A DNA stretch of 16,054 nucleotides. Origin: a virus (taxonomy: Duplodnaviria > Heunggongvirae > Uroviricota > Caudoviricetes). The notes under the pieces are model-generated. The model had not been told where the DNA came from. It saw nothing but the letters and a program-made list of their open reading frames with translations, and did no database searches. The stretch lies in the IMG/VR virus record IMGVR_UViG_2703718862_000008, positions 1-16,054 of that record. One strand, 5' to 3'. Positions within the stretch are counted from its first letter, which is position 1, and the number at the start of each line of letters is the position of its first letter. The position numbers and the translations under genes were made by a program. Positions 1 through 16,054 of the stretch are shown here, piece after piece.

Positions 1-198
1 TCACTGCGGAAGGCGTCTGTAACAACCGAACTGATAGTCTGCCAGACCCGCCATAACCAGCTGGGTCAGTATTAACTGGCAGCGTTCGCGTGAAAGGTAA
101 GTATTCTGCGCAATCTCCCCGACTGTCGCCGGGTAGGTGACGCTTAATTCATTAAACACCACTCTGGCGGTTTCTGTCATATCCTGCTGTTTCAGCAT
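1..198 (-). CDS. hypothetical small protein (65 aa), possibly winged-helix; first gene downstream of the Q-associated terminator
   Basis: Stop TGA at 1-3 and ATG at 196-198 (MLKQQDMTETARVV...). The track ORF extends to 333 but 198 is the first ATG with a sensible position. No family recognised by eye. Confidence 0.35.
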   Translation of the reverse strand: MLKQQDMTETARVVFNELSVTYPATVGEIAQNTYLSRERCQLILTQLVMAGLADYQFGCYRRLPQ

Positions 199-321
199 GT
201 CTTTTTCCCTTTTCCGGTTAACGTGACACACCAATAACTCTTGTCGAAAAAGCCAGCAACCTGAAAGAACGGTATTAATGACCACCAGCGAATTTATTGC
301 GCTGCTGTATATTACGGACAC

Positions 322-343
322 AAAAAAAACCACCTTCCGGTGG
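322..343 (-). terminator. intrinsic terminator on the - strand, about 100 nt downstream of the Q-like gene; candidate tR'-type terminator
   Basis: + strand reads caaaaaaaac caccttccggtgg at 321-343. On the - strand this is a hairpin CCACC-GGAA-GGTGG (343..330) followed by eight T (329..322). Confidence 0.55.
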
Positions 344-440
344 CTTCCTTGTGCGAAAAAACTTGCATTTCGCCTCGCGATACAGCTTTGCGAAGCTTAC
401 AGGAATTCAAGCTGTTTCTGCGTAAAAAAGCAAGCTTTTT

Positions 441-971
441 TTATCGAAATGAATCGTGCATAGGTACATAAAGCATGTGTTCAGCCACGGCTAACCAACC
501 TGCAATACGTTTCTCACATGTGCTGAAACACCATTCCGGGTGAGTACGATTTAAACATTCTGCCATTTTTCTCTTACTCATTCCCCGTCCTTCGTACCTT
601 TGCCGGAGAATATTGATTAGCCCGGGATATTCCCCAAGCACCTTACTGATAACGCGATCAATAATCAACGCCTCTGTGTCTGTACAATGTGACAACCAGC
701 TCTTCTGCTTTCCTCTTGTCATATCCCGAAAAAATGCCTCAAGTTCCGGTTTTTCCAGCCCGGATTTCTTCATTCTGCGCAAAACCTCATTAACTGCTGT
801 TTTCGTCAGCTTTTTCGAAACCAGTAACCGGTTAAACATATTTCCGGATTTACCCCCACCGATATACGACCACCGCCCCCACATCCGTAATTTCCCCTGG
901 ATCCAGACTGCTTCCAGCGTGTTCAGGCGTAAATGTTCGCCGCTTTTGCCTGTAATTTCCGGATATATCAT
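441..971 (-). CDS. late-gene antiterminator Q-like protein (176 aa)
   Basis: Lies directly downstream of rusA at the end of the early-right operon, the canonical Q position. WG.W motif (LRMWGRWSY) and a C-terminal Cys/His cluster resemble Q21/QuuD-type antiterminators as I recall them. ATG at 969-971 is 8 nt after the rusA stop; the track start at 983 is a TTG. Confidence 0.5.
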   Translation of the reverse strand: MIYPEITGKSGEHLRLNTLEAVWIQGKLRMWGRWSYIGGGKSGNMFNRLLVSKKLTKTAVNEVLRRMKKSGLEKPELEAFFRDMTRGKQKSWLSHCTDTEALIIDRVISKVLGEYPGLINILRQRYEGRGMSKRKMAECLNRTHPEWCFSTCEKRIAGWLAVAEHMLYVPMHDSFR

Positions 972-979
972 ATTTACGC

Positions 980-1339
980 TCACTCACTCTCAATTTTGTA
1001 AATCTTCACACCCAGCCGTCCACCAGATACTGGCTGACCACGTACAATATTGATTTCATCAAACTGCTCGTCATCAATGAGCACTCCCGCATGCGTCAGC
1101 GCATCCAGCGGTGCTTTCAGAATGTTGTCCAGGTCGCGACGACGCTTATCCGGTGGCTCTGCAATCACCTTTATCACCAGCCTTCCGGACAGGCTTAATT
1201 TCAGCCGCTGCTGGCGAACAATAAGCGCCACAGCCCGGCGATAACGCTTTCCCTCCTCCGAGATAAAATATGTGCTGCCACGGCGTCGCCAGTAAGTGTT
1301 CACCGTCGGCGGGTAAGGTAAAACCAAATCTATGAGCAT
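980..1339 (-). CDS. rusA: Holliday junction resolvase RusA (119 aa)
   Basis: ATG at 1337-1339. The motif PDKRRRDLDNILKAPLDALTHAGVLIDDEQ matches the RusA catalytic core (E. coli RusA has [30 protein letters not shown] in my recollection). Confidence 0.85.
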   Translation of the reverse strand: MLIDLVLPYPPTVNTYWRRRGSTYFISEEGKRYRRAVALIVRQQRLKLSLSGRLVIKVIAEPPDKRRRDLDNILKAPLDALTHAGVLIDDEQFDEINIVRGQPVSGGRLGVKIYKIESE

Positions 1340-1351
1340 CAGTCACCTCTT

Positions 1352-2401
1352 TTACCCAAGCACGCCAGTTGCAAAGGCGTGATCAAGAAAACGAAAAATT
1401 AAATCAATCTGAGAACCATGATTTTCTTCGAACGCCAGCGGATCCGCATGAAGTTCGTTGTGATGTTCCCGGCACAACGGTAGCGTGAAAATATCGTGGG
1501 CCTTTGTTCCCATCCCTCCCTGACCGTGACCAATCAGGTGATGGGGATCGTCGGCTGGCTGACCACAACACGCACACGGCTGTGTCTTCACCCAGCGCGT
1601 ATATTTCTCATTTACCCAACGGCGACGTTTAGGTCGCCTCATGAAAGATTCCGGAGACTCCGGATCAACGGTGATGCATACCACCGTCTTTTCCTGTGGT
1701 GGGTTCTGTTGCTGGCGGGCGTGAGACGGCGGCGCAATATTTTTTGTGCGCTGTTTCAGTATGCTGGTGGCGGTCTGCTCTCCCGGTATGATGTCGCTTT
1801 CGCGATACACCGAGCGGATTTTTTCCGCACGTAACCCCAGAGAACGACGTAATACTGCCTCCGGAAGCGCGTCCGCCACCTGATTGCAGACCGCCCACCA
1901 GGATAATTCAGCCAGCGACAATTCCCGCTCCTGCGTGCCATTCATTGCATGGCGTATGACGTCAATCATCCATGCTGACAGGTTTTGATGAGCAAGTTGC
2001 CCGAGTGATTCGGATGTCTGGTCACGCAGCTGGTTGTCACAGTGCCAGCACAACACCATCGAGCCAGCGCCATAACGGTGAATGACGGTTTCACTGTGGT
2101 GATAATCGCCGTGTGGCCACTGGCAGGATTTAACATGGCGCAGTAACCAGTCAGACAATGCGCCAGCGCCACCAGCAGCACGAATCACTCGTTCGTCGCT
2201 GAAAAATGGCAGTAATGATTTATCCTCCGCCAGCGGCTGGCGAACGGCAGGAACGACCCCGGACGGCAGATTACGCATGCTTTTCGGTTCCGGCTCCACC
2301 AGTACCCGGGTATTTTGGAATACCGGCATGGATTCATGGCCCGGCTTAACGATCACCAGCCCGAGTTCTGGCACAAGAACAGGTCGAAGTAATACCCGCA
2401 C
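1352..2401 (-). CDS. ydfU: YdfU-like prophage protein (family I recall as DUF968) with a C-terminal HNH/NinG-like Cys-His cluster (349 aa)
   Basis: GTG start at 2399-2401 preceded by GGAGGT with a 3-nt spacer and placed 1 nt after the upstream stop (translational coupling). C-terminus carries CACCG...HHLIGH...CREHHNELH. Length and position match the Qin ydfU slot. Confidence 0.7.
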   Translation of the reverse strand: MRVLLRPVLVPELGLVIVKPGHESMPVFQNTRVLVEPEPKSMRNLPSGVVPAVRQPLAEDKSLLPFFSDERVIRAAGGAGALSDWLLRHVKSCQWPHGDYHHSETVIHRYGAGSMVLCWHCDNQLRDQTSESLGQLAHQNLSAWMIDVIRHAMNGTQERELSLAELSWWAVCNQVADALPEAVLRRSLGLRAEKIRSVYRESDIIPGEQTATSILKQRTKNIAPPSHARQQQNPPQEKTVVCITVDPESPESFMRRPKRRRWVNEKYTRWVKTQPCACCGQPADDPHHLIGHGQGGMGTKAHDIFTLPLCREHHNELHADPLAFEENHGSQIDLIFRFLDHAFATGVLG

Positions 2402-2402
2402 G

Positions 2403-2681
2403 TTACCTCCAGATACGTTGCTGGAATGTGCGGGATGGACGCGGTGGGCGCTCGGAGTAAGGGAGCCTCACAGAGATTATCCAGTGCAGTCGGTCGAGGC
2501 TGAGGTCTTTCTGAAACTCGTATCCGCGCCTGCGGTAGCACTGAATTAACCATTCAGCTTGTTCTTCAGTACATGGGGGATGCTGGTACCAGTCAGATTT
2601 AAATGCGTGAGAGCGCCGCCCGTGCCTGCTGGCAAAGACGGCTGAATTATCAGAATTGTGTGATTTGGTATCGTGCGCCAT
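2403..2681 (-). CDS. hypothetical Arg-rich protein (92 aa from ATG 2681); occupies the rem-like position between hokD and ydfU
   Basis: ORF ends with TAA at 2403-2405, overlapped by the SD of the next gene. The track start at 2810 is GTG without an SD; the first ATG is at 2679-2681 with only a weak SD. Start is uncertain. Confidence 0.4.
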   Translation of the reverse strand: MAHDTKSHNSDNSAVFASRHGRRSHAFKSDWYQHPPCTEEQAEWLIQCYRRRGYEFQKDLSLDRLHWIISVRLPYSERPPRPSRTFQQRIWR

Positions 2682-2819
2682 CGGTTGTCTCTGCTGGCGC
2701 AGCAGGTGCCAGTTGTTCAGGCTGACGTGCGAATTGTAAACCAGAATGCCAGGAAAAAACAAAACCCGACGAAGCGGGTTAAGCGCGGGTGCGTTGAGGA
2801 TGCCTGACACATCAGAGGT

Positions 2820-2841
2820 GGCGGGAGATTTCTCCCCCGCC
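2820..2841 (-). other. GC-rich hairpin immediately 3' of hokD (GGCGGGAGA-TTT-CTCCCCCGCC); likely hok mRNA 3' structure or terminator
   Basis: Near-perfect 9-10 bp GC stem directly seen 8 nt past the hokD stop. No clean U-tract follows on the - strand. Confidence 0.4.
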
Positions 2842-2848
2842 TGGTCTC

Positions 2849-3004
2849 TTACTCCTCAGGTTCGTAGACTGTGAAGACAGCGACCTCCGTCTGGCCGGTT
2901 CGGATTCGTACCTCGCAGAGGTCTTTCCTCGTTACCAGTGCCGTCACTATGACGGTTAAACAGATGACGATAAGGGCGATTAGCATCGCCTTTTGCTGCT
3001 TCAT
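2849..3004 (-). CDS. hokD: Hok-family membrane toxin (51 aa), HokD/RelF-like
   Basis: Product MKQQKAMLIALIVICLTVIVTALVTRKDLCEVRIRTGQTEVAVFTVYEPEE has one TM helix and matches my recollection of HokD almost residue for residue. GGAG lies 9 nt upstream of the ATG at 3002-3004. An in-frame ATG 19 codons upstream (3061) gives the 70-aa track ORF. Confidence 0.8.
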   Translation of the reverse strand: MKQQKAMLIALIVICLTVIVTALVTRKDLCEVRIRTGQTEVAVFTVYEPEE

Positions 3005-3295
3005 AGCCTGCTTCTCCTTGCCTTTCGGCACGTAAGAGGCTAACCTACGTGTGTAGAGCATAGATATGGCATCAGATTAATGTTAAGCGTCTTGCCGGAC
3101 GCGCAATGTTAACTGGGGCTTTTCTCTATCTGCCTTTTGGTATTCATGCCTGAGACAGATAGCCTCAAGCACCCGCAGCAATTCTACTTAACTATCCTTT
3201 CCCCGCAAATCGTTTTTATCCCCAGCGACAAATCGAATACACCACCAGCGCCACCGCCATTGCGATCCCTACCGTTGTGAATGCCTCAGGCCAGG
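3005..3295 (-). promoter_or_regulatory. hok leader/regulatory region (expected promoter, mok-type upstream translation start, possible Sok-type antisense RNA on the + strand)
   Basis: About 290 nt between the upstream gene stop and the hok ATG. Presence of regulatory RNA is inferred from hok/sok biology; I could not place a convincing Sok promoter or terminator by eye. Confidence 0.3.
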
Positions 3296-3640
3296 TCATC
3301 GTAAAACATCCTCTGCGCTTATCAGTCCGTTTCGCTTCAGGTAGTCCATCGCCTTACCCGGCAATTTACAGTCCGGCTTCGTTTTCCTCAGTTGCCAGGT
3401 TAACTGCTTTACCAGCATGGTTAACTCGTCGACCAGACGCTGATGTCCCACTGGTTTGTATTCATGCAATTTACCGGCTGGCTCTGCTGCCAGCGATGCC
3501 AGTGCGATTTCCAGAACAGCAATATCCATCTTATATGTGCGGATGATGTCATGGTCGATTGTGCCCGGTATGCACAGTCTCTGTGCTTCAATAGTCTCCT
3601 CTGCGTGAGCTATTAACTGCTCTCTGGTAAAAGTGGTCAT
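3296..3640 (-). CDS. hypothetical protein (114 aa); N-terminal domain paralogous to the gene at 4154-4579
   Basis: ATG at 3638-3640 overlaps the upstream stop (ATGA). N-terminus [13 protein letters not shown]...[10 protein letters not shown] parallels MTELTKEQLIEEA...IALTSLEAEP. Confidence 0.6.
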
Positions 3641-4152
3641 GCCGCGCTTCCTTCTTGCTTATTAACGATTACACCGTCATATATTTCATTAAGGTGTCCC
3701 CTCAACTCCATGCGCCTTAATGCAGACAACATGTAATCGCATTCAACCTGCTTATTTCCAGTAAATGGCTTATCGTCAGGATCACCCCAACAGCAATTAC
3801 CCTTGGGCCACCCATGTACTTTCCGTACTCTTCCGTTAACAACGTGAAGTAATCCCCAGCCAGGTGGTAAATCCTCAATTGAAATAATTCCCGGCTCACT
3901 AATAAAGAATCTCCAGTCGCCCATGCCAAGAGAGGGATTTTTACGGAAACGCTTTTTTCTATCTGCCAACAAGTCAGCACGAGAACACTTCGCCTCTATC
4001 AGGCATGATGCTGAATTTCTGAATCCCATAGCATCTGGTTGTTCTCCAGTACTGGTTACAGCAACAAAGCGGTCATGAAAGCAAACCTTGAACCCGTTGC
4101 GCTTAAGGAACCTGTACGCAATCTGACAGAGTTCGCGGTGTGTTAACGCCAT
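3637..4152 (-). CDS. PD-(D/E)xK-type nuclease-like protein (171 aa)
   Basis: Motif EQPDAMGF...[20 protein letters not shown] fits a D/E-x-PD...(D/E)-x-K restriction-endonuclease-fold signature. AAGGAG lies 7 nt upstream of the ATG at 4150-4152; stop overlaps the next start. Confidence 0.55.
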
Positions 4153-4153
4153 C

Positions 4154-4579
4154 TCATTCTCCTTTGATGCGAATGTTTACAACCTGACAAACCTCTTTGA
4201 GTACCCAGTCAACAGCGTCTTTCCACGCTCCAGTCTCAACTGGCGGATTCTCACGTTTTACTTGTTCATAGAAGTGCACAGCTTTAACCAGTCCTTCAGG
4301 TACTACAGGCACTGGCGGCATGCGATACAATGGAGTAACACAACGCGAAGCCTCATATTTATCTGACGGACGCTGAAATATCTCACCGAACCCATATTTT
4401 TCAATATCTCGCAGTTCCTCGTCGTCAGTCCATGCCACCGGTTCTGCTTCCAGCGATGTCAGTGCAATTTTGAATAACTCACCCTCTACTCGTGCCACGC
4501 CTGAATTGGGATGGCATTTCGCAATCGCTATTTTTAATTTGGCTTCTTCGATTAATTGCTCTTTTGTTAATTCAGTCAT
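4154..4579 (-). CDS. hypothetical protein (141 aa); N-terminal paralog of 3296-3640, C-terminus ends IRIKGE
   Basis: ATG at 4577-4579. Shared N-terminal motif described above; C-terminal IRIKGE is encoded by an 18-nt sequence repeated at 5037-5054. Confidence 0.6.
   Translation of the reverse strand: MTELTKEQLIEEAKLKIAIAKCHPNSGVARVEGELFKIALTSLEAEPVAWTDDEELRDIEKYGFGEIFQRPSDKYEASRCVTPLYRMPPVPVVPEGLVKAVHFYEQVKRENPPVETGAWKDAVDWVLKEVCQVVNIRIKGE
4158..4175. repeat. 18-nt module-junction repeat TCTCCTTTGATGCGAATG, copy 1
   Basis: Exact repeat of 5037-5054. On the - strand it encodes IRIKGE at the end of one gene and supplies AAGGAG as the SD of the next. Confidence 0.7.
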
Positions 4580-4674
4580 TTTTCATTACCGCTCTTTCTG
4601 GCGGCCTCCTGATGTTCTGAGGGTGCAGAAATCCCTCCGGCTAAGGATTAAATTTTTAACAGTTCTAAATTTAA

Positions 4675-5031
4675 TTATTCAGTTCTGGATTTTGTCGCCC
4701 TGCGTATCCGCGCTTTCGCGTTACGCTCAATCTGAATTAGCTTTTCTATATTTTTTCGCCTTTCCCGCTCCTCCTGGCGCAAGTGCCTTACATCATCTGC
4801 CAGTCTGGTTTCTCTTTTCGCCACAGAGAGCATCCAGTCAAATGGCTCCACAACTGCACCGCAGATTTTACAGCGGACCTGACGCTCTTTTTCGTCAACC
4901 AGGACAGAGGCGTGATGACAATATGGTCTTTCCGATGGCTCATAAAGAAAATTAACCTGATTACGAGGGTCATCCTCTTTTACCGGAAATAAAACGATAT
5001 TGCTTAACTCATCCTCTGGTTTTATTTCCAT
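4675..5031 (-). CDS. hypothetical zinc-ribbon protein (118 aa)
   Basis: ATG at 5029-5031 preceded by AAAGGAGAGGAG. CHH...(17)...CKIC cluster; basic C-terminal tail. Confidence 0.5.
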   Translation of the reverse strand: MEIKPEDELSNIVLFPVKEDDPRNQVNFLYEPSERPYCHHASVLVDEKERQVRCKICGAVVEPFDWMLSVAKRETRLADDVRHLRQEERERRKNIEKLIQIERNAKARIRRATKSRTE

Positions 5032-5470
5032 GCTCCTCTCCTTTGATGCGAATGCCAGCGACGCGTAATGCGTGTTCTAGGTCAATCAGGTAAAGCCAAC
5101 TGCCATTTTCTTTAGGTATCATGACATGTCGCTCATCTGCATTTATCGGGTGTCCATATCGAAGGTCGTAGCGAGTCGGTAATTGAACTTCCCGCGCTTC
5201 CAGTTCAGCAAGACGCTTGCTCCCATCAGAGATAACGCCTTCGTAATACTCACGCTGCTCGTTGAGTTGTGATTTTGCTTCTTCCAGTCCATCCAGCAAA
5301 TCAGCGATAATATCCGCTTCCCGATGACGGATGTGACGCTTAAACGCAGCAAGAGCCGCATCACAATCCCGTTCAGCATTTGGGCTGTCCGGGATAGCCT
5401 GATACCACGCCAGCGTCGACTGATAGTTTTGTGCTGCCTCACGAAGCGCCTCATAGTTAACCTCTCTCAT
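5009..5470 (-). CDS. hypothetical protein (153 aa), C-terminus GIRIKGE
   Basis: ATG at 5468-5470 overlaps the upstream stop (ATGA). Acidic, helical-looking sequence; no family assigned. Confidence 0.55.
   Translation of the reverse strand: MREVNYEALREAAQNYQSTLAWYQAIPDSPNAERDCDAALAAFKRHIRHREADIIADLLDGLEEAKSQLNEQREYYEGVISDGSKRLAELEAREVQLPTRYDLRYGHPINADERHVMIPKENGSWLYLIDLEHALRVAGIRIKGEEHGNKTRG
5037..5054. repeat. 18-nt module-junction repeat TCTCCTTTGATGCGAATG, copy 2
   Basis: Exact repeat of 4158-4175, in the same coding and SD context. Confidence 0.7.
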
Positions 5471-5763
5471 TGAGCCACCTCCTGATAAATCACCGCATGC
5501 CCCAGTTTCTCCGCCAGTGCCAGCTCTGCCTTAGCGCCCGCTGACCGCTGCCAGCCATTCAGCATGTAAATCGCATCCACACAACGAATCATTGCCATGC
5601 AAATATCCATGTAGTGCGGCTGTGTCAGCCCGTCCGGAAGTACTGCCGGGTTTAAGACGGTATGCCCTTCCCGTTTCAGTTCCTCTTCCGCCTTGTGAAA
5701 CGCCTCACGGTTGAAATTTTCATATCCCGTCATTGGACCGGCAATATAAACTCTGACCCTCAC
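5467..5763 (-). CDS. nucleoside 2-deoxyribosyltransferase-like protein (family I recall as DUF4406), 98 aa
   Basis: Rossmann-like N-terminus VRVYIAGPMTG...NPA...GWQRSAGA typical of that fold. The start must lie upstream of YIAGPMTG, so a GTG at 5761-5763 with AGGAGG 7 nt upstream is chosen; it overlaps the upstream stop by 4 nt. Confidence 0.55.
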   Translation of the reverse strand: MRVRVYIAGPMTGYENFNREAFHKAEEELKREGHTVLNPAVLPDGLTQPHYMDICMAMIRCVDAIYMLNGWQRSAGAKAELALAEKLGHAVIYQEVAQ

Positions 5764-6152
5764 TCCATCACCTCCTGAAAGTTTCCCCGATAGAACGCCA
5801 GCACACGCTGCATAACTTCGCTCTGGCGGCACTCACGACAAATTATGTTCTGCCGTCTGTTGTAACGACGTATTTCTCCGTCAGGTAACTTTCGAATCAG
5901 TGTCGGGTCAGCAGCCTTCTCCGGTGTCTTACGCCATACGCGATACGCCTGCTCTGATGGAAATACCCCGCAACCAGAGAGCCAGACATCACCACTGGCC
6001 GCAAGCGCACCAGATAAACGACGAATAGCGGTCTTACTGACACCCGTTTTATCTGCCAGTTGTCGAAAAGTTTCTCGTCCGCTCAGGCGCACGAATTCCA
6101 CAATGCGCGCCTTCACTTCTTCCCGCTCTTCTGGTGTAAATACTTTTGCCAT
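5760..6152 (-). CDS. hypothetical HTH-containing protein (130 aa)
   Basis: ATG at 6150-6152 with GGAGG 5 nt upstream (the track start at 6167 lacks an SD). HTH-like segment TFRQLADKTGVSKTAIRRL. Confidence 0.5.
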   Translation of the reverse strand: MAKVFTPEEREEVKARIVEFVRLSGRETFRQLADKTGVSKTAIRRLSGALAASGDVWLSGCGVFPSEQAYRVWRKTPEKAADPTLIRKLPDGEIRRYNRRQNIICRECRQSEVMQRVLAFYRGNFQEVME

Positions 6153-6167
6153 AAGCGCCTCCGGCAA

Positions 6168-6938
6168 TCACTTTTCCGATACAACACGGCGGGAAGAATC
6201 AGTAATCTGTCGAACAATATCCCGGTGCTTGTTCAGCTCCCGCAGCGCGGCGCAGACTCGCTCCCACTTCTGAACATCACTTTTCGCCCTGCGCAGCGCC
6301 AGGTTTGCCCTGCGAAGGGACGGAAAAATCAGCTCATCTGCTTGCGTTTCGGTAAACGATGGCAACGGCTGCACAATGTCCGCCACAGTTTCTGTTTTAA
6401 TTTCTTCCTGTGTTGCGGCTTCCCGGACTGGTAACGCAGCACCTGCTGGCTGAGGAAAGGCCTTACCATCACTTTCCGTTACCAGCGCGGCTTTCGGCTC
6501 TGCTGGTAAATTATCGCCCGGCATGCAGTAACGAAATTTACCGTTCTGATTAACGCGTGCCAGCCGCCCCGTTGCGGTTACCACCGCCAGCGTGGAGGCA
6601 ACCTTGCGAGTACTGACGCCGAACTTACCCGCCAGTTCCTCACACGTTTTAGCACCATCCTGACCGATAAACTCAATCATCATGTCTGCGGTAACTTTTT
6701 GTTCGACCTCCCCAGTCAGCATATCCTGTGCTTCAGATTTTACTGGCCGCTCTTCGGTTACCCGGGATTCACCTTCGCCAGCCAGAAACCAGGTGTGACC
6801 AGTTTTATCAACGACGCCATTTCTTTTGAGTTCCCACAGCTCGTTGAGAACCTCTTCACGACTGATATCAAGTCGCGCGGCCAGTTCTACCGATGTGGCT
6901 TTTCCCATTGCTTTCAGTGCGTCAAATACGGTTTCCAT
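6168..6938 (-). CDS. hypothetical protein with two winged-helix-like repeats (256 aa)
   Basis: ATG at 6936-6938 with GGAGG 8 nt upstream (the track start at 6962 lacks an SD). Repeated wHTH-like segments [26 protein letters not shown] and [20 protein letters not shown]. Confidence 0.55.
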
Positions 6939-6971
6939 TAAAATTTCCTCCGACAAAATCATTTCTCAAAT

Positions 6972-7634
6972 TCAGACAAAACCAGCCGCTTTCCGGCGCT
7001 CATATTCCTGTTTCAGTAACTCAATTGGCGTTGGCCCTGGCGGGTGTTTTGGCCCTTCCAGTTGTCGTCGCACTGGCGGAACACTCATGCCGTTACCAAC
7101 ATTCTTTGCCCATTTGGTCAACAGTCGTTCTGCAAGTCGTTTCAGCTCACTTTCAGTCATCTGACGTTCAATCCCTCTGGTGCGCATCTCGAGGCAAATG
7201 TGGTACAGCACAGGCTGTGGCCACGGGTATTTATCACTCCCGTCGTATCGCCAGGATTCATTGCGCCAGCGCCGGTACTCTTCCATCACTGCATCCACCG
7301 TAAGACCAAATGGATTTGCCCCACTCTCCGAAATCAGTGCAACAAACTCAGCCAGGTCCGGGGGCCACGTTTCACCCGCCCGGCAGCGGTCCATGCACTG
7401 ACGACAGACCAGACGGATTTGCTGTTCAGTCATCGCACCAATCTGGGCAATCCAGAGCTTCGAAGGTGCGGCCCCGTTCTTCTGAGTCCAGCGGTTCGAA
7501 TACACCTCCCCCATAAGCTCCCACAGCTTCCAGGCCGTTTCCGTTGCTGATAAATCCGTTTTCACGTTCCCACTGTTCGCGTGATGCCCGGATTTCCTGA
7601 ACTGCCCGTGATGCCGTGCCACCTGATGCTGCAT
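6972..7634 (-). CDS. replication protein P-like (helicase loader), start uncertain
   Basis: C-terminal half (YPWPQPVLYHICLEMRTRGIERQMTESELKRLAERLL) resembles lambda P as I recall it (YPWKSNAHYWLVTNLYQNMRANALTDAELRRKAADEL). The full ORF overlaps the O-like gene by 209 nt; alternative ATGs are at 7514 and 7433. Confidence 0.55.
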   Translation of the reverse strand: MQHQVARHHGQFRKSGHHANSGNVKTDLSATETAWKLWELMGEVYSNRWTQKNGAAPSKLWIAQIGAMTEQQIRLVCRQCMDRCRAGETWPPDLAEFVALISESGANPFGLTVDAVMEEYRRWRNESWRYDGSDKYPWPQPVLYHICLEMRTRGIERQMTESELKRLAERLLTKWAKNVGNGMSVPPVRRQLEGPKHPPGPTPIELLKQEYERRKAAGFV

Positions 7635-8439
7635 GGCTTACCCCCTTGCTGACTGGTTTTGCCTGTGCCCTGACGTGCTGCACGTGGCGGGCAAATTTCT
7701 GCTCCCACTGAACCTGCGTGAAAACCTTCCCCTCCGCCATCCAGTAATCCCGGAATGCGGCAAGCTCTGCAGGTGTAAATTCCGGCTCAGGCAGAGCCAT
7801 ACCCCACACAGCTGCCCGTTGTCGAAAATCCGGCGACGGCTGCCAGACAGTGGTCATCGAAAATTTCCCGATCGGTTCGCTCAGGCCGTCCAGGTATTCA
7901 GGTTCGGCTGTCTGCAACGGCGCACCATGCGACTCACTGGTAGGAATACTCTCGCGTTCACGCACGTTATGTGTGGGGTTTAATTCTTTTAGATCTGTAT
8001 CTTTATTAGTTGCTTTTGTGTTTGCGTCATGTTCAAACACAACACCAACATTTGTTTGAACACCTGTTAAATCTCTCTCTTGTTTTGTTTGAACATATGC
8101 TTCCTTTCTGCTTCTTCTGGCCTGAACAGATGCTTTTCCGGCGGCTGATTTTTTGGTCAATTTTTCCCTGACTGATGCCAGATCTTCCTCAATCCGAAGA
8201 TGCACCCATTCATCGCCGTTATCGCAAAAAAACTCCCGCAAGGATGGTTCCACATCAGCCCATCGCTCGTTAGTCAGACGGGAAATTTTTGCCAGCCTGT
8301 TTTTAGGTATTGGTTTCCCTGTTTGCCAGTAATTGAACATCAGCAACAAATACGCACCGTGCTCCTCTGCGGACAAATGCATGGTGTCAGCCAGGTAATC
8401 AGCTATGTACAGTTGCATGTATGGTAATGCGGCCATAAT
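7426..8439 (-). CDS. replication initiation O-like protein: YdaU-type N-terminal domain (family I recall as DUF1376) plus DnaT-like C-terminal domain (337 aa)
   Basis: ATG at 8437-8439 with GAGG 5 nt upstream (the track start at 8490 is TTG). N-terminus MAALPYMQLYIADYLADTMHLSAEEHGAYLLLMFNYWQ; C-terminal segment FSMTTVWQPSPDF...YWMAEGKVFTQVQWEQKFARH resembles the DnaT C-terminus from memory. Confidence 0.65.
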   Translation of the reverse strand: MMAALPYMQLYIADYLADTMHLSAEEHGAYLLLMFNYWQTGKPIPKNRLAKISRLTNERWADVEPSLREFFCDNGDEWVHLRIEEDLASVREKLTKKSAAGKASVQARRSRKEAYVQTKQERDLTGVQTNVGVVFEHDANTKATNKDTDLKELNPTHNVRERESIPTSESHGAPLQTAEPEYLDGLSEPIGKFSMTTVWQPSPDFRQRAAVWGMALPEPEFTPAELAAFRDYWMAEGKVFTQVQWEQKFARHVQHVRAQAKPVSKGVSHAASGGTASRAVQEIRASREQWERENGFISNGNGLEAVGAYGGGVFEPLDSEERGRTFEALDCPDWCDD

Positions 8440-8522
8440 TGCCTCATCTTGTGACGAACCATCCTCTGGTGATATTCTGTGATTCCCCAATCAACAGAAT
8501 CAGCAGGGGTATGGCATAAATA

Positions 8523-8960
8523 TCAATGCACCACAACAGACTCGCCGGATGACCCGCCGTCGCTGAAATACGCTTTCCGGTAAACTGCCTGGACTGCATC
8601 ATCATGCGCATCAATTGCCGTGCTCAACGCTTCCTGGGCCGCCAGTAATGCACGGCGCTCAACAGTGTCAAAAATACTGAGGTGATAACGCAGTTCACGC
8701 GGAAGAACAGTCAGGATAGCTGGAATTAGTGCCTGAATTTTTTCAACAGCATCAGGCGTATCCTTTTCAAGCCAGCGAAAAATATTTTGTATGTTCAATC
8801 CAATACCCTCTGTCGTAGAGGTGTCATGCATTGGTGGATAAGTCATTTCAAGCTGAAAATATGCCGTCGCTATATCATCAGCGATTTTTTTGCGCCCTAC
8901 CCTCGGATAAAGCAGCCACGCATTCATCGCCATGCGGATGTGCTCATGCTTGATTTTCAT
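8523..8960 (-). CDS. ydaT: YdaT-like (CII-like) protein, 145 aa
   Basis: ATG at 8958-8960 overlaps the cro-like stop (ATGA). MKIKHEHI... N-terminus and the position after the Cro-like gene match the Rac ydaS-ydaT arrangement as I recall it. Confidence 0.6.
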   Translation of the reverse strand: MKIKHEHIRMAMNAWLLYPRVGRKKIADDIATAYFQLEMTYPPMHDTSTTEGIGLNIQNIFRWLEKDTPDAVEKIQALIPAILTVLPRELRYHLSIFDTVERRALLAAQEALSTAIDAHDDAVQAVYRKAYFSDGGSSGESVVVH

Positions 8961-9217
8961 GAATCAACTCCCGCCGCTGCTTGTGCGTTAGCCTGATACT
9001 CAACAGGTAAACCATCGGTTGGATTAGGGTATTTATCAGGGCGCAATTCATGCGGAGTTACTCCCCAGTCAAGCGCCTCACATGCTGGTATAACCTCCTC
9101 CGCTGGCACTCGTTTTTTAAACCACCCACTTATGGTTTGCGGTGTTTTACCAAGACGACGCCCTAATTCTGATTGGCTCATTATTGACAGGATTTTCACT
9201 TGAGTACTTTTTTGCAT
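8957..9217 (-). CDS. Cro-like HTH regulator (YdaS/DicC family), 86 aa
   Basis: ATG at 9215-9217 with GGAGGG 5 nt upstream. HTH QSELGRRLGKTPQTISGW and a conserved ELRPD segment. Divergent from the repressor gene. Confidence 0.7.
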   Translation of the reverse strand: MQKSTQVKILSIMSQSELGRRLGKTPQTISGWFKKRVPAEEVIPACEALDWGVTPHELRPDKYPNPTDGLPVEYQANAQAAAGVDS

Positions 9218-9247
9218 GTTTCCCTCCGAACTTTACGATGACACCGA

Positions 9248-9290
9248 TAATTACAAATTTAAACTTAAATTTCAACTTCTATTTGTAATG
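9248..9290. promoter_or_regulatory. OR-like operator/divergent promoter region between the Cro-like and repressor genes
   Basis: AT-rich inverted repeats AATTACAAATTTAA (9249-9262) and ATTTGTAA (9281-9288). Candidate - strand promoter: -35 TTGAAA (9275-9270), 16-nt spacer, -10 TAATTA (9253-9248). Confidence 0.5.
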
Positions 9291-9343
9291 CCACTTATCA
9301 ATTTTTTCTGTAGGATCGCGGAACTAGTTTACGAGGGGTGGTG

Positions 9344-9736
9344 ATGATCTTTGTAAAACGCCTTCAGCAGGTGTTGCAGGAATTGAATATAAACCAGTCA
9401 GAGCTGGGAAGACGTCTTGGTGTAAAACCCCAATCCGTGCAAGGTTGGTTGAAAGGCGTGATGCCAAGAATGGATAAACTGGAAAAATTAGCAGAGCTCT
9501 CACAACATCCCGTCCATTGGTTCTTTATGGAAGAAGAAACTCTCGGCGATAAAATGGCTGTATCCAGTAATGACAACCAACCGCAACTTACAGAACAACA
9601 ACGAAAAATCATATCGCTTTTAGATGAGTTACCTCAAAGCGACGCAGAGCAGATCATTCGTGATATGGAGCAAAAACGCGATTTCTATAAACGGAAACTT
9701 GAAGAGTTACTGCGGCAGAAAAACAAAACTGCCTGA
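9344..9736 (+). CDS. DicA-like prophage repressor (HTH_XRE N-terminus, helical C-terminal domain, no peptidase domain), 130 aa
   Basis: ATG at 9344 with GAGGGG 5 nt upstream (the track start at 9338 is GTG). HTH QSELGRRLGVKPQSVQGWLKG; C-terminal segment resembles DicA from memory. Confidence 0.7.
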   Translation: MIFVKRLQQVLQELNINQSELGRRLGVKPQSVQGWLKGVMPRMDKLEKLAELSQHPVHWFFMEEETLGDKMAVSSNDNQPQLTEQQRKIISLLDELPQSDAEQIIRDMEQKRDFYKRKLEELLRQKNKTA

Positions 9737-9766
9737 TGCATTCCTTTTCTGGAACGAGCATCAGGC
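9716..9766 (-). terminator. intrinsic terminator for the higBA operon, overlapping the 3' end of the convergent repressor gene
   Basis: Perfect 9-bp stem GCCTGATGC/GCATCAGGC (9731-9739 and 9758-9766) with a structured 18-nt loop. On the - strand it is followed by AGTTTTGTTTTTCTG (9730-9716). Confidence 0.45.
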
Positions 9767-9782
9767 AAATGACTAGCAGATT

Positions 9783-10142
9783 TTATAATCCAACCAGGCT
9801 TTCCAGGGGGATACCAAATTGATTATGAAGACGGCGAATCATTGGTAACGTAAGGCTTCTGGTACCATTCAACACCTCATAAACCCGATTTTTTTTCCCA
9901 ATTGCGGGTTCCAAATCTTTCACAGTCAGCCCCTGCTGTTCCATGCGAAATCTTATAGCTTCAATTGGGGATGGTGGCTCAATGGGATAATGTTTTTTTT
10001 CATATTCCTCTATTAGCAAACACATCACCTCAAAAAAATCCCCCTCAGGCGTGTCAATTTCGGGCTCATTGTCGAACATGGGTTCAACAGCACGCAACGC
10101 GGCTTCATAATCTTGCTCTGTACGAATAGGTTTGATGTTCAT
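9783..10142 (-). CDS. higA: HigA-like HTH antitoxin (119 aa)
   Basis: ATG at 10140-10142, 2 nt after the higB stop. C-terminal HTH IGKKNRVYEVLNGTRSLTLPMIRRLHNQFGIP resembles E. coli HigA (YgjM) as recalled. Toxin-first order is typical of higBA. Confidence 0.7.
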   Translation of the reverse strand: MNIKPIRTEQDYEAALRAVEPMFDNEPEIDTPEGDFFEVMCLLIEEYEKKHYPIEPPSPIEAIRFRMEQQGLTVKDLEPAIGKKNRVYEVLNGTRSLTLPMIRRLHNQFGIPLESLVGL

Positions 10143-10144
10143 GC

Positions 10145-10447
10145 TTACTCCAGTTCGATGGTATCAGCATCAATAGCATCGTATTCCTTGTGGTTTCCGA
10201 TGAATTTAACAAATACCCATCCTCGCTGATACGCAATTGCAACAATTAAACGGTAATGATTACCTTTTATGTTGAATACCACGCGCCGGTTTTTCAATAT
10301 ACTGGCCGTTCGGTATTGTACCTTTATGTCTGCTGGGCTTTTCCAGTCAGCTTTTGCCGCCTCATCCACCCATGCCCTTAGCGGTTGTTCTGCATCAGGA
10401 TTCTCCGCCCAAAAATCCCTGAGTGTTTTAACTGAGATAATCTTCAT
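10145..10447 (-). CDS. higB: HigB-family (RelE-fold) mRNA interferase toxin, 100 aa
   Basis: ATG at 10445-10447 (the track ORF extends upstream to 10492). MKIISVKTLRDF...RRVVFNIKGNHYRLIVAIAYQRGWVFVKFIGNHKEYD aligns with K-12 HigB ...HYVFNVGGNELRVVAMVFFESQKCYIREVMTHKEYD from memory. Confidence 0.75.
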   Translation of the reverse strand: MKIISVKTLRDFWAENPDAEQPLRAWVDEAAKADWKSPADIKVQYRTASILKNRRVVFNIKGNHYRLIVAIAYQRGWVFVKFIGNHKEYDAIDADTIELE

Positions 10448-10453
10448 AACTGT

Positions 10454-10482
10454 ATAGTAGTCCCATTTTGGGACTGATGCAA
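10454..10482 (-). promoter_or_regulatory. candidate higBA promoter with operator palindrome in the spacer
   Basis: - strand: -35 TTGCAT (10482-10477), 17-nt spacer containing the palindrome AGTCCCAAAATGGGACT (10475-10459), -10 TACTAT (10459-10454). The ATG is 6 nt downstream, implying a near-leaderless mRNA. Confidence 0.4.
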
Positions 10483-10490
10483 CAGCTCGC

Positions 10491-10544
10491 AATTACAAAT
10501 TTAATAATAAACATGTTGACCAGTTAAATTTTAATTTGTAAATT
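10491..10544 (+). promoter_or_regulatory. OL-like operator and early-left promoter
   Basis: AATTACAAATTTAA (10491-10504) and ATTTGTAA (10534-10541) bracket -35 TTGACC (10516-10521), 17-nt spacer, -10 TAAATT (10539-10544) on the + strand. Confidence 0.45.
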
Positions 10545-10723
10545 GTATCCATAAACCCACCCCGCCCCACAGAACGCAGGGCAATACTTCGAGTTACCCG
10601 GCAGTGGTCAGGGGTTAAGTAGCCAGCCCGAGGCGTAAGAACATGACGGCAGGGTTCAACTTTAATAACTATGCAGCAGGTTTTTGTTCCGCTCCCCCGG
10701 CGTTAAGGGGAAATGAGGTCAGC

Positions 10724-10876
10724 ATGGATACTATCGAGCTTGGCAACAGCGAATCTCTGGTATGCGGCGTGTTTCCCAACCAGGACGGCACGTTTACCGC
10801 GATGACGTATACCAGAAGCAAAACGTTTAAAACTGAAGCTGGCGCGCGTCGCTGGTTAGCCAGAAACACTTACTGA
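10724..10876 (+). CDS. ydfA: YdfA/YdaF-like small protein (family I recall as DUF1391), 50 aa
   Basis: ATG at 10724 with GAGG upstream. MDTIELGNSESLVCGVFPNQDGTFTAMTYTRSKTFKTEAGARRWLARNTY. First gene of the + strand operon, as ydfA follows dicA in Qin. An alternative start at 10643 gives 77 aa. Confidence 0.6.
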   Translation: MDTIELGNSESLVCGVFPNQDGTFTAMTYTRSKTFKTEAGARRWLARNTY

Positions 10877-10887
10877 TGAGGTTGACG

Positions 10888-11262
10888 ATGGAATTTAAAG
10901 ATTTACCAGTACCATTCCAGGAAATGGCATCGAATGTGGTTCGCTCTCAACTGGCGACTCTTGACCTGAGTACCGTAGAAAAAGAAACAATCGACAATAT
11001 ATCCGGTAACGTACGCCGAGCCTTTATCGGGCTGTACGAAGAGAAGCAGCTCTCTGATAACCAGGATTTACATGAAAAATACTTTCTGGAATTAATGGAC
11101 ATCATTAATAAAGGATTTGGCTTGTTAATGAAAAAGAAAGGGATTCGAATAGCTCCCCTTGAAAATCATTTTACAGCAAGCAGTATTAATTCCTGTGATT
11201 TAAAGCATCACACATCCGATGGGAAAGTTGAATCAAACAACAAAATATCAATTAATCATTAA
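10888..11262 (+). CDS. hypothetical protein (124 aa), AT-rich 3' half
   Basis: ATG at 10888 with GAGGT 5 nt upstream (the track start at 10876 overlaps the upstream stop). No recognisable family. Confidence 0.5.
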   Translation: MEFKDLPVPFQEMASNVVRSQLATLDLSTVEKETIDNISGNVRRAFIGLYEEKQLSDNQDLHEKYFLELMDIINKGFGLLMKKKGIRIAPLENHFTASSINSCDLKHHTSDGKVESNNKISINH

Positions 11263-11566
11263 TTTATTCACAGGTGAGGTAGAGTGCGTGCGCCGGACAC
11301 GGATAAGAATCCGGCACTGACAGTTAACTGAAAAGGATATATCCCTGAAAAGTCAGGGCATAACACGAAAGCGCCCGGCGAAGTTAGTCTCTCTGTATAG
11401 GTCGTCGTTAAATTTTCGTCGACCGTGCGCTTCCGGTTGTGGCACTCCGCGAAATGGCGCGGAGGTAAGTATGGCGGGGTTATTCCTTCCCCGTTGAGGA
11501 CACCGGGTTGTCAGGTTGACCATACGCTTAAGTGACAACCCAGCTGCAACGCCCTCTGTTATCAAT

Positions 11567-11624
11567 TTTCTGGTGACGTTTGGCGGTATCAGTTTTACTC
11601 CGTGACTGCTCTGCCACCCTTTTT
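11567..11624 (+). ncRNA. dicF: DicF small regulatory RNA (about 53 nt mature) plus U-tail
   Basis: tttctggtgacgtttggcggtatcagttttactccgtgactgctctgccaccc followed by ttttt matches the DicF sequence as I remember it. It sits immediately upstream of dicB as in Qin. Confidence 0.8.
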
Positions 11625-11628
11625 AAAG

Positions 11629-11789
11629 TGAATTTTGTGATGCGGTGAATGCGGCTATGCGCACGCGGAACAGTTAAAACCGTAAAGTGGTCTTTTACGG
11701 GGCGTAACGGGCATCCTTCTGTATTCCGGCGTTAATTGTTAACTGGTTAACGTCACCTGGAGGCACCAGGCACCGCATCACAAAATTCA
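11629..11789 (+). repeat. 19-bp perfect inverted repeat (TGAATTTTGTGATGCGGTG at 11629-11647; CACCGCATCACAAAATTCA at 11771-11789) enclosing a 123-nt structured segment; candidate RNase III processing stem of the dicF-dicB transcript
   Basis: The inverted repeat is read directly from the sequence. An inner hairpin CCGTAAA...TTTACGG lies near 11680-11700. Confidence 0.6.
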
Positions 11790-11806
11790 TTGTTGAGGAC
11801 GCGATA

Positions 11807-11995
11807 ATGGAAACGTTATTACCAAACGTTAATACGTCTGAAGGTTGTTTTGATATTGGTGTTCTGCTCAGTAACCGGGAGTTTACGGAAGATGCCATTA
11901 AGATGAGAAAATATGAACCTTATCTTCTCAATGATAATTCCATACTTTCCAGAATTGCCCTTCTTGAACTTGGTATTATCGGAGAACAGCAGTGA
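11807..11995 (+). CDS. dicB: cell-division inhibitor DicB (62 aa)
   Basis: METLLPNVNTSEGCFDIGVLLSN... matches the DicB N-terminus as recalled (MKTLLPNVNTSEGCFEIGV...). GAGG lies 8 nt upstream of the ATG. Confidence 0.8.
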   Translation: METLLPNVNTSEGCFDIGVLLSNREFTEDAIKMRKYEPYLLNDNSILSRIALLELGIIGEQQ

Positions 11996-12180
11996 CTTCA
12001 GCATTTGCACTGGTGATGACCGTTTTTCTTATAACGGGTGAGCCACAAAATGTGATTACCGGAATTTATGACAGTAAGTCATCCTGCATTCAGGTAAGGG
12101 ACGAACAAAAAATCCCCGGTGAATGCCTCCCGTTAAAAAAAGTATCGCTGAACCTGAATAACGAAATACCGGCTGGATAA
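11992..12180 (+). CDS. ydfD: YdfD-like small hydrophobic protein (62 aa)
   Basis: GTG at 11992 overlaps the dicB stop (GTGA). Hydrophobic N-terminus FALVMTVFLITG. Position downstream of dicB matches the Qin ydfD slot. Confidence 0.5.
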   Translation: MTSAFALVMTVFLITGEPQNVITGIYDSKSSCIQVRDEQKIPGECLPLKKVSLNLNNEIPAG

Positions 12181-12275
12181 CCCGCCAGCCATATTAACGC
12201 CATACCAACGGATTAAAAATGCCAGCAATGGCAGGGATTCGTTCACCCTGAAATCTGTAATGAGGTTAAAACAAA

Positions 12276-14747
12276 ATGAGTAAAGTCTTTATTTGCGCCG
12301 CTATTCCTGACGAACTGGCAACAAGGGAAGAAGGCGCTGTGGCTGTAGCCACAGCCATTGAAGCTGGCGACGAACGCCGTGCTCGAGCAAAATTTCACTG
12401 GCAATTCCTGGAACATTATCCGGCTGCTCAGGACTGCGCTTATAAATTTATTGTCTGCGAGGATAAACCCGGCATACCCCGCCCTGCCCTCGATTCCTGG
12501 GATACCGAATATATGCAGGAAAATCGCTGGGATGAGGAGTCAGCTTCCTTTGTACCGGTCGAACCTGAATCCGATCCGATGAACGTCAATTTTGACAAGC
12601 TGTCCCCTGAAGTACAGAACGCAGTCCTGGTTAAATTCGACACATGCGAAAACATCACCGTTGATATGGTGATTAGCGCACAGGAATTACTACAGGAAGA
12701 CATGGCAACATTCGGCGGACATATCGTTGAAGCGTTTATGAAAATGCCAGAAGTTAACTCCATGTATCCTGAACTTAAACTGCATGCCATCGGGTGGGTT
12801 AAGCATAAATGTGAGCCTGGCGCTAAATGGCCTGAAATTCAGGCAGAGATGCGCATCTGGAAAAAACGCCGCGAAGGTGAACGCAAGGAAACCGGAAAAT
12901 ACACGTCTGTTGTTGATCTCGCCCGTTCCAGAGTAAACCAACAGAACACTGAAAACGCTGCTGAAAAAAACGGAGCTGTCACTGTTGCCGTTCGCCGCGA
13001 ATACAAACAGACATGGAAAACTCTCGACAATGAGCTGGCCTGCGCCCTCTGGCCCGGTGATGTGGATGCGGGAAACATTGACGGCAGCATCCATCGCTGG
13101 GCAAAAAATGAAGTTATCGACAACGACCGCGAAGACTGGAAGCGTATCTCGGCATCAATGCGCAAACAGCCTGAAGCACTTGGCTATGACCGTCAGATTA
13201 TTTTTGGCCTTGTCCGTGAACGTCCGATCGACATTCACAAAGATCCCGTGGCGCTGAACAAATACATCACTGAATACCTGACTACAAAGGGCGTGTTTGA
13301 AGATGAAGGAACAAATCAGAGCACAACTAATACTCTCCCGTCGCCAGTACCAGAAGCTGATGCAGTGGAAACGGCAATGCCGGACAACGAAAAAACCGAA
13401 TGCAAAGTGGAAGTCGAACCATCTGTAGAGCGTGAGGGGCCGTTCTATTTCCTCTTCACCGACAAGGATGGCGAAAAATACGGTCGCGCAAACAAACTTT
13501 CTGGTCTGGATAAGGCGCTGGCTGCCGGGGCAACTGAAATCACGAAAGAAGAATATTTTGCCCGCAAAAACGGCACATACACAGGTTCACAACAAAATAC
13601 TGATGCATCTGACACGACCGCACAACCAGACCTGGTAAAAGTTACCGCTGACGAAGTAAACAAAATTATGCAGGCAGCCAGTATCAGCCAGCCTGACGCC
13701 GATAAGTTGCTTGCTGCCTCTCGCGGAGAATTTGTTGCAGGGATTAGCGACCCGAATGATCCGAAATGGGTAAAGGGGATTGAAACCCGCGATTCTGTAG
13801 ACCAGAACCAGCAAGAATCGGAACAGAACGACCAGAAAGCGGAACAAAACAGCCCAAATGCGTTACAAAACGAGCCAGAAACGAAACAACCTGAACCAGT
13901 AGTGCAACAGGAACCGGAAAAGATCTGCACCGCCTGCGGTCAGACCGGCGGCGGCAACTGCCCTGATTGTGGCGCGGTGATGGGCGACGCAACATACCAG
14001 GAAACATTCGATGAAGAGTATCAGGTTGAAGTTCAGGAAGATGATCCGGAGGAAATGGAAGGCGCTGAACATCCACACAAGGAGAATGCTGGCAGCGCTC
14101 AGGATCACGCCAGCGATAGTGAAACTGGCGAGACGGCAGATCCCTTAATTACGGTGAACGGTCATCACGTTATCACATCCACCAGCAGGTTGTGGCACCA
14201 TCTGATGATTGACCTTGAAACCATGGGAAAAAATCCTGATGCCCCGATCATCTCAATAGGTGCAATATTTTTCGATCCGCAAACCGGAGATATGGGACCG
14301 GAATTTAGTAAGACTATCGATCTGGAAACTGCTGGCGGGGTCATTGATCGGGACACCATTAAATGGTGGCTTAAGCAATCACGCGAAGCGCAATCTGCCA
14401 TTATGACCGATGAAATCCCGTTAGATGATGCACTGTTACAATTGCGGGAATTTATCGACGAAAACTCCGGTGAATTTTTTGTTCAGGTCTGGGGAAATGG
14501 AGCCAACTTCGACAACACGATTTTGCGCCGTTCATACGAACGGCAGGGGATCCCCTGCCCGTGGCGTTACTACAACGATCGCGATGTACGCACAATCGTT
14601 GAGCTGGGGAAAGCCATAGACTTCGATGCCAGAACTGTTACCCCATTCGAAGGTGAGCGCCATAATGCACTTGATGACGCCCGTTATCAGGCAAAATACG
14701 TTTCAGCTATCTGGCAAAAACTGATCCCGAGTCAGGCTGATTTTTAA
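12276..14747 (+). CDS. large prophage exonuclease (823 aa): N-terminal/central region of unknown family, acidic linker with a CxxC...CxxC zinc ribbon, C-terminal DEDD-type 3'-5' exonuclease domain
   Basis: C-terminal motifs MIDLETMG (Exo I), WGNGANFDNTIL (Exo II) and ERHNALDDARYQ (Exo III) are read directly. CTACGQTGGGNCPDCG zinc ribbon. Occupies the exo/recE slot just upstream of xis-int. Confidence 0.75.
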   Translation: MSKVFICAAIPDELATREEGAVAVATAIEAGDERRARAKFHWQFLEHYPAAQDCAYKFIVCEDKPGIPRPALDSWDTEYMQENRWDEESASFVPVEPESDPMNVNFDKLSPEVQNAVLVKFDTCENITVDMVISAQELLQEDMATFGGHIVEAFMKMPEVNSMYPELKLHAIGWVKHKCEPGAKWPEIQAEMRIWKKRREGERKETGKYTSVVDLARSRVNQQNTENAAEKNGAVTVAVRREYKQTWKTLDNELACALWPGDVDAGNIDGSIHRWAKNEVIDNDREDWKRISASMRKQPEALGYDRQIIFGLVRERPIDIHKDPVALNKYITEYLTTKGVFEDEGTNQSTTNTLPSPVPEADAVETAMPDNEKTECKVEVEPSVEREGPFYFLFTDKDGEKYGRANKLSGLDKALAAGATEITKEEYFARKNGTYTGSQQNTDASDTTAQPDLVKVTADEVNKIMQAASISQPDADKLLAASRGEFVAGISDPNDPKWVKGIETRDSVDQNQQESEQNDQKAEQNSPNALQNEPETKQPEPVVQQEPEKICTACGQTGGGNCPDCGAVMGDATYQETFDEEYQVEVQEDDPEEMEGAEHPHKENAGSAQDHASDSETGETADPLITVNGHHVITSTSRLWHHLMIDLETMGKNPDAPIISIGAIFFDPQTGDMGPEFSKTIDLETAGGVIDRDTIKWWLKQSREAQSAIMTDEIPLDDALLQLREFIDENSGEFFVQVWGNGANFDNTILRRSYERQGIPCPWRYYNDRDVRTIVELGKAIDFDARTVTPFEGERHNALDDARYQAKYVSAIWQKLIPSQADF

Positions 14748-14814
14748 TGTTCAACCCATATCGCCGCCCACCAGCTATAGTGGCGGCGGTCATGCTGTAA
14801 AGGCACGTGACCAC

Positions 14815-15057
14815 ATGTACGAATTAACTCTATCTCCAGCAGAGATTAAAGAGATCACGAAATACGAGCGATACACAAAACAGCAACACCAGTTAAGACT
14901 GCACGGCATCCCATTTGTAATCGGTCCTAAAAACGAACCAATAGTTCTACGCAGGGATATTCCACACGGACTGACAACGATGCCAAAAACATCTGAACTG
15001 GTTTCTGCTGAACCCGATTTTGAGGCACTGAACAATGGGAAGACCAAGAAAAAATAA
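14815..15057 (+). CDS. putative excisionase / small DNA-binding protein (80 aa)
   Basis: Immediately upstream of int and overlapping its start by 23 nt, the typical xis position. Not similar to lambda Xis by eye; the SD is weak. Confidence 0.4.
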   Translation: MYELTLSPAEIKEITKYERYTKQQHQLRLHGIPFVIGPKNEPIVLRRDIPHGLTTMPKTSELVSAEPDFEALNNGKTKKK

Positions 15058-16054
15058 AAAAGATAATGTACTGCCACCGCGGGTTAGATCGAATGGTTAC
15101 AGTTACGTGTGGAAACCAGAAGGAAGTACAAGAACTATAGGGCTAGGAAGAGTGCGGAAAACCAGCGTAGCTAAAGTCTGGCAAAATTATGAACTGGAAA
15201 AAGCAAAACTCCACAACATAATGACCGTAGCTAAATTATGGCACATGTTTATGGACTCCCCTGCATTTACAGAACTGGCCCCCCGAACCCAAAAAGATTA
15301 TCGACAACATCAGAAGGCGTTGCTGATGGTATTCGGAAAAGTGCTTGCTGATAATGTCAAAACTGAGCAGGTAAGAATTTTCATGGATAAACGAGGGCTT
15401 GAGAGCAAGACCCAGGCAAATCATGAACTGGCAAGCCTGAGTCGAGTATACGGGTGGGGATATGAGCGTGGATACGTGAAGAATAACCCATGTAAAGGAG
15501 TCAGAAAATTCTCTCTTAAAGCCCGCACTGTTTACATCACCGATGAACAGTATGCAGCGATATATGCGGAAGCAATTCCACAGTTACGCATTGCAATGGA
15601 GATTTCCTATCTCTGTGCGGCAAGGCTCGGTGATGTGCTTGAGTTGAAATGGCAGGATATTATGGATAAAGGGATCTACATTGAGCAAAACAAAACCGGC
15701 ACCAAACAAATCAAGGAATGGTCACCGCGATTACGTACAGCGATCCAGTTAGCCCGAAATGTATCTTCCTGTACATGCGAATATGTGATCAATACAACCA
15801 AAGGCGGGAAAGTCATAGCTAAAACGCTGAACAACTGGTGGAATCAGGCTAAACGCTCAGCCGAGCAAAAAGTTGGCGTTCCGTTCGGGTGCAATTTTCA
15901 CGACATAAAAGCCAAGGGGATCTCAGATTACGAAGGCAGCAGTCGCGACAAACAAATTTTCAGCGGGCATAAAACAGAAAATCAGGTGTTGATTTACGAT
16001 CGTAAAACAAAAATCACACCAACACTGGATCTGCCGCTCGTGGTTAGCAAGTAG
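15035..16054 (+). CDS. int: lambda-family tyrosine integrase (339 aa), complete; stop is the last codon of the window
   Basis: N-terminus MGRPRKNKKDNVLPPRVRSNGYSYVWKPEGSTRTIGLGR parallels lambda Int MGRRRSHERRDLPPNLYIRNNGYYCYRDPRTGKEFGLGR. Box I RIAMEISYLCAARLGDVLELKW; box II FHDIKAK...GHKTENQVLIYDRK with the catalytic Tyr present. Confidence 0.85.
   Translation: MGRPRKNKKDNVLPPRVRSNGYSYVWKPEGSTRTIGLGRVRKTSVAKVWQNYELEKAKLHNIMTVAKLWHMFMDSPAFTELAPRTQKDYRQHQKALLMVFGKVLADNVKTEQVRIFMDKRGLESKTQANHELASLSRVYGWGYERGYVKNNPCKGVRKFSLKARTVYITDEQYAAIYAEAIPQLRIAMEISYLCAARLGDVLELKWQDIMDKGIYIEQNKTGTKQIKEWSPRLRTAIQLARNVSSCTCEYVINTTKGGKVIAKTLNNWWNQAKRSAEQKVGVPFGCNFHDIKAKGISDYEGSSRDKQIFSGHKTENQVLIYDRKTKITPTLDLPLVVSK

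Follow-up and report, generated by a model that had tools for sequence, protein, structure and literature searches.

A mosaic early arm of a lambdoid prophage in the serT gene of Escherichia coli

Lambda-like prophages inserted in serT are common in E. coli, and this type of element is already well known. The dicBF genes are widespread among E. coli prophages (PMC5069750), and isolated phages with both dicF and dicB have already been deposited. The hok/sok locus of a prophage is functional in Sp5 (PMC8621323), and a role equivalent to that of CII has been described for YdaT (PMC9986795; PMC8630535). Here we analyze a stretch of DNA of 16,054 nucleotides (hereafter, the window) that the initial annotation regarded as an apparently intact relative of the defective prophage Qin of strain K-12. 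A contig of the E. coli assembly GCA_001609265.1 is 100% identical to the window, with yccA-tusE-rlmI in the flank; the contig stops about 843 bp to the left of the window, and the late half of the prophage lies off it. Very probably, the window comprises the entire early half, Q to int, of a temperate lambdoid prophage residing in the tRNA-Ser(UGA) gene serT of E. coli, and is a recombinant mosaic. In the right-to-left order of the arm (ascending window positions), a Q-like gene, rusA, ydfU, a complete hok/sok locus, nin-type ORFs and O/P-like replication genes are followed by ydaT/ydaS facing a short repressor, then by higBA, and finally by a ydfA-like gene, dicF, dicB, a ydfD-like gene, an 823-aa exonuclease, xis and int:

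1..333, minus strand: small ORF downstream of Q (phrog_331, E 3e-44; longest ORF 110 aa)
441..983, minus: Q-like late-gene antiterminator (Pfam DUF1133 1.5e-110, Phage_antitermQ 1.2e-08)
980..1339, minus: RusA Holliday-junction resolvase (Pfam RusA 8.5e-17)
1352..2401, minus: YdfU, HNH-like (Pfam DUF968 5e-77; PHROG 96)
2403..2681, minus: 92-aa ORF, orf92 (phrog_1212; conserved beside ydfU, unannotated in K-12)
2849..3004, minus: hok toxin gene, 51 aa (Pfam HOK_GEF 6e-22)
2999..3174, minus: complete hok mRNA leader/sok-target region (Rfam RF01794, 109.1 bits, cutoff 59)
3296..5470, minus: nin-type cargo, five ORFs (PHROG and Pfam matches)
5467..6938, minus: DUF4406, DUF977 and DUF1627 genes (Pfam 5.7e-38, 2.1e-41 and 9.2e-99)
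6972..7433, minus: Lambda-P-like replication protein, 153 aa (Pfam Phage_lambda_P 3.7e-15)
7426..8436, minus: O-like replication initiator, YdaU-like (Pfam DUF1376 and DnaT domain)
8523..8960, minus: YdaT, functional equivalent of CII (Pfam YdaT_toxin 1.2e-10)
8950..8967, no strand: predicted YdaT operator, a perfect TTGATT-N6-AATCAA (ydaS/ydaT junction, position of a PRE-like promoter)
8957..9217, minus: YdaS-like protein, Cro equivalent (Pfam YdaS_toxin 1.7e-08, HTH_3)
9247..9289, no strand: OR-like control region (inverted ATTACAAAT pair at 9250-9258 and 9281-9289, overlapped by divergent promoter-like sites)
9344..9736, plus: prophage repressor, 130 aa (Pfam HTH_3 6e-09)
9783..10142, minus: HigA antitoxin, 119 aa (Pfam HTH_3; PDB HigA 5ycl/5ifg 3e-09)
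10145..10447, minus: HigB toxin, 100 aa, upstream of higA (Pfam HigB_toxin 1.6e-32; PDB HigB 1e-06)
10492..10544, no strand: OL/PL-like control region (putative operator half-sites 10492-10504 and 10530-10541)
10643..10876, plus: ydfA-like gene (Pfam DUF1391 6.9e-27)
10888..11262, plus: orf124, in the ydfB/ydfC position (phrog_6937 1.6e-76)
11568..11619, plus: DicF sRNA (Rfam 70.1 bits, cutoff 48)
11807..11995, plus: DicB cell-division inhibitor, 62 aa (Pfam DicB 3.7e-38, full length)
11992..12180, plus: YdfD-like protein (DUF1482, Pfam 2.8e-15)
12276..14747, plus: 823-aa YdfE-type exonuclease (YdfE_N, YdfE_C, then a C-terminal DEDD 3'-5' domain)
14815..15057, plus: xis-like gene (Pfam DUF4224), overlapping the int start
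15035..16054, plus: Lambda-Int-family tyrosine integrase, 339 aa (PDB lambda Int 1z1b 1.4e-19, full length; Pfam Phage_integrase)

All features named in the initial annotation are present and open, with Pfam or Rfam matches for each. Its statement that the arm lacks an IS interruption also held: neither an IS nor any frameshift or premature stop turned up in the window, the coding density is 88%, and the biggest gap is 305 bp. For every ORF, including int and the exonuclease gene that had been called complete, other E. coli prophages contain a near-identical orthologue of full length; "intact" applies at the ORF level, to the early arm only. Computation directly showed the identity of the genes, the integrity of the ORFs, the operator motifs, the att site and the mosaic relationships.

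The chances are slightly below even that this is the arm of a cryptic, defective prophage, with early genes kept by the host for their toxic or protective cargo, disrupted late genes and no particles. In the closest relative from a complete genome, a 41-kb prophage of the STEC strain 08_3449 at the same site (NZ_CP074909.1; hereafter, H1), the early arm is the same and intact, insertions of ISEc31 and an IS66-family element have truncated the head and tail genes, and espK is present. Furthermore, the exonuclease gene is split in another serT prophage (L011) and frameshifted in the PPompW records, and the source contig breaks before the late region. Against this possibility, the 16 kb examined contain no defect of any kind, and closely related arms occur in isolated phages: the integrase of Evi is 97% identical to that of the window, and Tritos, mEp460_ev081 and HannyBb carry dicF, at least the first two of these together with dicB.

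On the late-gene side of the temperate prophage arm that we favor, the ORF at 1..333 is annotated as 65 aa in relatives (96-98% identity in L001 and L017), and the Q-like gene (PHROG 753, "anti-termination protein Q-like") starts at 971 in relatives, which gives 176 aa. YdfU is 83% identical to its K-12 homolog (83.5% at the nucleotide level), and orf92 shows 76% amino acid identity to an unannotated part of the Qin region (L002 15310-15585). An in-frame ATG at 3061, upstream of hok, yields a 70-codon mok-like ORF, residues 15-70 of which are 96% identical to the K-12 hokD region. The RF01794 match spans model positions 1-157 of 157, and Sok antisense RNA would come from the plus strand at 2999-3174. 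In K-12 Qin, no Rfam match to the leader/sok region was obtained even at E<=0.1, and the homology of hokD to the window ends 14 nucleotides upstream of the ATG.

Within the nin-type cargo, orf114 and orf141 are two halves of phrog_660 (Ea22-like) with orf171 between them, the remainder being the zinc-ribbon orf118 and a 153-aa Ead/Ea22-like ORF; all five are 98-100% identical in an E. coli prophage with a different left arm (L017). The Lambda-P-like protein has the same length in relatives. The O-like initiator shares 95% identity with Rac YdaU over its N-terminal 148 aa; inspection of its gene and the vicinity revealed neither iterons nor an origin.

The immunity region had been likened to that of Rac, which stands for YdaT (58% amino acid identity) and fails for its neighbors: by BLAST, the YdaS-like protein matched neither Rac ydaS nor Qin dicC, and nothing in Rac, the home of racR, matched the repressor, so the window has no RacR homolog. 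The repressor consists of the HTH only, without an S24 peptidase (autocleavage) domain, and matches the NCBIfam DicA model weakly (49.9 bits; cutoff 101), with 22% identity to the Qin dicA region. Judged by these comparisons, the immunity genes are of neither the DicA/DicC nor the RacR type. The YdaT operator motif occurs as one exact match vs 0.01 expected, and the same motif is found at the same position in CP-933P, where it has been studied biochemically (PMC9986795). Four copies of ATTACAAAT are present vs 0.23 expected, three of them within the two control regions, and the OL-like half-sites flank a promoter-like site, TTGACC-17-TAAATT; overall, the promoter scan was no richer than in shuffled sequence.

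The presence of higBA was confirmed; the pair sits between the repressor gene and OL, where lambda carries rexAB. Both hok/sok and higBA would act as self-contained modules for addiction or defence. It seems unlikely that higBA serves phage defence as a PD-lambda-2-type system instead of being a plain addiction module. HigB matches PD-Lambda-2_A over its full length (3.5e-40), HigA matches positions 1-119 of 402 of PD-Lambda-2_B (1.7e-42), and the rexAB-like slot of other serT prophages holds PaaA2/ParE or nothing. However, PD-lambda-2 is defined by three components and needs its C protein for defence (PMC9519451), whereas HigA of the window, at 119 aa, has no peptidase domain and the third gene is absent.

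In the rightward arm, the ydfA-like protein is 85% identical to YdfA and 82% to Rac YdaF, and its true start is probably an internal ATG near 10724. The adjacent orf124 has no match in Qin or Rac and is 99% identical in a serT prophage (L008). DicF differs from the K-12 sRNA by one substitution, a G-to-A change that creates a C.A mismatch in the terminator stem (predicted MFE -12.4 vs -15.9 kcal/mol in K-12). DicB is 100% identical in many serT prophages and PPompW. The at least three host-killing or modulating modules previously listed (HokD, HigB and DicB/DicF) are real, and the YdfD-like lysis protein adds a fourth. The exonuclease domain (Pfam Rv2179c-like, 7.9e-67) covers residues 641-813. 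Assignment of this protein as a RecE nuclease was rejected: it is of the YdfE type, with a DEDD 3'-5' domain and no RecT partner. No rem gene is present in the arm.

The DUF4224 gene is a probable excisionase; genes at the same position before homologous integrases are annotated as such in ST64B, mEp390 and ZF40. Int retains the catalytic R, K, H, H and Y, with Lys in place of Arg-II, a change also seen in the integrases of ST64B, mEp390, ZF40 and Evi and kept in isolated phages. The attachment site, expected beyond position 16,054, was located there: its core consists of 65 bp of the 3' part of serT, 142-206 nucleotides past the window end, and the host junction begins at serT nucleotide 29, 142 nucleotides after the int stop codon. 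H1 is bounded on either side by a 65-bp direct repeat, and the source contig has exactly this sequence beside int.

Positions 1-10867 are 98.3-98.9% identical in E. coli prophages with a different left arm (L016-L018), and the proteins from DicB to Int are 100% identical in two serT prophages (L006, L009) and about 100% identical in many others. At least 80% of the window is held by 125 of the 5426 complete E. coli genomes, and some part of it by 5124. The arm is recombinant, built from modules in circulation among E. coli prophages. A mosaic lambdoid early arm of this kind is real, ordinary and already known.

We infer the regulation, expression and inducibility of the arm from the biology of lambda, CP-933P and Qin. 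In the lysogen, the 130-aa repressor would bind the ATTACAAAT operators at the OR-like (9250-9289) and OL-like (10492-10541) regions and silence both the leftward PR-like operon, ydaS(cro)-ydaT(cII)-O-P-nin cargo-ydfU-rusA-Q, and the rightward PL-like operon, ydfA-orf124-dicF-dicB-ydfD-exonuclease-xis-int. Upon derepression, YdaS and YdaT would take the roles of Cro and CII, the O/P-like proteins would replicate the element, and Q would switch on the late genes outside the window. The PL-like transcript would give rise to DicF, blocking ftsZ translation, to DicB, blocking Z-ring formation with MinC, to the YdfD-like lysis factor and the DEDD exonuclease, and to Xis and Int, which would excise the element at the 65-bp core in serT.

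Comparison with Qin bears on the claim that the window is its undecayed counterpart, that is, the same lineage minus the IS2 insertion and deletions. Two blocks share the order and orientation of Qin: ydfU-orf92-hok (83-96% nucleotide identity), and ydfA together with dicF (one nucleotide different), dicB, ydfD and the first 255 codons of ydfE (84-90%). The N-terminal 255 aa of the exonuclease are 91% identical to the product of the K-12 ydfE pseudogene, the homology ending exactly at the K-12 IS2 junction (window 13041, L002 21844), and the hok locus keeps the leader/sok region missing from K-12 hokD. Nevertheless, Qin aligns to only 22% of the window at the nucleotide level; nothing in Qin corresponds to the roughly 6 kb of nin and replication genes that separate hok from the repressor; DicB and YdfD are 61% and 48% identical to the K-12 proteins; and a DicC homolog is absent. 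At the int end, the claimed correspondence breaks down, Qin having no xis and an unrelated IntQ (about 23% identity over 147 residues) at ydfJ rather than serT next to yccA. Unlike the window, Qin also encodes relBE, ydfV, flxA and DicA/DicC immunity, and much closer relatives of each half of the window occur in different prophages. The alignment, the protein comparison and the att site already largely refute the claim, which was overstated and is now highly improbable.

Rac covers 12.7% of the window at the nucleotide level and, as with Qin, only some modules are shared: besides ydaT and the ydaU N-terminal part, YdaF and YdfA form one family, there is homology in the spacer that precedes kilR/dicB, and the middle region of Rac RecE resembles exonuclease residues 262-626 (40% identity). 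The window lacks the kilR, recT and RecE nuclease domain of Rac, and the Rac integrase and its site (ttcA) differ. Qin and Rac of K-12, both decayed, carry part of the same set of modules and are not direct ancestors of the window.

The CP-933P switch of O157:H7 (PaaR2-YdaS-YdaT with paaA2-parE2) has, like the window, a short HTH repressor divergent from ydaS-ydaT, TTGATT-N6-AATCAA at the ydaS/ydaT junction and a toxin-antitoxin pair beside the repressor gene (PMC8630535; PMC9986795). In contrast to the co-transcribed paaR2-paaA2-parE2, higBA and the repressor gene converge from opposite strands, and YdaT is only 48% identical in the serT prophages with PaaA2/ParE beside the repressor (L004, L005). 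The PPompW prophages and the temperate coliphage isolates Evi, mEp460_ev081, Tritos and HannyBb share the Q/rusA/ydfU, replication, dicF and exonuclease modules (82-96% nucleotide identity), with dicB alongside dicF in most of them, but each covers only 30-45% of the window; their immunity regions and nin cargo are unlike those of the window, and PPompW has an e14-type integrase at ompW.

The serT/yccA lambdoid prophages of E. coli (08_3449, ED1a-type and others; L004-L011) have Int at 99-100% amino acid identity, the same xis and 65-bp core, and overall the same order from Q to int; outside H1, the immunity and replication modules differ, as does the cargo of the toxin-antitoxin slot. H1 aligns over 86% of the window (94.6% identity), and its repressor, ydaS, ydaT and higBA are identical to those of the window; it has ParD/ParE in place of hok/sok, an HNH endonuclease in place of orf171, and ydfC in place of ydfA and orf124.

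The window carries the early arm of an E. coli lambdoid prophage of an ordinary type that has been described before. The map below was built from a six-frame ORF listing together with Rfam and Pfam/PHROG/NCBIfam scans of the window, and these confirmed the gene inventory of the initial annotation.

Genes and RNA features of the window (position, strand, description)
1-333, minus: small ORF
441-983, minus: Q-like antiterminator
980-1339, minus: RusA
1352-2401, minus: YdfU
between YdfU and hok, minus: 92-aa ORF
2849-3004, minus: hok (HOK_GEF, 6e-22)
2999-3174: complete hok leader/sok region (Rfam RF01794, 109 bits, 157 of 157 model positions)
3296-5470, minus: five nin-type ORFs
between the nin-type ORFs and the lambda-P-like gene, minus: DUF1627, DUF977 and DUF4406 genes
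6972-7433, minus: lambda-P-like protein
7426-8436, minus: O-like protein (DUF1376 and DnaT)
8523-8960, minus: YdaT, CII equivalent (Pfam/PHROG)
8957-9217, minus: YdaS-like protein, Cro equivalent (Pfam YdaS_toxin, 34.6 bits against a cutoff of 30)
9344-9736, plus: HTH repressor, 130 aa
9783-10142, minus: higA, between the repressor and ydfA-like genes
10145-10447, minus: higB, between the repressor and ydfA-like genes
10643-10876, plus: YdfA-like protein (DUF1391)
after the ydfA-like gene, plus: orf124
11568-11619, plus: DicF (RF00039, 70.1 bits against a cutoff of 48)
11807-11995, plus: DicB
11992-12180, plus: YdfD-like protein (DUF1482)
12276-14747, plus: exonuclease, 823 aa
14815-15057, plus: xis-like gene (DUF4224)
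15035-16054, plus: integrase, 339 aa

The coding density of the window is 88%, with the largest gap spanning 305 bp, and neither the ORF listing nor the family scans revealed an IS element. Each ORF has a full-length orthologue of equal length and high identity in other genomes, in agreement with the initial claim that the arm lacks IS interruptions and retains complete int and exonuclease ORFs; the Pfam matches of Hok, HigB, DicB, DUF1133, DUF1627 and the DEDD exonuclease domain run end to end. The Pfam and PHROG matches, the YdaT operator and the att core show that a CII equivalent, O/P-type replication genes, a Q antiterminator and xis-int beside att are all present. A search for origin iterons in and around the O-like gene yielded two weak two-copy repeats only, and the window contains no rem gene.

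Within the nin-type region, orf171 (3637-4152, minus) contains a PD...EAK motif which, taken alone, suggests a PD-(D/E)xK nuclease. It is flanked by orf141 (4154-4579) and orf114 (3296-3640), which match the N-terminal and C-terminal parts of PHROG 660, respectively, and its place is taken by an HNH endonuclease in the closest complete-genome relative, a prophage of the STEC strain 08_3449 (NZ_CP074909.1; hereafter H1). This arrangement could reflect a slot for mobile nucleases, or an insertion that splits an Ea22-like gene. Searches of orf171 against Pfam, NCBIfam, PADLOC and PDB produced no match (the best PDB sequence hit was not below E 0.26), and a single-sequence AlphaFold2 model (mean pLDDT 44.9) was too poor for a fold search. 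PADLOC detected no other known defence system among the function-unassigned ORFs of the window.

The exonuclease sequence was found on one public contig, LPUK01000015.1 of assembly GCA_001609265.1, which is 100% identical to window positions 2276-16054. Because the left end of this contig is only about 843 bp beyond that of the window, the late genes reside on another contig; judging from relatives, the break probably falls inside a DNA methylase gene. A database look-up of the Q protein returned no record for the 180-aa form, and the 176-aa form led to other genomes. To the right of int, the contig carries the host genes yccA, tusE, yccX and rlmI. The initial annotation had proposed to locate the att site beyond position 16054, and alignment with K-12 identified it as the 3' part of serT, the gene for tRNA-Ser(UGA): host sequence restarts at nucleotide 29 of serT, 142 nt past the int stop codon. 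ARAGORN found no tRNA in this flank; the att copy comprises only the 3' 60 nt of serT. The 65-bp att core (serT nucleotides 29-88 plus 5 nt) is present in two copies in H1, one beside int and the other within a complete serT that bounds the opposite end of the 41-kb prophage, and the int-side copy of the source contig is identical to this 65-bp sequence. Prophages at serT and at yccA have been listed previously in work on STEC (PMC8767318; PMC8065619). On the phage side of attL and attR, we noticed the short repeats CTTGGTATA / ACTTGGTATAC (L012 13780-13920; L020, an H1 locus, 24520-24560), which are candidate arm-type binding sites of the integrase.

The integrase is a tyrosine recombinase of the Lambda-Int family, with an N-terminal arm-binding domain and the catalytic residues: it matches lambda Int over the full length (1.4e-19) and keeps R197, K220, H290, H312 and the Tyr. 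The second Arg of the catalytic set is replaced by Lys293, with the HxxR motif reading HDIK, which might be taken for an inactivating lesion. However, in an alignment of integrases from phage genome records, the same Lys occurs in ST64B, mEp390, ZF40, Evi, 606R7 and BUCT708; the F10 and HK022 integrases retain Arg at this position. Since isolated phages share this Lys in their integrases, we rejected the lesion and consider the residue a subfamily trait rather than a defect. In the three cases covered for this subfamily (HDIK/HDLK), the element adjoins a serine-tRNA gene, namely serT for the source contig and H1 and tRNA-Ser(CGA) beside int in 606R7.

The control regions have a lambdoid layout, as far as sequence can tell, in which the repressor gene is divergent from a cro-like gene and a candidate operator is shared between the OR-like and OL-like sites. 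The 9-mer ATTACAAAT is present in four copies in the window against 0.23 expected. Three of these fall in the two control regions: 9250-9258 and 9281-9289 form an inverted pair that separates the repressor gene from ydaS, and 10492-10500 is located upstream of the ydfA-like gene, where an inverted copy of the extended 12-mer TTACAAATTTAA with one mismatch follows at 10530-10541. At both control regions, the candidate operator copies overlap sigma-70-like hexamers; the promoter scan overall gave no enrichment over shuffled sequence. Furthermore, the ydaS/ydaT junction contains an exact match to TTGATT-N6-AATCAA (8950-8967; 0.01 expected). Biochemical work on YdaT of the O157:H7 prophage CP-933P has demonstrated this motif in the same position, in control of a PRE-like promoter (PMC9986795; PMC8630535). 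With ATTACAAAT and the YdaT site as a guide, the repressor would control two divergent early operons, a PR-like one running from ydaS to Q and a PL-like one running from ydfA to int and including dicF, dicB, ydfD, the exonuclease gene and xis. Neither Pfam nor NCBIfam detected an S24 peptidase domain in the repressor, which makes RecA-stimulated self-cleavage unlikely.

Between the repressor gene and OL, in the slot occupied by rexAB in lambda, lies higBA. A predicted HigB-family toxin gene (PF09907, 1.6e-32) is located directly upstream of an HTH antitoxin gene, in the classic toxin-first order and with a gap of 2 nt, and the two proteins distantly match the E. coli HigB and HigA entries of the PDB. 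PADLOC matched HigB to PD-Lambda-2_A over the full length, and HigA to positions 1-119 only of the 402 positions of PD-Lambda-2_B. In PD-lambda-2, the B protein combines an Xre HTH with a C-terminal peptidase and is the source of toxicity, and defence requires a third, P4-antitoxin-like component C (PMC9519451). The window lacks two of these three defining features: HigA has no peptidase domain, and no third gene follows, since the repressor gene comes next in convergent orientation. Membership of higBA in PD-lambda-2 was therefore rejected. In prophages that share this serT integrase without any difference, the position next to the repressor gene holds PaaA2-ParE in L004-L006 and probably L011 (where PaaA2 alone was called) and HigBA in L007, L012 and the window, and is empty in L008-L010. 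This slot is a swappable site for toxin-antitoxin cargo. Given where it lies and what siblings carry there instead, higBA may have a defence role. The stronger reading, in which higBA is a minimal PD-lambda-2 relative that provides the lysogen with abortive-infection or superinfection protection and the slot is an exchangeable site for defence cassettes (HigBA, PaaA2-ParE or none), we regard as unlikely. If the defence reading were true, the higBA promoter region, which abuts the OL operators, would tie expression to the lysogenic state. A perfect palindrome, AGTCCCA-TTT-TGGGACT (10459-10475), is located 11 nt upstream of the higB start, and about 17 nt separate it from the nearest OL-like site of the repressor; it is a candidate autoregulatory operator of HigA/HigBA.

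At least 80% of the window is present in 125 of the 5426 E. coli genomes, and some part of it in 5124; among complete genomes, the best match spans 86% of the window and is 94.6% identical to it. Three prophages (L016-L018) are 98.3-98.9% identical to window positions 1-10867 and then continue into a different left arm. Conversely, the E. coli prophages at serT/yccA (L004-L011) encode an integrase and xis identical to those of the window, and two of these, L006 and L009, share with it the exonuclease and DicB (100%) and YdfD (98%) but differ in the immunity and replication modules. These partial matches to different prophages indicate that the window is one recombinant among many assembled from circulating modules; by this sequence comparison, "lineage" applies to single modules rather than to the arm in its entirety. 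H1, the early arm of which is intact, has head and tail genes truncated by ISEc31 and an IS66-family element, and is an example of why an intact early arm is no proof of a functional prophage. This prophage also has espK, which encodes a type III effector, close to the tail-fibre end (L020 24395-43001 and L001).

The dicBF cargo is widespread in E. coli prophages. A 2016 study reported DicB and DicF to be absent from approximately 2000 phage genomes (PMC5069750), and phages deposited since have filled this gap: dicF, mostly with dicB, is found in deposited PPompW prophages and Escherichia phage genomes, the latter including Tritos, mEp460_ev081, HannyBb and several vB_Eco phages. The integrase of phage Evi is 97% identical to that of the window. 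With dicBF in many prophages and isolated dicF/dicB phages deposited, this spread is already established.

The hok locus is the sole respect in which the window holds an undamaged form of a Qin locus. It consists of the Hok ORF and a full structured leader with a predicted Sok target, whereas K-12 hokD lacks the leader, homology ending 14 nt upstream of the ATG, and no sok was matched by Rfam in Qin even at E<=0.1. In a lambdoid prophage, hok/sok has proved to be a functional toxin-antitoxin pair that hastens lysis upon induction (PMC8621323). The Hok Tyr47 codon of the window (2861-2872) has TACG as its sequence context. In a review of Hok toxins, A-to-I editing is described to turn the equivalent Tyr codon in hokC, hokD and hokE into Cys, which would permit a disulfide with Cys30. 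In loci L022, L024 and L028 (1-1188), which share the ydfU-rusA-Q block with the window, the hok position is occupied, after a 216-aa ORF, by a 367-aa HTH_3 and Peptidase_M78 protein, similar in domain layout to the B component (Xre-peptidase) of PD-lambda-2.

The 5' 45 nt of DicF are those of K-12, and a single G-to-A change at window position 11613, also present in L009, creates a C.A mismatch in the terminator stem (predicted MFE -12.4 versus -15.9 kcal/mol in K-12). Among the serT/yccA prophages, L007 DicF (6581-6642) has changes on both stem strands (GGTGG / CCATC) in a pattern that looks compensatory, and L006 and L011 (~6525-6606) have a shortened DicF-like hairpin with an unchanged 5' pairing region. 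A full-length, sub-threshold Rfam match to STnc100 (11617-11839, plus; 36.8 bits against a cutoff of 47, E 5e-05) spans the dicF-dicB spacer and the start of dicB, as it does in the Qin locus L002 (20433-20642, 34.4 bits). The spacer is homologous to the Rac region upstream of kilR, beside the annotated kilS sRNA.

The exonuclease is not RecE, an identity that we considered and rejected: its C-terminus is an Rv2179c-like DEDD 3'-5' exonuclease domain, the match to NCBIfam exoVIII is confined to the middle region (289 bits against a cutoff of 1269), and the window contains no recT. Pfam labels the remainder of the protein as YdfE_N and YdfE_C. An imperfect 21-nt tandem repeat (13806-13889; four copies, 67% matches) falls in the acidic, Gln/Pro-rich linker preceding the DEDD domain.

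The importance of the element is slight beyond annotation, where an unambiguous map of the genes, the att site in serT, candidate operators and the caution that an intact arm does not equal a functional prophage are of use. In blastn comparisons of the window with the K-12 loci (word size 11), the cryptic prophage Rac covers 12.7% of the window, in the ydaT/ydaU region (85% nucleotide identity), the ydaF/ydaG region, the spacer upstream of kilR and the middle of recE. The proposed Rac-like immunity region is supported in part: YdaT is 58% identical to that of Rac, the O-like protein matches Rac YdaU at 95% identity over its N-terminal 148 residues, and the Pfam YdaS_toxin match passes its cutoff, but neither the repressor nor the YdaS-like protein has a tblastn match in Rac at E<1e-4.

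Qin covers 22% of the window, in ydfU with the 92-aa ORF (83.5% nucleotide identity), hok (95.8%), ydfA (89.6%) and the stretch from the spacer upstream of dicF through dicF, dicB and ydfD into ydfE (84%), which stops precisely at the K-12 IS2 junction (window 13041, L002 21844). The order ydfA ... dicF-dicB-ydfD-ydfE is the same in both (84-90%). At the protein level, identity to Qin is 83% for YdfU, 96% for Hok, 85% for YdfA, 48% for YdfD, 91% for YdfE residues 1-255 and 61% for DicB, which partners with MinC. According to the Qin literature, DicF acts on ftsZ, DicB inhibits cell division and YdfD causes lysis. The immunity and integration functions of the two prophages differ. The repressor is 22% identical to DicA and scores 49.9 bits against the NCBIfam DicA cutoff of 101, and the YdaS-like protein has no match to Qin dicC, so that the window does not encode the DicA/DicC pair. 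The integrase shares 23% identity with IntQ over 147 residues and no nucleotide match, and Qin occupies the ydfJ / ynfP-rspB site, whereas the window element resides at serT, adjoining yccA. The view of the element as an intact relative of Qin accordingly holds for the intactness of the arm and the shared modules but not for its being the counterpart of Qin. Many other prophages are at least as close to the arm as Qin is, and the toxic cargo of Qin (hok, dicF, dicB, ydfD and ydfE), of which K-12 retains decayed copies, is standard early-operon equipment of a large group of lambdoid phages that still circulates in E. coli.

What the first reader, a model, noticed from the sequence alone, without database searches (positions are those of the whole stretch)
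2820..3295. hokD-type toxin gene without relBE and with a long upstream leader
The product is essentially HokD/RelF, but the relE-relB genes that precede hokD in K-12 Qin (from memory) are absent; a 114-aa unrelated gene sits upstream instead. About 290 nt of leader and an in-frame ATG 19 codons upstream of the hok start are present, and a strong GC hairpin follows the stop. This may be a hok locus that keeps its own regulatory leader, unlike the relBEF arrangement.
Basis: partly seen in the sequence, partly recalled or inferred. Interest (0 to 1): 0.5.

Follow-up and report, generated by a model that had tools for sequence, protein, structure and literature searches.

The report
Complete prophage hok/mok/sok toxin-antitoxin cassette
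This is an ordinary, already described hok/mok/sok RNA-controlled toxin cassette sitting in a lambda-like prophage of E. coli, the intact form of the gene that K-12 carries only as a truncated stub (hokD) behind relBE.

Summary
On the minus strand, a 51-codon hok gene (3004..2849) encodes a protein 50/51 identical to K-12 HokD. It has an in-frame mok start 19 codons upstream and no relBE.

- It has its own promoter and a 5' tac element that pairs with a 3' fbi element.
- It has a tac/ucb stem, a mok reading frame, a convergent Sok antisense gene with promoter and hairpin, a 3' stem-loop and a terminator.
- The Rfam hok-leader model scores 109 bits against a threshold of 59.

The cassette actually spans about 3215..2753, so it runs past the flagged coordinates on the 3' side. 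The mRNA leader is about 172 nt, not 290.

None of this is new. [quoted passage not shown] At least 80% of the stretch occurs in 2626 of 5426 complete E. coli genomes. The K-12 relE-hokD fusion occurs in 1166.

One peculiarity is a rare G-to-T change that destroys the mok Shine-Dalgarno sequence (GAGG to GAUG), so this copy may be attenuated.

The parts
3203..3209 (-). Candidate hok promoter -35 (TTTGCG/TTGCGG)
   Evidence: Read directly from the sequence. It lies 16-17 nt upstream of the -10. Conservation among 66 other unique related loci begins at about 3215. It is a weak consensus match and the promoter scan did not call it. Inferred.
3181..3186 (-). hok promoter -10 (TAGAAT)
   Evidence: Read from the sequence. 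TAGAAT is kept in nearly all of the ~77 related prophage loci even though the upstream flanks differ. It lies 5-7 nt before the start of the conserved 5' end.
3163..3176 (-). tac element (GCGGGUGCUUGAGG), the 5' end of the hok mRNA
   Evidence: It pairs with 2799..2785 in the MFE and centroid of the full-length transcript. It is identical in 68 of 77 loci. The same 5'-3' helix is predicted in the R1-type hok and K-12 hokB controls.
3114..3174 (-). tac-stem hairpin, including the ucb/anti-SD (AGCCCC, about 3120..3115)
   Evidence: Matches the Rfam RF01794 consensus structure at positions 1-59. It forms in the fold of the 3'-truncated transcript. In the full-length fold, 3115 and 3118 pair with the mok SD bases 3073 and 3070.
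2999..3174 (-). hok mRNA leader matched by the Rfam 'sok' model RF01794
   Evidence: 109.1 bits against a gathering score of 59, E=1.8e-24, model positions 1-157 of 157. The control on K-12 hokC shows this model lies on the hok-sense strand.
3070..3073 (-). mok Shine-Dalgarno position, here GAUG instead of GAGG (T at 3071)
   Evidence: Among the ~75 leader-bearing loci compared, every other one has GAGG; only the window and L012 (plus genome locus L002) have GAUG. The predicted duplex with the 16S 3' tail is +0.6 kcal/mol, against -5.6 kcal/mol for the common allele.
2849..3061 (-). mok reading frame (70 aa, in frame with hok and sharing its stop)
   Evidence: ORF list. It is 91% identical to MokW of 933W and 71% identical to K-12 MokC. 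PHROG 251 'MokW-like host killing', E=7.9e-32.
3014..3019 (-). hok Shine-Dalgarno (AAGGAG)
   Evidence: Read from the sequence. Invariant in the family alignments. Anti-SD duplex energy is -8.5 kcal/mol.
2849..3004 (-). hok toxin gene (51 aa)
   Evidence: Pfam HOK_GEF E=6.2e-22. 50/51 identical to K-12 HokD. RefSeq annotates the identical DNA as hokD.
3018..3046 (+). Sok promoter: -35 TTGCCT (3018..3023), 17-nt spacer, -10 TAACCT (3041..3046)
   Evidence: Read from the sequence. This stretch is identical to 933W. The primer used to make the promoter-less sokW mutant in PMC8621323 (YO-421) replaces exactly this -10. The consensus scan did not call it.
3053..3123 (+). Predicted Sok antisense RNA (about 71 nt)
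   Evidence: Positional equivalent of the annotated sokW of 933W (L001 2734..2804). It folds with 8 unpaired 5' nt, one long hairpin and a U-rich tail; -21.7 kcal/mol, z=-2.48. Expression was not tested.
2820..2841 (-). 3' stem-loop (9-bp G+C-rich), the 'strong GC hairpin' of the finding
   Evidence: Present in every fold. It corresponds in position to the hairpin that protects the 3' end of truncated R1 hok mRNA (PMC9841398). The equivalence is inferred.
2785..2799 (-). fbi element (CCUCAACGCACCCGC)
   Evidence: Forms 14 pairs plus one bulge with tac. Identical in 62 of 77 loci. Retained in K-12 hokD.
2753..2780 (-). Intrinsic terminator of the hok transcript
   Evidence: Terminator scan: a 6-bp stem at 2780..2763 followed by a T run. 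Conservation of the cassette ends at about 2755.

Best explanation
The region is a complete hok/mok/sok type I toxin-antitoxin cassette of the hokD/hokW lineage. It is carried as a self-contained 'moron', with its own promoter and terminator, in the nin region of a Qin-like lambdoid prophage of E. coli.

Inferred mechanism, by homology with plasmid R1 hok/sok and with Sp5 hokW-sokW:
1. A weak promoter makes a stable mRNA of about 425 nt (3176..~2753, minus strand).
2. In that full-length mRNA the 5' tac element pairs with the 3' fbi element, and the mok ribosome-binding site is held by the ucb. The full-length RNA is therefore neither translated nor bound by Sok.
3. Slow 3' trimming back to the G+C-rich stem-loop removes fbi.
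4. The 5' end then refolds into the tac/ucb stem and exposes the mok start region.
5. Translation of mok drives translation of the overlapping hok.
6. The short-lived Sok RNA, made from a convergent promoter inside the leader (plus strand, ~3053..3123), pairs with the mok start region, blocks it, and triggers RNase III cleavage.
7. If Sok synthesis stops, Hok is made and damages the inner membrane. In Sp5 this happens on prophage induction.

What is shown here: the sequence elements, the predicted pairings, and their conservation. What is inferred: transcription, processing, toxicity and biological role.

This particular allele has GAUG in place of the GAGG mok Shine-Dalgarno sequence. It probably makes less Hok than typical copies.
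For: - Toxin and leader: Pfam HOK_GEF E=6e-22. PHROG 251 'MokW-like host killing' E=8e-32. Rfam RF01794 full-length match at 109 bits, with a strand control on K-12 hokC and on 933W.
- Closest annotated relative: 92% DNA identity over all 476 nt to 933W, where mokW, hokW and sokW are annotated at the equivalent positions.
- Long-range pairing: tac/fbi pairs in the MFE and centroid, z=-5.55. The same 5'-3' helix is predicted for R1-type hok and K-12 hokB. Relative to hokB there are two double-sided changes (U9-A to C9-G, G14-C to A14-U).
- Refolding: removing fbi switches the 5' end to the tac/ucb stem and frees the mok SD region.
- Sok: the promoter hexamers are identical to those of 933W, and the -10 is the one mutated in the promoter-less sokW construct. 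Sok folds as a 5' tail plus hairpin plus U tail.
- Cassette boundaries: conservation across 66 other unique IMG/VR loci is at least 0.8 from about 3195 to 2755, rises from about 3215, and falls to about 0.5 outside. This marks a mobile cassette.
- Experiments on the Sp5 homologue: HokW is toxic, sokW counteracts it, both RNAs were detected by Northern blot, and sokW is lost on induction (PMC8621323).
Against: No expression data exist for this copy. The hok and Sok promoters are weak consensus matches, and the generic scan did not call them. The mok Shine-Dalgarno sequence is mutated (GAUG), and in R1 single substitutions in the mok SD are loss-of-function (PMC9841398). The toxin arm may therefore be crippled. 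Chromosomal hok loci tested earlier did not mediate post-segregational killing, as cited in bioRxiv 10.1101/2025.08.07.668861. The fold of the truncated RNA depends on where the 3' end is placed: with the common SD allele and my arbitrary end at 2808, the tac/ucb switch was not the MFE.
Confidence: 0.93

Rival explanations
1. The cassette is structurally complete but functionally silenced. The G-to-T change in the mok Shine-Dalgarno sequence (3071) prevents mok, and therefore hok, translation. The locus would then express only the hok mRNA and Sok RNA, as a decaying or domesticated copy.
For: Among the ~75 leader-bearing loci compared, only the window and L012 have GAUG; genome locus L002 also carries it. 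The anti-SD duplex is +0.6 against -5.6 kcal/mol. Only 4 of 5309 matching E. coli records are at least 99% identical to this allele. In R1, substitutions in the GAGG mok SD and in the mok start codon abolish toxicity (PMC9841398). K-12 hok loci are commonly inactivated by IS elements next to hokA, hokC and hokE.
Against: Everything else is intact: the hok ORF, the mok ORF, tac, fbi, the Sok promoter and the terminator. The exact position mutated here (third base of GAGG) was not among the R1 loss-of-function hits quoted. Initiation without a strong SD is possible once the region is unstructured, and in the truncated fold the region is largely unpaired. The same change also weakens SD sequestration by the ucb, losing one G-C pair, which could partly offset the loss.
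Confidence: 0.35
2. hok here is not separately regulated. It is simply a passenger gene co-transcribed with the phage early-right (replication/nin/Q) operon, and the upstream 290 nt are ordinary intergenic sequence.
For: hok lies in the same orientation as all neighbouring genes, from the replication genes through to rusA and Q. Read-through from upstream during induction is therefore plausible and may add to expression.
Against: The leader matches the hok-family covariance model end to end. A conserved -10, tac, fbi and terminator travel with hok into unrelated flanks. In 933W the same cassette sits in a different part of the genome. The long-range 5'-3' helix requires a defined 5' end.
Confidence: 0.04
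3. The Rfam hit means that a 'sok' RNA is encoded on the minus strand, the same strand as hok, rather than antisense to it.
For: RF01794 is named 'sok antitoxin' and matches the minus strand at 2999..3174.
Against: In K-12 the same model matches the hokC/mokC strand (L004 602..754, minus), while the curated sokC is on the opposite strand (653..711, plus). In 933W it likewise matches the strand opposite the annotated sokW. The model ends at the hok AUG. It describes the hok mRNA leader, which contains the complement of Sok.
Confidence: 0.02

Closest known systems
mokW/hokW/sokW of Stx2 phage 933W / Sakai prophage Sp5
   Same: 92% DNA identity over the whole 476 nt. mok is in frame with hok, and Mok is 91% identical. 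tac, fbi and the Sok promoter hexamers are identical. It is carried by a lambdoid prophage. [quoted passage not shown]
   Different: It sits elsewhere in the phage: in 933W near the right end of the map beside L0136/L0139, here in the nin region upstream of rem/ydfU/rusA/Q. About 9 substitutions fall in the Sok 5' recognition region and mok codons 2-6. The window has GAUG where 933W has the GAGG mok SD. The Hok C-terminus differs (TVYEPEE against VDYESEK). 933W also lacks the window-type terminator sequence.
hokD (relF) of the K-12 Qin prophage, third gene of relB-relE-hokD
   Same: The protein is 50/51 identical. The neighbourhood downstream is the same: a ydfU/DUF968 homologue and a DUF1133 Q-like protein, with DicF elsewhere in the same prophage. 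The 3' stem-loop, fbi and terminator are shared (96% identity over window 2755..3018).
   Different: K-12 keeps only 14 nt upstream of the hok ATG. The promoter, tac, ucb, the mok start and the whole Sok gene are replaced by the end of relE. The K-12 junction is found in 1166 of 5426 genomes. The leader is found in 4125 of 5426, although that count probably includes other hok paralogues.
hokC/mokC/sokC (gef) of E. coli K-12
   Same: Same architecture, with mok in frame. The leader aligns throughout and gives the same Rfam match at 118 bits. Mok is 71% identical.
   Different: It is chromosomal rather than prophage-borne. In K-12 its 3' side is interrupted by IS186.
hok/mok/sok (parB) of plasmid R1 and IncF relatives
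   Same: Same set of elements and the same predicted 5'-3' closing helix. This is the mechanistic paradigm for tac/fbi, ucb, mok coupling, Sok and RNase III (PMC9841398).
   Different: Hok is only 39% identical. In R1, mok is out of frame with hok. It is plasmid-borne and mediates post-segregational killing.

Membership tests
hok/mok/sok type I toxin-antitoxin family | Small Hok/Gef-type membrane toxin ORF | tested here: met
   Pfam PF01848 E=6.2e-22, 77 bits against a cut-off of 22. 98% identical to HokD.
hok/mok/sok type I toxin-antitoxin family | Overlapping mok reading frame that starts upstream of hok | tested here: met
   70-aa ORF from the ATG at 3061, in frame with hok. 91% identical to MokW and 71% to MokC.
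hok/mok/sok type I toxin-antitoxin family | Functional mok Shine-Dalgarno sequence (GAGG) about 9 nt upstream of the mok AUG | tested here: not met
   The window has GAUG at 3073..3070, while nearly all related loci have GAGG. The anti-SD duplex is +0.6 against -5.6 kcal/mol. This is an allele-level defect, not a difference in architecture.
hok/mok/sok type I toxin-antitoxin family | Conserved hok mRNA leader sequence and structure | tested here: met
   Rfam RF01794 at 109.1 bits (gathering score 59), covering model positions 1-157 of 157. Strand controls.
hok/mok/sok type I toxin-antitoxin family | Long-range tac (5') / fbi (3') pairing that closes the full-length mRNA | tested here: met
   14 pairs between 3176..3163 and 2799..2785 in the MFE and centroid, z=-5.55. 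The same helix appears in the hokB and R1-type controls, with compensatory differences.
hok/mok/sok type I toxin-antitoxin family | Alternative tac/ucb stem in the 3'-truncated mRNA, with ucb sequestering the mok SD in the full-length form | tested here: inconclusive
   Predicted for the window allele and matches the Rfam consensus structure. With the common SD allele and the arbitrary 3' end I chose, the switch was not the MFE. The true processing site is unknown.
hok/mok/sok type I toxin-antitoxin family | Convergent Sok antisense gene overlapping the mok start, with its own promoter and a terminal hairpin | tested here: met
   Met at sequence level. TTGCCT-17-TAACCT lies at 3018..3046 and is identical to 933W, where this -10 was mutated to silence sokW. 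The RNA at ~3053..3123 folds as a tail plus hairpin plus U tail and is the positional equivalent of the annotated sokW.
hok/mok/sok type I toxin-antitoxin family | Sok RNA is actually expressed and unstable; Hok is toxic; Sok neutralises it | not testable with these tools
   Shown only for the Sp5 homologue (PMC8621323).
relBEF operon (K-12 Qin arrangement) | relB and relE immediately upstream of, and co-transcribed with, hokD | tested here: not met
   No relB or relE sequence. K-12 homology stops at window 3018. The upstream genes are a 27-aa ORF and a 114-aa ORF matching PHROG 660.

The most novel reading that the evidence does not exclude
This rare allele, with the mok Shine-Dalgarno sequence destroyed (GAGG to GAUG at 3071) but with Sok, its promoter and all RNA elements intact, may be a naturally disarmed cassette. 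Its Sok 5' recognition sequence is the commonest allele among related prophage cassettes (19 of about 77). It could therefore neutralise hok mRNAs of co-resident or incoming prophages of the same specificity type, acting as an antitoxin-only immunity or anti-addiction element.
Probability: 0.12. Interest if true: 0.35.

Novelty: already known. Interest (0 to 1): 0.1.

Why it matters
It matters little beyond tidy annotation. The locus shows what K-12 hokD looked like before relBE displaced its leader. It also shows that RefSeq labels such complete cassettes only as 'hokD', without mok or Sok, so the regulatory RNA is invisible in standard annotation.

The homologous Sp5 cassette speeds host lysis and doubles phage release. 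Intact copies in Qin-like prophages may likewise tune induction. The mok-SD variant offers a natural test of the mok-hok coupling rule outside plasmid R1.

Tried and rejected
1. I first took the Rfam 'sok' hit as locating the antisense RNA. I rejected this after controls on K-12 hokC and on 933W showed that the model lies on the hok-sense strand.
2. The generic promoter scan found neither the hok nor the Sok promoter, because both have fewer than 4 of 6 matches in one hexamer. It flagged TTAACA-18-TATGCT at 3086..3057 (minus) inside the leader, and that count was no better than in shuffles (1 found against a mean of 0.6). I disregarded it.
3. I looked up Steif & Meyer 2012 for a statement on hokD truncation; the paper is not held. 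Pedersen & Gerdes 1999 is also not held. The truncation is shown directly by my own alignments instead.
4. I tested whether co-resident cassettes in one genome carry different Sok recognition alleles. Only two same-genome pairs were available: one differed and one was identical. This is inconclusive.
5. I folded the truncated mRNA with the common SD allele to ask whether the variant changes the switch. The result depended on my arbitrary 3' end, so I did not interpret it.
6. I considered the 27-aa ORF as part of the hok unit and rejected that. Only 17 of about 78 hok loci carry it, and it also occurs in positions away from hok, after ead/Ea22-like genes.

Full report
**What is there**

The flagged interval lies on the minus strand of a lambdoid prophage. 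The ORF at 3004..2849 encodes a 51-aa peptide that matches Pfam HOK_GEF (E=6e-22). It is 50/51 identical to K-12 HokD, differing by A46V. An in-frame ATG at 3061..3059 extends it to 70 aa. This longer product is 91% identical to MokW of phage 933W and 71% identical to K-12 MokC, and it matches PHROG 251 'MokW-like host killing'.

The next gene upstream is a 114-aa ORF (3640..3296) of unknown function, PHROG 660. There is no relB or relE. A 9-bp G+C-rich hairpin follows the stop codon at 2841..2820.

**Surroundings**

All neighbouring genes run in the same direction:
- downstream of hok, a rem-like ORF, a DUF968/YdfU homologue, RusA and a DUF1133/Q-like antiterminator;
- upstream, Ea22-like, replication and repressor genes;
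- DicF RNA at 11568..11619.

This is the layout of the K-12 Qin prophage, here in a fuller state. A direct BLAST comparison with K-12 Qin shows that homology to the cassette covers only window 2755..3018 at 96% identity. K-12 therefore keeps hokD, the 3' stem-loop, fbi and the terminator, but only 14 nt upstream of the hok ATG. Beyond that point the K-12 sequence is the end of relE.

**Regulatory elements**

The Rfam model RF01794 ('sok') matches 2999..3174 on the minus strand over its full length, at 109 bits against a gathering score of 59 (E=1.8e-24). Controls show that this model lies on the hok-sense strand. In K-12 it matches the hokC/mokC strand, while the curated sokC is on the opposite strand. 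The same holds for 933W. It is therefore evidence for a conserved hok leader, not for the position of the antisense RNA.

Read against the ruler, the elements on the minus (hok-sense) strand are:

| Element | Coordinates |
|---|---|
| -35, approximate | 3209..3203 |
| -10 TAGAAT | 3186..3181 |
| mRNA 5' end | about 3176/3174 |
| tac (GCGGGUGCUUGAGG) | 3176..3163 |
| tac-stem hairpin, with ucb at about 3120..3115 | 3174..3114 |
| mok SD position | 3073..3070 |
| mok AUG | 3061..3059 |
| hok SD (AAGGAG) | 3019..3014 |
| 3' stem-loop | 2841..2820 |
| fbi (CCUCAACGCACCCGC) | 2799..2785 |
| intrinsic terminator | 2780..2753 |

On the plus strand, the Sok promoter is TTGCCT (3018..3023), a 17-nt spacer, then TAACCT (3041..3046). 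The stretch holding both hexamers is identical in 933W. The -10 is the one replaced in the promoter-less sokW construct of Takada et al. (primer YO-421). The predicted Sok RNA (~3053..3123) is the positional equivalent of the annotated sokW. It folds into an 8-nt single-stranded 5' tail, one long hairpin and a U-rich tail.

**Folding tests**

- Full-length transcript (3176..2745): MFE -168.4 kcal/mol, z=-5.55. The first 14 nt pair with fbi in both the MFE and the centroid structure.
- Controls: the same closing helix is predicted for an R1-type IncF hok locus (z=-8.07) and for K-12 hokB (z=-4.68).
- Compensation: compared with hokB, two pairs of the helix differ on both sides (U-A to C-G and G-C to A-U). 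Compared with R1, GGGUGC/GCACCC becomes GGCGC/GCGCC.
- Full-length form: the mok SD bases pair with the ucb at 3115..3118.
- After removing fbi (3176..2808): the 5' end refolds into the tac/ucb stem seen in the Rfam consensus, and the mok SD region becomes largely unpaired.

This is the R1 scheme summarised in PMC9841398. The truncated fold depends on an assumed 3' end, so I treat that step as consistent rather than demonstrated.

**How common and how known**

- Phage records: the 476 nt match 82 phage records. They are 92% identical to 933W, where mokW, hokW and sokW are annotated at the equivalent positions.
- Complete E. coli genomes: 2626 of 5426 hold at least 80% of the 476 nt, always annotated only as 'hokD'. 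The 211-nt leader alone is found in 4125 genomes with no annotation under it, a count that probably includes paralogues. The K-12 relE-hokD junction is found in 1166 genomes.
- IMG/VR loci: of 80 loci encoding this Hok, 2 have the K-12-type fusion and almost all the others carry the leader.
- Cassette boundaries: conservation across 66 other unique loci is high from about 3215 to 2755 and falls to about 0.5 outside. The unit is a mobile cassette with its own promoter and terminator, inserted in varied contexts.
- Experiments: Takada et al. 2021 showed for the Sp5 copy that HokW is toxic and that sokW counteracts it. Both RNAs are detectable, and sokW disappears on RecA-dependent induction. HokW reaches the inner membrane, and deleting the locus halves phage release (PMC8621323).
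- Survey: a recent survey reports hok enrichment in prophages (bioRxiv 10.1101/2025.08.07.668861).

The finding is therefore already known.

**One peculiarity**

Among the ~75 leader-bearing loci compared, every other one has GAGG as the mok Shine-Dalgarno sequence. The window and L012, together with the identical genome locus L002, have GAUG, with T at 3071. The predicted duplex with the 16S 3' tail changes from -5.6 to +0.6 kcal/mol. Only 4 of 5309 matching E. coli records are at least 99% identical to this allele.

In R1, single substitutions in the mok SD or the mok start codon are loss-of-function, because hok translation depends on mok translation (PMC9841398). This copy may therefore be attenuated or silent while still making Sok. 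This is inference. The mutated base is not one of the R1 positions quoted, and the change also weakens sequestration of the SD by the ucb.

**Verdict**

The leader is about 172 nt, not 290. The cassette extends to 2753, beyond the flagged range. The GC hairpin is the internal 3' stem-loop, not the terminator. The locus is a member of a well-known family, and its closest relative has been characterised experimentally. Interest is low.

Noticed in passing
window 3299..3216 (-): A 27-aa hydrophobic ORF ([27 protein letters not shown]). Its ATG overlaps the stop of the 114-aa ORF (ATGA). RefSeq does not annotate it in the identical genome locus. It keeps constant length and the ATGA overlap in 17 of about 78 related loci, including 933W, where the upstream gene is different. 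There are 34 synonymous against 15 non-synonymous codon differences, though these are not independent. tblastn finds the peptide in 88 phage records, down to 63% identity at full length, often after ead/Ea22-like genes and sometimes far from hok. There is no PHROG hit. It is probably a real small membrane protein gene that is not part of the hok cassette.
   Followed up: partly
window 3071 (mok SD, 3073..3070, -): A rare G-to-T change turns the mok Shine-Dalgarno sequence GAGG into GAUG. Among about 78 loci it is shared only with L002 and L012. It may silence or attenuate the toxin.
   Followed up: partly
window about 3068..3045 (-) = 5' part of Sok: The stretch from just before the mok AUG through mok codons 2-6, which is the Sok 5' recognition/target hairpin, is hypervariable. 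There are at least 16 alleles among cassettes that are otherwise more than 95% identical, and the substitutions keep a short hairpin. This suggests diversification of Sok specificity. Two same-genome pairs gave one different and one identical allele.
   Followed up: partly
window 11568..11619 (+): DicF antisense sRNA, a full-length Rfam match at 70 bits. It marks the prophage as Qin-like.
   Followed up: no
window 2866..2863 (-): The Tyr47 codon of hok is TAC followed by G. This is the TACG motif reported as the TadA A-to-I editing site that recodes Tyr to Cys in hokC, hokD and hokE (PMC5630033). The motif is retained here.
   Followed up: no
Rfam RF01794 matches: window 2999..3174 (-), L004 602..754 (-), L001 2680..2854 (-): The Rfam family named 'sok antitoxin' matches the hok-mRNA sense strand and ends at the hok AUG. 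It lies opposite to the curated sokC and sokW features. Strand calls taken from this family will mislabel the antisense RNA.
   Followed up: yes
L001 5206..5294 (-) (phage 933W 61136..61224): An Rfam sRNA-Xcc1 match (69 bits, gathering score 53) near the right end of 933W. It was seen only because the locus was scanned as a control.
   Followed up: no
L002 16269..16571 and 15907..16266 (genome copy of the same prophage, beyond or near the window's right part): The identical prophage in NZ_CP180600.1 also carries a HigB-family type II toxin with an HTH partner and a YdaT-family toxin gene. The element therefore holds several toxin-antitoxin modules.
   Followed up: no

Follow-up and report, generated by a model that had tools for sequence, protein, structure and literature searches.

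A predicted PD-(D/E)xK nuclease gene and its modular neighbours in the shuffled accessory DNA of an E. coli lambdoid prophage

A three-gene block between the replication genes and RusA/Q

The stretch of DNA analysed here (the window; 16,054 nt, IMG/VR virus record IMGVR_UViG_2703718862_000008) belongs to an E. coli lambdoid (lambda-like) prophage with a shuffled accessory region, as marked by an integrase, a cI/Cro-like pair, O/P-like replication genes, DUF968, RusA (980-1339) and Q. Between the replication genes and RusA/Q lie three consecutive genes on the minus strand, here called A, B and C, whose reading frames and coordinates were correctly given in a preliminary description of this DNA:

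4580-4674, minus strand: AT-rich intergenic gap of 95 nt, upstream of A
4154-4579, minus strand: gene A, an ORF of 141 aa, modular protein assigned to the Eaa family
3637-4152, minus strand: gene B, 171 aa, predicted PD-(D/E)xK nuclease; its family is unnamed and a sister of DUF1052/MmcB-like
3296-3640, minus strand: gene C, an ORF of 114 aa in which a short linker joins the N-module (aa 1-54) to a conserved tail (aa about 66-114)
3216-3299, minus strand: small ORF of 27 aa, hydrophobic, its ATG overlapping the stop codon of C (ATGA)

The three genes had been described as coupled throughout by ATGA overlaps. This holds for the B/C junction, a true ATGA overlap, but not for A and B, where stop and start codons are separated by a 1-nt spacer (TGA-G-ATG). 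The description also missed a fourth reading frame, the small ORF at 3216-3299, which overlaps C by ATGA. This ORF is co-conserved with the C module, the match of which extends to 3215, and its counterpart is annotated in phage 689R5.

The 95-nt gap, thought to separate the cassette from the upstream genes, does exist, but it is kept at 87-88% in related prophages, there ahead of a different gene, and is therefore no mark of a cassette boundary. We found no promoter-like or terminator-like site in 4580-4674, and the RNA structure of this interval was not unusual (z -0.8). Rfam matches in the window comprised sok and DicF only, both away from the trio.

Fold, active site and spread of gene B

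The AlphaFold (AF2) model of B, of medium confidence (pLDDT 72, with the C-terminal 20 residues <50), contains the alpha-beta-beta-beta-alpha-beta core that defines the PD-(D/E)xK superfamily fold. The nuclease motif noticed earlier maps to the active site of this fold: the catalytic residues D40 (4033-4035), E53 (3994-3996) and K55 (3988-3990) occupy the canonical strand positions (D on strand 2, (D/E)xK on strand 3) and align with the D...ExK of PDB 3dnx. D40 is invariant in both of our alignments of B homologues (26 and 61 sequences), and E53 and K55 are invariant across the 26 homologues and at least 90% conserved across the 61.

Searches with the B sequence in Pfam, NCBIfam, PADLOC and, by phmmer, the PDB returned nothing significant. 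The closest structure is 3dnx, a solved member of DUF1052/MmcB-like, for which profile-to-sequence similarity was significant: a profile of the diverse B family (A4) matched it with E 2.8e-4 over 100 positions, with D...ExK-SR-DF-AD-K aligned. Hjc came next for this profile, below significance (E 0.13-0.4); the Pfam Hjc model was weakly matched by 10/26 B homologues, and no significant model or structure match to the Hjc-type Holliday junction resolvases (PF01870) was obtained for B. Matches of B in BFVD include a phage 'MmcB-like DNA repair protein'. The Pfam model PF06319, now called 'MmcB-like', was unmatched by B, by its 26 homologues (E up to 10) and by 10 distant members (0/36 B-family members scanned), and since this model misses B, the functional analogy remains remote. 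A census of PD-(D/E)xK proteins lists 3dnx under DUF1052/PF06319 (PMC3424549), and MmcB is described as a PD-(D/E)XK endonuclease acting in crosslink repair, a role that, like its SOS regulation, is known only for the Caulobacter protein (PMC9578287).

Compared with the DUF1052/MmcB-like proteins (3dnx, SPO1766; Caulobacter MmcB), B has in addition a conserved helix region at the C-terminus (KPF..NK..E..RR) and a GxGDWRF motif, and whereas those proteins are chromosomal, SOS-regulated and alphaproteobacterial, B is phage-borne and gammaproteobacterial. As for archaeal Hjc and AHJR-like enzymes, all matches of B are below significance and the window already holds a RusA; any junction-resolving activity of B is putative. 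From the profiles and the model, we predict that B is a metal-dependent DNA endonuclease whose PD-(D/E)xK family, large and unnamed, is a sister of DUF1052/MmcB-like and lies near the Hjc-type resolvases. By analogy with MmcB and Hjc, and from its company of NinB, RusA and DUF968 genes, it would cut branched or damaged DNA in phage replication, recombination or repair.

At 95-99% DNA identity, B was present in 910/5426 E. coli genomes, on both chromosomes and plasmids and among varying neighbours, while the window's own gene arrangement was found in only 18. The B module (3619-4175, 557 bp) is 95-96% identical in Stx2a phages, the phage-plasmid P7 and Ss-VASD, where the flanking genes differ. 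Its ends at 3619 and 4175 are sharp, and 4175 is where, on the left, the 95.5% match with Stx phages and P7 stops. We considered whether B is pseudogenised, as its gene call is absent in 13/20 E. coli loci and PGAP flags it as 'frameshifted'; this was rejected, because at the DNA level 19/20 loci have an intact B and the flagged genome has an identical one, so that the missing and 'frameshifted' calls are an annotation artefact.

Within Enterobacterales, the neighbour upstream of B matched Pfam Ead_Ea22 in 11/27 cases and the downstream N-module gene matched phrog_60 in 11/22, and in-frame Ea22-B fusion proteins occur in Salmonella. B may have a functional tie to such neighbours in Enterobacterales, as suggested by the frequency of these flanks and by the fusions. 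Beyond this order, the neighbours of B homologues are unrelated (NinB, RusA, methyltransferases, Zn-finger proteins), and B stands without Ea22-like or N-module neighbours in Shewanella, Halomonadaceae, Alteromonas, Flavobacterium and others.

Modular genes A and C and the unsplit allele

Protein A is built of an N-module (aa 1-47), a variable segment (48-88), a conserved 'module 3' (PEGLVKAVHFYEQVKRENPPVETGAWKDAVDWVLKEVC) and an IRIKGE tail (alignment A5), and its N-module has a homologue in C:

4439-4579, minus strand: N-module of A, a predicted two-helix hairpin (H6-22, H27-44)
3479-3640, minus strand: N-module of C, 34% identical to that of A

The two N-termini are 34% identical over 56 residues (BLASTP, E 6e-5), and their Smith-Waterman score of 57, as compared with 26.9 +/- 4.5 for shuffled sequences (z 6.7), was reached by 1/5000 shuffles. 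The paralogy put forward in the preliminary description thus passes a statistical check, if at modest strength, but the shared module is shorter than the ~60 residues given there, at about 47-54, and the similarity is confined to two blocks, MTxxTxEQLI and IALxSLxAEP. The N-termini of both proteins (residues 1-55) match the PHROG profiles phrog_660, 5117, 60 and 3323, with A covering positions 3-143 of phrog_660 and the C tail positions 146-193. An Eaa-type N-module (MTxxTKEQL...IALASLEAEP) heads both proteins, with relatives named 'protein Eaa' or 'EaA protein' (alignment A5); among the homologues of A (n=1510), some are named 'protein Eaa' or 'DUF551 domain-containing', and in other proteins A-like bodies carry the C tail and DUF551 carries the N-module. 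The shared N-terminus is a module of ~50 residues, predicted to form two helices, and it stands at the start of many phage proteins of the Eaa/DUF551 type. An origin of both N-modules by local tandem duplication was rejected, given their 34% identity and the near-identity of each to N-modules of other genes elsewhere.

The AF2 model of A (pLDDT 72, pTM 0.43) consists of a helical hairpin, a small alpha/beta region and a second helical hairpin, and a fold search with it against the PDB gave no significant match. The search returned generic helical hairpins only, phage Aqs1 among them (probability 0.99, E 0.64), and is not interpretable. As judged from their modules, A and C are members of the Eaa/Ea22 family of modular phage proteins: they have modules in common with the Ead/Ea22-like and Eaa (P22 EaA)/DUF551 proteins of lambdoid 'ea'/'nin' regions, and the same modular, highly shuffled architecture. 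A also ends in '+GE', a tripeptide noted at the end of all Ea22 proteins (PMC7093339). In contrast to Ead/Ea22 proteins, A and C carry neither the Ea22 N-terminal IDYQALREAAEKA motif nor the long coiled coil, and neither matched Pfam Ead_Ea22 (PF13935) at E up to 0.1; the nearby gene at 5009-5470 does match it (E 1.3e-11). The pro-lysogenic phenotype is a feature of lambda Ea22, and a literature search on the function of Eaa/DUF551 or on phage MmcB-like proteins yielded nothing useful.

Related prophages without B have, at the syntenic position, one gene of 187 aa that unites the A body with the C tail (proteins P0328 and P0338), and these loci (L061-L064) share with the window the flanking genes DUF977, DUF4406, Ea22, hok, DUF968 and RusA. 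Alignment of the window with the unsplit allele (blastn) placed the breakpoints at 4192 and 3394; outside them the two alleles are 76% (left) and 92% identical, and between them the window has a longer segment in place of 95 nt of unrelated sequence. This segment, the 29-nt repeat and the two junctions of the B module are:

3394-4192, minus strand: ~800-nt segment with the A tail and stop, B, and the N-module and linker of C; 95 nt stand here in the unsplit allele of L061
4440-4468, minus strand: 29-nt block, upstream copy of a direct repeat, ATTGCACTGACATCGCTGGAAGCAGAACC, encoding IALTSLEAEP
3480-3508, minus strand: 29-nt block, downstream copy, ATCGCACTGGCATCGCTGGCAGCAGAGCC
4153-4175, minus strand: upstream junction of the B module, ATTCGCATCAAAGGAGAATGAG, encoding the IRIKGE-stop of A and containing the Shine-Dalgarno sequence of B (AAGGAG)
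3619-3657, minus strand: downstream junction, in which the end of the B module (3619) and the start of the C module (3657) overlap

The 29-nt block has 2 matches in the window against 0 expected by chance, and both copies align to one site in the one-gene version of phage 673R7. A junction of the ATTCGCATCAAAGGAGAATGAG type recurs at 5037-5053, ahead of a Zn-ribbon gene. The downstream junction runs from the last B codons, which hold the Shine-Dalgarno sequence of C (GAAGGA), through the ATGA overlap to the seventh codon of C, and the C module starts at 3657 regardless of the preceding gene, which elsewhere is an HNH endonuclease gene (ArgO145) or a small EaA fragment (689R5, PhiR49_2). The exchange points fall on short conserved gene-boundary sequences bearing ribosome-binding sites. 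Linker sequences at gene boundaries have reportedly been described for lambdoid phages in comparative papers of the HK620/HK97 era; here too, stop/start-straddling sequences (4153-4175; 3619-3657) are reused by different gene pairs, and they are in addition translated in two genes (KGE tail; MTxxTKE) and carry Shine-Dalgarno sequences.

Origin of the gene order

In our assessment, with moderate confidence, the block is probably a patch of mosaic DNA within the prophage's nin-type accessory region and no dedicated three-component system, and B is an autonomous gene module. On this model, ~800 bp stands in place of 95 bp, whether by insertion or by replacement, and leaves two genes where there was one; it brings the KGE-stop junction, B and a further copy of the N-module that has a start codon of its own. 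The rearrangement presumably arose through homologous recombination at 4153-4175, 3619-3657 and the 29-nt block. The trio would be read through from the early rightward operon, and the ribosome-binding sites within the boundary sequences would keep each new neighbour translationally coupled. A and C would not need B.

It is also conceivable, though unlikely, that B is a selfish, free-standing homing-type endonuclease, which cuts Eaa/Ea22-type arrays lacking B and is copied in by repair over the conserved junctions. Such activity would account for both the spread of B and the split Eaa gene, in a manner akin to mobE in nrdA of Aeromonas phage Aeh1, a precedent for gene-splitting by a mobile endonuclease in which a nuclease gene likewise lies between two genes that are one elsewhere, and the fragments likewise bear extra terminal sequence from the intruding segment (PMC3045599); nuclease genes at recombination boundaries also have precedents (PMC10448857). 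Copies of the 557-bp module that are 95-99% identical lie in replicons and operons with no relation to one another (lambdoid ea, nin, P1/P7-like plasmids) and end sharply at gene boundaries, which points the same way, as do the filled and unsplit alleles at one syntenic site, the HNH endonuclease gene at the same junction upstream of C in ArgO145, and the conserved catalytic residues of B, which suggest an enzyme kept active. However, the model of B has nothing beyond the minimal nuclease core that could be recognised as an extension for DNA binding or target recognition, B is most closely related to repair/resolvase-like proteins (MmcB-like, Hjc) rather than to known homing enzymes, and it belongs to none of the known homing families (LAGLIDADG, GIY-YIG, HNH, His-Cys, I-Ssp6803I-type PD-(D/E)xK). 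In contrast to the mobE/nrdA case, B is no GIY-YIG or HNH homing enzyme and its cleavage-driven mobility is only putative, the gene split here is a non-essential accessory gene, and what was added is a complete pre-existing N-module, not a novel tail. Furthermore, flanks of 76% and 92% identity around 95 nt of replaced unrelated sequence are no clean insertion, the intactness of B in 19/20 sampled E. coli loci shows no cycle of gain and decay, and the Zn-ribbon gene and the EaA fragment, neither of them encoding a nuclease, use the same junctions, so that ordinary linker-mediated recombination suffices.

The preliminary description had read the trio as a self-contained accessory module. That A and C are paralogous partners of the nuclease within one functional unit, whether as specificity or regulatory subunits, in toxin-immunity, or in defence or anti-defence, we regard as improbable. 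The genes are tightly coupled (1-nt spacer and ATGA overlap), the block is conserved in this prophage lineage, with exact A and C proteins co-occurring with intact B on hundreds of contigs, and the Ea22-like and N-module neighbours that recur across Enterobacterales, together with the Salmonella Ea22-B fusions, would fit such a unit. Against this, co-occurrence of A, B and C is not conserved across taxa: each is found with other partners, B lacking such neighbours in the genera and families listed above, C following other upstream genes, and the A body being fused to the C tail where B is missing. The upstream neighbour of B is usually a protein with an Ead_Ea22 N-terminus, unlike A, indicating that the two paralogous N-module flanks are peculiar to this lineage. 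No PADLOC defence family (0) was matched by A, B or C, and neither promoter nor terminator delimits the block. Independent reassortment of the genes and the unsplit A-C gene thus speak against a self-contained module.

Nor does it seem at all likely that A and C are halves of a split Eaa-type protein that reassemble through their homologous N-terminal hairpins and so keep the function of the 187-aa protein, as might be proposed from the unsplit allele (A body plus C tail) and from the predicted two-helix hairpin on both fragments. Tetramers have been reported for lambda Ea22, and dimers for its C-terminal domain in isolation (PMC10834534), and a split NrdA assembled by tails from a mobile-element insertion offers a precedent (PMC3045599). 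However, the two N-modules are only 34% identical, and C (N-module and tail) occurs in phages without an adjacent A-like gene (ArgO145, PhiR49_2), from which it follows that the tail functions, or is at any rate retained, where the A body is missing. The most far-reaching proposal, in which B would be the first of a new class of small PD-(D/E)xK mobile endonucleases of temperate enterobacterial phages and phage-plasmids, cutting Eaa/Ea22-type arrays and, on landing inside a gene, bringing an N-module that supplies the downstream fragment with a start codon and a means of dimerising, such that A and C reassemble (a 'self-healing' split), is a long shot.

Read as a mosaic patch with an autonomous nuclease gene, the trio is a tidy example of phage gene shuffling and no new kind of system. 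The analysis assigns a predicted fold, active site and nearest family (DUF1052/MmcB-like) to a protein found in ~1/6 of complete E. coli genomes, including those with Stx2a phages and P1/P7-like plasmids, for which there is no Pfam or NCBIfam model and which RefSeq often leaves uncalled or calls 'frameshifted' despite intact DNA. The trio also provides a concrete, datable case of rebuilding in a lambdoid accessory region, in which one exchange made two genes around a nuclease gene. The sequences at which such exchange occurs would serve a triple role, as protein termini, ribosome-binding sites and recombination linkers, and the '+GE' C-terminus of Ea22 proteins, so far unexplained, may have a simple explanation, namely that its codons double as the Shine-Dalgarno sequence of the next gene.

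Position and layout of the three genes

The window is an E. coli lambdoid prophage, and its interval 2800-5500 is 99.4% identical to E. coli chromosomes. The three minus-strand genes under study, termed here A, B (the nuclease gene in the middle) and C, are listed below with the other genes of the prophage.

Features of the window
2849-3174, minus strand: hok/sok type I toxin-antitoxin, directly downstream of the A-B-C block (Hok/Gef Pfam E 6e-22; sok RNA 109 bits in Rfam)
3216-3299, minus strand: small hydrophobic ORF, 27 aa, its start overlapping the C stop by ATGA
3296-3640, minus strand: C, ORF of 114 aa
3637-4152, minus strand: B, ORF of 171 aa
4154-4579, minus strand: A, ORF of 141 aa
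4675-5031, minus strand: Zn-ribbon gene, 118 aa (phrog_1621; weak TFIIB-ribbon and Lar-like matches)
5009-5470, minus strand: Ead/Ea22-like gene, after the DUF1627, DUF977 and DUF4406 genes
Minus strand: Cro/YdaS-like gene, O/P-like replication genes, DUF1627, DUF977, DUF4406
9338-9736, plus strand: cI-like repressor gene
9783-10492, minus strand: HigB toxin and HTH antitoxin pair (HigB Pfam E 2e-32), adjoining the cI-like repressor gene in the immunity region
11568-11619, plus strand: DicF RNA (Rfam 70 bits), a dicF-type cell-division inhibitor RNA in the leftward early operon
12276-14747, plus strand: 823-aa acidic protein with an Rv2179c-like 3'-5' exoribonuclease domain (E 8e-67)
15035-16054, plus strand: integrase

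Past the block, the minus strand continues with the 27-aa ORF, hok/sok, DUF968, RusA and antiterminator Q, and the gene order therefore puts A-B-C within the early rightward operon, in its accessory part of nin type. The Zn-ribbon gene overlaps the end of the Ea22-like gene, with the same IRIKGE junction as that of B, and is replaced in syntenic prophages by a gene for a DUF4014 membrane protein. Only the last 180 residues of the 823-aa protein form a recognisable domain, and the gene for this protein occupies the position of the exo/bet-type genes of lambda.

The three ORFs proposed in the preliminary description were borne out. Of the ATGA overlaps claimed to couple all of them, that between B and C is present, whereas the A/B junction reads TGA-G-ATG, with a 1-nt spacer. 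The 95-nt gap upstream of A (4580-4674) is also present, but it does not mark a cassette boundary: no promoter-like or terminator-like site was found in it, its RNA fold is not unusual (z -0.8), and related prophages conserve it at 87-88%, ahead of another gene.

A nuclease related to MmcB-like proteins

B has no match in Pfam, NCBIfam or PADLOC, its sequence alone gave no significant match in the PDB, and neither of its PHROGs (phrog_9263/631) has an assigned function. Mapping the proposed nuclease motif to an active site upheld the assignment of B as a nuclease: D40, E53 and K55 are invariant in 26 homologues, as are R58, D60, D64, K67, R70 and a GxGDWRF motif, and among 61 more diverse sequences D40 is present without exception and conservation of E53 and K55 is at least 90%. 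In the AlphaFold model (medium confidence; pLDDT 72, pTM 0.70) these residues are placed on an alpha-beta-beta-beta-alpha-beta core, D40 ahead of strand 41-45 and E53/K55 at the end of strand 48-54.

Foldseek comparison of this model with viral models returned phage proteins named 'MmcB-like DNA repair protein' (E 4e-6 to 1e-3). With 3178 cluster representatives at E <= 1e-3 the family is a large one, and its diverse profile matched the structure 3dnx (E 2.8e-4 over 100 positions, catalytic motif aligned), with Hjc ranking next, below significance. Pfam PF06319, the family named 'MmcB-like', has a model that recognises none of the scanned B-family members. In a census of PD-(D/E)xK proteins, 3dnx represents DUF1052/PF06319 (PMC3424549); these similarities, together with a PF06319 model that finds no member, place B in an unnamed sister family of the DUF1052/MmcB-like proteins rather than in PF06319 itself. 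Caulobacter MmcB is described as a PD-(D/E)XK endonuclease that protects against crosslinkers (PMC9578287), and by analogy it is the only functional anchor for B, and a remote one.

B appeared to be lost from many E. coli loci, an impression that proved to be an annotation gap. Among 20 E. coli loci carrying an exact A or C, the B gene is uncalled in 13 and its DNA is intact in 19; PGAP marks B as 'frameshifted' in a genome whose B DNA is that of the window. These observations concern L004 (NZ_CP180607.1) and L041-L060, and the gap is likely to be systematic. Several Salmonella enterica proteins (P0094, P0096, P0097, P0103 and P0105) carry a short Ea22-like N-terminus (DKQALREAAEKV... and an HLQ/NRQ low-complexity run) fused in frame to a complete B domain without its own start codon; these fusions occur in several clusters and contigs and are probably not sequencing errors.

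Modular make-up of A and C

The proposed paralogy of the A and C N-termini withstood statistical alignment tests and is genuine but modest: they share 34% identity over 56 residues (BLASTP E 6e-5), with a local alignment score of 57 as compared with 26.9 +/- 4.5 in 5000 shuffles (z 6.7; reached by one shuffle), and both match the same four PHROG profiles. The similarity lies mostly in two blocks, MTxxTxEQLI and IALxSLxAEP, the second of which is also a 29-nt direct repeat (4440-4468 and 3480-3508; 0 expected by chance). Neither protein reaches the Pfam Ead_Ea22 model. Among the 1510 relatives of A are proteins named 'protein Eaa', 'DUF551 domain-containing protein' or 'ead/Ea22-like', and the alignment resolves into four modules. 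The N-module shared with C (residues 1-47) is followed by a segment of hypervariable sequence, then by module 3, which is conserved (PEGLVKAVRFYEQVKRENPPVETGAWKDAVDWVLKEAC), and last by one of several alternative tails: NIGIKGE-stop, that of P22 Eaa, DUF551 or the C tail. The N-module and tail of C are each found apart from the other, the former on DUF551 proteins at 98% identity and the latter on A-like bodies.

In a medium-confidence AlphaFold model of A, with low whole-chain confidence (pTM 0.43), the N-module forms a two-helix hairpin (H6-22, H27-44; pLDDT about 80). The model has no significant match among solved structures. Its residues 1-47 superpose on the phage anti-activator Aqs1 (PDB 6v7u; Foldseek probability 0.99, TM 0.68 over 46 residues, E 0.64), a predicted likeness that is probably generic to hairpins.

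Two proteins of 187-193 aa (P0328 and P0338) consist of the A body followed by the C tail. Their loci, L061-L064 in related prophages without B, are syntenic with the window, in the order DUF977, DUF4406, Ea22-like, a single gene, hok, DUF968 and RusA. By blastn, L061 2499-2870 corresponds to window 4581-4192 (76%) and L061 2966-3598 to window 3394-2762 (92%), such that the roughly 800 nt of window 4192-3394, comprising the KGE tail and stop of A, the whole of B and, from C, its N-module and linker, face 95 nt in L061. Phage 673R7 carries another single-gene version, where a single site, at the 29-nt block, aligns with each of the two N-module copies of the window. Judged from these alignments, the segment carrying B turned one Eaa-type gene into two relative to the unsplit alleles, and the downstream fragment, C, gained a start codon along with a second N-module. 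As each allele also has sequence of its own, the event may have run in either direction.

Proposed exchange at gene boundaries

Of 5426 complete E. coli genomes, 910 carry B, which was located 1049 times on chromosomes and 250 times on plasmids; the gene arrangement seen in the window occurs in 18 genomes. Stx2a-converting phages, Shigella phage Ss-VASD and the phage-plasmid P7 have the B module (window 3619-4175) with 95-96% of nucleotides identical, and in EC.W1-9 the identity is 93.7% and the match reaches 4316. The module has other flanking genes there and lies in another operon, either the exo-xis/ea region or the hea operon of P7. In 33 species-representative genomes, with ORFs called in this analysis, the enterobacterial copies usually have an Ea22-like gene upstream (11/27 neighbours match Pfam Ead_Ea22) and an N-module gene downstream (11/22 match phrog_60). 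Copies in Shewanella, Alteromonas, Halomonadaceae, Solimonas, a Rhodobiaceae MAG and Flavobacterium neighbour NinB, RusA, methyltransferases, Zn-finger proteins or a conjugation ATPase. In three phages the C module begins at window 3657 irrespective of the preceding gene: ArgO145 has an HNH endonuclease gene there, and 689R5 and PhiR49_2 both have a small EaA fragment. The ArgO145 HNH gene (L038 2139-2845) sits at the exact junction upstream of a 92%-identical C, as B does in the window. The 27-aa ORF moves together with the C module and has an annotated counterpart in phage vB_EcoS-689R5.

Boundary sequences in lambdoid phages have been described in earlier literature, and the modules here end in short conserved sequences straddling gene boundaries. 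On the minus strand, ATTCGCATCAAAGGAGA lies ahead of both B (4158-4174) and the Zn-ribbon gene (5037-5053) and matches the P7 junction. Within it, AAAGGAGA(A/G) has two uses: it supplies the codons for the K-G-E that ends the upstream protein, and it forms the Shine-Dalgarno sequence of the next gene, 7-8 nt before the starts of B and of the Zn-ribbon gene; +GE codons double likewise in about a dozen enterobacterial loci. B and the unrelated ArgO145 HNH protein share the C-terminus QEG(S/A)(A/T)A, and the HNH QEGATA mimics the QEGSAA of B because those codons hold the ribosome-binding site of C. Homologous recombination at such linkers would join any upstream gene to any downstream gene with translational coupling kept, which would explain the tight gene spacing without a functional partnership.

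We consider it reasonably probable that B is a phage gene that stands on its own and encodes an active nuclease of the MmcB/Hjc-like kind, with A and C as shuffled Eaa-type proteins placed beside it by chance. By analogy, B would probably cut branched or damaged DNA alongside other recombination functions of the nin region. The most interesting alternative, that B is a homing-type selfish endonuclease, fits published patterns (PMC10448857; PMC3045599) and draws on the wide spread of the module, the coexistence of filled and unsplit alleles and the HNH gene at the same junction; we regard it as unlikely, because this is no clean insertion, the same junctions also serve non-nuclease genes, B carries no target-recognition extension and its relatives are repair-like. 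The idea that A and C come together again by way of their N-modules is attractive, with split NrdA as its analogue, but improbable; C persists without any A-like neighbour. Very doubtful, too, is the initial view of a self-contained cassette of nuclease and specificity, regulatory or defence partners, as the B and C modules reassort independently with different neighbours and conserved co-occurrence is lacking.

The A-B-C block is a neat but ordinary outcome of lambdoid mosaicism, centred on a nuclease gene that is widespread and uncharacterised. The '+GE' tripeptide at the Ea22 C-terminus has been described as 'of unknown significance' (PMC7093339), and the use of its codons as a Shine-Dalgarno sequence and proposed linker offers a plain reading of that motif.

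Follow-up and report, generated by a model that had tools for sequence, protein, structure and literature searches.

Phage genomes are mosaics, and it is debated whether their modules are joined by homologous exchange at short linkers or by random illegitimate joining followed by selection. In lambdoid phages, short conserved "boundary sequences" were described with the HK620 genome (Clark, Inwood, Cloutier, and Dhillon 2001, as cited in PMC3029335), and the linker idea is ascribed in the same source to Susskind and Botstein (1978). In the mycobacteriophages Island3 and Brujita, two adjacent genes (gp67 and gp68) end in identical residues and share about 50 bp of DNA, and only one of the two phages has the gene that lies in between, a difference that the authors ascribe to short-repeat recombination (PMC3029335). 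For efficient pairing, Red-beta is reported to need a segment of at least 23-27 bp and RecA one of at least 31-34 bp (De Paepe et al. 2014, PMC3945230). Ea22 of lambda and Stx phages is known for mosaic domains, portable domains such as DUF551 and gene insertions in ea22; these papers deal with the same gene family as one of those considered here, describe its mosaicism at the protein level and, in their accessible text, make no mention of an IRIKGE/Shine-Dalgarno (SD) joint or of a DNA-level role (PMC10834534; PMC8614690). [quoted passage not shown]

The stretch analyzed here, referred to as the window, comprises 16,054 nt of phage DNA. It contains exactly two copies of the 18-mer TCTCCTTTGATGCGAATG, at 4158-4175 and 5037-5054, the positions that the initial annotation had reported; both are read on the minus strand. 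No third copy is present even at up to three mismatches, and the 18-mer is the sole exact repeat of at least 18 nt in the window. About 0.002 exact 18-nt direct repeats of any kind would be expected in 16 kb, from (16054^2/2)/4^18, and two matches were found in 0 of 200 shuffles of the sequence, which excludes a chance origin; with the 18-mer also recurring in hundreds of related loci, coincidence is vanishingly improbable.

Copy 1 reads C ATT CGC ATC AAA GGA GA, that is (N)IRIKGE, and its IRIKGE is the true C-terminus of a 141-aa ORF at 4154-4579 (...N-I-R-I-K-G-E-TGA); after the TGA come one G and the ATG (4152) of a 171-aa ORF at 3637-4152. Copy 2 encodes (G)IRIKGE within the 153-aa Ead/Ea22-like gene at 5009-5470 and is followed by eight more codons (EHGNKTRG*), near but not at the C-terminus, and the 118-aa ORF that starts with the ATG at 5031 overlaps the 153-aa ORF by 23 nt. 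A homologous 153-aa/118-aa gene pair is annotated with the same overlap arrangement in RefSeq. The view that both copies encode a C-terminal IRIKG(E) thus holds for copy 1 and needs a correction for copy 2, which lies eight codons before the stop. Both copies contain AAGGAG, 6 nt before the next ATG as read from the sequence, so the proposed supply of the ribosome-binding site of the next gene is borne out at each joint.

All four genes at the two joints lie on the minus strand. Upstream of joint 2, the 153-aa gene matches PF13935 with 45.7 bits (gathering cut-off, 27), and the downstream module is a zinc-ribbon-like gene (118 aa, 4675-5031, phrog_1621), which is preceded by the block described below in 117 of 117 cases in a downstream-anchored sample. 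At joint 1, the upstream module is the 141-aa gene (phrog_660), whose protein had no Pfam match in a profile search and was assigned to PHROG 660 only, and was therefore not placed in PF13935. The downstream module, the 171-aa gene (phrog_9263/631), encodes a protein with no match in Pfam or NCBIfam.

The 18-mer lies within a block of about 31 nt, GCTGGCATTCGCATCAAAGGAGAGTGA(T/G)ATG, whose invariant core it forms and whose consensus is GCT GGC ATT CGC ATC AAA GGA GAG TGA N ATG. This block combines the last codons of the upstream gene, (A)GIRIKGE, with AAGGAG placed 6 nt before an ATG and with adjacent stop and start codons. The full block of copy 1 (4150-4181, minus strand), GTAAAC-CATTCGCATCAAAGGAGA-ATGAG-ATG, is a divergent variant of the consensus and consists of gene tail, SD, the TGA stop (4154-4156) and the ATG start of the 171-aa gene (4150-4152). 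That of copy 2 (5029-5059, minus strand), GCTGG-CATTCGCATCAAAGGAGA-GGAGC-ATG, has four substitutions relative to the 31-nt consensus; its stop is replaced, so that the upstream ORF runs on, and its ATG (5029-5031) starts the 118-aa gene. In enterobacterial temperate phages, the block tail is carried by genes of the ead/ea22 family and by some accessory early genes unrelated to them. All 125 copies analyzed place the 18-mer close to the end of a gene and in the IRIKG frame, with a stop zero or a few codons past the tail, and 116 of them have an ATG at the fixed distance of 6 nt from the SD; the copy of lambda itself has ATC where ATG stands elsewhere. In most of the 60 listed phage records, the match spans two annotated genes.

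Where the flank classes on both sides differ, the block is 91% identical, compared with 27% for the flanks, and the exact run common to junctions with unrelated flanks has a median of 27 nt (IQR 24-29), with 89% reaching at least 23 nt. When seven third-codon positions were left free in the scan, the exact 18-mer was still recovered in 111 of the 120 matches, and the codons CGC, ATT, AAA and GGA were each found in 120 of 120. Only about two synonymous and about two non-synonymous events were counted in the I-R-I codons.

The initial annotation had proposed to search related prophages for the 18-mer and to tabulate its flanks. This search returned at least 120 viral contigs and 389 phage records, and the block was found in 3,087 of 5,426 complete Escherichia coli genomes (57%), with a median of 2 places per genome and up to 11, and 439 of the places in this genome set were on plasmids. 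Carriers include lambda (end of ea22, 29,844-29,874), HK620 (at the hkaG|hkaF boundary), P7, P22-like phages and Stx phages. The only K-12 prophage looked at, the cryptic prophage CPS-53, does not contain the block. Among 45 matches in species-representative genomes, 32 were lambda DNA contaminating unrelated assemblies. The other 13 comprised seven enterobacterial loci (four Escherichia, two Shigella and one Shimwellia), five gut metagenome-bin contigs labeled Segatella, Bacteroidales, Collinsella or "uncultured bacterium" (labels as given), and one Kitasatospora contig that, at 99.0% lambda, lies slightly below the contamination cut-off.

The flanks of the block are extensively reassorted. 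With gapped-BLAST flank classes, 202 unique contexts fall into 15 upstream and 22 downstream unrelated classes; 68 combinations of these are observed, the four-gamete rectangles number 147 and the cycle rank is 33. Ungapped classing gave 20 and 27 classes and 76 combinations. Loss of homology is concentrated within 20 nt of the core and is much rarer over the following 80 nt: pairs of loci with more than 100 nt in common on the left lose homology within 20 nt right of the core in 673 cases and in the next 80 nt in 17, and pairs with more than 100 nt in common on the right lose it within 20 nt left of the core in 830 cases and in the next 80 nt in 74, while 9,164 of the 11,476 pairs have nothing in common beyond 20 nt on either side, although such pair counts are not counts of independent events. 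The exact 18-mer served to collect most of the loci, many of them being E. coli prophages that are close relatives of one another; counting by class and the scans with degenerate positions or a downstream anchor correct for this only partly. Variable positions -15 to -2 are explained by upstream class (0.26-0.83) and hardly at all by downstream class (about 0), and the reverse is true of positions +18 to +32, which are explained by downstream class and not by upstream class. The switch of linkage from the upstream to the downstream class falls inside the invariant core, which is the 18-mer.

In the window, the two copies bracket an 879-bp cassette (4176-5054, minus strand) that holds the 118-aa and 141-aa genes and one copy of the repeat. 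This cassette is precisely absent from E. coli JNEC-KY203 and 127 other complete genomes. A junction built in silico from the tail of the 153-aa gene, the block and the 171-aa gene matches continuous sequence, at 97-98% identity, in 128 of the 5,426 genomes. L240 aligns to the window in two segments, and their 19-nt overlap is exactly the repeat. The breakpoint of the 879-bp presence/absence difference lies in the repeat. The exact identity of the two copies in the window extends over only 18-19 nt, below the published pairing minimum, so direct exchange between them would be inefficient; the 879-bp difference may stem instead from other, longer-matching partners. A moron-like cassette would bring its own promoter and terminator; this possibility was rejected, since neither was found above shuffled expectation in 3200-5900, a region that includes the cassette. 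A recombinase search in the window found no annealase; RusA is present, and the 823-aa "exonuclease" has only an Rv2179c-like domain.

The initial annotation had suggested that the repeat could act as a recombination joint, and the 68 flank combinations, the linkage switch inside the 18-mer and the recombinant found in 128 genomes support this reading, as does the position of the 18-mer near a gene end throughout the copies analyzed. It is probable, from the sequence comparisons, that the block serves as a gene-boundary adaptor at which homologous exchange would swap modules while the ribosome-binding site and the reading frames are kept. Since many unrelated gene pairs are separated by the same block, recombining partners would find a median of 27 bp of perfect identity in it, and exchange there could join any upstream to any downstream module. 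The exchange could be driven by host RecA or by phage annealases of the Red-beta/RecT/Erf type, and the partners could be co-resident prophages and infecting phages, or two copies within one prophage. As both frames and the ribosome-binding site would survive, each recombinant would be expressible at once. The layout of the joints, with the SD inside the upstream ORF and either TGA-G-ATG (copy 1) or a 23-nt overlap (copy 2), fits the translational coupling predicted for them. Uniformity of the block might be maintained by selection through its role in translation and by homogenization through repeated exchange. At the window locus, the two-gene cassette would have been gained or lost, in either direction, through exchange at the repeat.

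An unlikely alternative is that the block is conserved for coding only, as a functional IRIKGE C-terminal peptide combined with an optimal ribosome-binding site and coupling, and that the junctions arose by illegitimate recombination and selection. The SD-stop-start half (AAAGGAGAGTGATATG) is universal upstream of the 171-aa gene and is also found after the diverged tail ...LRTKGE*, which indicates that conservation of the block is partly an ordinary ribosome-binding-site constraint. The RNA is unstructured there, as an accessible ribosome-binding site should be, and conservation upstream of the core fades gradually at the amino-acid level (R-A-A-G). The prevailing view (PMC3029335) is that most phage mosaic joints have no conserved sequences. 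Selection on a peptide does not, however, predict that the third-codon positions of I-R-I-K-G should be nearly invariant over at least 15 unrelated upstream contexts, and the peptide itself varies (IGIKGE, IRTKGE). The tail is carried by proteins as unrelated as Ead/Ea22-like, XF1762/Mom-like and HNH_3+AP2 proteins, a DUF977 fusion and 27-aa mini-ORFs, and on unrelated enzyme families, as in the XF1762/Mom-like protein, it falls outside the family profile. At least 33 independent reassortments would each have needed a random breakpoint in the same ~20 nt.

It could also be argued that an ea22-like gene was duplicated in tandem long ago in this prophage and that the repeat is simply what is left of this event, the tail reflecting paralogy and having no role in exchange. 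The 141-aa and 153-aa proteins do have their last ~29 residues in common at 45% identity, and the 114-aa and 141-aa neighbors are N-terminal paralogues. This origin is nevertheless very improbable, given the exact 18-nt identity within a segment of 45% amino-acid identity, the recurrence of the block between unrelated left and right flanks in hundreds of phages, and the precise presence or absence of the cassette between the copies among genomes; simple paralogy of the two host genes was rejected, as only the 29 aa are common and the block is also found on unrelated families. Insertion of cassettes by a site-specific activity that targets the block, such as a homing endonuclease or an integron-like recombinase, is suggested by the HNH_3+AP2 endonuclease among the tail-bearing upstream proteins, by an HNH gene near ea22-like genes in a related prophage and by a candidate PD-(D/E)xK-like motif in the 171-aa gene, which often follows the block. 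Such a target is extremely doubtful, because one of the 13 upstream protein clusters and none of the downstream ones contains HNH, no single gene constantly adjoins the block, the block has neither an inverted repeat nor a hairpin, and it is found in different operons (exo-xis in lambda, nin-like in the window, and also on P1/P7-type plasmids). A structured RNA or riboregulator was excluded by the absence of an Rfam match at the repeat site and by folding of both copies and the consensus, which gave no structure (z-scores +0.5 to +0.9).

Returning to the adaptor reading, the idea of swapping at such sites is that of the known boundary-sequence model and is not new; what is added here is the prevalence of the block, the reassortment counts, the linkage switch and the verified gain or loss of a cassette. 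Like the lambdoid boundary sequences, which have likewise been proposed as a focus of homologous recombination, the block is short and conserved, lies at boundaries of modules that are reassorted in early ("metabolic") regions, has flanks that differ by phage and contains the exchange points; unlike them, it is partly coding and forms a protein tail. The abstract of the 2001 HK620 paper reportedly mentions seven boundary sequences. A full-text literature search, of which Clark et al. (2001) was not part, found no description of this particular joint. With Island3 and Brujita, the window shares a repeated gene tail and a gene in between that is present or absent, but that case is a single event between two phages, whereas hundreds of phages have the block, which is found in dozens of module combinations and also carries the ribosome-binding site of the next gene. 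The mechanism invoked is relaxed homologous recombination by Rad52-like phage recombinases, in which temperate phages and prophages recombine where their homology is short or diverged; the exchanges of De Paepe et al. (2014, PMC3945230) extend over hundreds of bp of diverged homology, in contrast to the defined ~30-bp joint seen here. Integron cassettes (attC) are comparable in that promoterless cassettes are swapped at a short conserved site and expressed from an upstream promoter. The block differs in having no integrase, no attC hairpin, no array-terminal attI and no constant neighbor across operons, and the exchange at it would be driven by homology and not site-specific.

Among phage mosaic joints, the block is an unusually clear and abundant natural case of the linker model. 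Because the block is present in lambda and the length of the presumed exchange zone matches the pairing minimum of Red-beta, this model can be tested by standard lambda genetics. The block also offers an explanation of why ea22-like and nearby accessory genes of Stx and other prophages resist classification, and it carries a warning for annotation, as a common tail does not imply a common function. More speculatively, and with considerable doubt, the block might belong to a standardized set of adaptors maintained for promoting exchange, a homology-based cassette system without a recombinase of its own that would serve accessory and host-takeover genes of enterobacterial temperate phages, and the encoded tail would then have no protein function of its own. 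Other promiscuous short blocks are found at the same loci, namely the DUF551 start PVTPDGWISCSERMP, the DUF551 end PEPPQE with GGAGG, the SD and GTG start of ea22-like genes, and the motifs IDYQALRE, MTTIT and LASLEA.

In the window, TCTCCTTTGATGCGAATG occurs at exactly two places, 4158-4175 (copy 1) and 5037-5054 (copy 2), and a mismatch scan found no third copy there even with three mismatches allowed. It is the only exact repeat of at least 18 nt in the window; two matches were obtained in 0 of 200 shuffles, and by calculation about 0.002 exact 18-nt direct repeats are expected in 16 kb. All genes here lie on the minus strand; read on that strand, the repeat is C ATT CGC ATC AAA GGA GA. The initial annotation described each copy as a C-terminal IRIKGE that also provides the AAGGAG of the next gene. 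The ribosome-binding site is borne out at both copies, with an ATG 6 nt after AAGGAG, whereas the C-terminal position holds for copy 1, the true end (…VVNIRIKGE-stop) of a 141-aa ORF (4154-4579, -), and not for copy 2, where 8 codons remain before the 153-aa ORF (5009-5470, -) ends in …AGIRIKGEEHGNKTRG-stop. The 171-aa ORF (3637-4152, -) starts via TGA-G-ATG right after copy 1, and the ATG of the 118-aa ORF (4675-5031, -) overlaps the 153-aa ORF by 23 nt. No promoter, terminator or structured RNA was found at the repeat site.

The window represents a lambdoid prophage of E. coli whose integration site adjoins yccA. The repeat-bearing genes sit in the rightward early operon, downstream of replication genes (DUF1376/DnaT-like and P-like), DUF1627, DUF977 and DUF4406 and ahead of DUF968, RusA and a Q-like gene, and this order therefore marks a nin-like accessory region. 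The 153-aa protein is Ead/Ea22-like (PF13935, 45.7 bits). A homologue is named 'sigma-E factor regulatory protein RseB domain-containing protein' in RefSeq, which is probably an over-annotation; the MucB_RseB match of the 153-aa protein is under its cut-off (20.8 vs 22.3 bits), with Ead_Ea22 well over its own. The 141-aa and 153-aa tail-bearing proteins have in common only the last ~29 residues (45% identity). The 141-aa protein shares its N-terminus with a 114-aa neighbour, both of them members of PHROG 660, and the 118-aa protein carries a zinc-ribbon signature. No Pfam or NCBIfam match was found for the 171-aa protein, whose gene is a frequent downstream neighbour of the joint; its PD…E-A-K pattern (…EQPDAMGF…) may recall PD-(D/E)xK nucleases.

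The reading frame is IRIKG(E/D) in all 125 copies first collected. A stop follows the tail directly in about two thirds of these, 8 codons on in nearly all others and further away in a few, and in 116 an ATG lies downstream at a constant distance. From non-redundant junctions a block of ~31 nt with high information content emerges, GCTGGCATTCGCATCAAAGGAGAGTGA(T/G)ATG; upstream of it information fades over about 6 more nt (R-A-A-G), and past the ATG there is none. A degenerate scan leaving seven third-codon positions unconstrained returned 120 matches, among them 111 exact 18-mers, with ATT, CGC, AAA and GGA each present in 120/120. Such invariance at synonymous sites in unrelated contexts points to identity by descent or homogenisation at the DNA level, beyond peptide selection alone. 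In samples anchored on downstream genes, which were not chosen for carrying the block, the exact block stands before the 118-aa gene in 117/117 cases and before the 171-aa gene in 63/113. The 171-aa gene also follows a diverged tail, …NHLRTKGE-stop, in ~39/113 cases, with only AAAGGAGAGTGATATG in common, and IGIKGE or IRTKGE variants in 8/113; the SD-stop-start half is therefore the most widely shared part, and the peptide shows no strict conservation. A 64-aa gene ending …NRWKNHLRTKGE-stop upstream of the 171-aa gene (e.g. context CGCAAAACCGCTGGAAAAACCACTTGCGCACTAAAGGAGAGTGATATG) likewise has only AAAGGAGAGTGATATG in common with the block, and its junction looks like a diverged form of the joint.

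Tabulation of flanks at related loci showed that different genes adjoin the 18-mer. The IRIKGE tail ends several unrelated kinds of ORF, including Ead/Ea22-like proteins, an XF1762/Mom-like protein whose family profile does not extend to the tail, an HNH_3+AP2 endonuclease and a DUF977 fusion. It is also carried by 27-aa mini-ORFs (upstream cluster U1, e.g. loci L001 and L038) such as MSGIDYQASITAGIRIKGEEHGNKTRR, in which the N-terminal start of an ea22-like gene is joined to the tail block with the 118-aa gene always next; these look like internal deletions of ea22-like genes with both gene boundaries preserved. The genes that follow the block include one for a dATP/dGTP pyrophosphohydrolase with DUF551 and one for a ClpX-zinc-finger protein, besides the 118-aa and 171-aa genes and many small ORFs. 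When 152 unique contexts (300+18+300 nt) were compared pairwise, 80% of pairs had nothing in common beyond ±20 nt of the core. Among pairs matched for >100 nt on the left, right homology ended within 20 nt in 673, vs 17 in the next 80 nt; among those matched for >100 nt on the right, left homology ended within 20 nt in 830, vs 74. Clustering of 150-nt flanks, minus the 15 nt beside the core (gapped BLASTN, single linkage), gave 15 classes upstream and 22 downstream for 202 unique contexts, paired in 68 different ways, with 147 four-gamete rectangles and a cycle rank of 33, i.e. at least 33 joinings beyond a tree, in samples that are phylogenetically non-independent.

The point of exchange was located from the variation per variable block position explained by flank class, after subtraction of a shuffled baseline. 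The upstream class accounts for variation at positions -15 to -2 (0.26-0.83; downstream about 0), and the downstream class for that at +18 to +32 (0.37-0.74; upstream about 0-0.25). The switch falls within the invariant -1 to +17, the very 18-mer at which breakpoints had been proposed. An in-silico recombinant, in which the 18-mer joins the 220 nt preceding copy 2 to the 220 nt following copy 1, is contiguous in 128/5,426 E. coli genomes (100% coverage, 97-98% identity) and in one viral contig (L172). In E. coli JNEC-KY203 the two alignments to the window overlap by 19 nt (5054-5036 and 4175-4157); the 879-bp cassette of the 118-aa and 141-aa genes, carried by the window and missing from JNEC-KY203, thus has both its ends precisely within the repeat.

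The exact 18-mer is found in at least 120 IMG/VR contigs, and a 37-nt consensus matched 389 phage records. Lambda ea22 ends in …SDAGIRIKGE-stop, exact 18-mer included, HK620 has the block at the hkaG|hkaF boundary, and P7 and other P1-like plasmid prophages, P22-like Salmonella phages and many Stx phages carry the consensus. Of 5,426 complete E. coli genomes, 3,087 contain the consensus; the number of places per genome has a median of 2 and reaches 11, and 439 places are plasmid-borne. Of 45 hits to a 20-mer in species-representative genomes, 32 fall in unrelated species (Streptococcus, Streptomyces, Shewanella, Bacillus and others), most of them on ~48.5-kb contigs or on small contigs of low coverage. 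Identity to phage lambda is at least 99% for all 32, which are therefore lambda DNA contaminating public assemblies; such contamination explains most hits outside Enterobacteriaceae.

The conserved block, the reassorted flanks, the exchange points in the core and the predicted recombinant are all direct observations; the finding is real, and its interpretation as a recombination joint is supported. The block would act as a pairing segment for homologous exchange. Junctions with unrelated flanks share an exact run of median 27 nt (IQR 24-29; ≥23 nt in 89%), and the shortest segments that pair efficiently are reported to measure 23-27 bp with Red-beta and 31-34 bp with RecA (PMC3945230). The window's own copies have only 18-19 nt in common, a caveat on this mechanism, and no annealase genes are encoded in the window. 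Selection for the ribosome-binding site and stop/start arrangement would keep the block, making every new combination expressible in the polycistronic early operon, and the exchanges themselves may homogenise it. Integron-type and homing-endonuclease mechanisms were rejected, the defining features of each being absent.

The idea of boundary sequences or linkers is credited to Clark et al. 2001 (HK620) and Susskind and Botstein 1978 in PMC3029335, which also describes a one-off mycobacteriophage analogue where an inserted gene is flanked by a shared gene end of ~50 bp. Ea22 proteins are described as mosaic with portable domains in the available text of PMC10834534 and PMC8614690, where, as in the full-text literature searches, the IRIKGE/SD joint goes without mention. 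The block may be one of the boundary sequences of Clark et al. 2001; it is a new and well-documented instance, or possibly a re-discovery, of an element type already known. It offers a tractable way to test the linker model, which gives it real value; the surprise for a specialist is modest.

A k-mer scan of loci L001-L191 for sequences with unrelated flanks on both sides turned up other short 'promiscuous' blocks: the DUF551 domain start CCGGTAACTCCGGATGGTTGGATAAGCTGTAGTGAGCGAATG = PVTPDGWISCSERMP (17x17 flank classes), the C-terminus of DUF551, where PEPPQE is accompanied by a GGAGG SD, the SD and GTG start of ea22-like genes, and the motifs IDYQALRE, MTTIT and LASLEA. Partial copies occur in the window at 3625-3640 (MTTFT start of the 114-aa gene) and, for the LASLEA type, at 3485-3502 and 4445-4462. 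This suggests that the IRIKGE joint is one of several in the ea22/DUF551 gene set, whose accessory genes resemble a super-mosaic with several joints, both within genes and between them. A full-length match to sok antitoxin RNA (RF01794, 109 bits; 2999-3174, -) indicates a putative hok/sok-type toxin-antitoxin locus, placed between DUF968 and the accessory genes. A HigB/HigA-like toxin-antitoxin pair (9783-10492, -), recognized from a homologous prophage's annotation, adjoins the immunity region. DicF sRNA (RF00039, 70 bits; 11568-11619, +) lies upstream of dicB and is directly followed by a perfect 19-nt inverted repeat with arms at 11629-11647 and 11771-11789, 123 nt apart.

Follow-up and report, generated by a model that had tools for sequence, protein, structure and literature searches.

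That a phage repressor and its Cro carry homologous helix-turn-helix (HTH) motifs and work on common operators is textbook material dating from 434 and P22; in 434, repressor and Cro occupy the same operators but differ in their preference among the sites. In the HTH register taken from lambda, 434 and P22, positions 1–8 form the first helix and positions 12–20 the recognition helix, and in 434 and lambda the glutamine at position 1 touches the DNA backbone. In prophage CP-933P, the DNase I footprints of the CI-like PaaR2 and the Cro-like YdaS overlap on the intergenic and PL-like regions while the two proteins have opposite promoter preferences (PMC8630535), and YdaT acts as a CII analogue (PMC9986795). 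In Escherichia coli K-12, RacR is essential because it represses ydaS/ydaT (PMC5700373).

Here we analysed the control region of a lambdoid E. coli prophage in a 16,054-nt stretch of viral DNA (IMG/VR record IMGVR_UViG_2703718862_000008), hereafter called the window, in which a repressor and a divergently transcribed Cro-like protein carry the same nine-residue segment, QSELGRRLG.

A lambdoid control region

Both ORFs of the predicted divergent pair, a DicA-like repressor and a Cro-like protein, are present and belong to a lambdoid prophage, with 126 bp between them (9218–9343). The gene order is repressor, Cro-like, CII-like YdaT, O-like and P-like, and the features of the region are as follows.

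6972–7634, (-) strand: lambda P-like ORF (ORF and Pfam)
7426–8490, (-) strand: ORF with DUF1376 and DnaT domain (ORF and Pfam)
8523–8960, (-) strand: CII-like gene of the YdaT family, 3' of the Cro-like gene (Pfam YdaT_toxin, PHROG 163)
8950–8967: YdaT box TTGATT-N6-AATCAA over the ydaT-like start codon, an exact copy read from the sequence
8957–9217, (-) strand: Cro-like gene, 86 aa, YdaS family, leading the rightward-type early operon
9344–9736, (+) strand: repressor gene, 130 aa, with an N-terminal XRE/HTH_3 domain, a disordered linker and a C-terminal helical hairpin
9783–10492, (-) strand: HigA/HigB pair (ORFs and Pfam)

The Cro-like gene occupies the position of a YdaS-type Cro, first in the operon divergent from the repressor and followed by the YdaT/CII-like gene and the replication genes. 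PHROG 163, which contains the YdaT-family protein, is described as 'CII-like transcriptional activator', and the YdaT box was defined as in PMC9986795 and PMC11879457.

In a search of complete E. coli genomes, a 1.3-kb stretch around the shared segment was found at 99% identity or more in 138 records of the collection, and with at least 80% coverage in 135 genomes. One genome with an identical locus is that of E. coli O26 RM10386, whose RefSeq annotation agrees with the divergent ORFs. Its annotated neighbours are an exonuclease, DicB, YdfC, HigB/HigA, an HTH protein, the divergent 'transcriptional regulator', a YdaT-family protein, a DUF1376 protein and replication protein P, with RusA further on. 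A nucleotide search of the phage collection returned no phage with this immunity region, only partial ydaT matches; related phages were reached by protein search instead. Homologues of both proteins are adjacent in Salmonella, Sodalis, Arsenophonus, Serratia and others, and the Sodalis and Salmonella loci have the same gene order as the window.

The repressor and the Cro-like protein

The repressor scored 36.2 bits against Pfam HTH_3 (cut-off 23). It aligned with the NCBIfam DicA subfamily NF007257 over residues 3–129 of 130, and because its 49.9 bits lie below the cut-off of 101, we classify it by sequence as a DicA relative over its full length, not as a member of the DicA subfamily. Pfam detected no Peptidase_S24 domain in the repressor, and its C-terminus is modelled as a helical hairpin, so the protein is not a repressor of the self-cleaving lambda CI/LexA type. 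The AlphaFold2 (AF2) model, built from an alignment of homologues, has a pLDDT of about 88–90 over the first 60 residues and contains helices at residues 2–14, 18–25, 29–36, 43–53 and 57–61, followed by the disordered linker and the hairpin. Foldseek matched this model to operator-bound P22 c2 (2r1j; rmsd 1.2 Å over 61 residues), to 434 Cro at 31% identity and to SinR.

The Cro-like protein falls into the YdaS family, with 34.6 bits against Pfam YdaS_toxin (PF15943, cut-off 30) over residues 14–64, and also exceeds the threshold of HTH_3 (24.9 bits, cut-off 23). It was assigned to PHROG 35, and its homologues in phages SPN3UB and Gifsy-1/2 are labelled Cro; the NCBIfam search gave no family for the Cro-like or the YdaT-like protein. 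Its AF2 model, likewise built from a homologue alignment, has a mean pLDDT of 89.8 and helices at residues 3–12, 15–22, 26–34, 39–48 and 55–58. The all-alpha Cro Xfaso1 (PDB 3bd1) is its best PDB match by sequence (E = 0.0046) and the best fold match of the model (TM 0.80, 34% identity). The likeness extends past the HTH into the VPAE...ELRPD part, but Xfaso1 Cro comes from a Xylella host and has another HTH sequence. The model also matched the fold of the YdaS N-domain of CP-933P (8co2).

Similarity of the two HTHs

The original prediction that both proteins contain QSELGRRLG held with exactly its limits, residues 15–23 of the Cro-like protein and 18–26 of the repressor. The codons of the segment and of the predicted recognition helices lie at the following positions.

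9116–9142, (-) strand: predicted recognition helix PQTISGWFK, Cro-like residues 26–34 (AF2 helix; coordinates counted from the ORF start at 9217)
9149–9175, (-) strand: QSELGRRLG, Cro-like residues 15–23 (helix 2 and turn glycine)
9395–9421, (+) strand: QSELGRRLG, repressor residues 18–26 (helix 2 and turn glycine)
9428–9451, (+) strand: predicted recognition helix PQSVQGWL, repressor residues 29–36 (AF2 helix 29–36)

Pairwise alignment, which had been proposed as a check, confirmed the similarity at the protein level, with 15 identities in 26 residues by BLASTP (E = 2e-9), and profile–profile comparison of the two families with hhalign gave 97.6% probability over 29 columns. Because of these two results, we take the resemblance of the HTHs to be real homology, far beyond chance. 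Significant similarity between repressor and Cro over the DNA-binding domain, as in 434, was thus seen by both methods. It is limited to 26–29 residues around the HTH, and none was detected outside it. Over the 20-residue HTH, 14 positions are identical, comprising all nine of helix 2 and 5 of the 11 that follow. The shared nucleotide core CGTCTTGGT was also recovered. These 9 nt, at nt 61–69 of the Cro-like gene (9149–9157, reverse complement) and nt 70–78 of the repressor gene (9413–9421), are the longest exact match between the two genes. By our own calculation, genes of 261 and 393 nt are expected to share about 0.4 such 9-nt matches by chance in any register, and the CGTCTTGGT run therefore adds no weight beyond the protein identity.

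The shared segment in the fold

The original prediction implied that the 9-mer is the DNA-reading part of both proteins, a view contradicted by the AF2 models, in both of which QSELGRRL lies in helix 2, outside the recognition helix, and the final glycine is the first residue of the turn. We compared both sequences with the canonical HTH pattern (small residue at position 5, glycine at 9, hydrophobic residue at 15), and the 20-residue register fits by direct reading, with Q1, G5, G9, V/I15 and W18 in both. The XRE/HTH_3 fold is further indicated by the five-helix models and by the matches to P22 c2, 434 Cro and SinR. From the predicted models and the alignment to the canonical HTH, QSELGRRLG is assigned as the scaffold (positioning) helix 2, positions 1–8, together with turn glycine 9, and not as the reading helix. 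Judging from 434 and lambda, helix 2 of both window proteins probably still adds to their affinity for DNA. A location outside the recognition helix is the outcome that the original prediction had itself named beforehand as speaking against it.

The predicted recognition helices, PQTISGWFK in the Cro-like protein and PQSVQGWL in the repressor, are alike but not identical. Canonical positions 12, 13, 17 and 18 are the same (P, Q, G and W) while 11, 14, 15 and 16 differ, the base contacts of these helices being putative. In an alignment of 17 homologues of the repressor, V27–L36 is invariant except for G34; the 9-mer varies among homologues (G22A, L25M, G26D/N).

Recognition helices and intergenic repeats

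The clearest evidence on what sets the sites read comes from sister immunity types. Types A (the window), B and C keep Q[SA]EL[GA]RR[LVI]G in both partners, and type B includes the viable Salmonella phage SPN3UB. Their recognition helices read KPQSVQGW (repressor) and TPQTISGW (Cro) in type A, [TK][SA]QSVNGW and RAQTVNGW in type B, and NSQ[TS]VS.W in repressor and Cro alike in type C. The motif TT[GA][CT]AA[AT]T occurs in one to four copies in every type A, A2 and E locus, against a background of 0.03 per 125 nt, and is absent from the intergenic regions of types B and C. Conversely, ATCGAWW occurs in two to four copies in seven of the eight type B loci and once in one type D locus, and is absent from the intergenic regions of types A, A2, C and E. 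These operator-like repeats appear to follow the recognition helix, and the 9-mer would not set the sites read, because it is near-constant in types with different helices 3 and different repeats. In the sister types, repressor and Cro share 15–16 of 22 HTH residues. With their near-constant helix 2, co-varying recognition helices and type-specific repeats, these types could be used as a small panel for testing HTH specificity rules and for annotating the pairs of 'helix-turn-helix domain-containing protein' in E. coli prophages.

Partner similarity across related modules

A scan of one genome per species yielded 80 loci with a YdaS-type gene. At 54 of them the HTHs of the Cro-like protein and of the divergent upstream repressor could both be registered, giving 23 HTH types among which partners were permuted; relatedness is not fully removed by this test, and the p values are indicative. 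In the turn and helix 3, true partners were identical at 4.26 of 11 positions and non-partners at 3.55 (p = 0.0017). The corresponding values for the 9-mer were 2.91 and 2.66 of 9 (p = 0.11). When the permutations were confined to the window's clade (six types), helix 3 gave p = 0.011 and the 9-mer p = 0.89; the respective values in the other clade were p = 0.018 and p = 0.61. Partner-specific similarity was found only in the turn and helix 3 and none in the 9-mer, a result that is indicative, as kinship is partly uncorrected. In the window pair the recognition region is identical at 5 of 11 positions and the true partner ranks 6th of the 23 repressor types; shared specificity of this pair is therefore plausible at most. 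Together, the AF2 models, the permutation tests and the comparison of motifs with types rule out the 9-mer as a specificity determinant.

The 9-mer changes independently in orthologous repressor/Cro pairs. The repressor reads QSELGRRLN in Sodalis and QSELGRRLD in S. diarizonae, Arsenophonus combines a Cro with QSELGRK[LF]G and a repressor with QSELARRMG, and in one Serratia locus (L004) a Cro with QSELGRRLG faces its own repressor with QSEMARRVG. Concerted evolution of the 9-mer is ruled out by this independent change.

Promoters and candidate operators

Promoter-like elements and repeats of the control region are listed below.

9247–9275, (-) strand: PR-like promoter of the Cro-like gene, from a consensus scan only (TTGAAA, 17-nt spacer, AATTAT, TG upstream)
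9250–9262, (+) strand: candidate operator ATTACAAATTTAA, overlapping the PR-like -10 and containing ATTACAAAT at 9250–9258
9281–9289, (-) strand: candidate operator ATTACAAAT just upstream of the PR-like -35, inverted relative to the copy at 9250
9296–9312, (+) strand: degenerate copy (TATCAATTTTTTCTGTA) of a TACA-N9-TGTA palindrome, overlapping a possible repressor-promoter -10 (TGTAGGAT)
10492–10544, (+) strand: OL/PL-like region beyond the HigBA genes (TTGACC at 10516, 17-nt spacer, TAAATT ending at 10544)
10492–10500: candidate operator ATTACAAAT, exact, flanking the PL-like promoter
10534–10542: candidate operator TTTACAAAT, inverted and with one mismatch, flanking the PL-like promoter on the other side

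The window contains four exact copies of ATTACAAAT against 0.23 expected, a number reached in none of 200 shuffles, and the copies concentrate around both promoters. Positions 9250 and 10492 carry the same 13-mer, ATTACAAATTTAA, and the PR-like -35 and -10 regions and the motif positions are conserved in orthologous loci. From centre to centre, the arms are 31 bp apart in the right region and 42 bp apart in the left, which corresponds to roughly three and four turns of the helix. With cores of 9–13 bp, the candidate operators are short and lack the usual form of a 14–18 bp palindrome. A reading as 17–18 bp palindromes was considered and rejected, since the ATTACAAAT copies do not combine as neighbouring half-sites. 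Each 12–13 bp quasi-palindrome may be a full site, or distant arms may be bridged at 31 and 42 bp.

The TACA-N9-TGTA palindrome adjoins the repressor gene in related loci and is conserved. It does not match TTGATT-N6-AATCAA and was rejected as a YdaT box. A LexA box was considered as well, but that box is CTGT-N8-ACAG, with the opposite arm order.

A proposed immunity switch

We are fairly confident that the window holds the immunity switch of a lambdoid, Rac/Qin-like E. coli prophage, in which the two proteins share a scaffold helix and the next helix reads the operators. In this switch, a DicA-like CI-analogue repressor and a YdaS-family Cro analogue would be transcribed divergently from the 126-bp control region, both carrying the same ancient XRE-type HTH fold. 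Helix 2 would position the recognition helix and, like its counterparts in 434 and lambda, would touch the DNA backbone; it would be kept by purifying selection in both protein families across a clade of Enterobacterales prophage modules. Bases would be read by helix 3, which has the sequence PQSVQGWL in the repressor and PQTISGWFK in the Cro-like protein. Because these helices agree at positions 12, 13, 17 and 18 and differ at 11, 14, 15 and 16, both proteins would recognise one operator family with different site preferences. The candidate common operators are the ATTACAAAT-type repeats flanking the PR-like and PL-like promoters, with putative roles.

The claim that both proteins read the same half-sites therefore stands in part. 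Common operators are likely from CI/Cro logic, the PaaR2/YdaS precedent and the ATTACAAAT repeats, but the 9-mer on which the claim had been based is not the reading head. By analogy with these systems, both window proteins likely act on the same operators. The sequences, the homology, the model-based helix assignment, the comparative statistics and the motif distribution are results of this analysis, whereas DNA binding by the two proteins, their use of common operators and the functions of the sites are inferred.

Alternative explanations

An older origin of the shared helix is conceivable, namely the transfer or duplication of a helix 2–helix 3 cassette between repressor and Cro at the root of a single clade of Enterobacterales immunity modules, with synonymous sites saturated since. 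In clade I the helix-2 segment of Cro matches that of the repressor at 5.78 of 9 positions, as closely as within the two families (5.73 and 5.93), while the match to the same family in clade II is only 3.09 and 2.87, and the confinement of detectable similarity to the 26–29 residues around the HTH points the same way. We nevertheless consider such an event unlikely. The Pfam HTH_3 consensus is s-q-e-e-L-A-e-k-l-g, to which the 9-mer is close, and both families may have retained an ancestral state that was lost in clade II; selection imposed on both by common operators would produce this pattern too, and there is no recoverable nucleotide trace. The clade I pattern is accounted for just as well by an ancestral helix 2 that stayed close to the consensus, or by shared constraint. 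The sequel, in which new immunity types would have arisen after the cassette move by matched changes of the recognition helix on an unchanged helix-2 scaffold, is as doubtful as the event itself. If true, it would make the clade a natural series for the HTH-to-operator code, with types A–E each having its own intergenic repeat.

A toxin/antitoxin-like module, in which an essential repressor holds off a YdaS toxin and the shared HTH is unrelated to any lysis–lysogeny switch, is suggested by the Pfam names YdaS_toxin and YdaT_toxin and was first proposed for RacR/YdaS, RacR being the essential repressor of ydaS/ydaT in K-12 (PMC5700373). We regard it as very unlikely here, since the genes are arranged as in a lambdoid immunity and replication region, homologues occupy the cro position in the viable phages SPN3UB and Gifsy, and in CP-933P YdaS binds operators like Cro and YdaT is CII-like (PMC8630535, PMC9986795); for Rac as well, a letter argues for Cro/CII-like roles (PMC5917428).

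The suggestion that the HTH segment was duplicated or exchanged within the locus found no nucleotide support, codon sharing being at chance level. In the nucleotide alignment, also proposed as a check, 20 of the 27 nt of the 9-mer are identical, but five of its nine codons carry synonymous differences, and in two of these five (TTA/CTG and CGT/AGA) two positions are different. Over the 26-codon alignment, 50 of 78 nt are identical, and the codon is the same for 8 of the 15 identical residues, where 5.7 would be expected given local codon usage; across 53 partner pairs, 181 shared codons were observed and 190.6 expected. No recent or recurrent DNA exchange is visible, and the synonymous sites have diverged. 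That a recent duplication or gene conversion within the locus copied the segment between the repressor and Cro genes, as the unbroken run of nine identical residues and the three consecutive identical codons CGT CTT GGT might suggest, is thus contradicted by the synonymous differences, the nucleotide identities, the codon sharing in the window and in the 53 pairs, and the independent drift of the orthologous pairs in Sodalis, S. diarizonae and Arsenophonus, and is extremely improbable.

Comparison with known switches

The layout of the proposed immunity switch is that of the Rac, Qin and CP-933P immunity regions, with a CI analogue, a divergent Cro analogue, a CII analogue and replication genes. 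Rac and Qin are cryptic lambdoid prophage switches of E. coli K-12; the window Cro-like protein aligns with Rac YdaS, and the window repressor aligns with DicA over its full length. The pairs DicA/DicC and RacR/YdaS had been proposed for comparison with the window pair. DicA and DicC of K-12 have little in common. The HTHs of RacR and YdaS do resemble each other, but their common part is the recognition helix, PPS[VI]..WIK, and not helix 2.

The PaaR2/YdaS/YdaT region of CP-933P from E. coli O157:H7 has the architecture of the window, a CI analogue, a divergent YdaS-family Cro analogue and a YdaT CII analogue, and both regions have a toxin–antitoxin pair on the repressor side and a PL-like second operator region. 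The YdaT box TTGATT-N6-AATCAA at the ydaT start of CP-933P (PMC9986795) has an exact copy in the window. The immunity specificity differs, the CP-933P operators having the half-site GTTTAGTAA and the window the repeated motif ATTACAAAT. CP-933P YdaS is too distant to be reached by sequence search from the window Cro-like protein and was matched by fold only (8co2). The toxin–antitoxin pair is HigB/HigA-like and on the opposite strand in the window, whereas paaA2-parE2 lies in the repressor operon of CP-933P.

Like the window, phage 434 has a divergent repressor and Cro with homologous five-helix XRE-type domains. Their HTH 20-mers, checked against PDB sequences, are identical at 11 of 20 positions, 6 of 9 in helix 2 and 5 of 11 after it. 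Together with the 15–16 of 22 residues shared in the sister types, this removes the ground for calling the window pairing unusually explicit. The identity in 434 extends into the beginning of the recognition helix (QQSI), whereas in the window it forms an unbroken run within helix 2, and P-Q...G-W is all that the recognition helices have in common. In addition, the Cro of the window is of the YdaS family with a conserved TPHELRPD C-terminal part, and the C-terminus of the repressor is DicA-like and helical. As YdaS-type Cro proteins are already characterised in CP-933P, the locus offers little that is new as a discovery, and what is gained is a correction, the identical 9-mer being, from the models, a scaffold and not a specificity determinant. 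The locus is an uncharacterised but ordinary CI/Cro-type switch of a well-understood kind, like that of phage 434.

A second control region resembling OL/PL

Beyond the promoter region of the Cro-like gene, the window contains an OL/PL-like second control region, which is listed here with the other elements described below.

8950-8967: exact YdaT box, TTGATT-TTCATG-AATCAA
9296-9312: degenerate copy of the ACA-N9-TGT palindrome
9783-10492, minus strand: HigB-toxin/HigA-like HTH pair
10490-10545: OL/PL-like second control region
14913-14921, minus strand: fourth exact copy of ATTACAAAT

The PL-like promoter within 10490-10545 lies on the plus strand (TTGACC, 17-nt spacer, TAAATT) and is flanked on both sides, by ATTACAAAT and by the inverted TTTACAAAT. 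The first 13 nt of the region, ATTACAAATTTAA, are the same as the candidate operator copy at 9250-9262, and the two arms are separated by 42 bp, compared with 31 bp in the right region, the PR-like promoter region of the Cro-like gene. The further copy of ATTACAAAT at 14913-14921 is close to the DUF4224/integrase end of the prophage, distant from both promoter regions, and may be a chance occurrence. The HigB/HigA-like pair, whose location is moron-like, separates the repressor gene from the PL-like promoter; a Salmonella relative (L086) has the same pair.

Repressor residues and palindromes in related loci

Residue 26 of the DicA-like repressor (window 9419-9421) is a glycine, the one that canonically occupies the turn at HTH position 9. 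Asp or Asn replaces it in Salmonella and Sodalis orthologues (P0104, P0108 and P0109), while their recognition helix is invariant. A palindrome of 15-17 bp, ACA-N9-TGT and often TACAGA-N5-TCTGTA, adjoins the repressor gene, upstream of cro and about 83-97 nt from its start, in 14 of the 25 loci of the window's clade (L002, L004, L005, L007, L008, L010, L011, L014, L016, L017, L020, L025, L026 and L074), against 2.3% of background windows. It is common to immunity types whose recognition helices differ, and comparison with the YdaT box gave no match. The degenerate copy in the window overlaps a possible -10 of the repressor promoter. Two Methylophilaceae loci with distant YdaS-type modules, L027 and L028, carry the palindrome ACAACAAT.GGTTGT in two copies 24 bp apart, upstream of cro and 32-74 nt from its start, which makes a textbook pair of the OR1/OR2-like kind.

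Comparison with Rac and CP-933P

The YdaT-like gene has its start codon (CAT at 8958-8960, ATG on the minus strand) inside the spacer of the YdaT box at 8950-8967, and this spacer also overlaps the point where the Cro-like gene stops. Such an arrangement has been reported for the Rac and CP-933P prophages too (PMC11879457, PMC9986795). The placement of the HigB/HigA-like pair is reminiscent of CP-933P, in which the paaA2-parE2 pair adjoins PaaR2.

Follow-up and report, generated by a model that had tools for sequence, protein, structure and literature searches.

The locus analysed here raises the question of whether an inverted repeat lying between the small RNA DicF and the gene dicB is a true RNA helix and, if so, whether it has a part in the processing of the operon transcript by RNase III. 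Both DicF and DicB come from prophages and have long been studied for their control of cell division, metabolism and phage resistance in the host, and the repeat would fold the junction between them into a long stem. We studied it within a stretch of viral DNA of 16,054 nucleotides (IMGVR_UViG_2703718862_000008:1-16054), hereafter the window. The explanation that we favour, with a probability of roughly 0.8 for the whole of it, is that the region is the dicF–dicB segment from the early operon of a mosaic lambdoid (Qin-like) Escherichia coli prophage; that DicF and dicB are joined by a leader closed by a helix that RNase III cuts; that the core of this leader is akin to the small RNA STnc100; and that a mismatch in the DicF terminator shifts transcripts towards the leader.

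In the window, the known small RNA DicF and division inhibitor DicB are present as an ordinary prophage copy, and thus as another dicF–dicB allele and not as a new system. The best match among complete genomes covers 86% of the window at 94.6% identity, and from the precursor region to the start of dicB the DNA aligns to the Qin prophage of MG1655 with 93% identity. The order known from K-12 is kept (precursor region, DicF, spacer, dicB and a ydfD-like gene of the DUF1482 family), whereas a higBA module and a 128-aa ORF stand where K-12 has ydfB and ydfC (Table 1). The higBA pair follows the prophage repressor gene and precedes the ydfA-like gene; in the closest genome with an identical DicF, relBE is found at the corresponding place. 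Farther away, the window carries a sok antitoxin RNA, beside which a hokD-type toxin gene is annotated in a related genome, and a 16-nt inverted repeat (8029–8044 with 8081–8096) with 94% complementarity and arms 36 nt apart.

Table 1. Features of the window, in the order of their position. Positions are counted from the first letter of the window; helices and hairpins are predicted.
Feature	Position	Strand	Remarks
sok antitoxin RNA	2999–3174	−	Rfam RF01794, 109 bits (gathering score 59)
Cro/CI-type repressor gene	9338–9736		
higBA toxin–antitoxin pair	9783–10492	−	higB: Pfam HigB_toxin, 111.6 bits; partner an HTH antitoxin
DUF1391 (ydfA-like) gene	3' of higBA, 5' of the 128-aa ORF		
128-aa ORF	10876–11262	+	no Pfam match; 3' of the DUF1391 gene, 5' of the DicF precursor region
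Non-coding precursor sequence	between the 128-aa ORF and DicF		~300 nt
Upstream helix	~11365–11374 / 11427–11437	+	minimum-free-energy fold pairs ACGAAAGCGC with GCGCUUCCGGU
DicF small RNA	11568–11619	+	Rfam RF00039, 70.1 bits (gathering score 48), E 5.5e-14
DicF intrinsic terminator, hairpin and U5 tail	11582–11624	+	predicted to be weakened by the C11584·A11616 mismatch
Closing helix, 5' arm	11627–11647	+	19 perfect bases (11629–11647) and 2 more
Structured core inside the helix	11648–11770	+	probably related to STnc100; parts: GGUG-AAU, hairpin P1, variable region, hairpin GCGUUAAUUG...UUAACGUC, terminal hairpin
Insertion hairpin, 13 nt	11680–11700	+	CCGUAAAG-UGGUC-UUUUACGG; in the variable region, window in comparison with K-12
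Terminal hairpin	11756–11770	+	CCUGG-AGGCA-CCAGG
Closing helix, 3' arm	11771–11791	+	
dicB Shine–Dalgarno region	11795–11800	+	GAGGA; 5 nt past the helix
dicB, cell-division inhibitor	11807–11995	+	62 aa; ATG at 11807, stop ends at 11995
DUF1482 (ydfD-like) gene, then exonuclease gene	3' of dicB		

A preliminary description of the window had reported a DicF-like sequence with a U-tail directly upstream of dicB, and its identification holds in every part. The covariance-model search of the window matched the Rfam DicF family over its full length (model positions 1–52 of 52) with a score well over the threshold, TTTTT follows at 11620–11624, and 187 nt separate the last DicF base from the ATG of dicB. 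The K-12 annotation of DicF begins one base earlier, at 11567, and the 53 bases so defined are identical to K-12 except for a change from G to A at 11616, within the terminator stem; judged by sequence, the single-stranded regions that pair with ftsZ and manX should be unaltered. The gene downstream is equally clear. Its product matches the DicB family from end to end (Pfam PF05358, 129.5 bits against a cut-off of 27, residues 1–62 of 62), and an identical protein is annotated as DicB in RefSeq (WP_000449172.1). In comparison with the DicB of K-12, an inhibitor of division that acts in a MinC-dependent manner, it is 61% identical, the first 31 residues matching well and the C-terminal half having diverged.

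The base change in the terminator had been noticed as a stem reading GGCGG...CCACC with a C–A mismatch, set against a tentative GCCGCC for K-12. Both sequences were right: cmscan flags the pair C11584·A11616 as non-canonical, and in the alignment MG1655 reads GCCGCC there, giving CCGCC in K-12 and CCACC in the window. The predicted folding energy of the terminator hairpin is −12.2 kcal/mol, in comparison with −15.9 kcal/mol for the K-12 sequence, a loss of 3.7 kcal/mol (ViennaRNA), and in the predicted fold of the mismatch allele the preferred register shifts, CCC then separating the stem from the U tract. Given the weaker hairpin and the new register, the mismatch should weaken termination and raise read-through. 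An exact 66-mer with the A allele was found in 9 of 3,984 complete E. coli genomes that carry DicF, and CCACC is thus a rare but real allele and not a sequencing error. It may serve as a natural variant with which to study how the ratio of 53-nt DicF, 72-nt DicF and DicB depends on the balance between termination and read-through.

The repeat itself is as it had been described, a perfect match of 19 bp (11629–11647 with 11771–11789) with 100% complementarity and arms 123 nt apart, and two more pairs, G11628·U11790 and A11627–U11791, lengthen it to 21 bp. No other perfect inverted repeat of 14 nt or more, with up to 400 nt between its arms, is present in the 16-kb window; by our own estimate (16054 × 400 / 4^19), a perfect 19-mer at such spacing would be expected by chance about 2e-5 times. 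RNA folding agrees with a stem: the pairs have predicted probabilities of 0.91–1.0, the duplex alone is predicted at −32 kcal/mol, and the region folds better than all of 200 shuffled sequences (z = −4.6). The predicted duplex, made of 19 Watson–Crick pairs, one G·U and one A–U, is continuous over 21 bp and so attains the length of an RNase III substrate (~20 bp, about two turns). A repeat occupies the same place in K-12; there the helix has two G·U pairs, whereas the 19-mer of the window is Watson–Crick throughout.

To see how far the pairing is retained, we used 110 DicF loci from viral contigs. The 19-bp helix was fully paired in 95 of them (24 with Watson–Crick pairs only and 71 with no irregularity other than G·U), 11 (~10%) had a true mismatch, and in the remaining 4 a search that allowed substitutions only did not find the helix. 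The arms are separated by 110, 119 or 123 nt, the 13-nt insertion accounting for the spacing of 123 nt instead of 110 nt in the window. The usual polymorphisms turn C–G into U–G and G–C into G–U, and K-12 carries both wobbles; as these changes pair in the RNA of the plus strand and mismatch on the other strand, they point to a constraint at the level of RNA. Among the E. coli DicF loci alone, variation was too low to reveal covariation, consisting only of wobbles and one U–A, and the outer 12 bp were almost invariant, so that for these pairs covariation has to come from leaders of the Rac and Klebsiella types. A scan of genome contigs with a degenerate DicF pattern gave 11 loci, from Escherichia and Shigella together with chance matches, and no divergent DicF loci among them; the divergent homologues were obtained by blastn against phages and by motif scans of viral contigs.

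The same spacer also occurs without dicB. In blastn searches of E. coli genomes and phages, it was found to precede four other genes: kilR in the Rac prophage, kil in Shigella phage POCJ13, terB in phage P7 and, in an Stx1c phage, a small gene recorded as 'cell division protein FtsZ'; Klebsiella phages have it as well. The leader of Rac kilR, shared by POCJ13 and phiSTEC1589-Stx1c, has an identical 5' arm and a core that is ~78–83% identical. It repeats the arrangement of the window, with a DicF-like terminator and U tail, the leader and a division-inhibitor gene ~20 nt past the 3' arm, kilR taking the place of dicB. It differs in the 3' arm, where a base is bulged out and one of the pairs is U·G, and in the upstream hairpin, a degenerate DicF-like sequence with a different loop that scores 39.1 bits against the threshold of 48 (loci L134, 2451–2694, and L135). 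As the same leader precedes both genes, the unrelated inhibitors DicB and KilR share a cassette of an sRNA-like terminator plus leader.

In copies of the Escherichia type, the terminator of DicF or of a DicF-like sequence, ending in its U tail, stands directly before the 5' arm. Those of the Klebsiella type have a conserved hairpin, ACCACCGAGCCUGAAGUGGUGAAAAGACAGGC, where E. coli has DicF (locus L261, 1400–1700, from MK416007; also L262, L265, L289, L296 and others), and the leader, at ~1487–1640 of L261 in MK416007, is followed by ORFs of 36–40 aa and then by a Kil gene. Common to the copies with a long stem is a ribosome-binding site and a small gene within ~36–56 nt of the start of the 3' arm, the gene being dicB, kilR, that of a 36- or 40-aa peptide, a 104-aa ORF or terB. 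Counted from the first base of the 3' arm, the start codon comes at a constant 36 nt in the case of dicB and 41 nt in that of the kilR ATG (29 nt to an upstream in-frame ATG in a looser ORF scan).

For the comparison of the helix across these types, we aligned 49 leaders that were picked by the motifs of hairpin P1 and of the terminal hairpin only and that had distinct arms. Across the 21-bp helix, 93.5% of the cells pair, whereas partners slid out of register pair at 32–42%, and both sides have changed in 12 of the 21 pairs. Examples of such paired changes are UA (19 leaders) with CG (16), GC (26) with AU (21), AU (27) with GC (17), CG (27) with UA (21) and AU (25) with GC (21). The covariation score, computed for the whole named structure of the helix and three internal hairpins, was 0.364, in comparison with 0.186 for shuffled alignments, none of 500 reaching the observed value, and 0.05–0.09 for slid partners. 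The closing helix of Klebsiella phages has 21–24 bp of different sequence, and MK416007 pairs AACAGACCUUGCAAUGCAGUG with CACUGCAUUGCAAGGUCUGUU in a perfect 21-bp helix of largely different sequence at the same operon position. The proposed stem is thus both conserved and covarying in homologous loci, and the comparison indicates that it is maintained by selection.

Whether the helix has to do with RNase III can be judged from what is known of K-12. According to papers citing Faubladier 1990, processing of the read-through dicBF transcript by RNase III gives a DicF of 72 nt. The 53-nt DicF owes its 5' end to RNase E and its 3' end to Rho-independent termination (PMC10448788, PMC5069750), and as termination supplies the 3' end, it does not need the duplex. 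The dicF of MG1655 is annotated at 1649382–1649434, and 72 nt counted from the annotated start lead to position 353 of the MG1655 locus, equivalent to position 11638 of the window and the tenth base of the 5' arm; the 72-nt end is known from secondary sources and gel sizing and is likely to be off by a few nucleotides. In an RNA-seq comparison of an rnc mutant with the wild type, Table S1 lists a site 'dicF-dicB' at 1649470, marked as known, with 0 reads in the wild type and 26 in the mutant (PMC5371410). The site falls within the loop, 8 nt past the 5' arm, and is a peak in the coverage ratio, based on 26 reads only, and not a mapped cut (PMC5371410).

The preliminary description had seen in the repeat the kind of duplex that RNase III cleaves when DicF is processed from the operon transcript. 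This stands for the 72-nt route, the published end of which falls inside the 5' arm, and fails for the 190-nt precursor and the 53-nt DicF. The operon has a second RNase III site, recently re-examined by experiment; cleavage there, ~137 nt upstream of DicF, generates the 5' end of the 190-nt precursor (PMC10448788). We considered the repeat as this site as well and rejected it, the cut being ~137 nt upstream and in another helix. Counting 190 nt back from the end of the terminator (11619–11624) leads to 11430–11435, in the 3' strand of the upstream helix, and the region of that helix (11365–11437) is nearly identical in MG1655; as a predicted structure, the upstream helix agrees with this published cut. 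The processing by RNase III is, by analogy, a supported reading and essentially one already known for K-12: the dependence on RNase III and the placing of the 72-nt end at the duplex would carry over to the window from the K-12 literature. The repeat is a real, conserved RNA helix at the reported RNase III cut site of the operon transcript, and its comparative proof, drawn from aligned sequences, is the addition to the prior knowledge.

The sequence enclosed by the helix resembles STnc100 (RF02076), a prophage-borne family of gammaproteobacterial sRNAs reported to be related to PasD (bioRxiv 10.64898/2026.05.13.724894). The Rfam search of the whole window at the gathering threshold gave no STnc100, and below it the model matched 11617–11839 with 36.8 bits against a gathering score of 47 (E 2.7e-6 in a search of 801 nt). 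The copies of Rac, Klebsiella phages, POCJ13 and P7 score 28–43 bits, all under 47. Other weak Rfam matches, to ceN53 and mascRNA-menRNA in the window region and to RprA in Rac, were taken as chance. What the spacer and STnc100 have in common are the invariant GGUGAAU and UCACCNGGAGGCACCNGGCACC, the same closing helix, P1, variable hairpins and a terminal hairpin with an AGGCA loop; the closing helix, P1 and the terminal hairpin can be aligned with those of 41 other instances and covary among them, and the motif CACCNGGAGGCACCNGGCACC is present once in the window and in 0 of 200 shuffles. In the P7 element (AF503408, 72453–72568; locus L257, 2001–2116), which scores 43 bits against the threshold of 47, the closing helix has ~9–10 bp; it belongs to the tRNA/ban operon of a P1-like phage and lies just upstream of terB.

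In the STnc100 consensus the closing helix adjoins the invariant GGUG...CACC, and the inverted repeat corresponds to that helix. Our first family alignment (A1/A2) was built from instances preselected for at least seven pairs, and its pair counts are biased accordingly; on these 42 sequences, preselected for pairing, RNAalifold predicted the inner 8 bp unaided and with compensatory changes, for example UA 20, CG 10 and UG 9 at one pair and GC 24, AU 12 and GU 5 at another. With instances anchored by sequence only, at least three further consecutive pairs past GGUG/CACC were present in 85% of 135 unique instances and in 8.7% of slid controls, the means being 6.0 and 0.7 pairs. The annotation of EDL933 has 11 copies of STnc100 and 4 of DicF, none of them adjacent, and it suggests that the copies next to DicF are unannotated because they fall under the threshold. 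From these sequence comparisons, the leader core is probably a diverged relative of STnc100, and the repeat the closing helix of the family, lengthened to that of an RNase III substrate.

This kinship gives rise to the first alternative, that the repeat does no more than hold together the fold of an STnc100-type RNA and has no part in the processing of DicF and dicB. The inner 8–9 bp by the invariant GGUG/CACC are indeed common to the family and covary, and the canonical copies stand alone, without a consistent downstream gene, and are detected as sRNAs (PMC5331693). Yet the length of the closing helix is bimodal, with 6–10 bp in total in typical copies and ~21 bp before dicB, kilR and small early genes, and the copies with 15 or 21 consecutive pairs carry the arm sequences of the DicF locus. 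The length of ~21 bp is kept in Klebsiella phages despite their different sequence; in the Rac type the run is broken by the one-base bulge. A helix with a structural role only would also leave unexplained that the RNase III-dependent 72-nt end, as reported in the citing papers, lies inside the 5' arm and that reads from the loop were seen solely in the rnc mutant (PMC5371410). We therefore regard this alternative as unlikely. The reverse generalization, that every STnc100-like copy is the leader of a gene, was also considered and rejected, the canonical copies having no consistent ORF downstream. Canonical elements of this type occur 2–3 times per IMG/VR phage contig (L146, L153, L196 and others), some within 1 kb of each other, and behave like a repeated intergenic module.

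The second alternative sees the main role of the helix in gating the translation of dicB, whether or not RNase III takes part: the ribosome-binding region would be held against the end of the DicF terminator, and dicB would be translated only once the leader is opened or cut. The 3' arm stops 5 nt before GAGGA, and its distance from the start codon is fixed. The predicted folds carry the helix on into UUGAGG, pairing the Shine–Dalgarno region weakly with the terminator end and U tail of DicF, as CCUU/GAGG or UUUAA/UUGAG, and in the Rac type the U tail can, by prediction, pair with an A run before GGAG. The pairs of these extensions are weak, however, being U·G and A–U, and a gate of this kind is compatible with our explanation and does not exclude cleavage by RNase III; as the main function of the helix we consider it quite improbable. 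That the repeat is instead a feature of the DNA, such as a module boundary, a recombination site or a protein-binding palindrome, is very improbable: its arms do flank a segment variable by indels (spacings of 110, 119 and 123 nt), and the same 5' arm has one partner in the Qin type and another in the Rac type, as in a mosaic region, but the common polymorphisms pair only in plus-strand RNA, the sequence changes across lineages while the pairing is kept (12 of 21 pairs changed on both sides), the internal hairpins covary too, and arms 100–123 nt apart are ill-suited to a protein-binding palindrome.

Under the favoured explanation, an RNA helix cut by RNase III, the operon transcript would follow one of two routes. 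Transcripts that stop at the DicF terminator would be trimmed by RNase E to the 53-nt DicF. Those that read through would carry a structured leader of 180 nt, closed by the duplex of 11627–11647 with 11771–11791; RNase III would cut this 21-bp duplex and give a 3'-extended DicF of ~72 nt and a separate dicB–ydfD message, the same cut releasing a leader core of ~143 nt. The C·A mismatch would direct more transcripts into the second route. If the 5' arm is cut after 11638, the rule of a 2-nt 3' overhang would place the start of the dicB mRNA near 11782 and give it a leader of 26 nt. The cut would presumably affect the expression of dicB, though in a direction that may go either way: provided that the pairing of the Shine–Dalgarno region is real, cleavage could free the ribosome-binding site, and the 5'-monophosphate end left by cleavage could equally speed the decay of the dicB mRNA.

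A wider reading, which we put forward tentatively and consider rather less than an even bet, is that the spacer is an unannotated, diverged module of the STnc100/PasD type that acts as an RNase III-gated leader, its ~21-bp helix standing before small and often toxic early genes. It is meant jointly for lambdoid phages of Escherichia and Klebsiella and covers dicB, kilR, the 36–40-aa peptides and terB in P7. RNase III would then uncouple an upstream sRNA from the downstream gene and free an RNA of ~143 nt, possibly itself a regulator. If true, the STnc100/PasD family would gain a concrete role in processing, and the dicBF operon a third RNA product. For the known system, the helix at the 72-nt end now has comparative support and a link to STnc100/PasD, and the link provides a testable idea of what the copies with a long stem do. 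As far as sequences can tell, the additions made here are the comparison of the helix, the STnc100-like module in Qin, Rac, Stx, P7 and Klebsiella phages, and the rare terminator allele.

In comparison with STnc100 as it is known, the leader differs in several respects. STnc100 is a stand-alone sRNA whose model ends in a 3' hairpin or terminator module of its own (positions ~170–206), which the spacer of the window does not have, the 3' part of the model aligning there to the ribosome-binding site and first codons of dicB. The spacer lies inside an operon, right after the terminator of another sRNA and with a gene at a fixed 36 nt, and its closing helix has 21 bp in place of 6–10. Parallels in function are found in the N leader of lambda and in the early region of T7, where host RNase III cuts a long intramolecular duplex in a polycistronic early transcript. 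Cuts of this kind in phage leaders and between cistrons separate functional units and possibly alter the expression of the cistron downstream. The dicF–dicB junction has no sequence relationship to either, and it differs from them in that the product upstream of the cut is a trans-acting small RNA.
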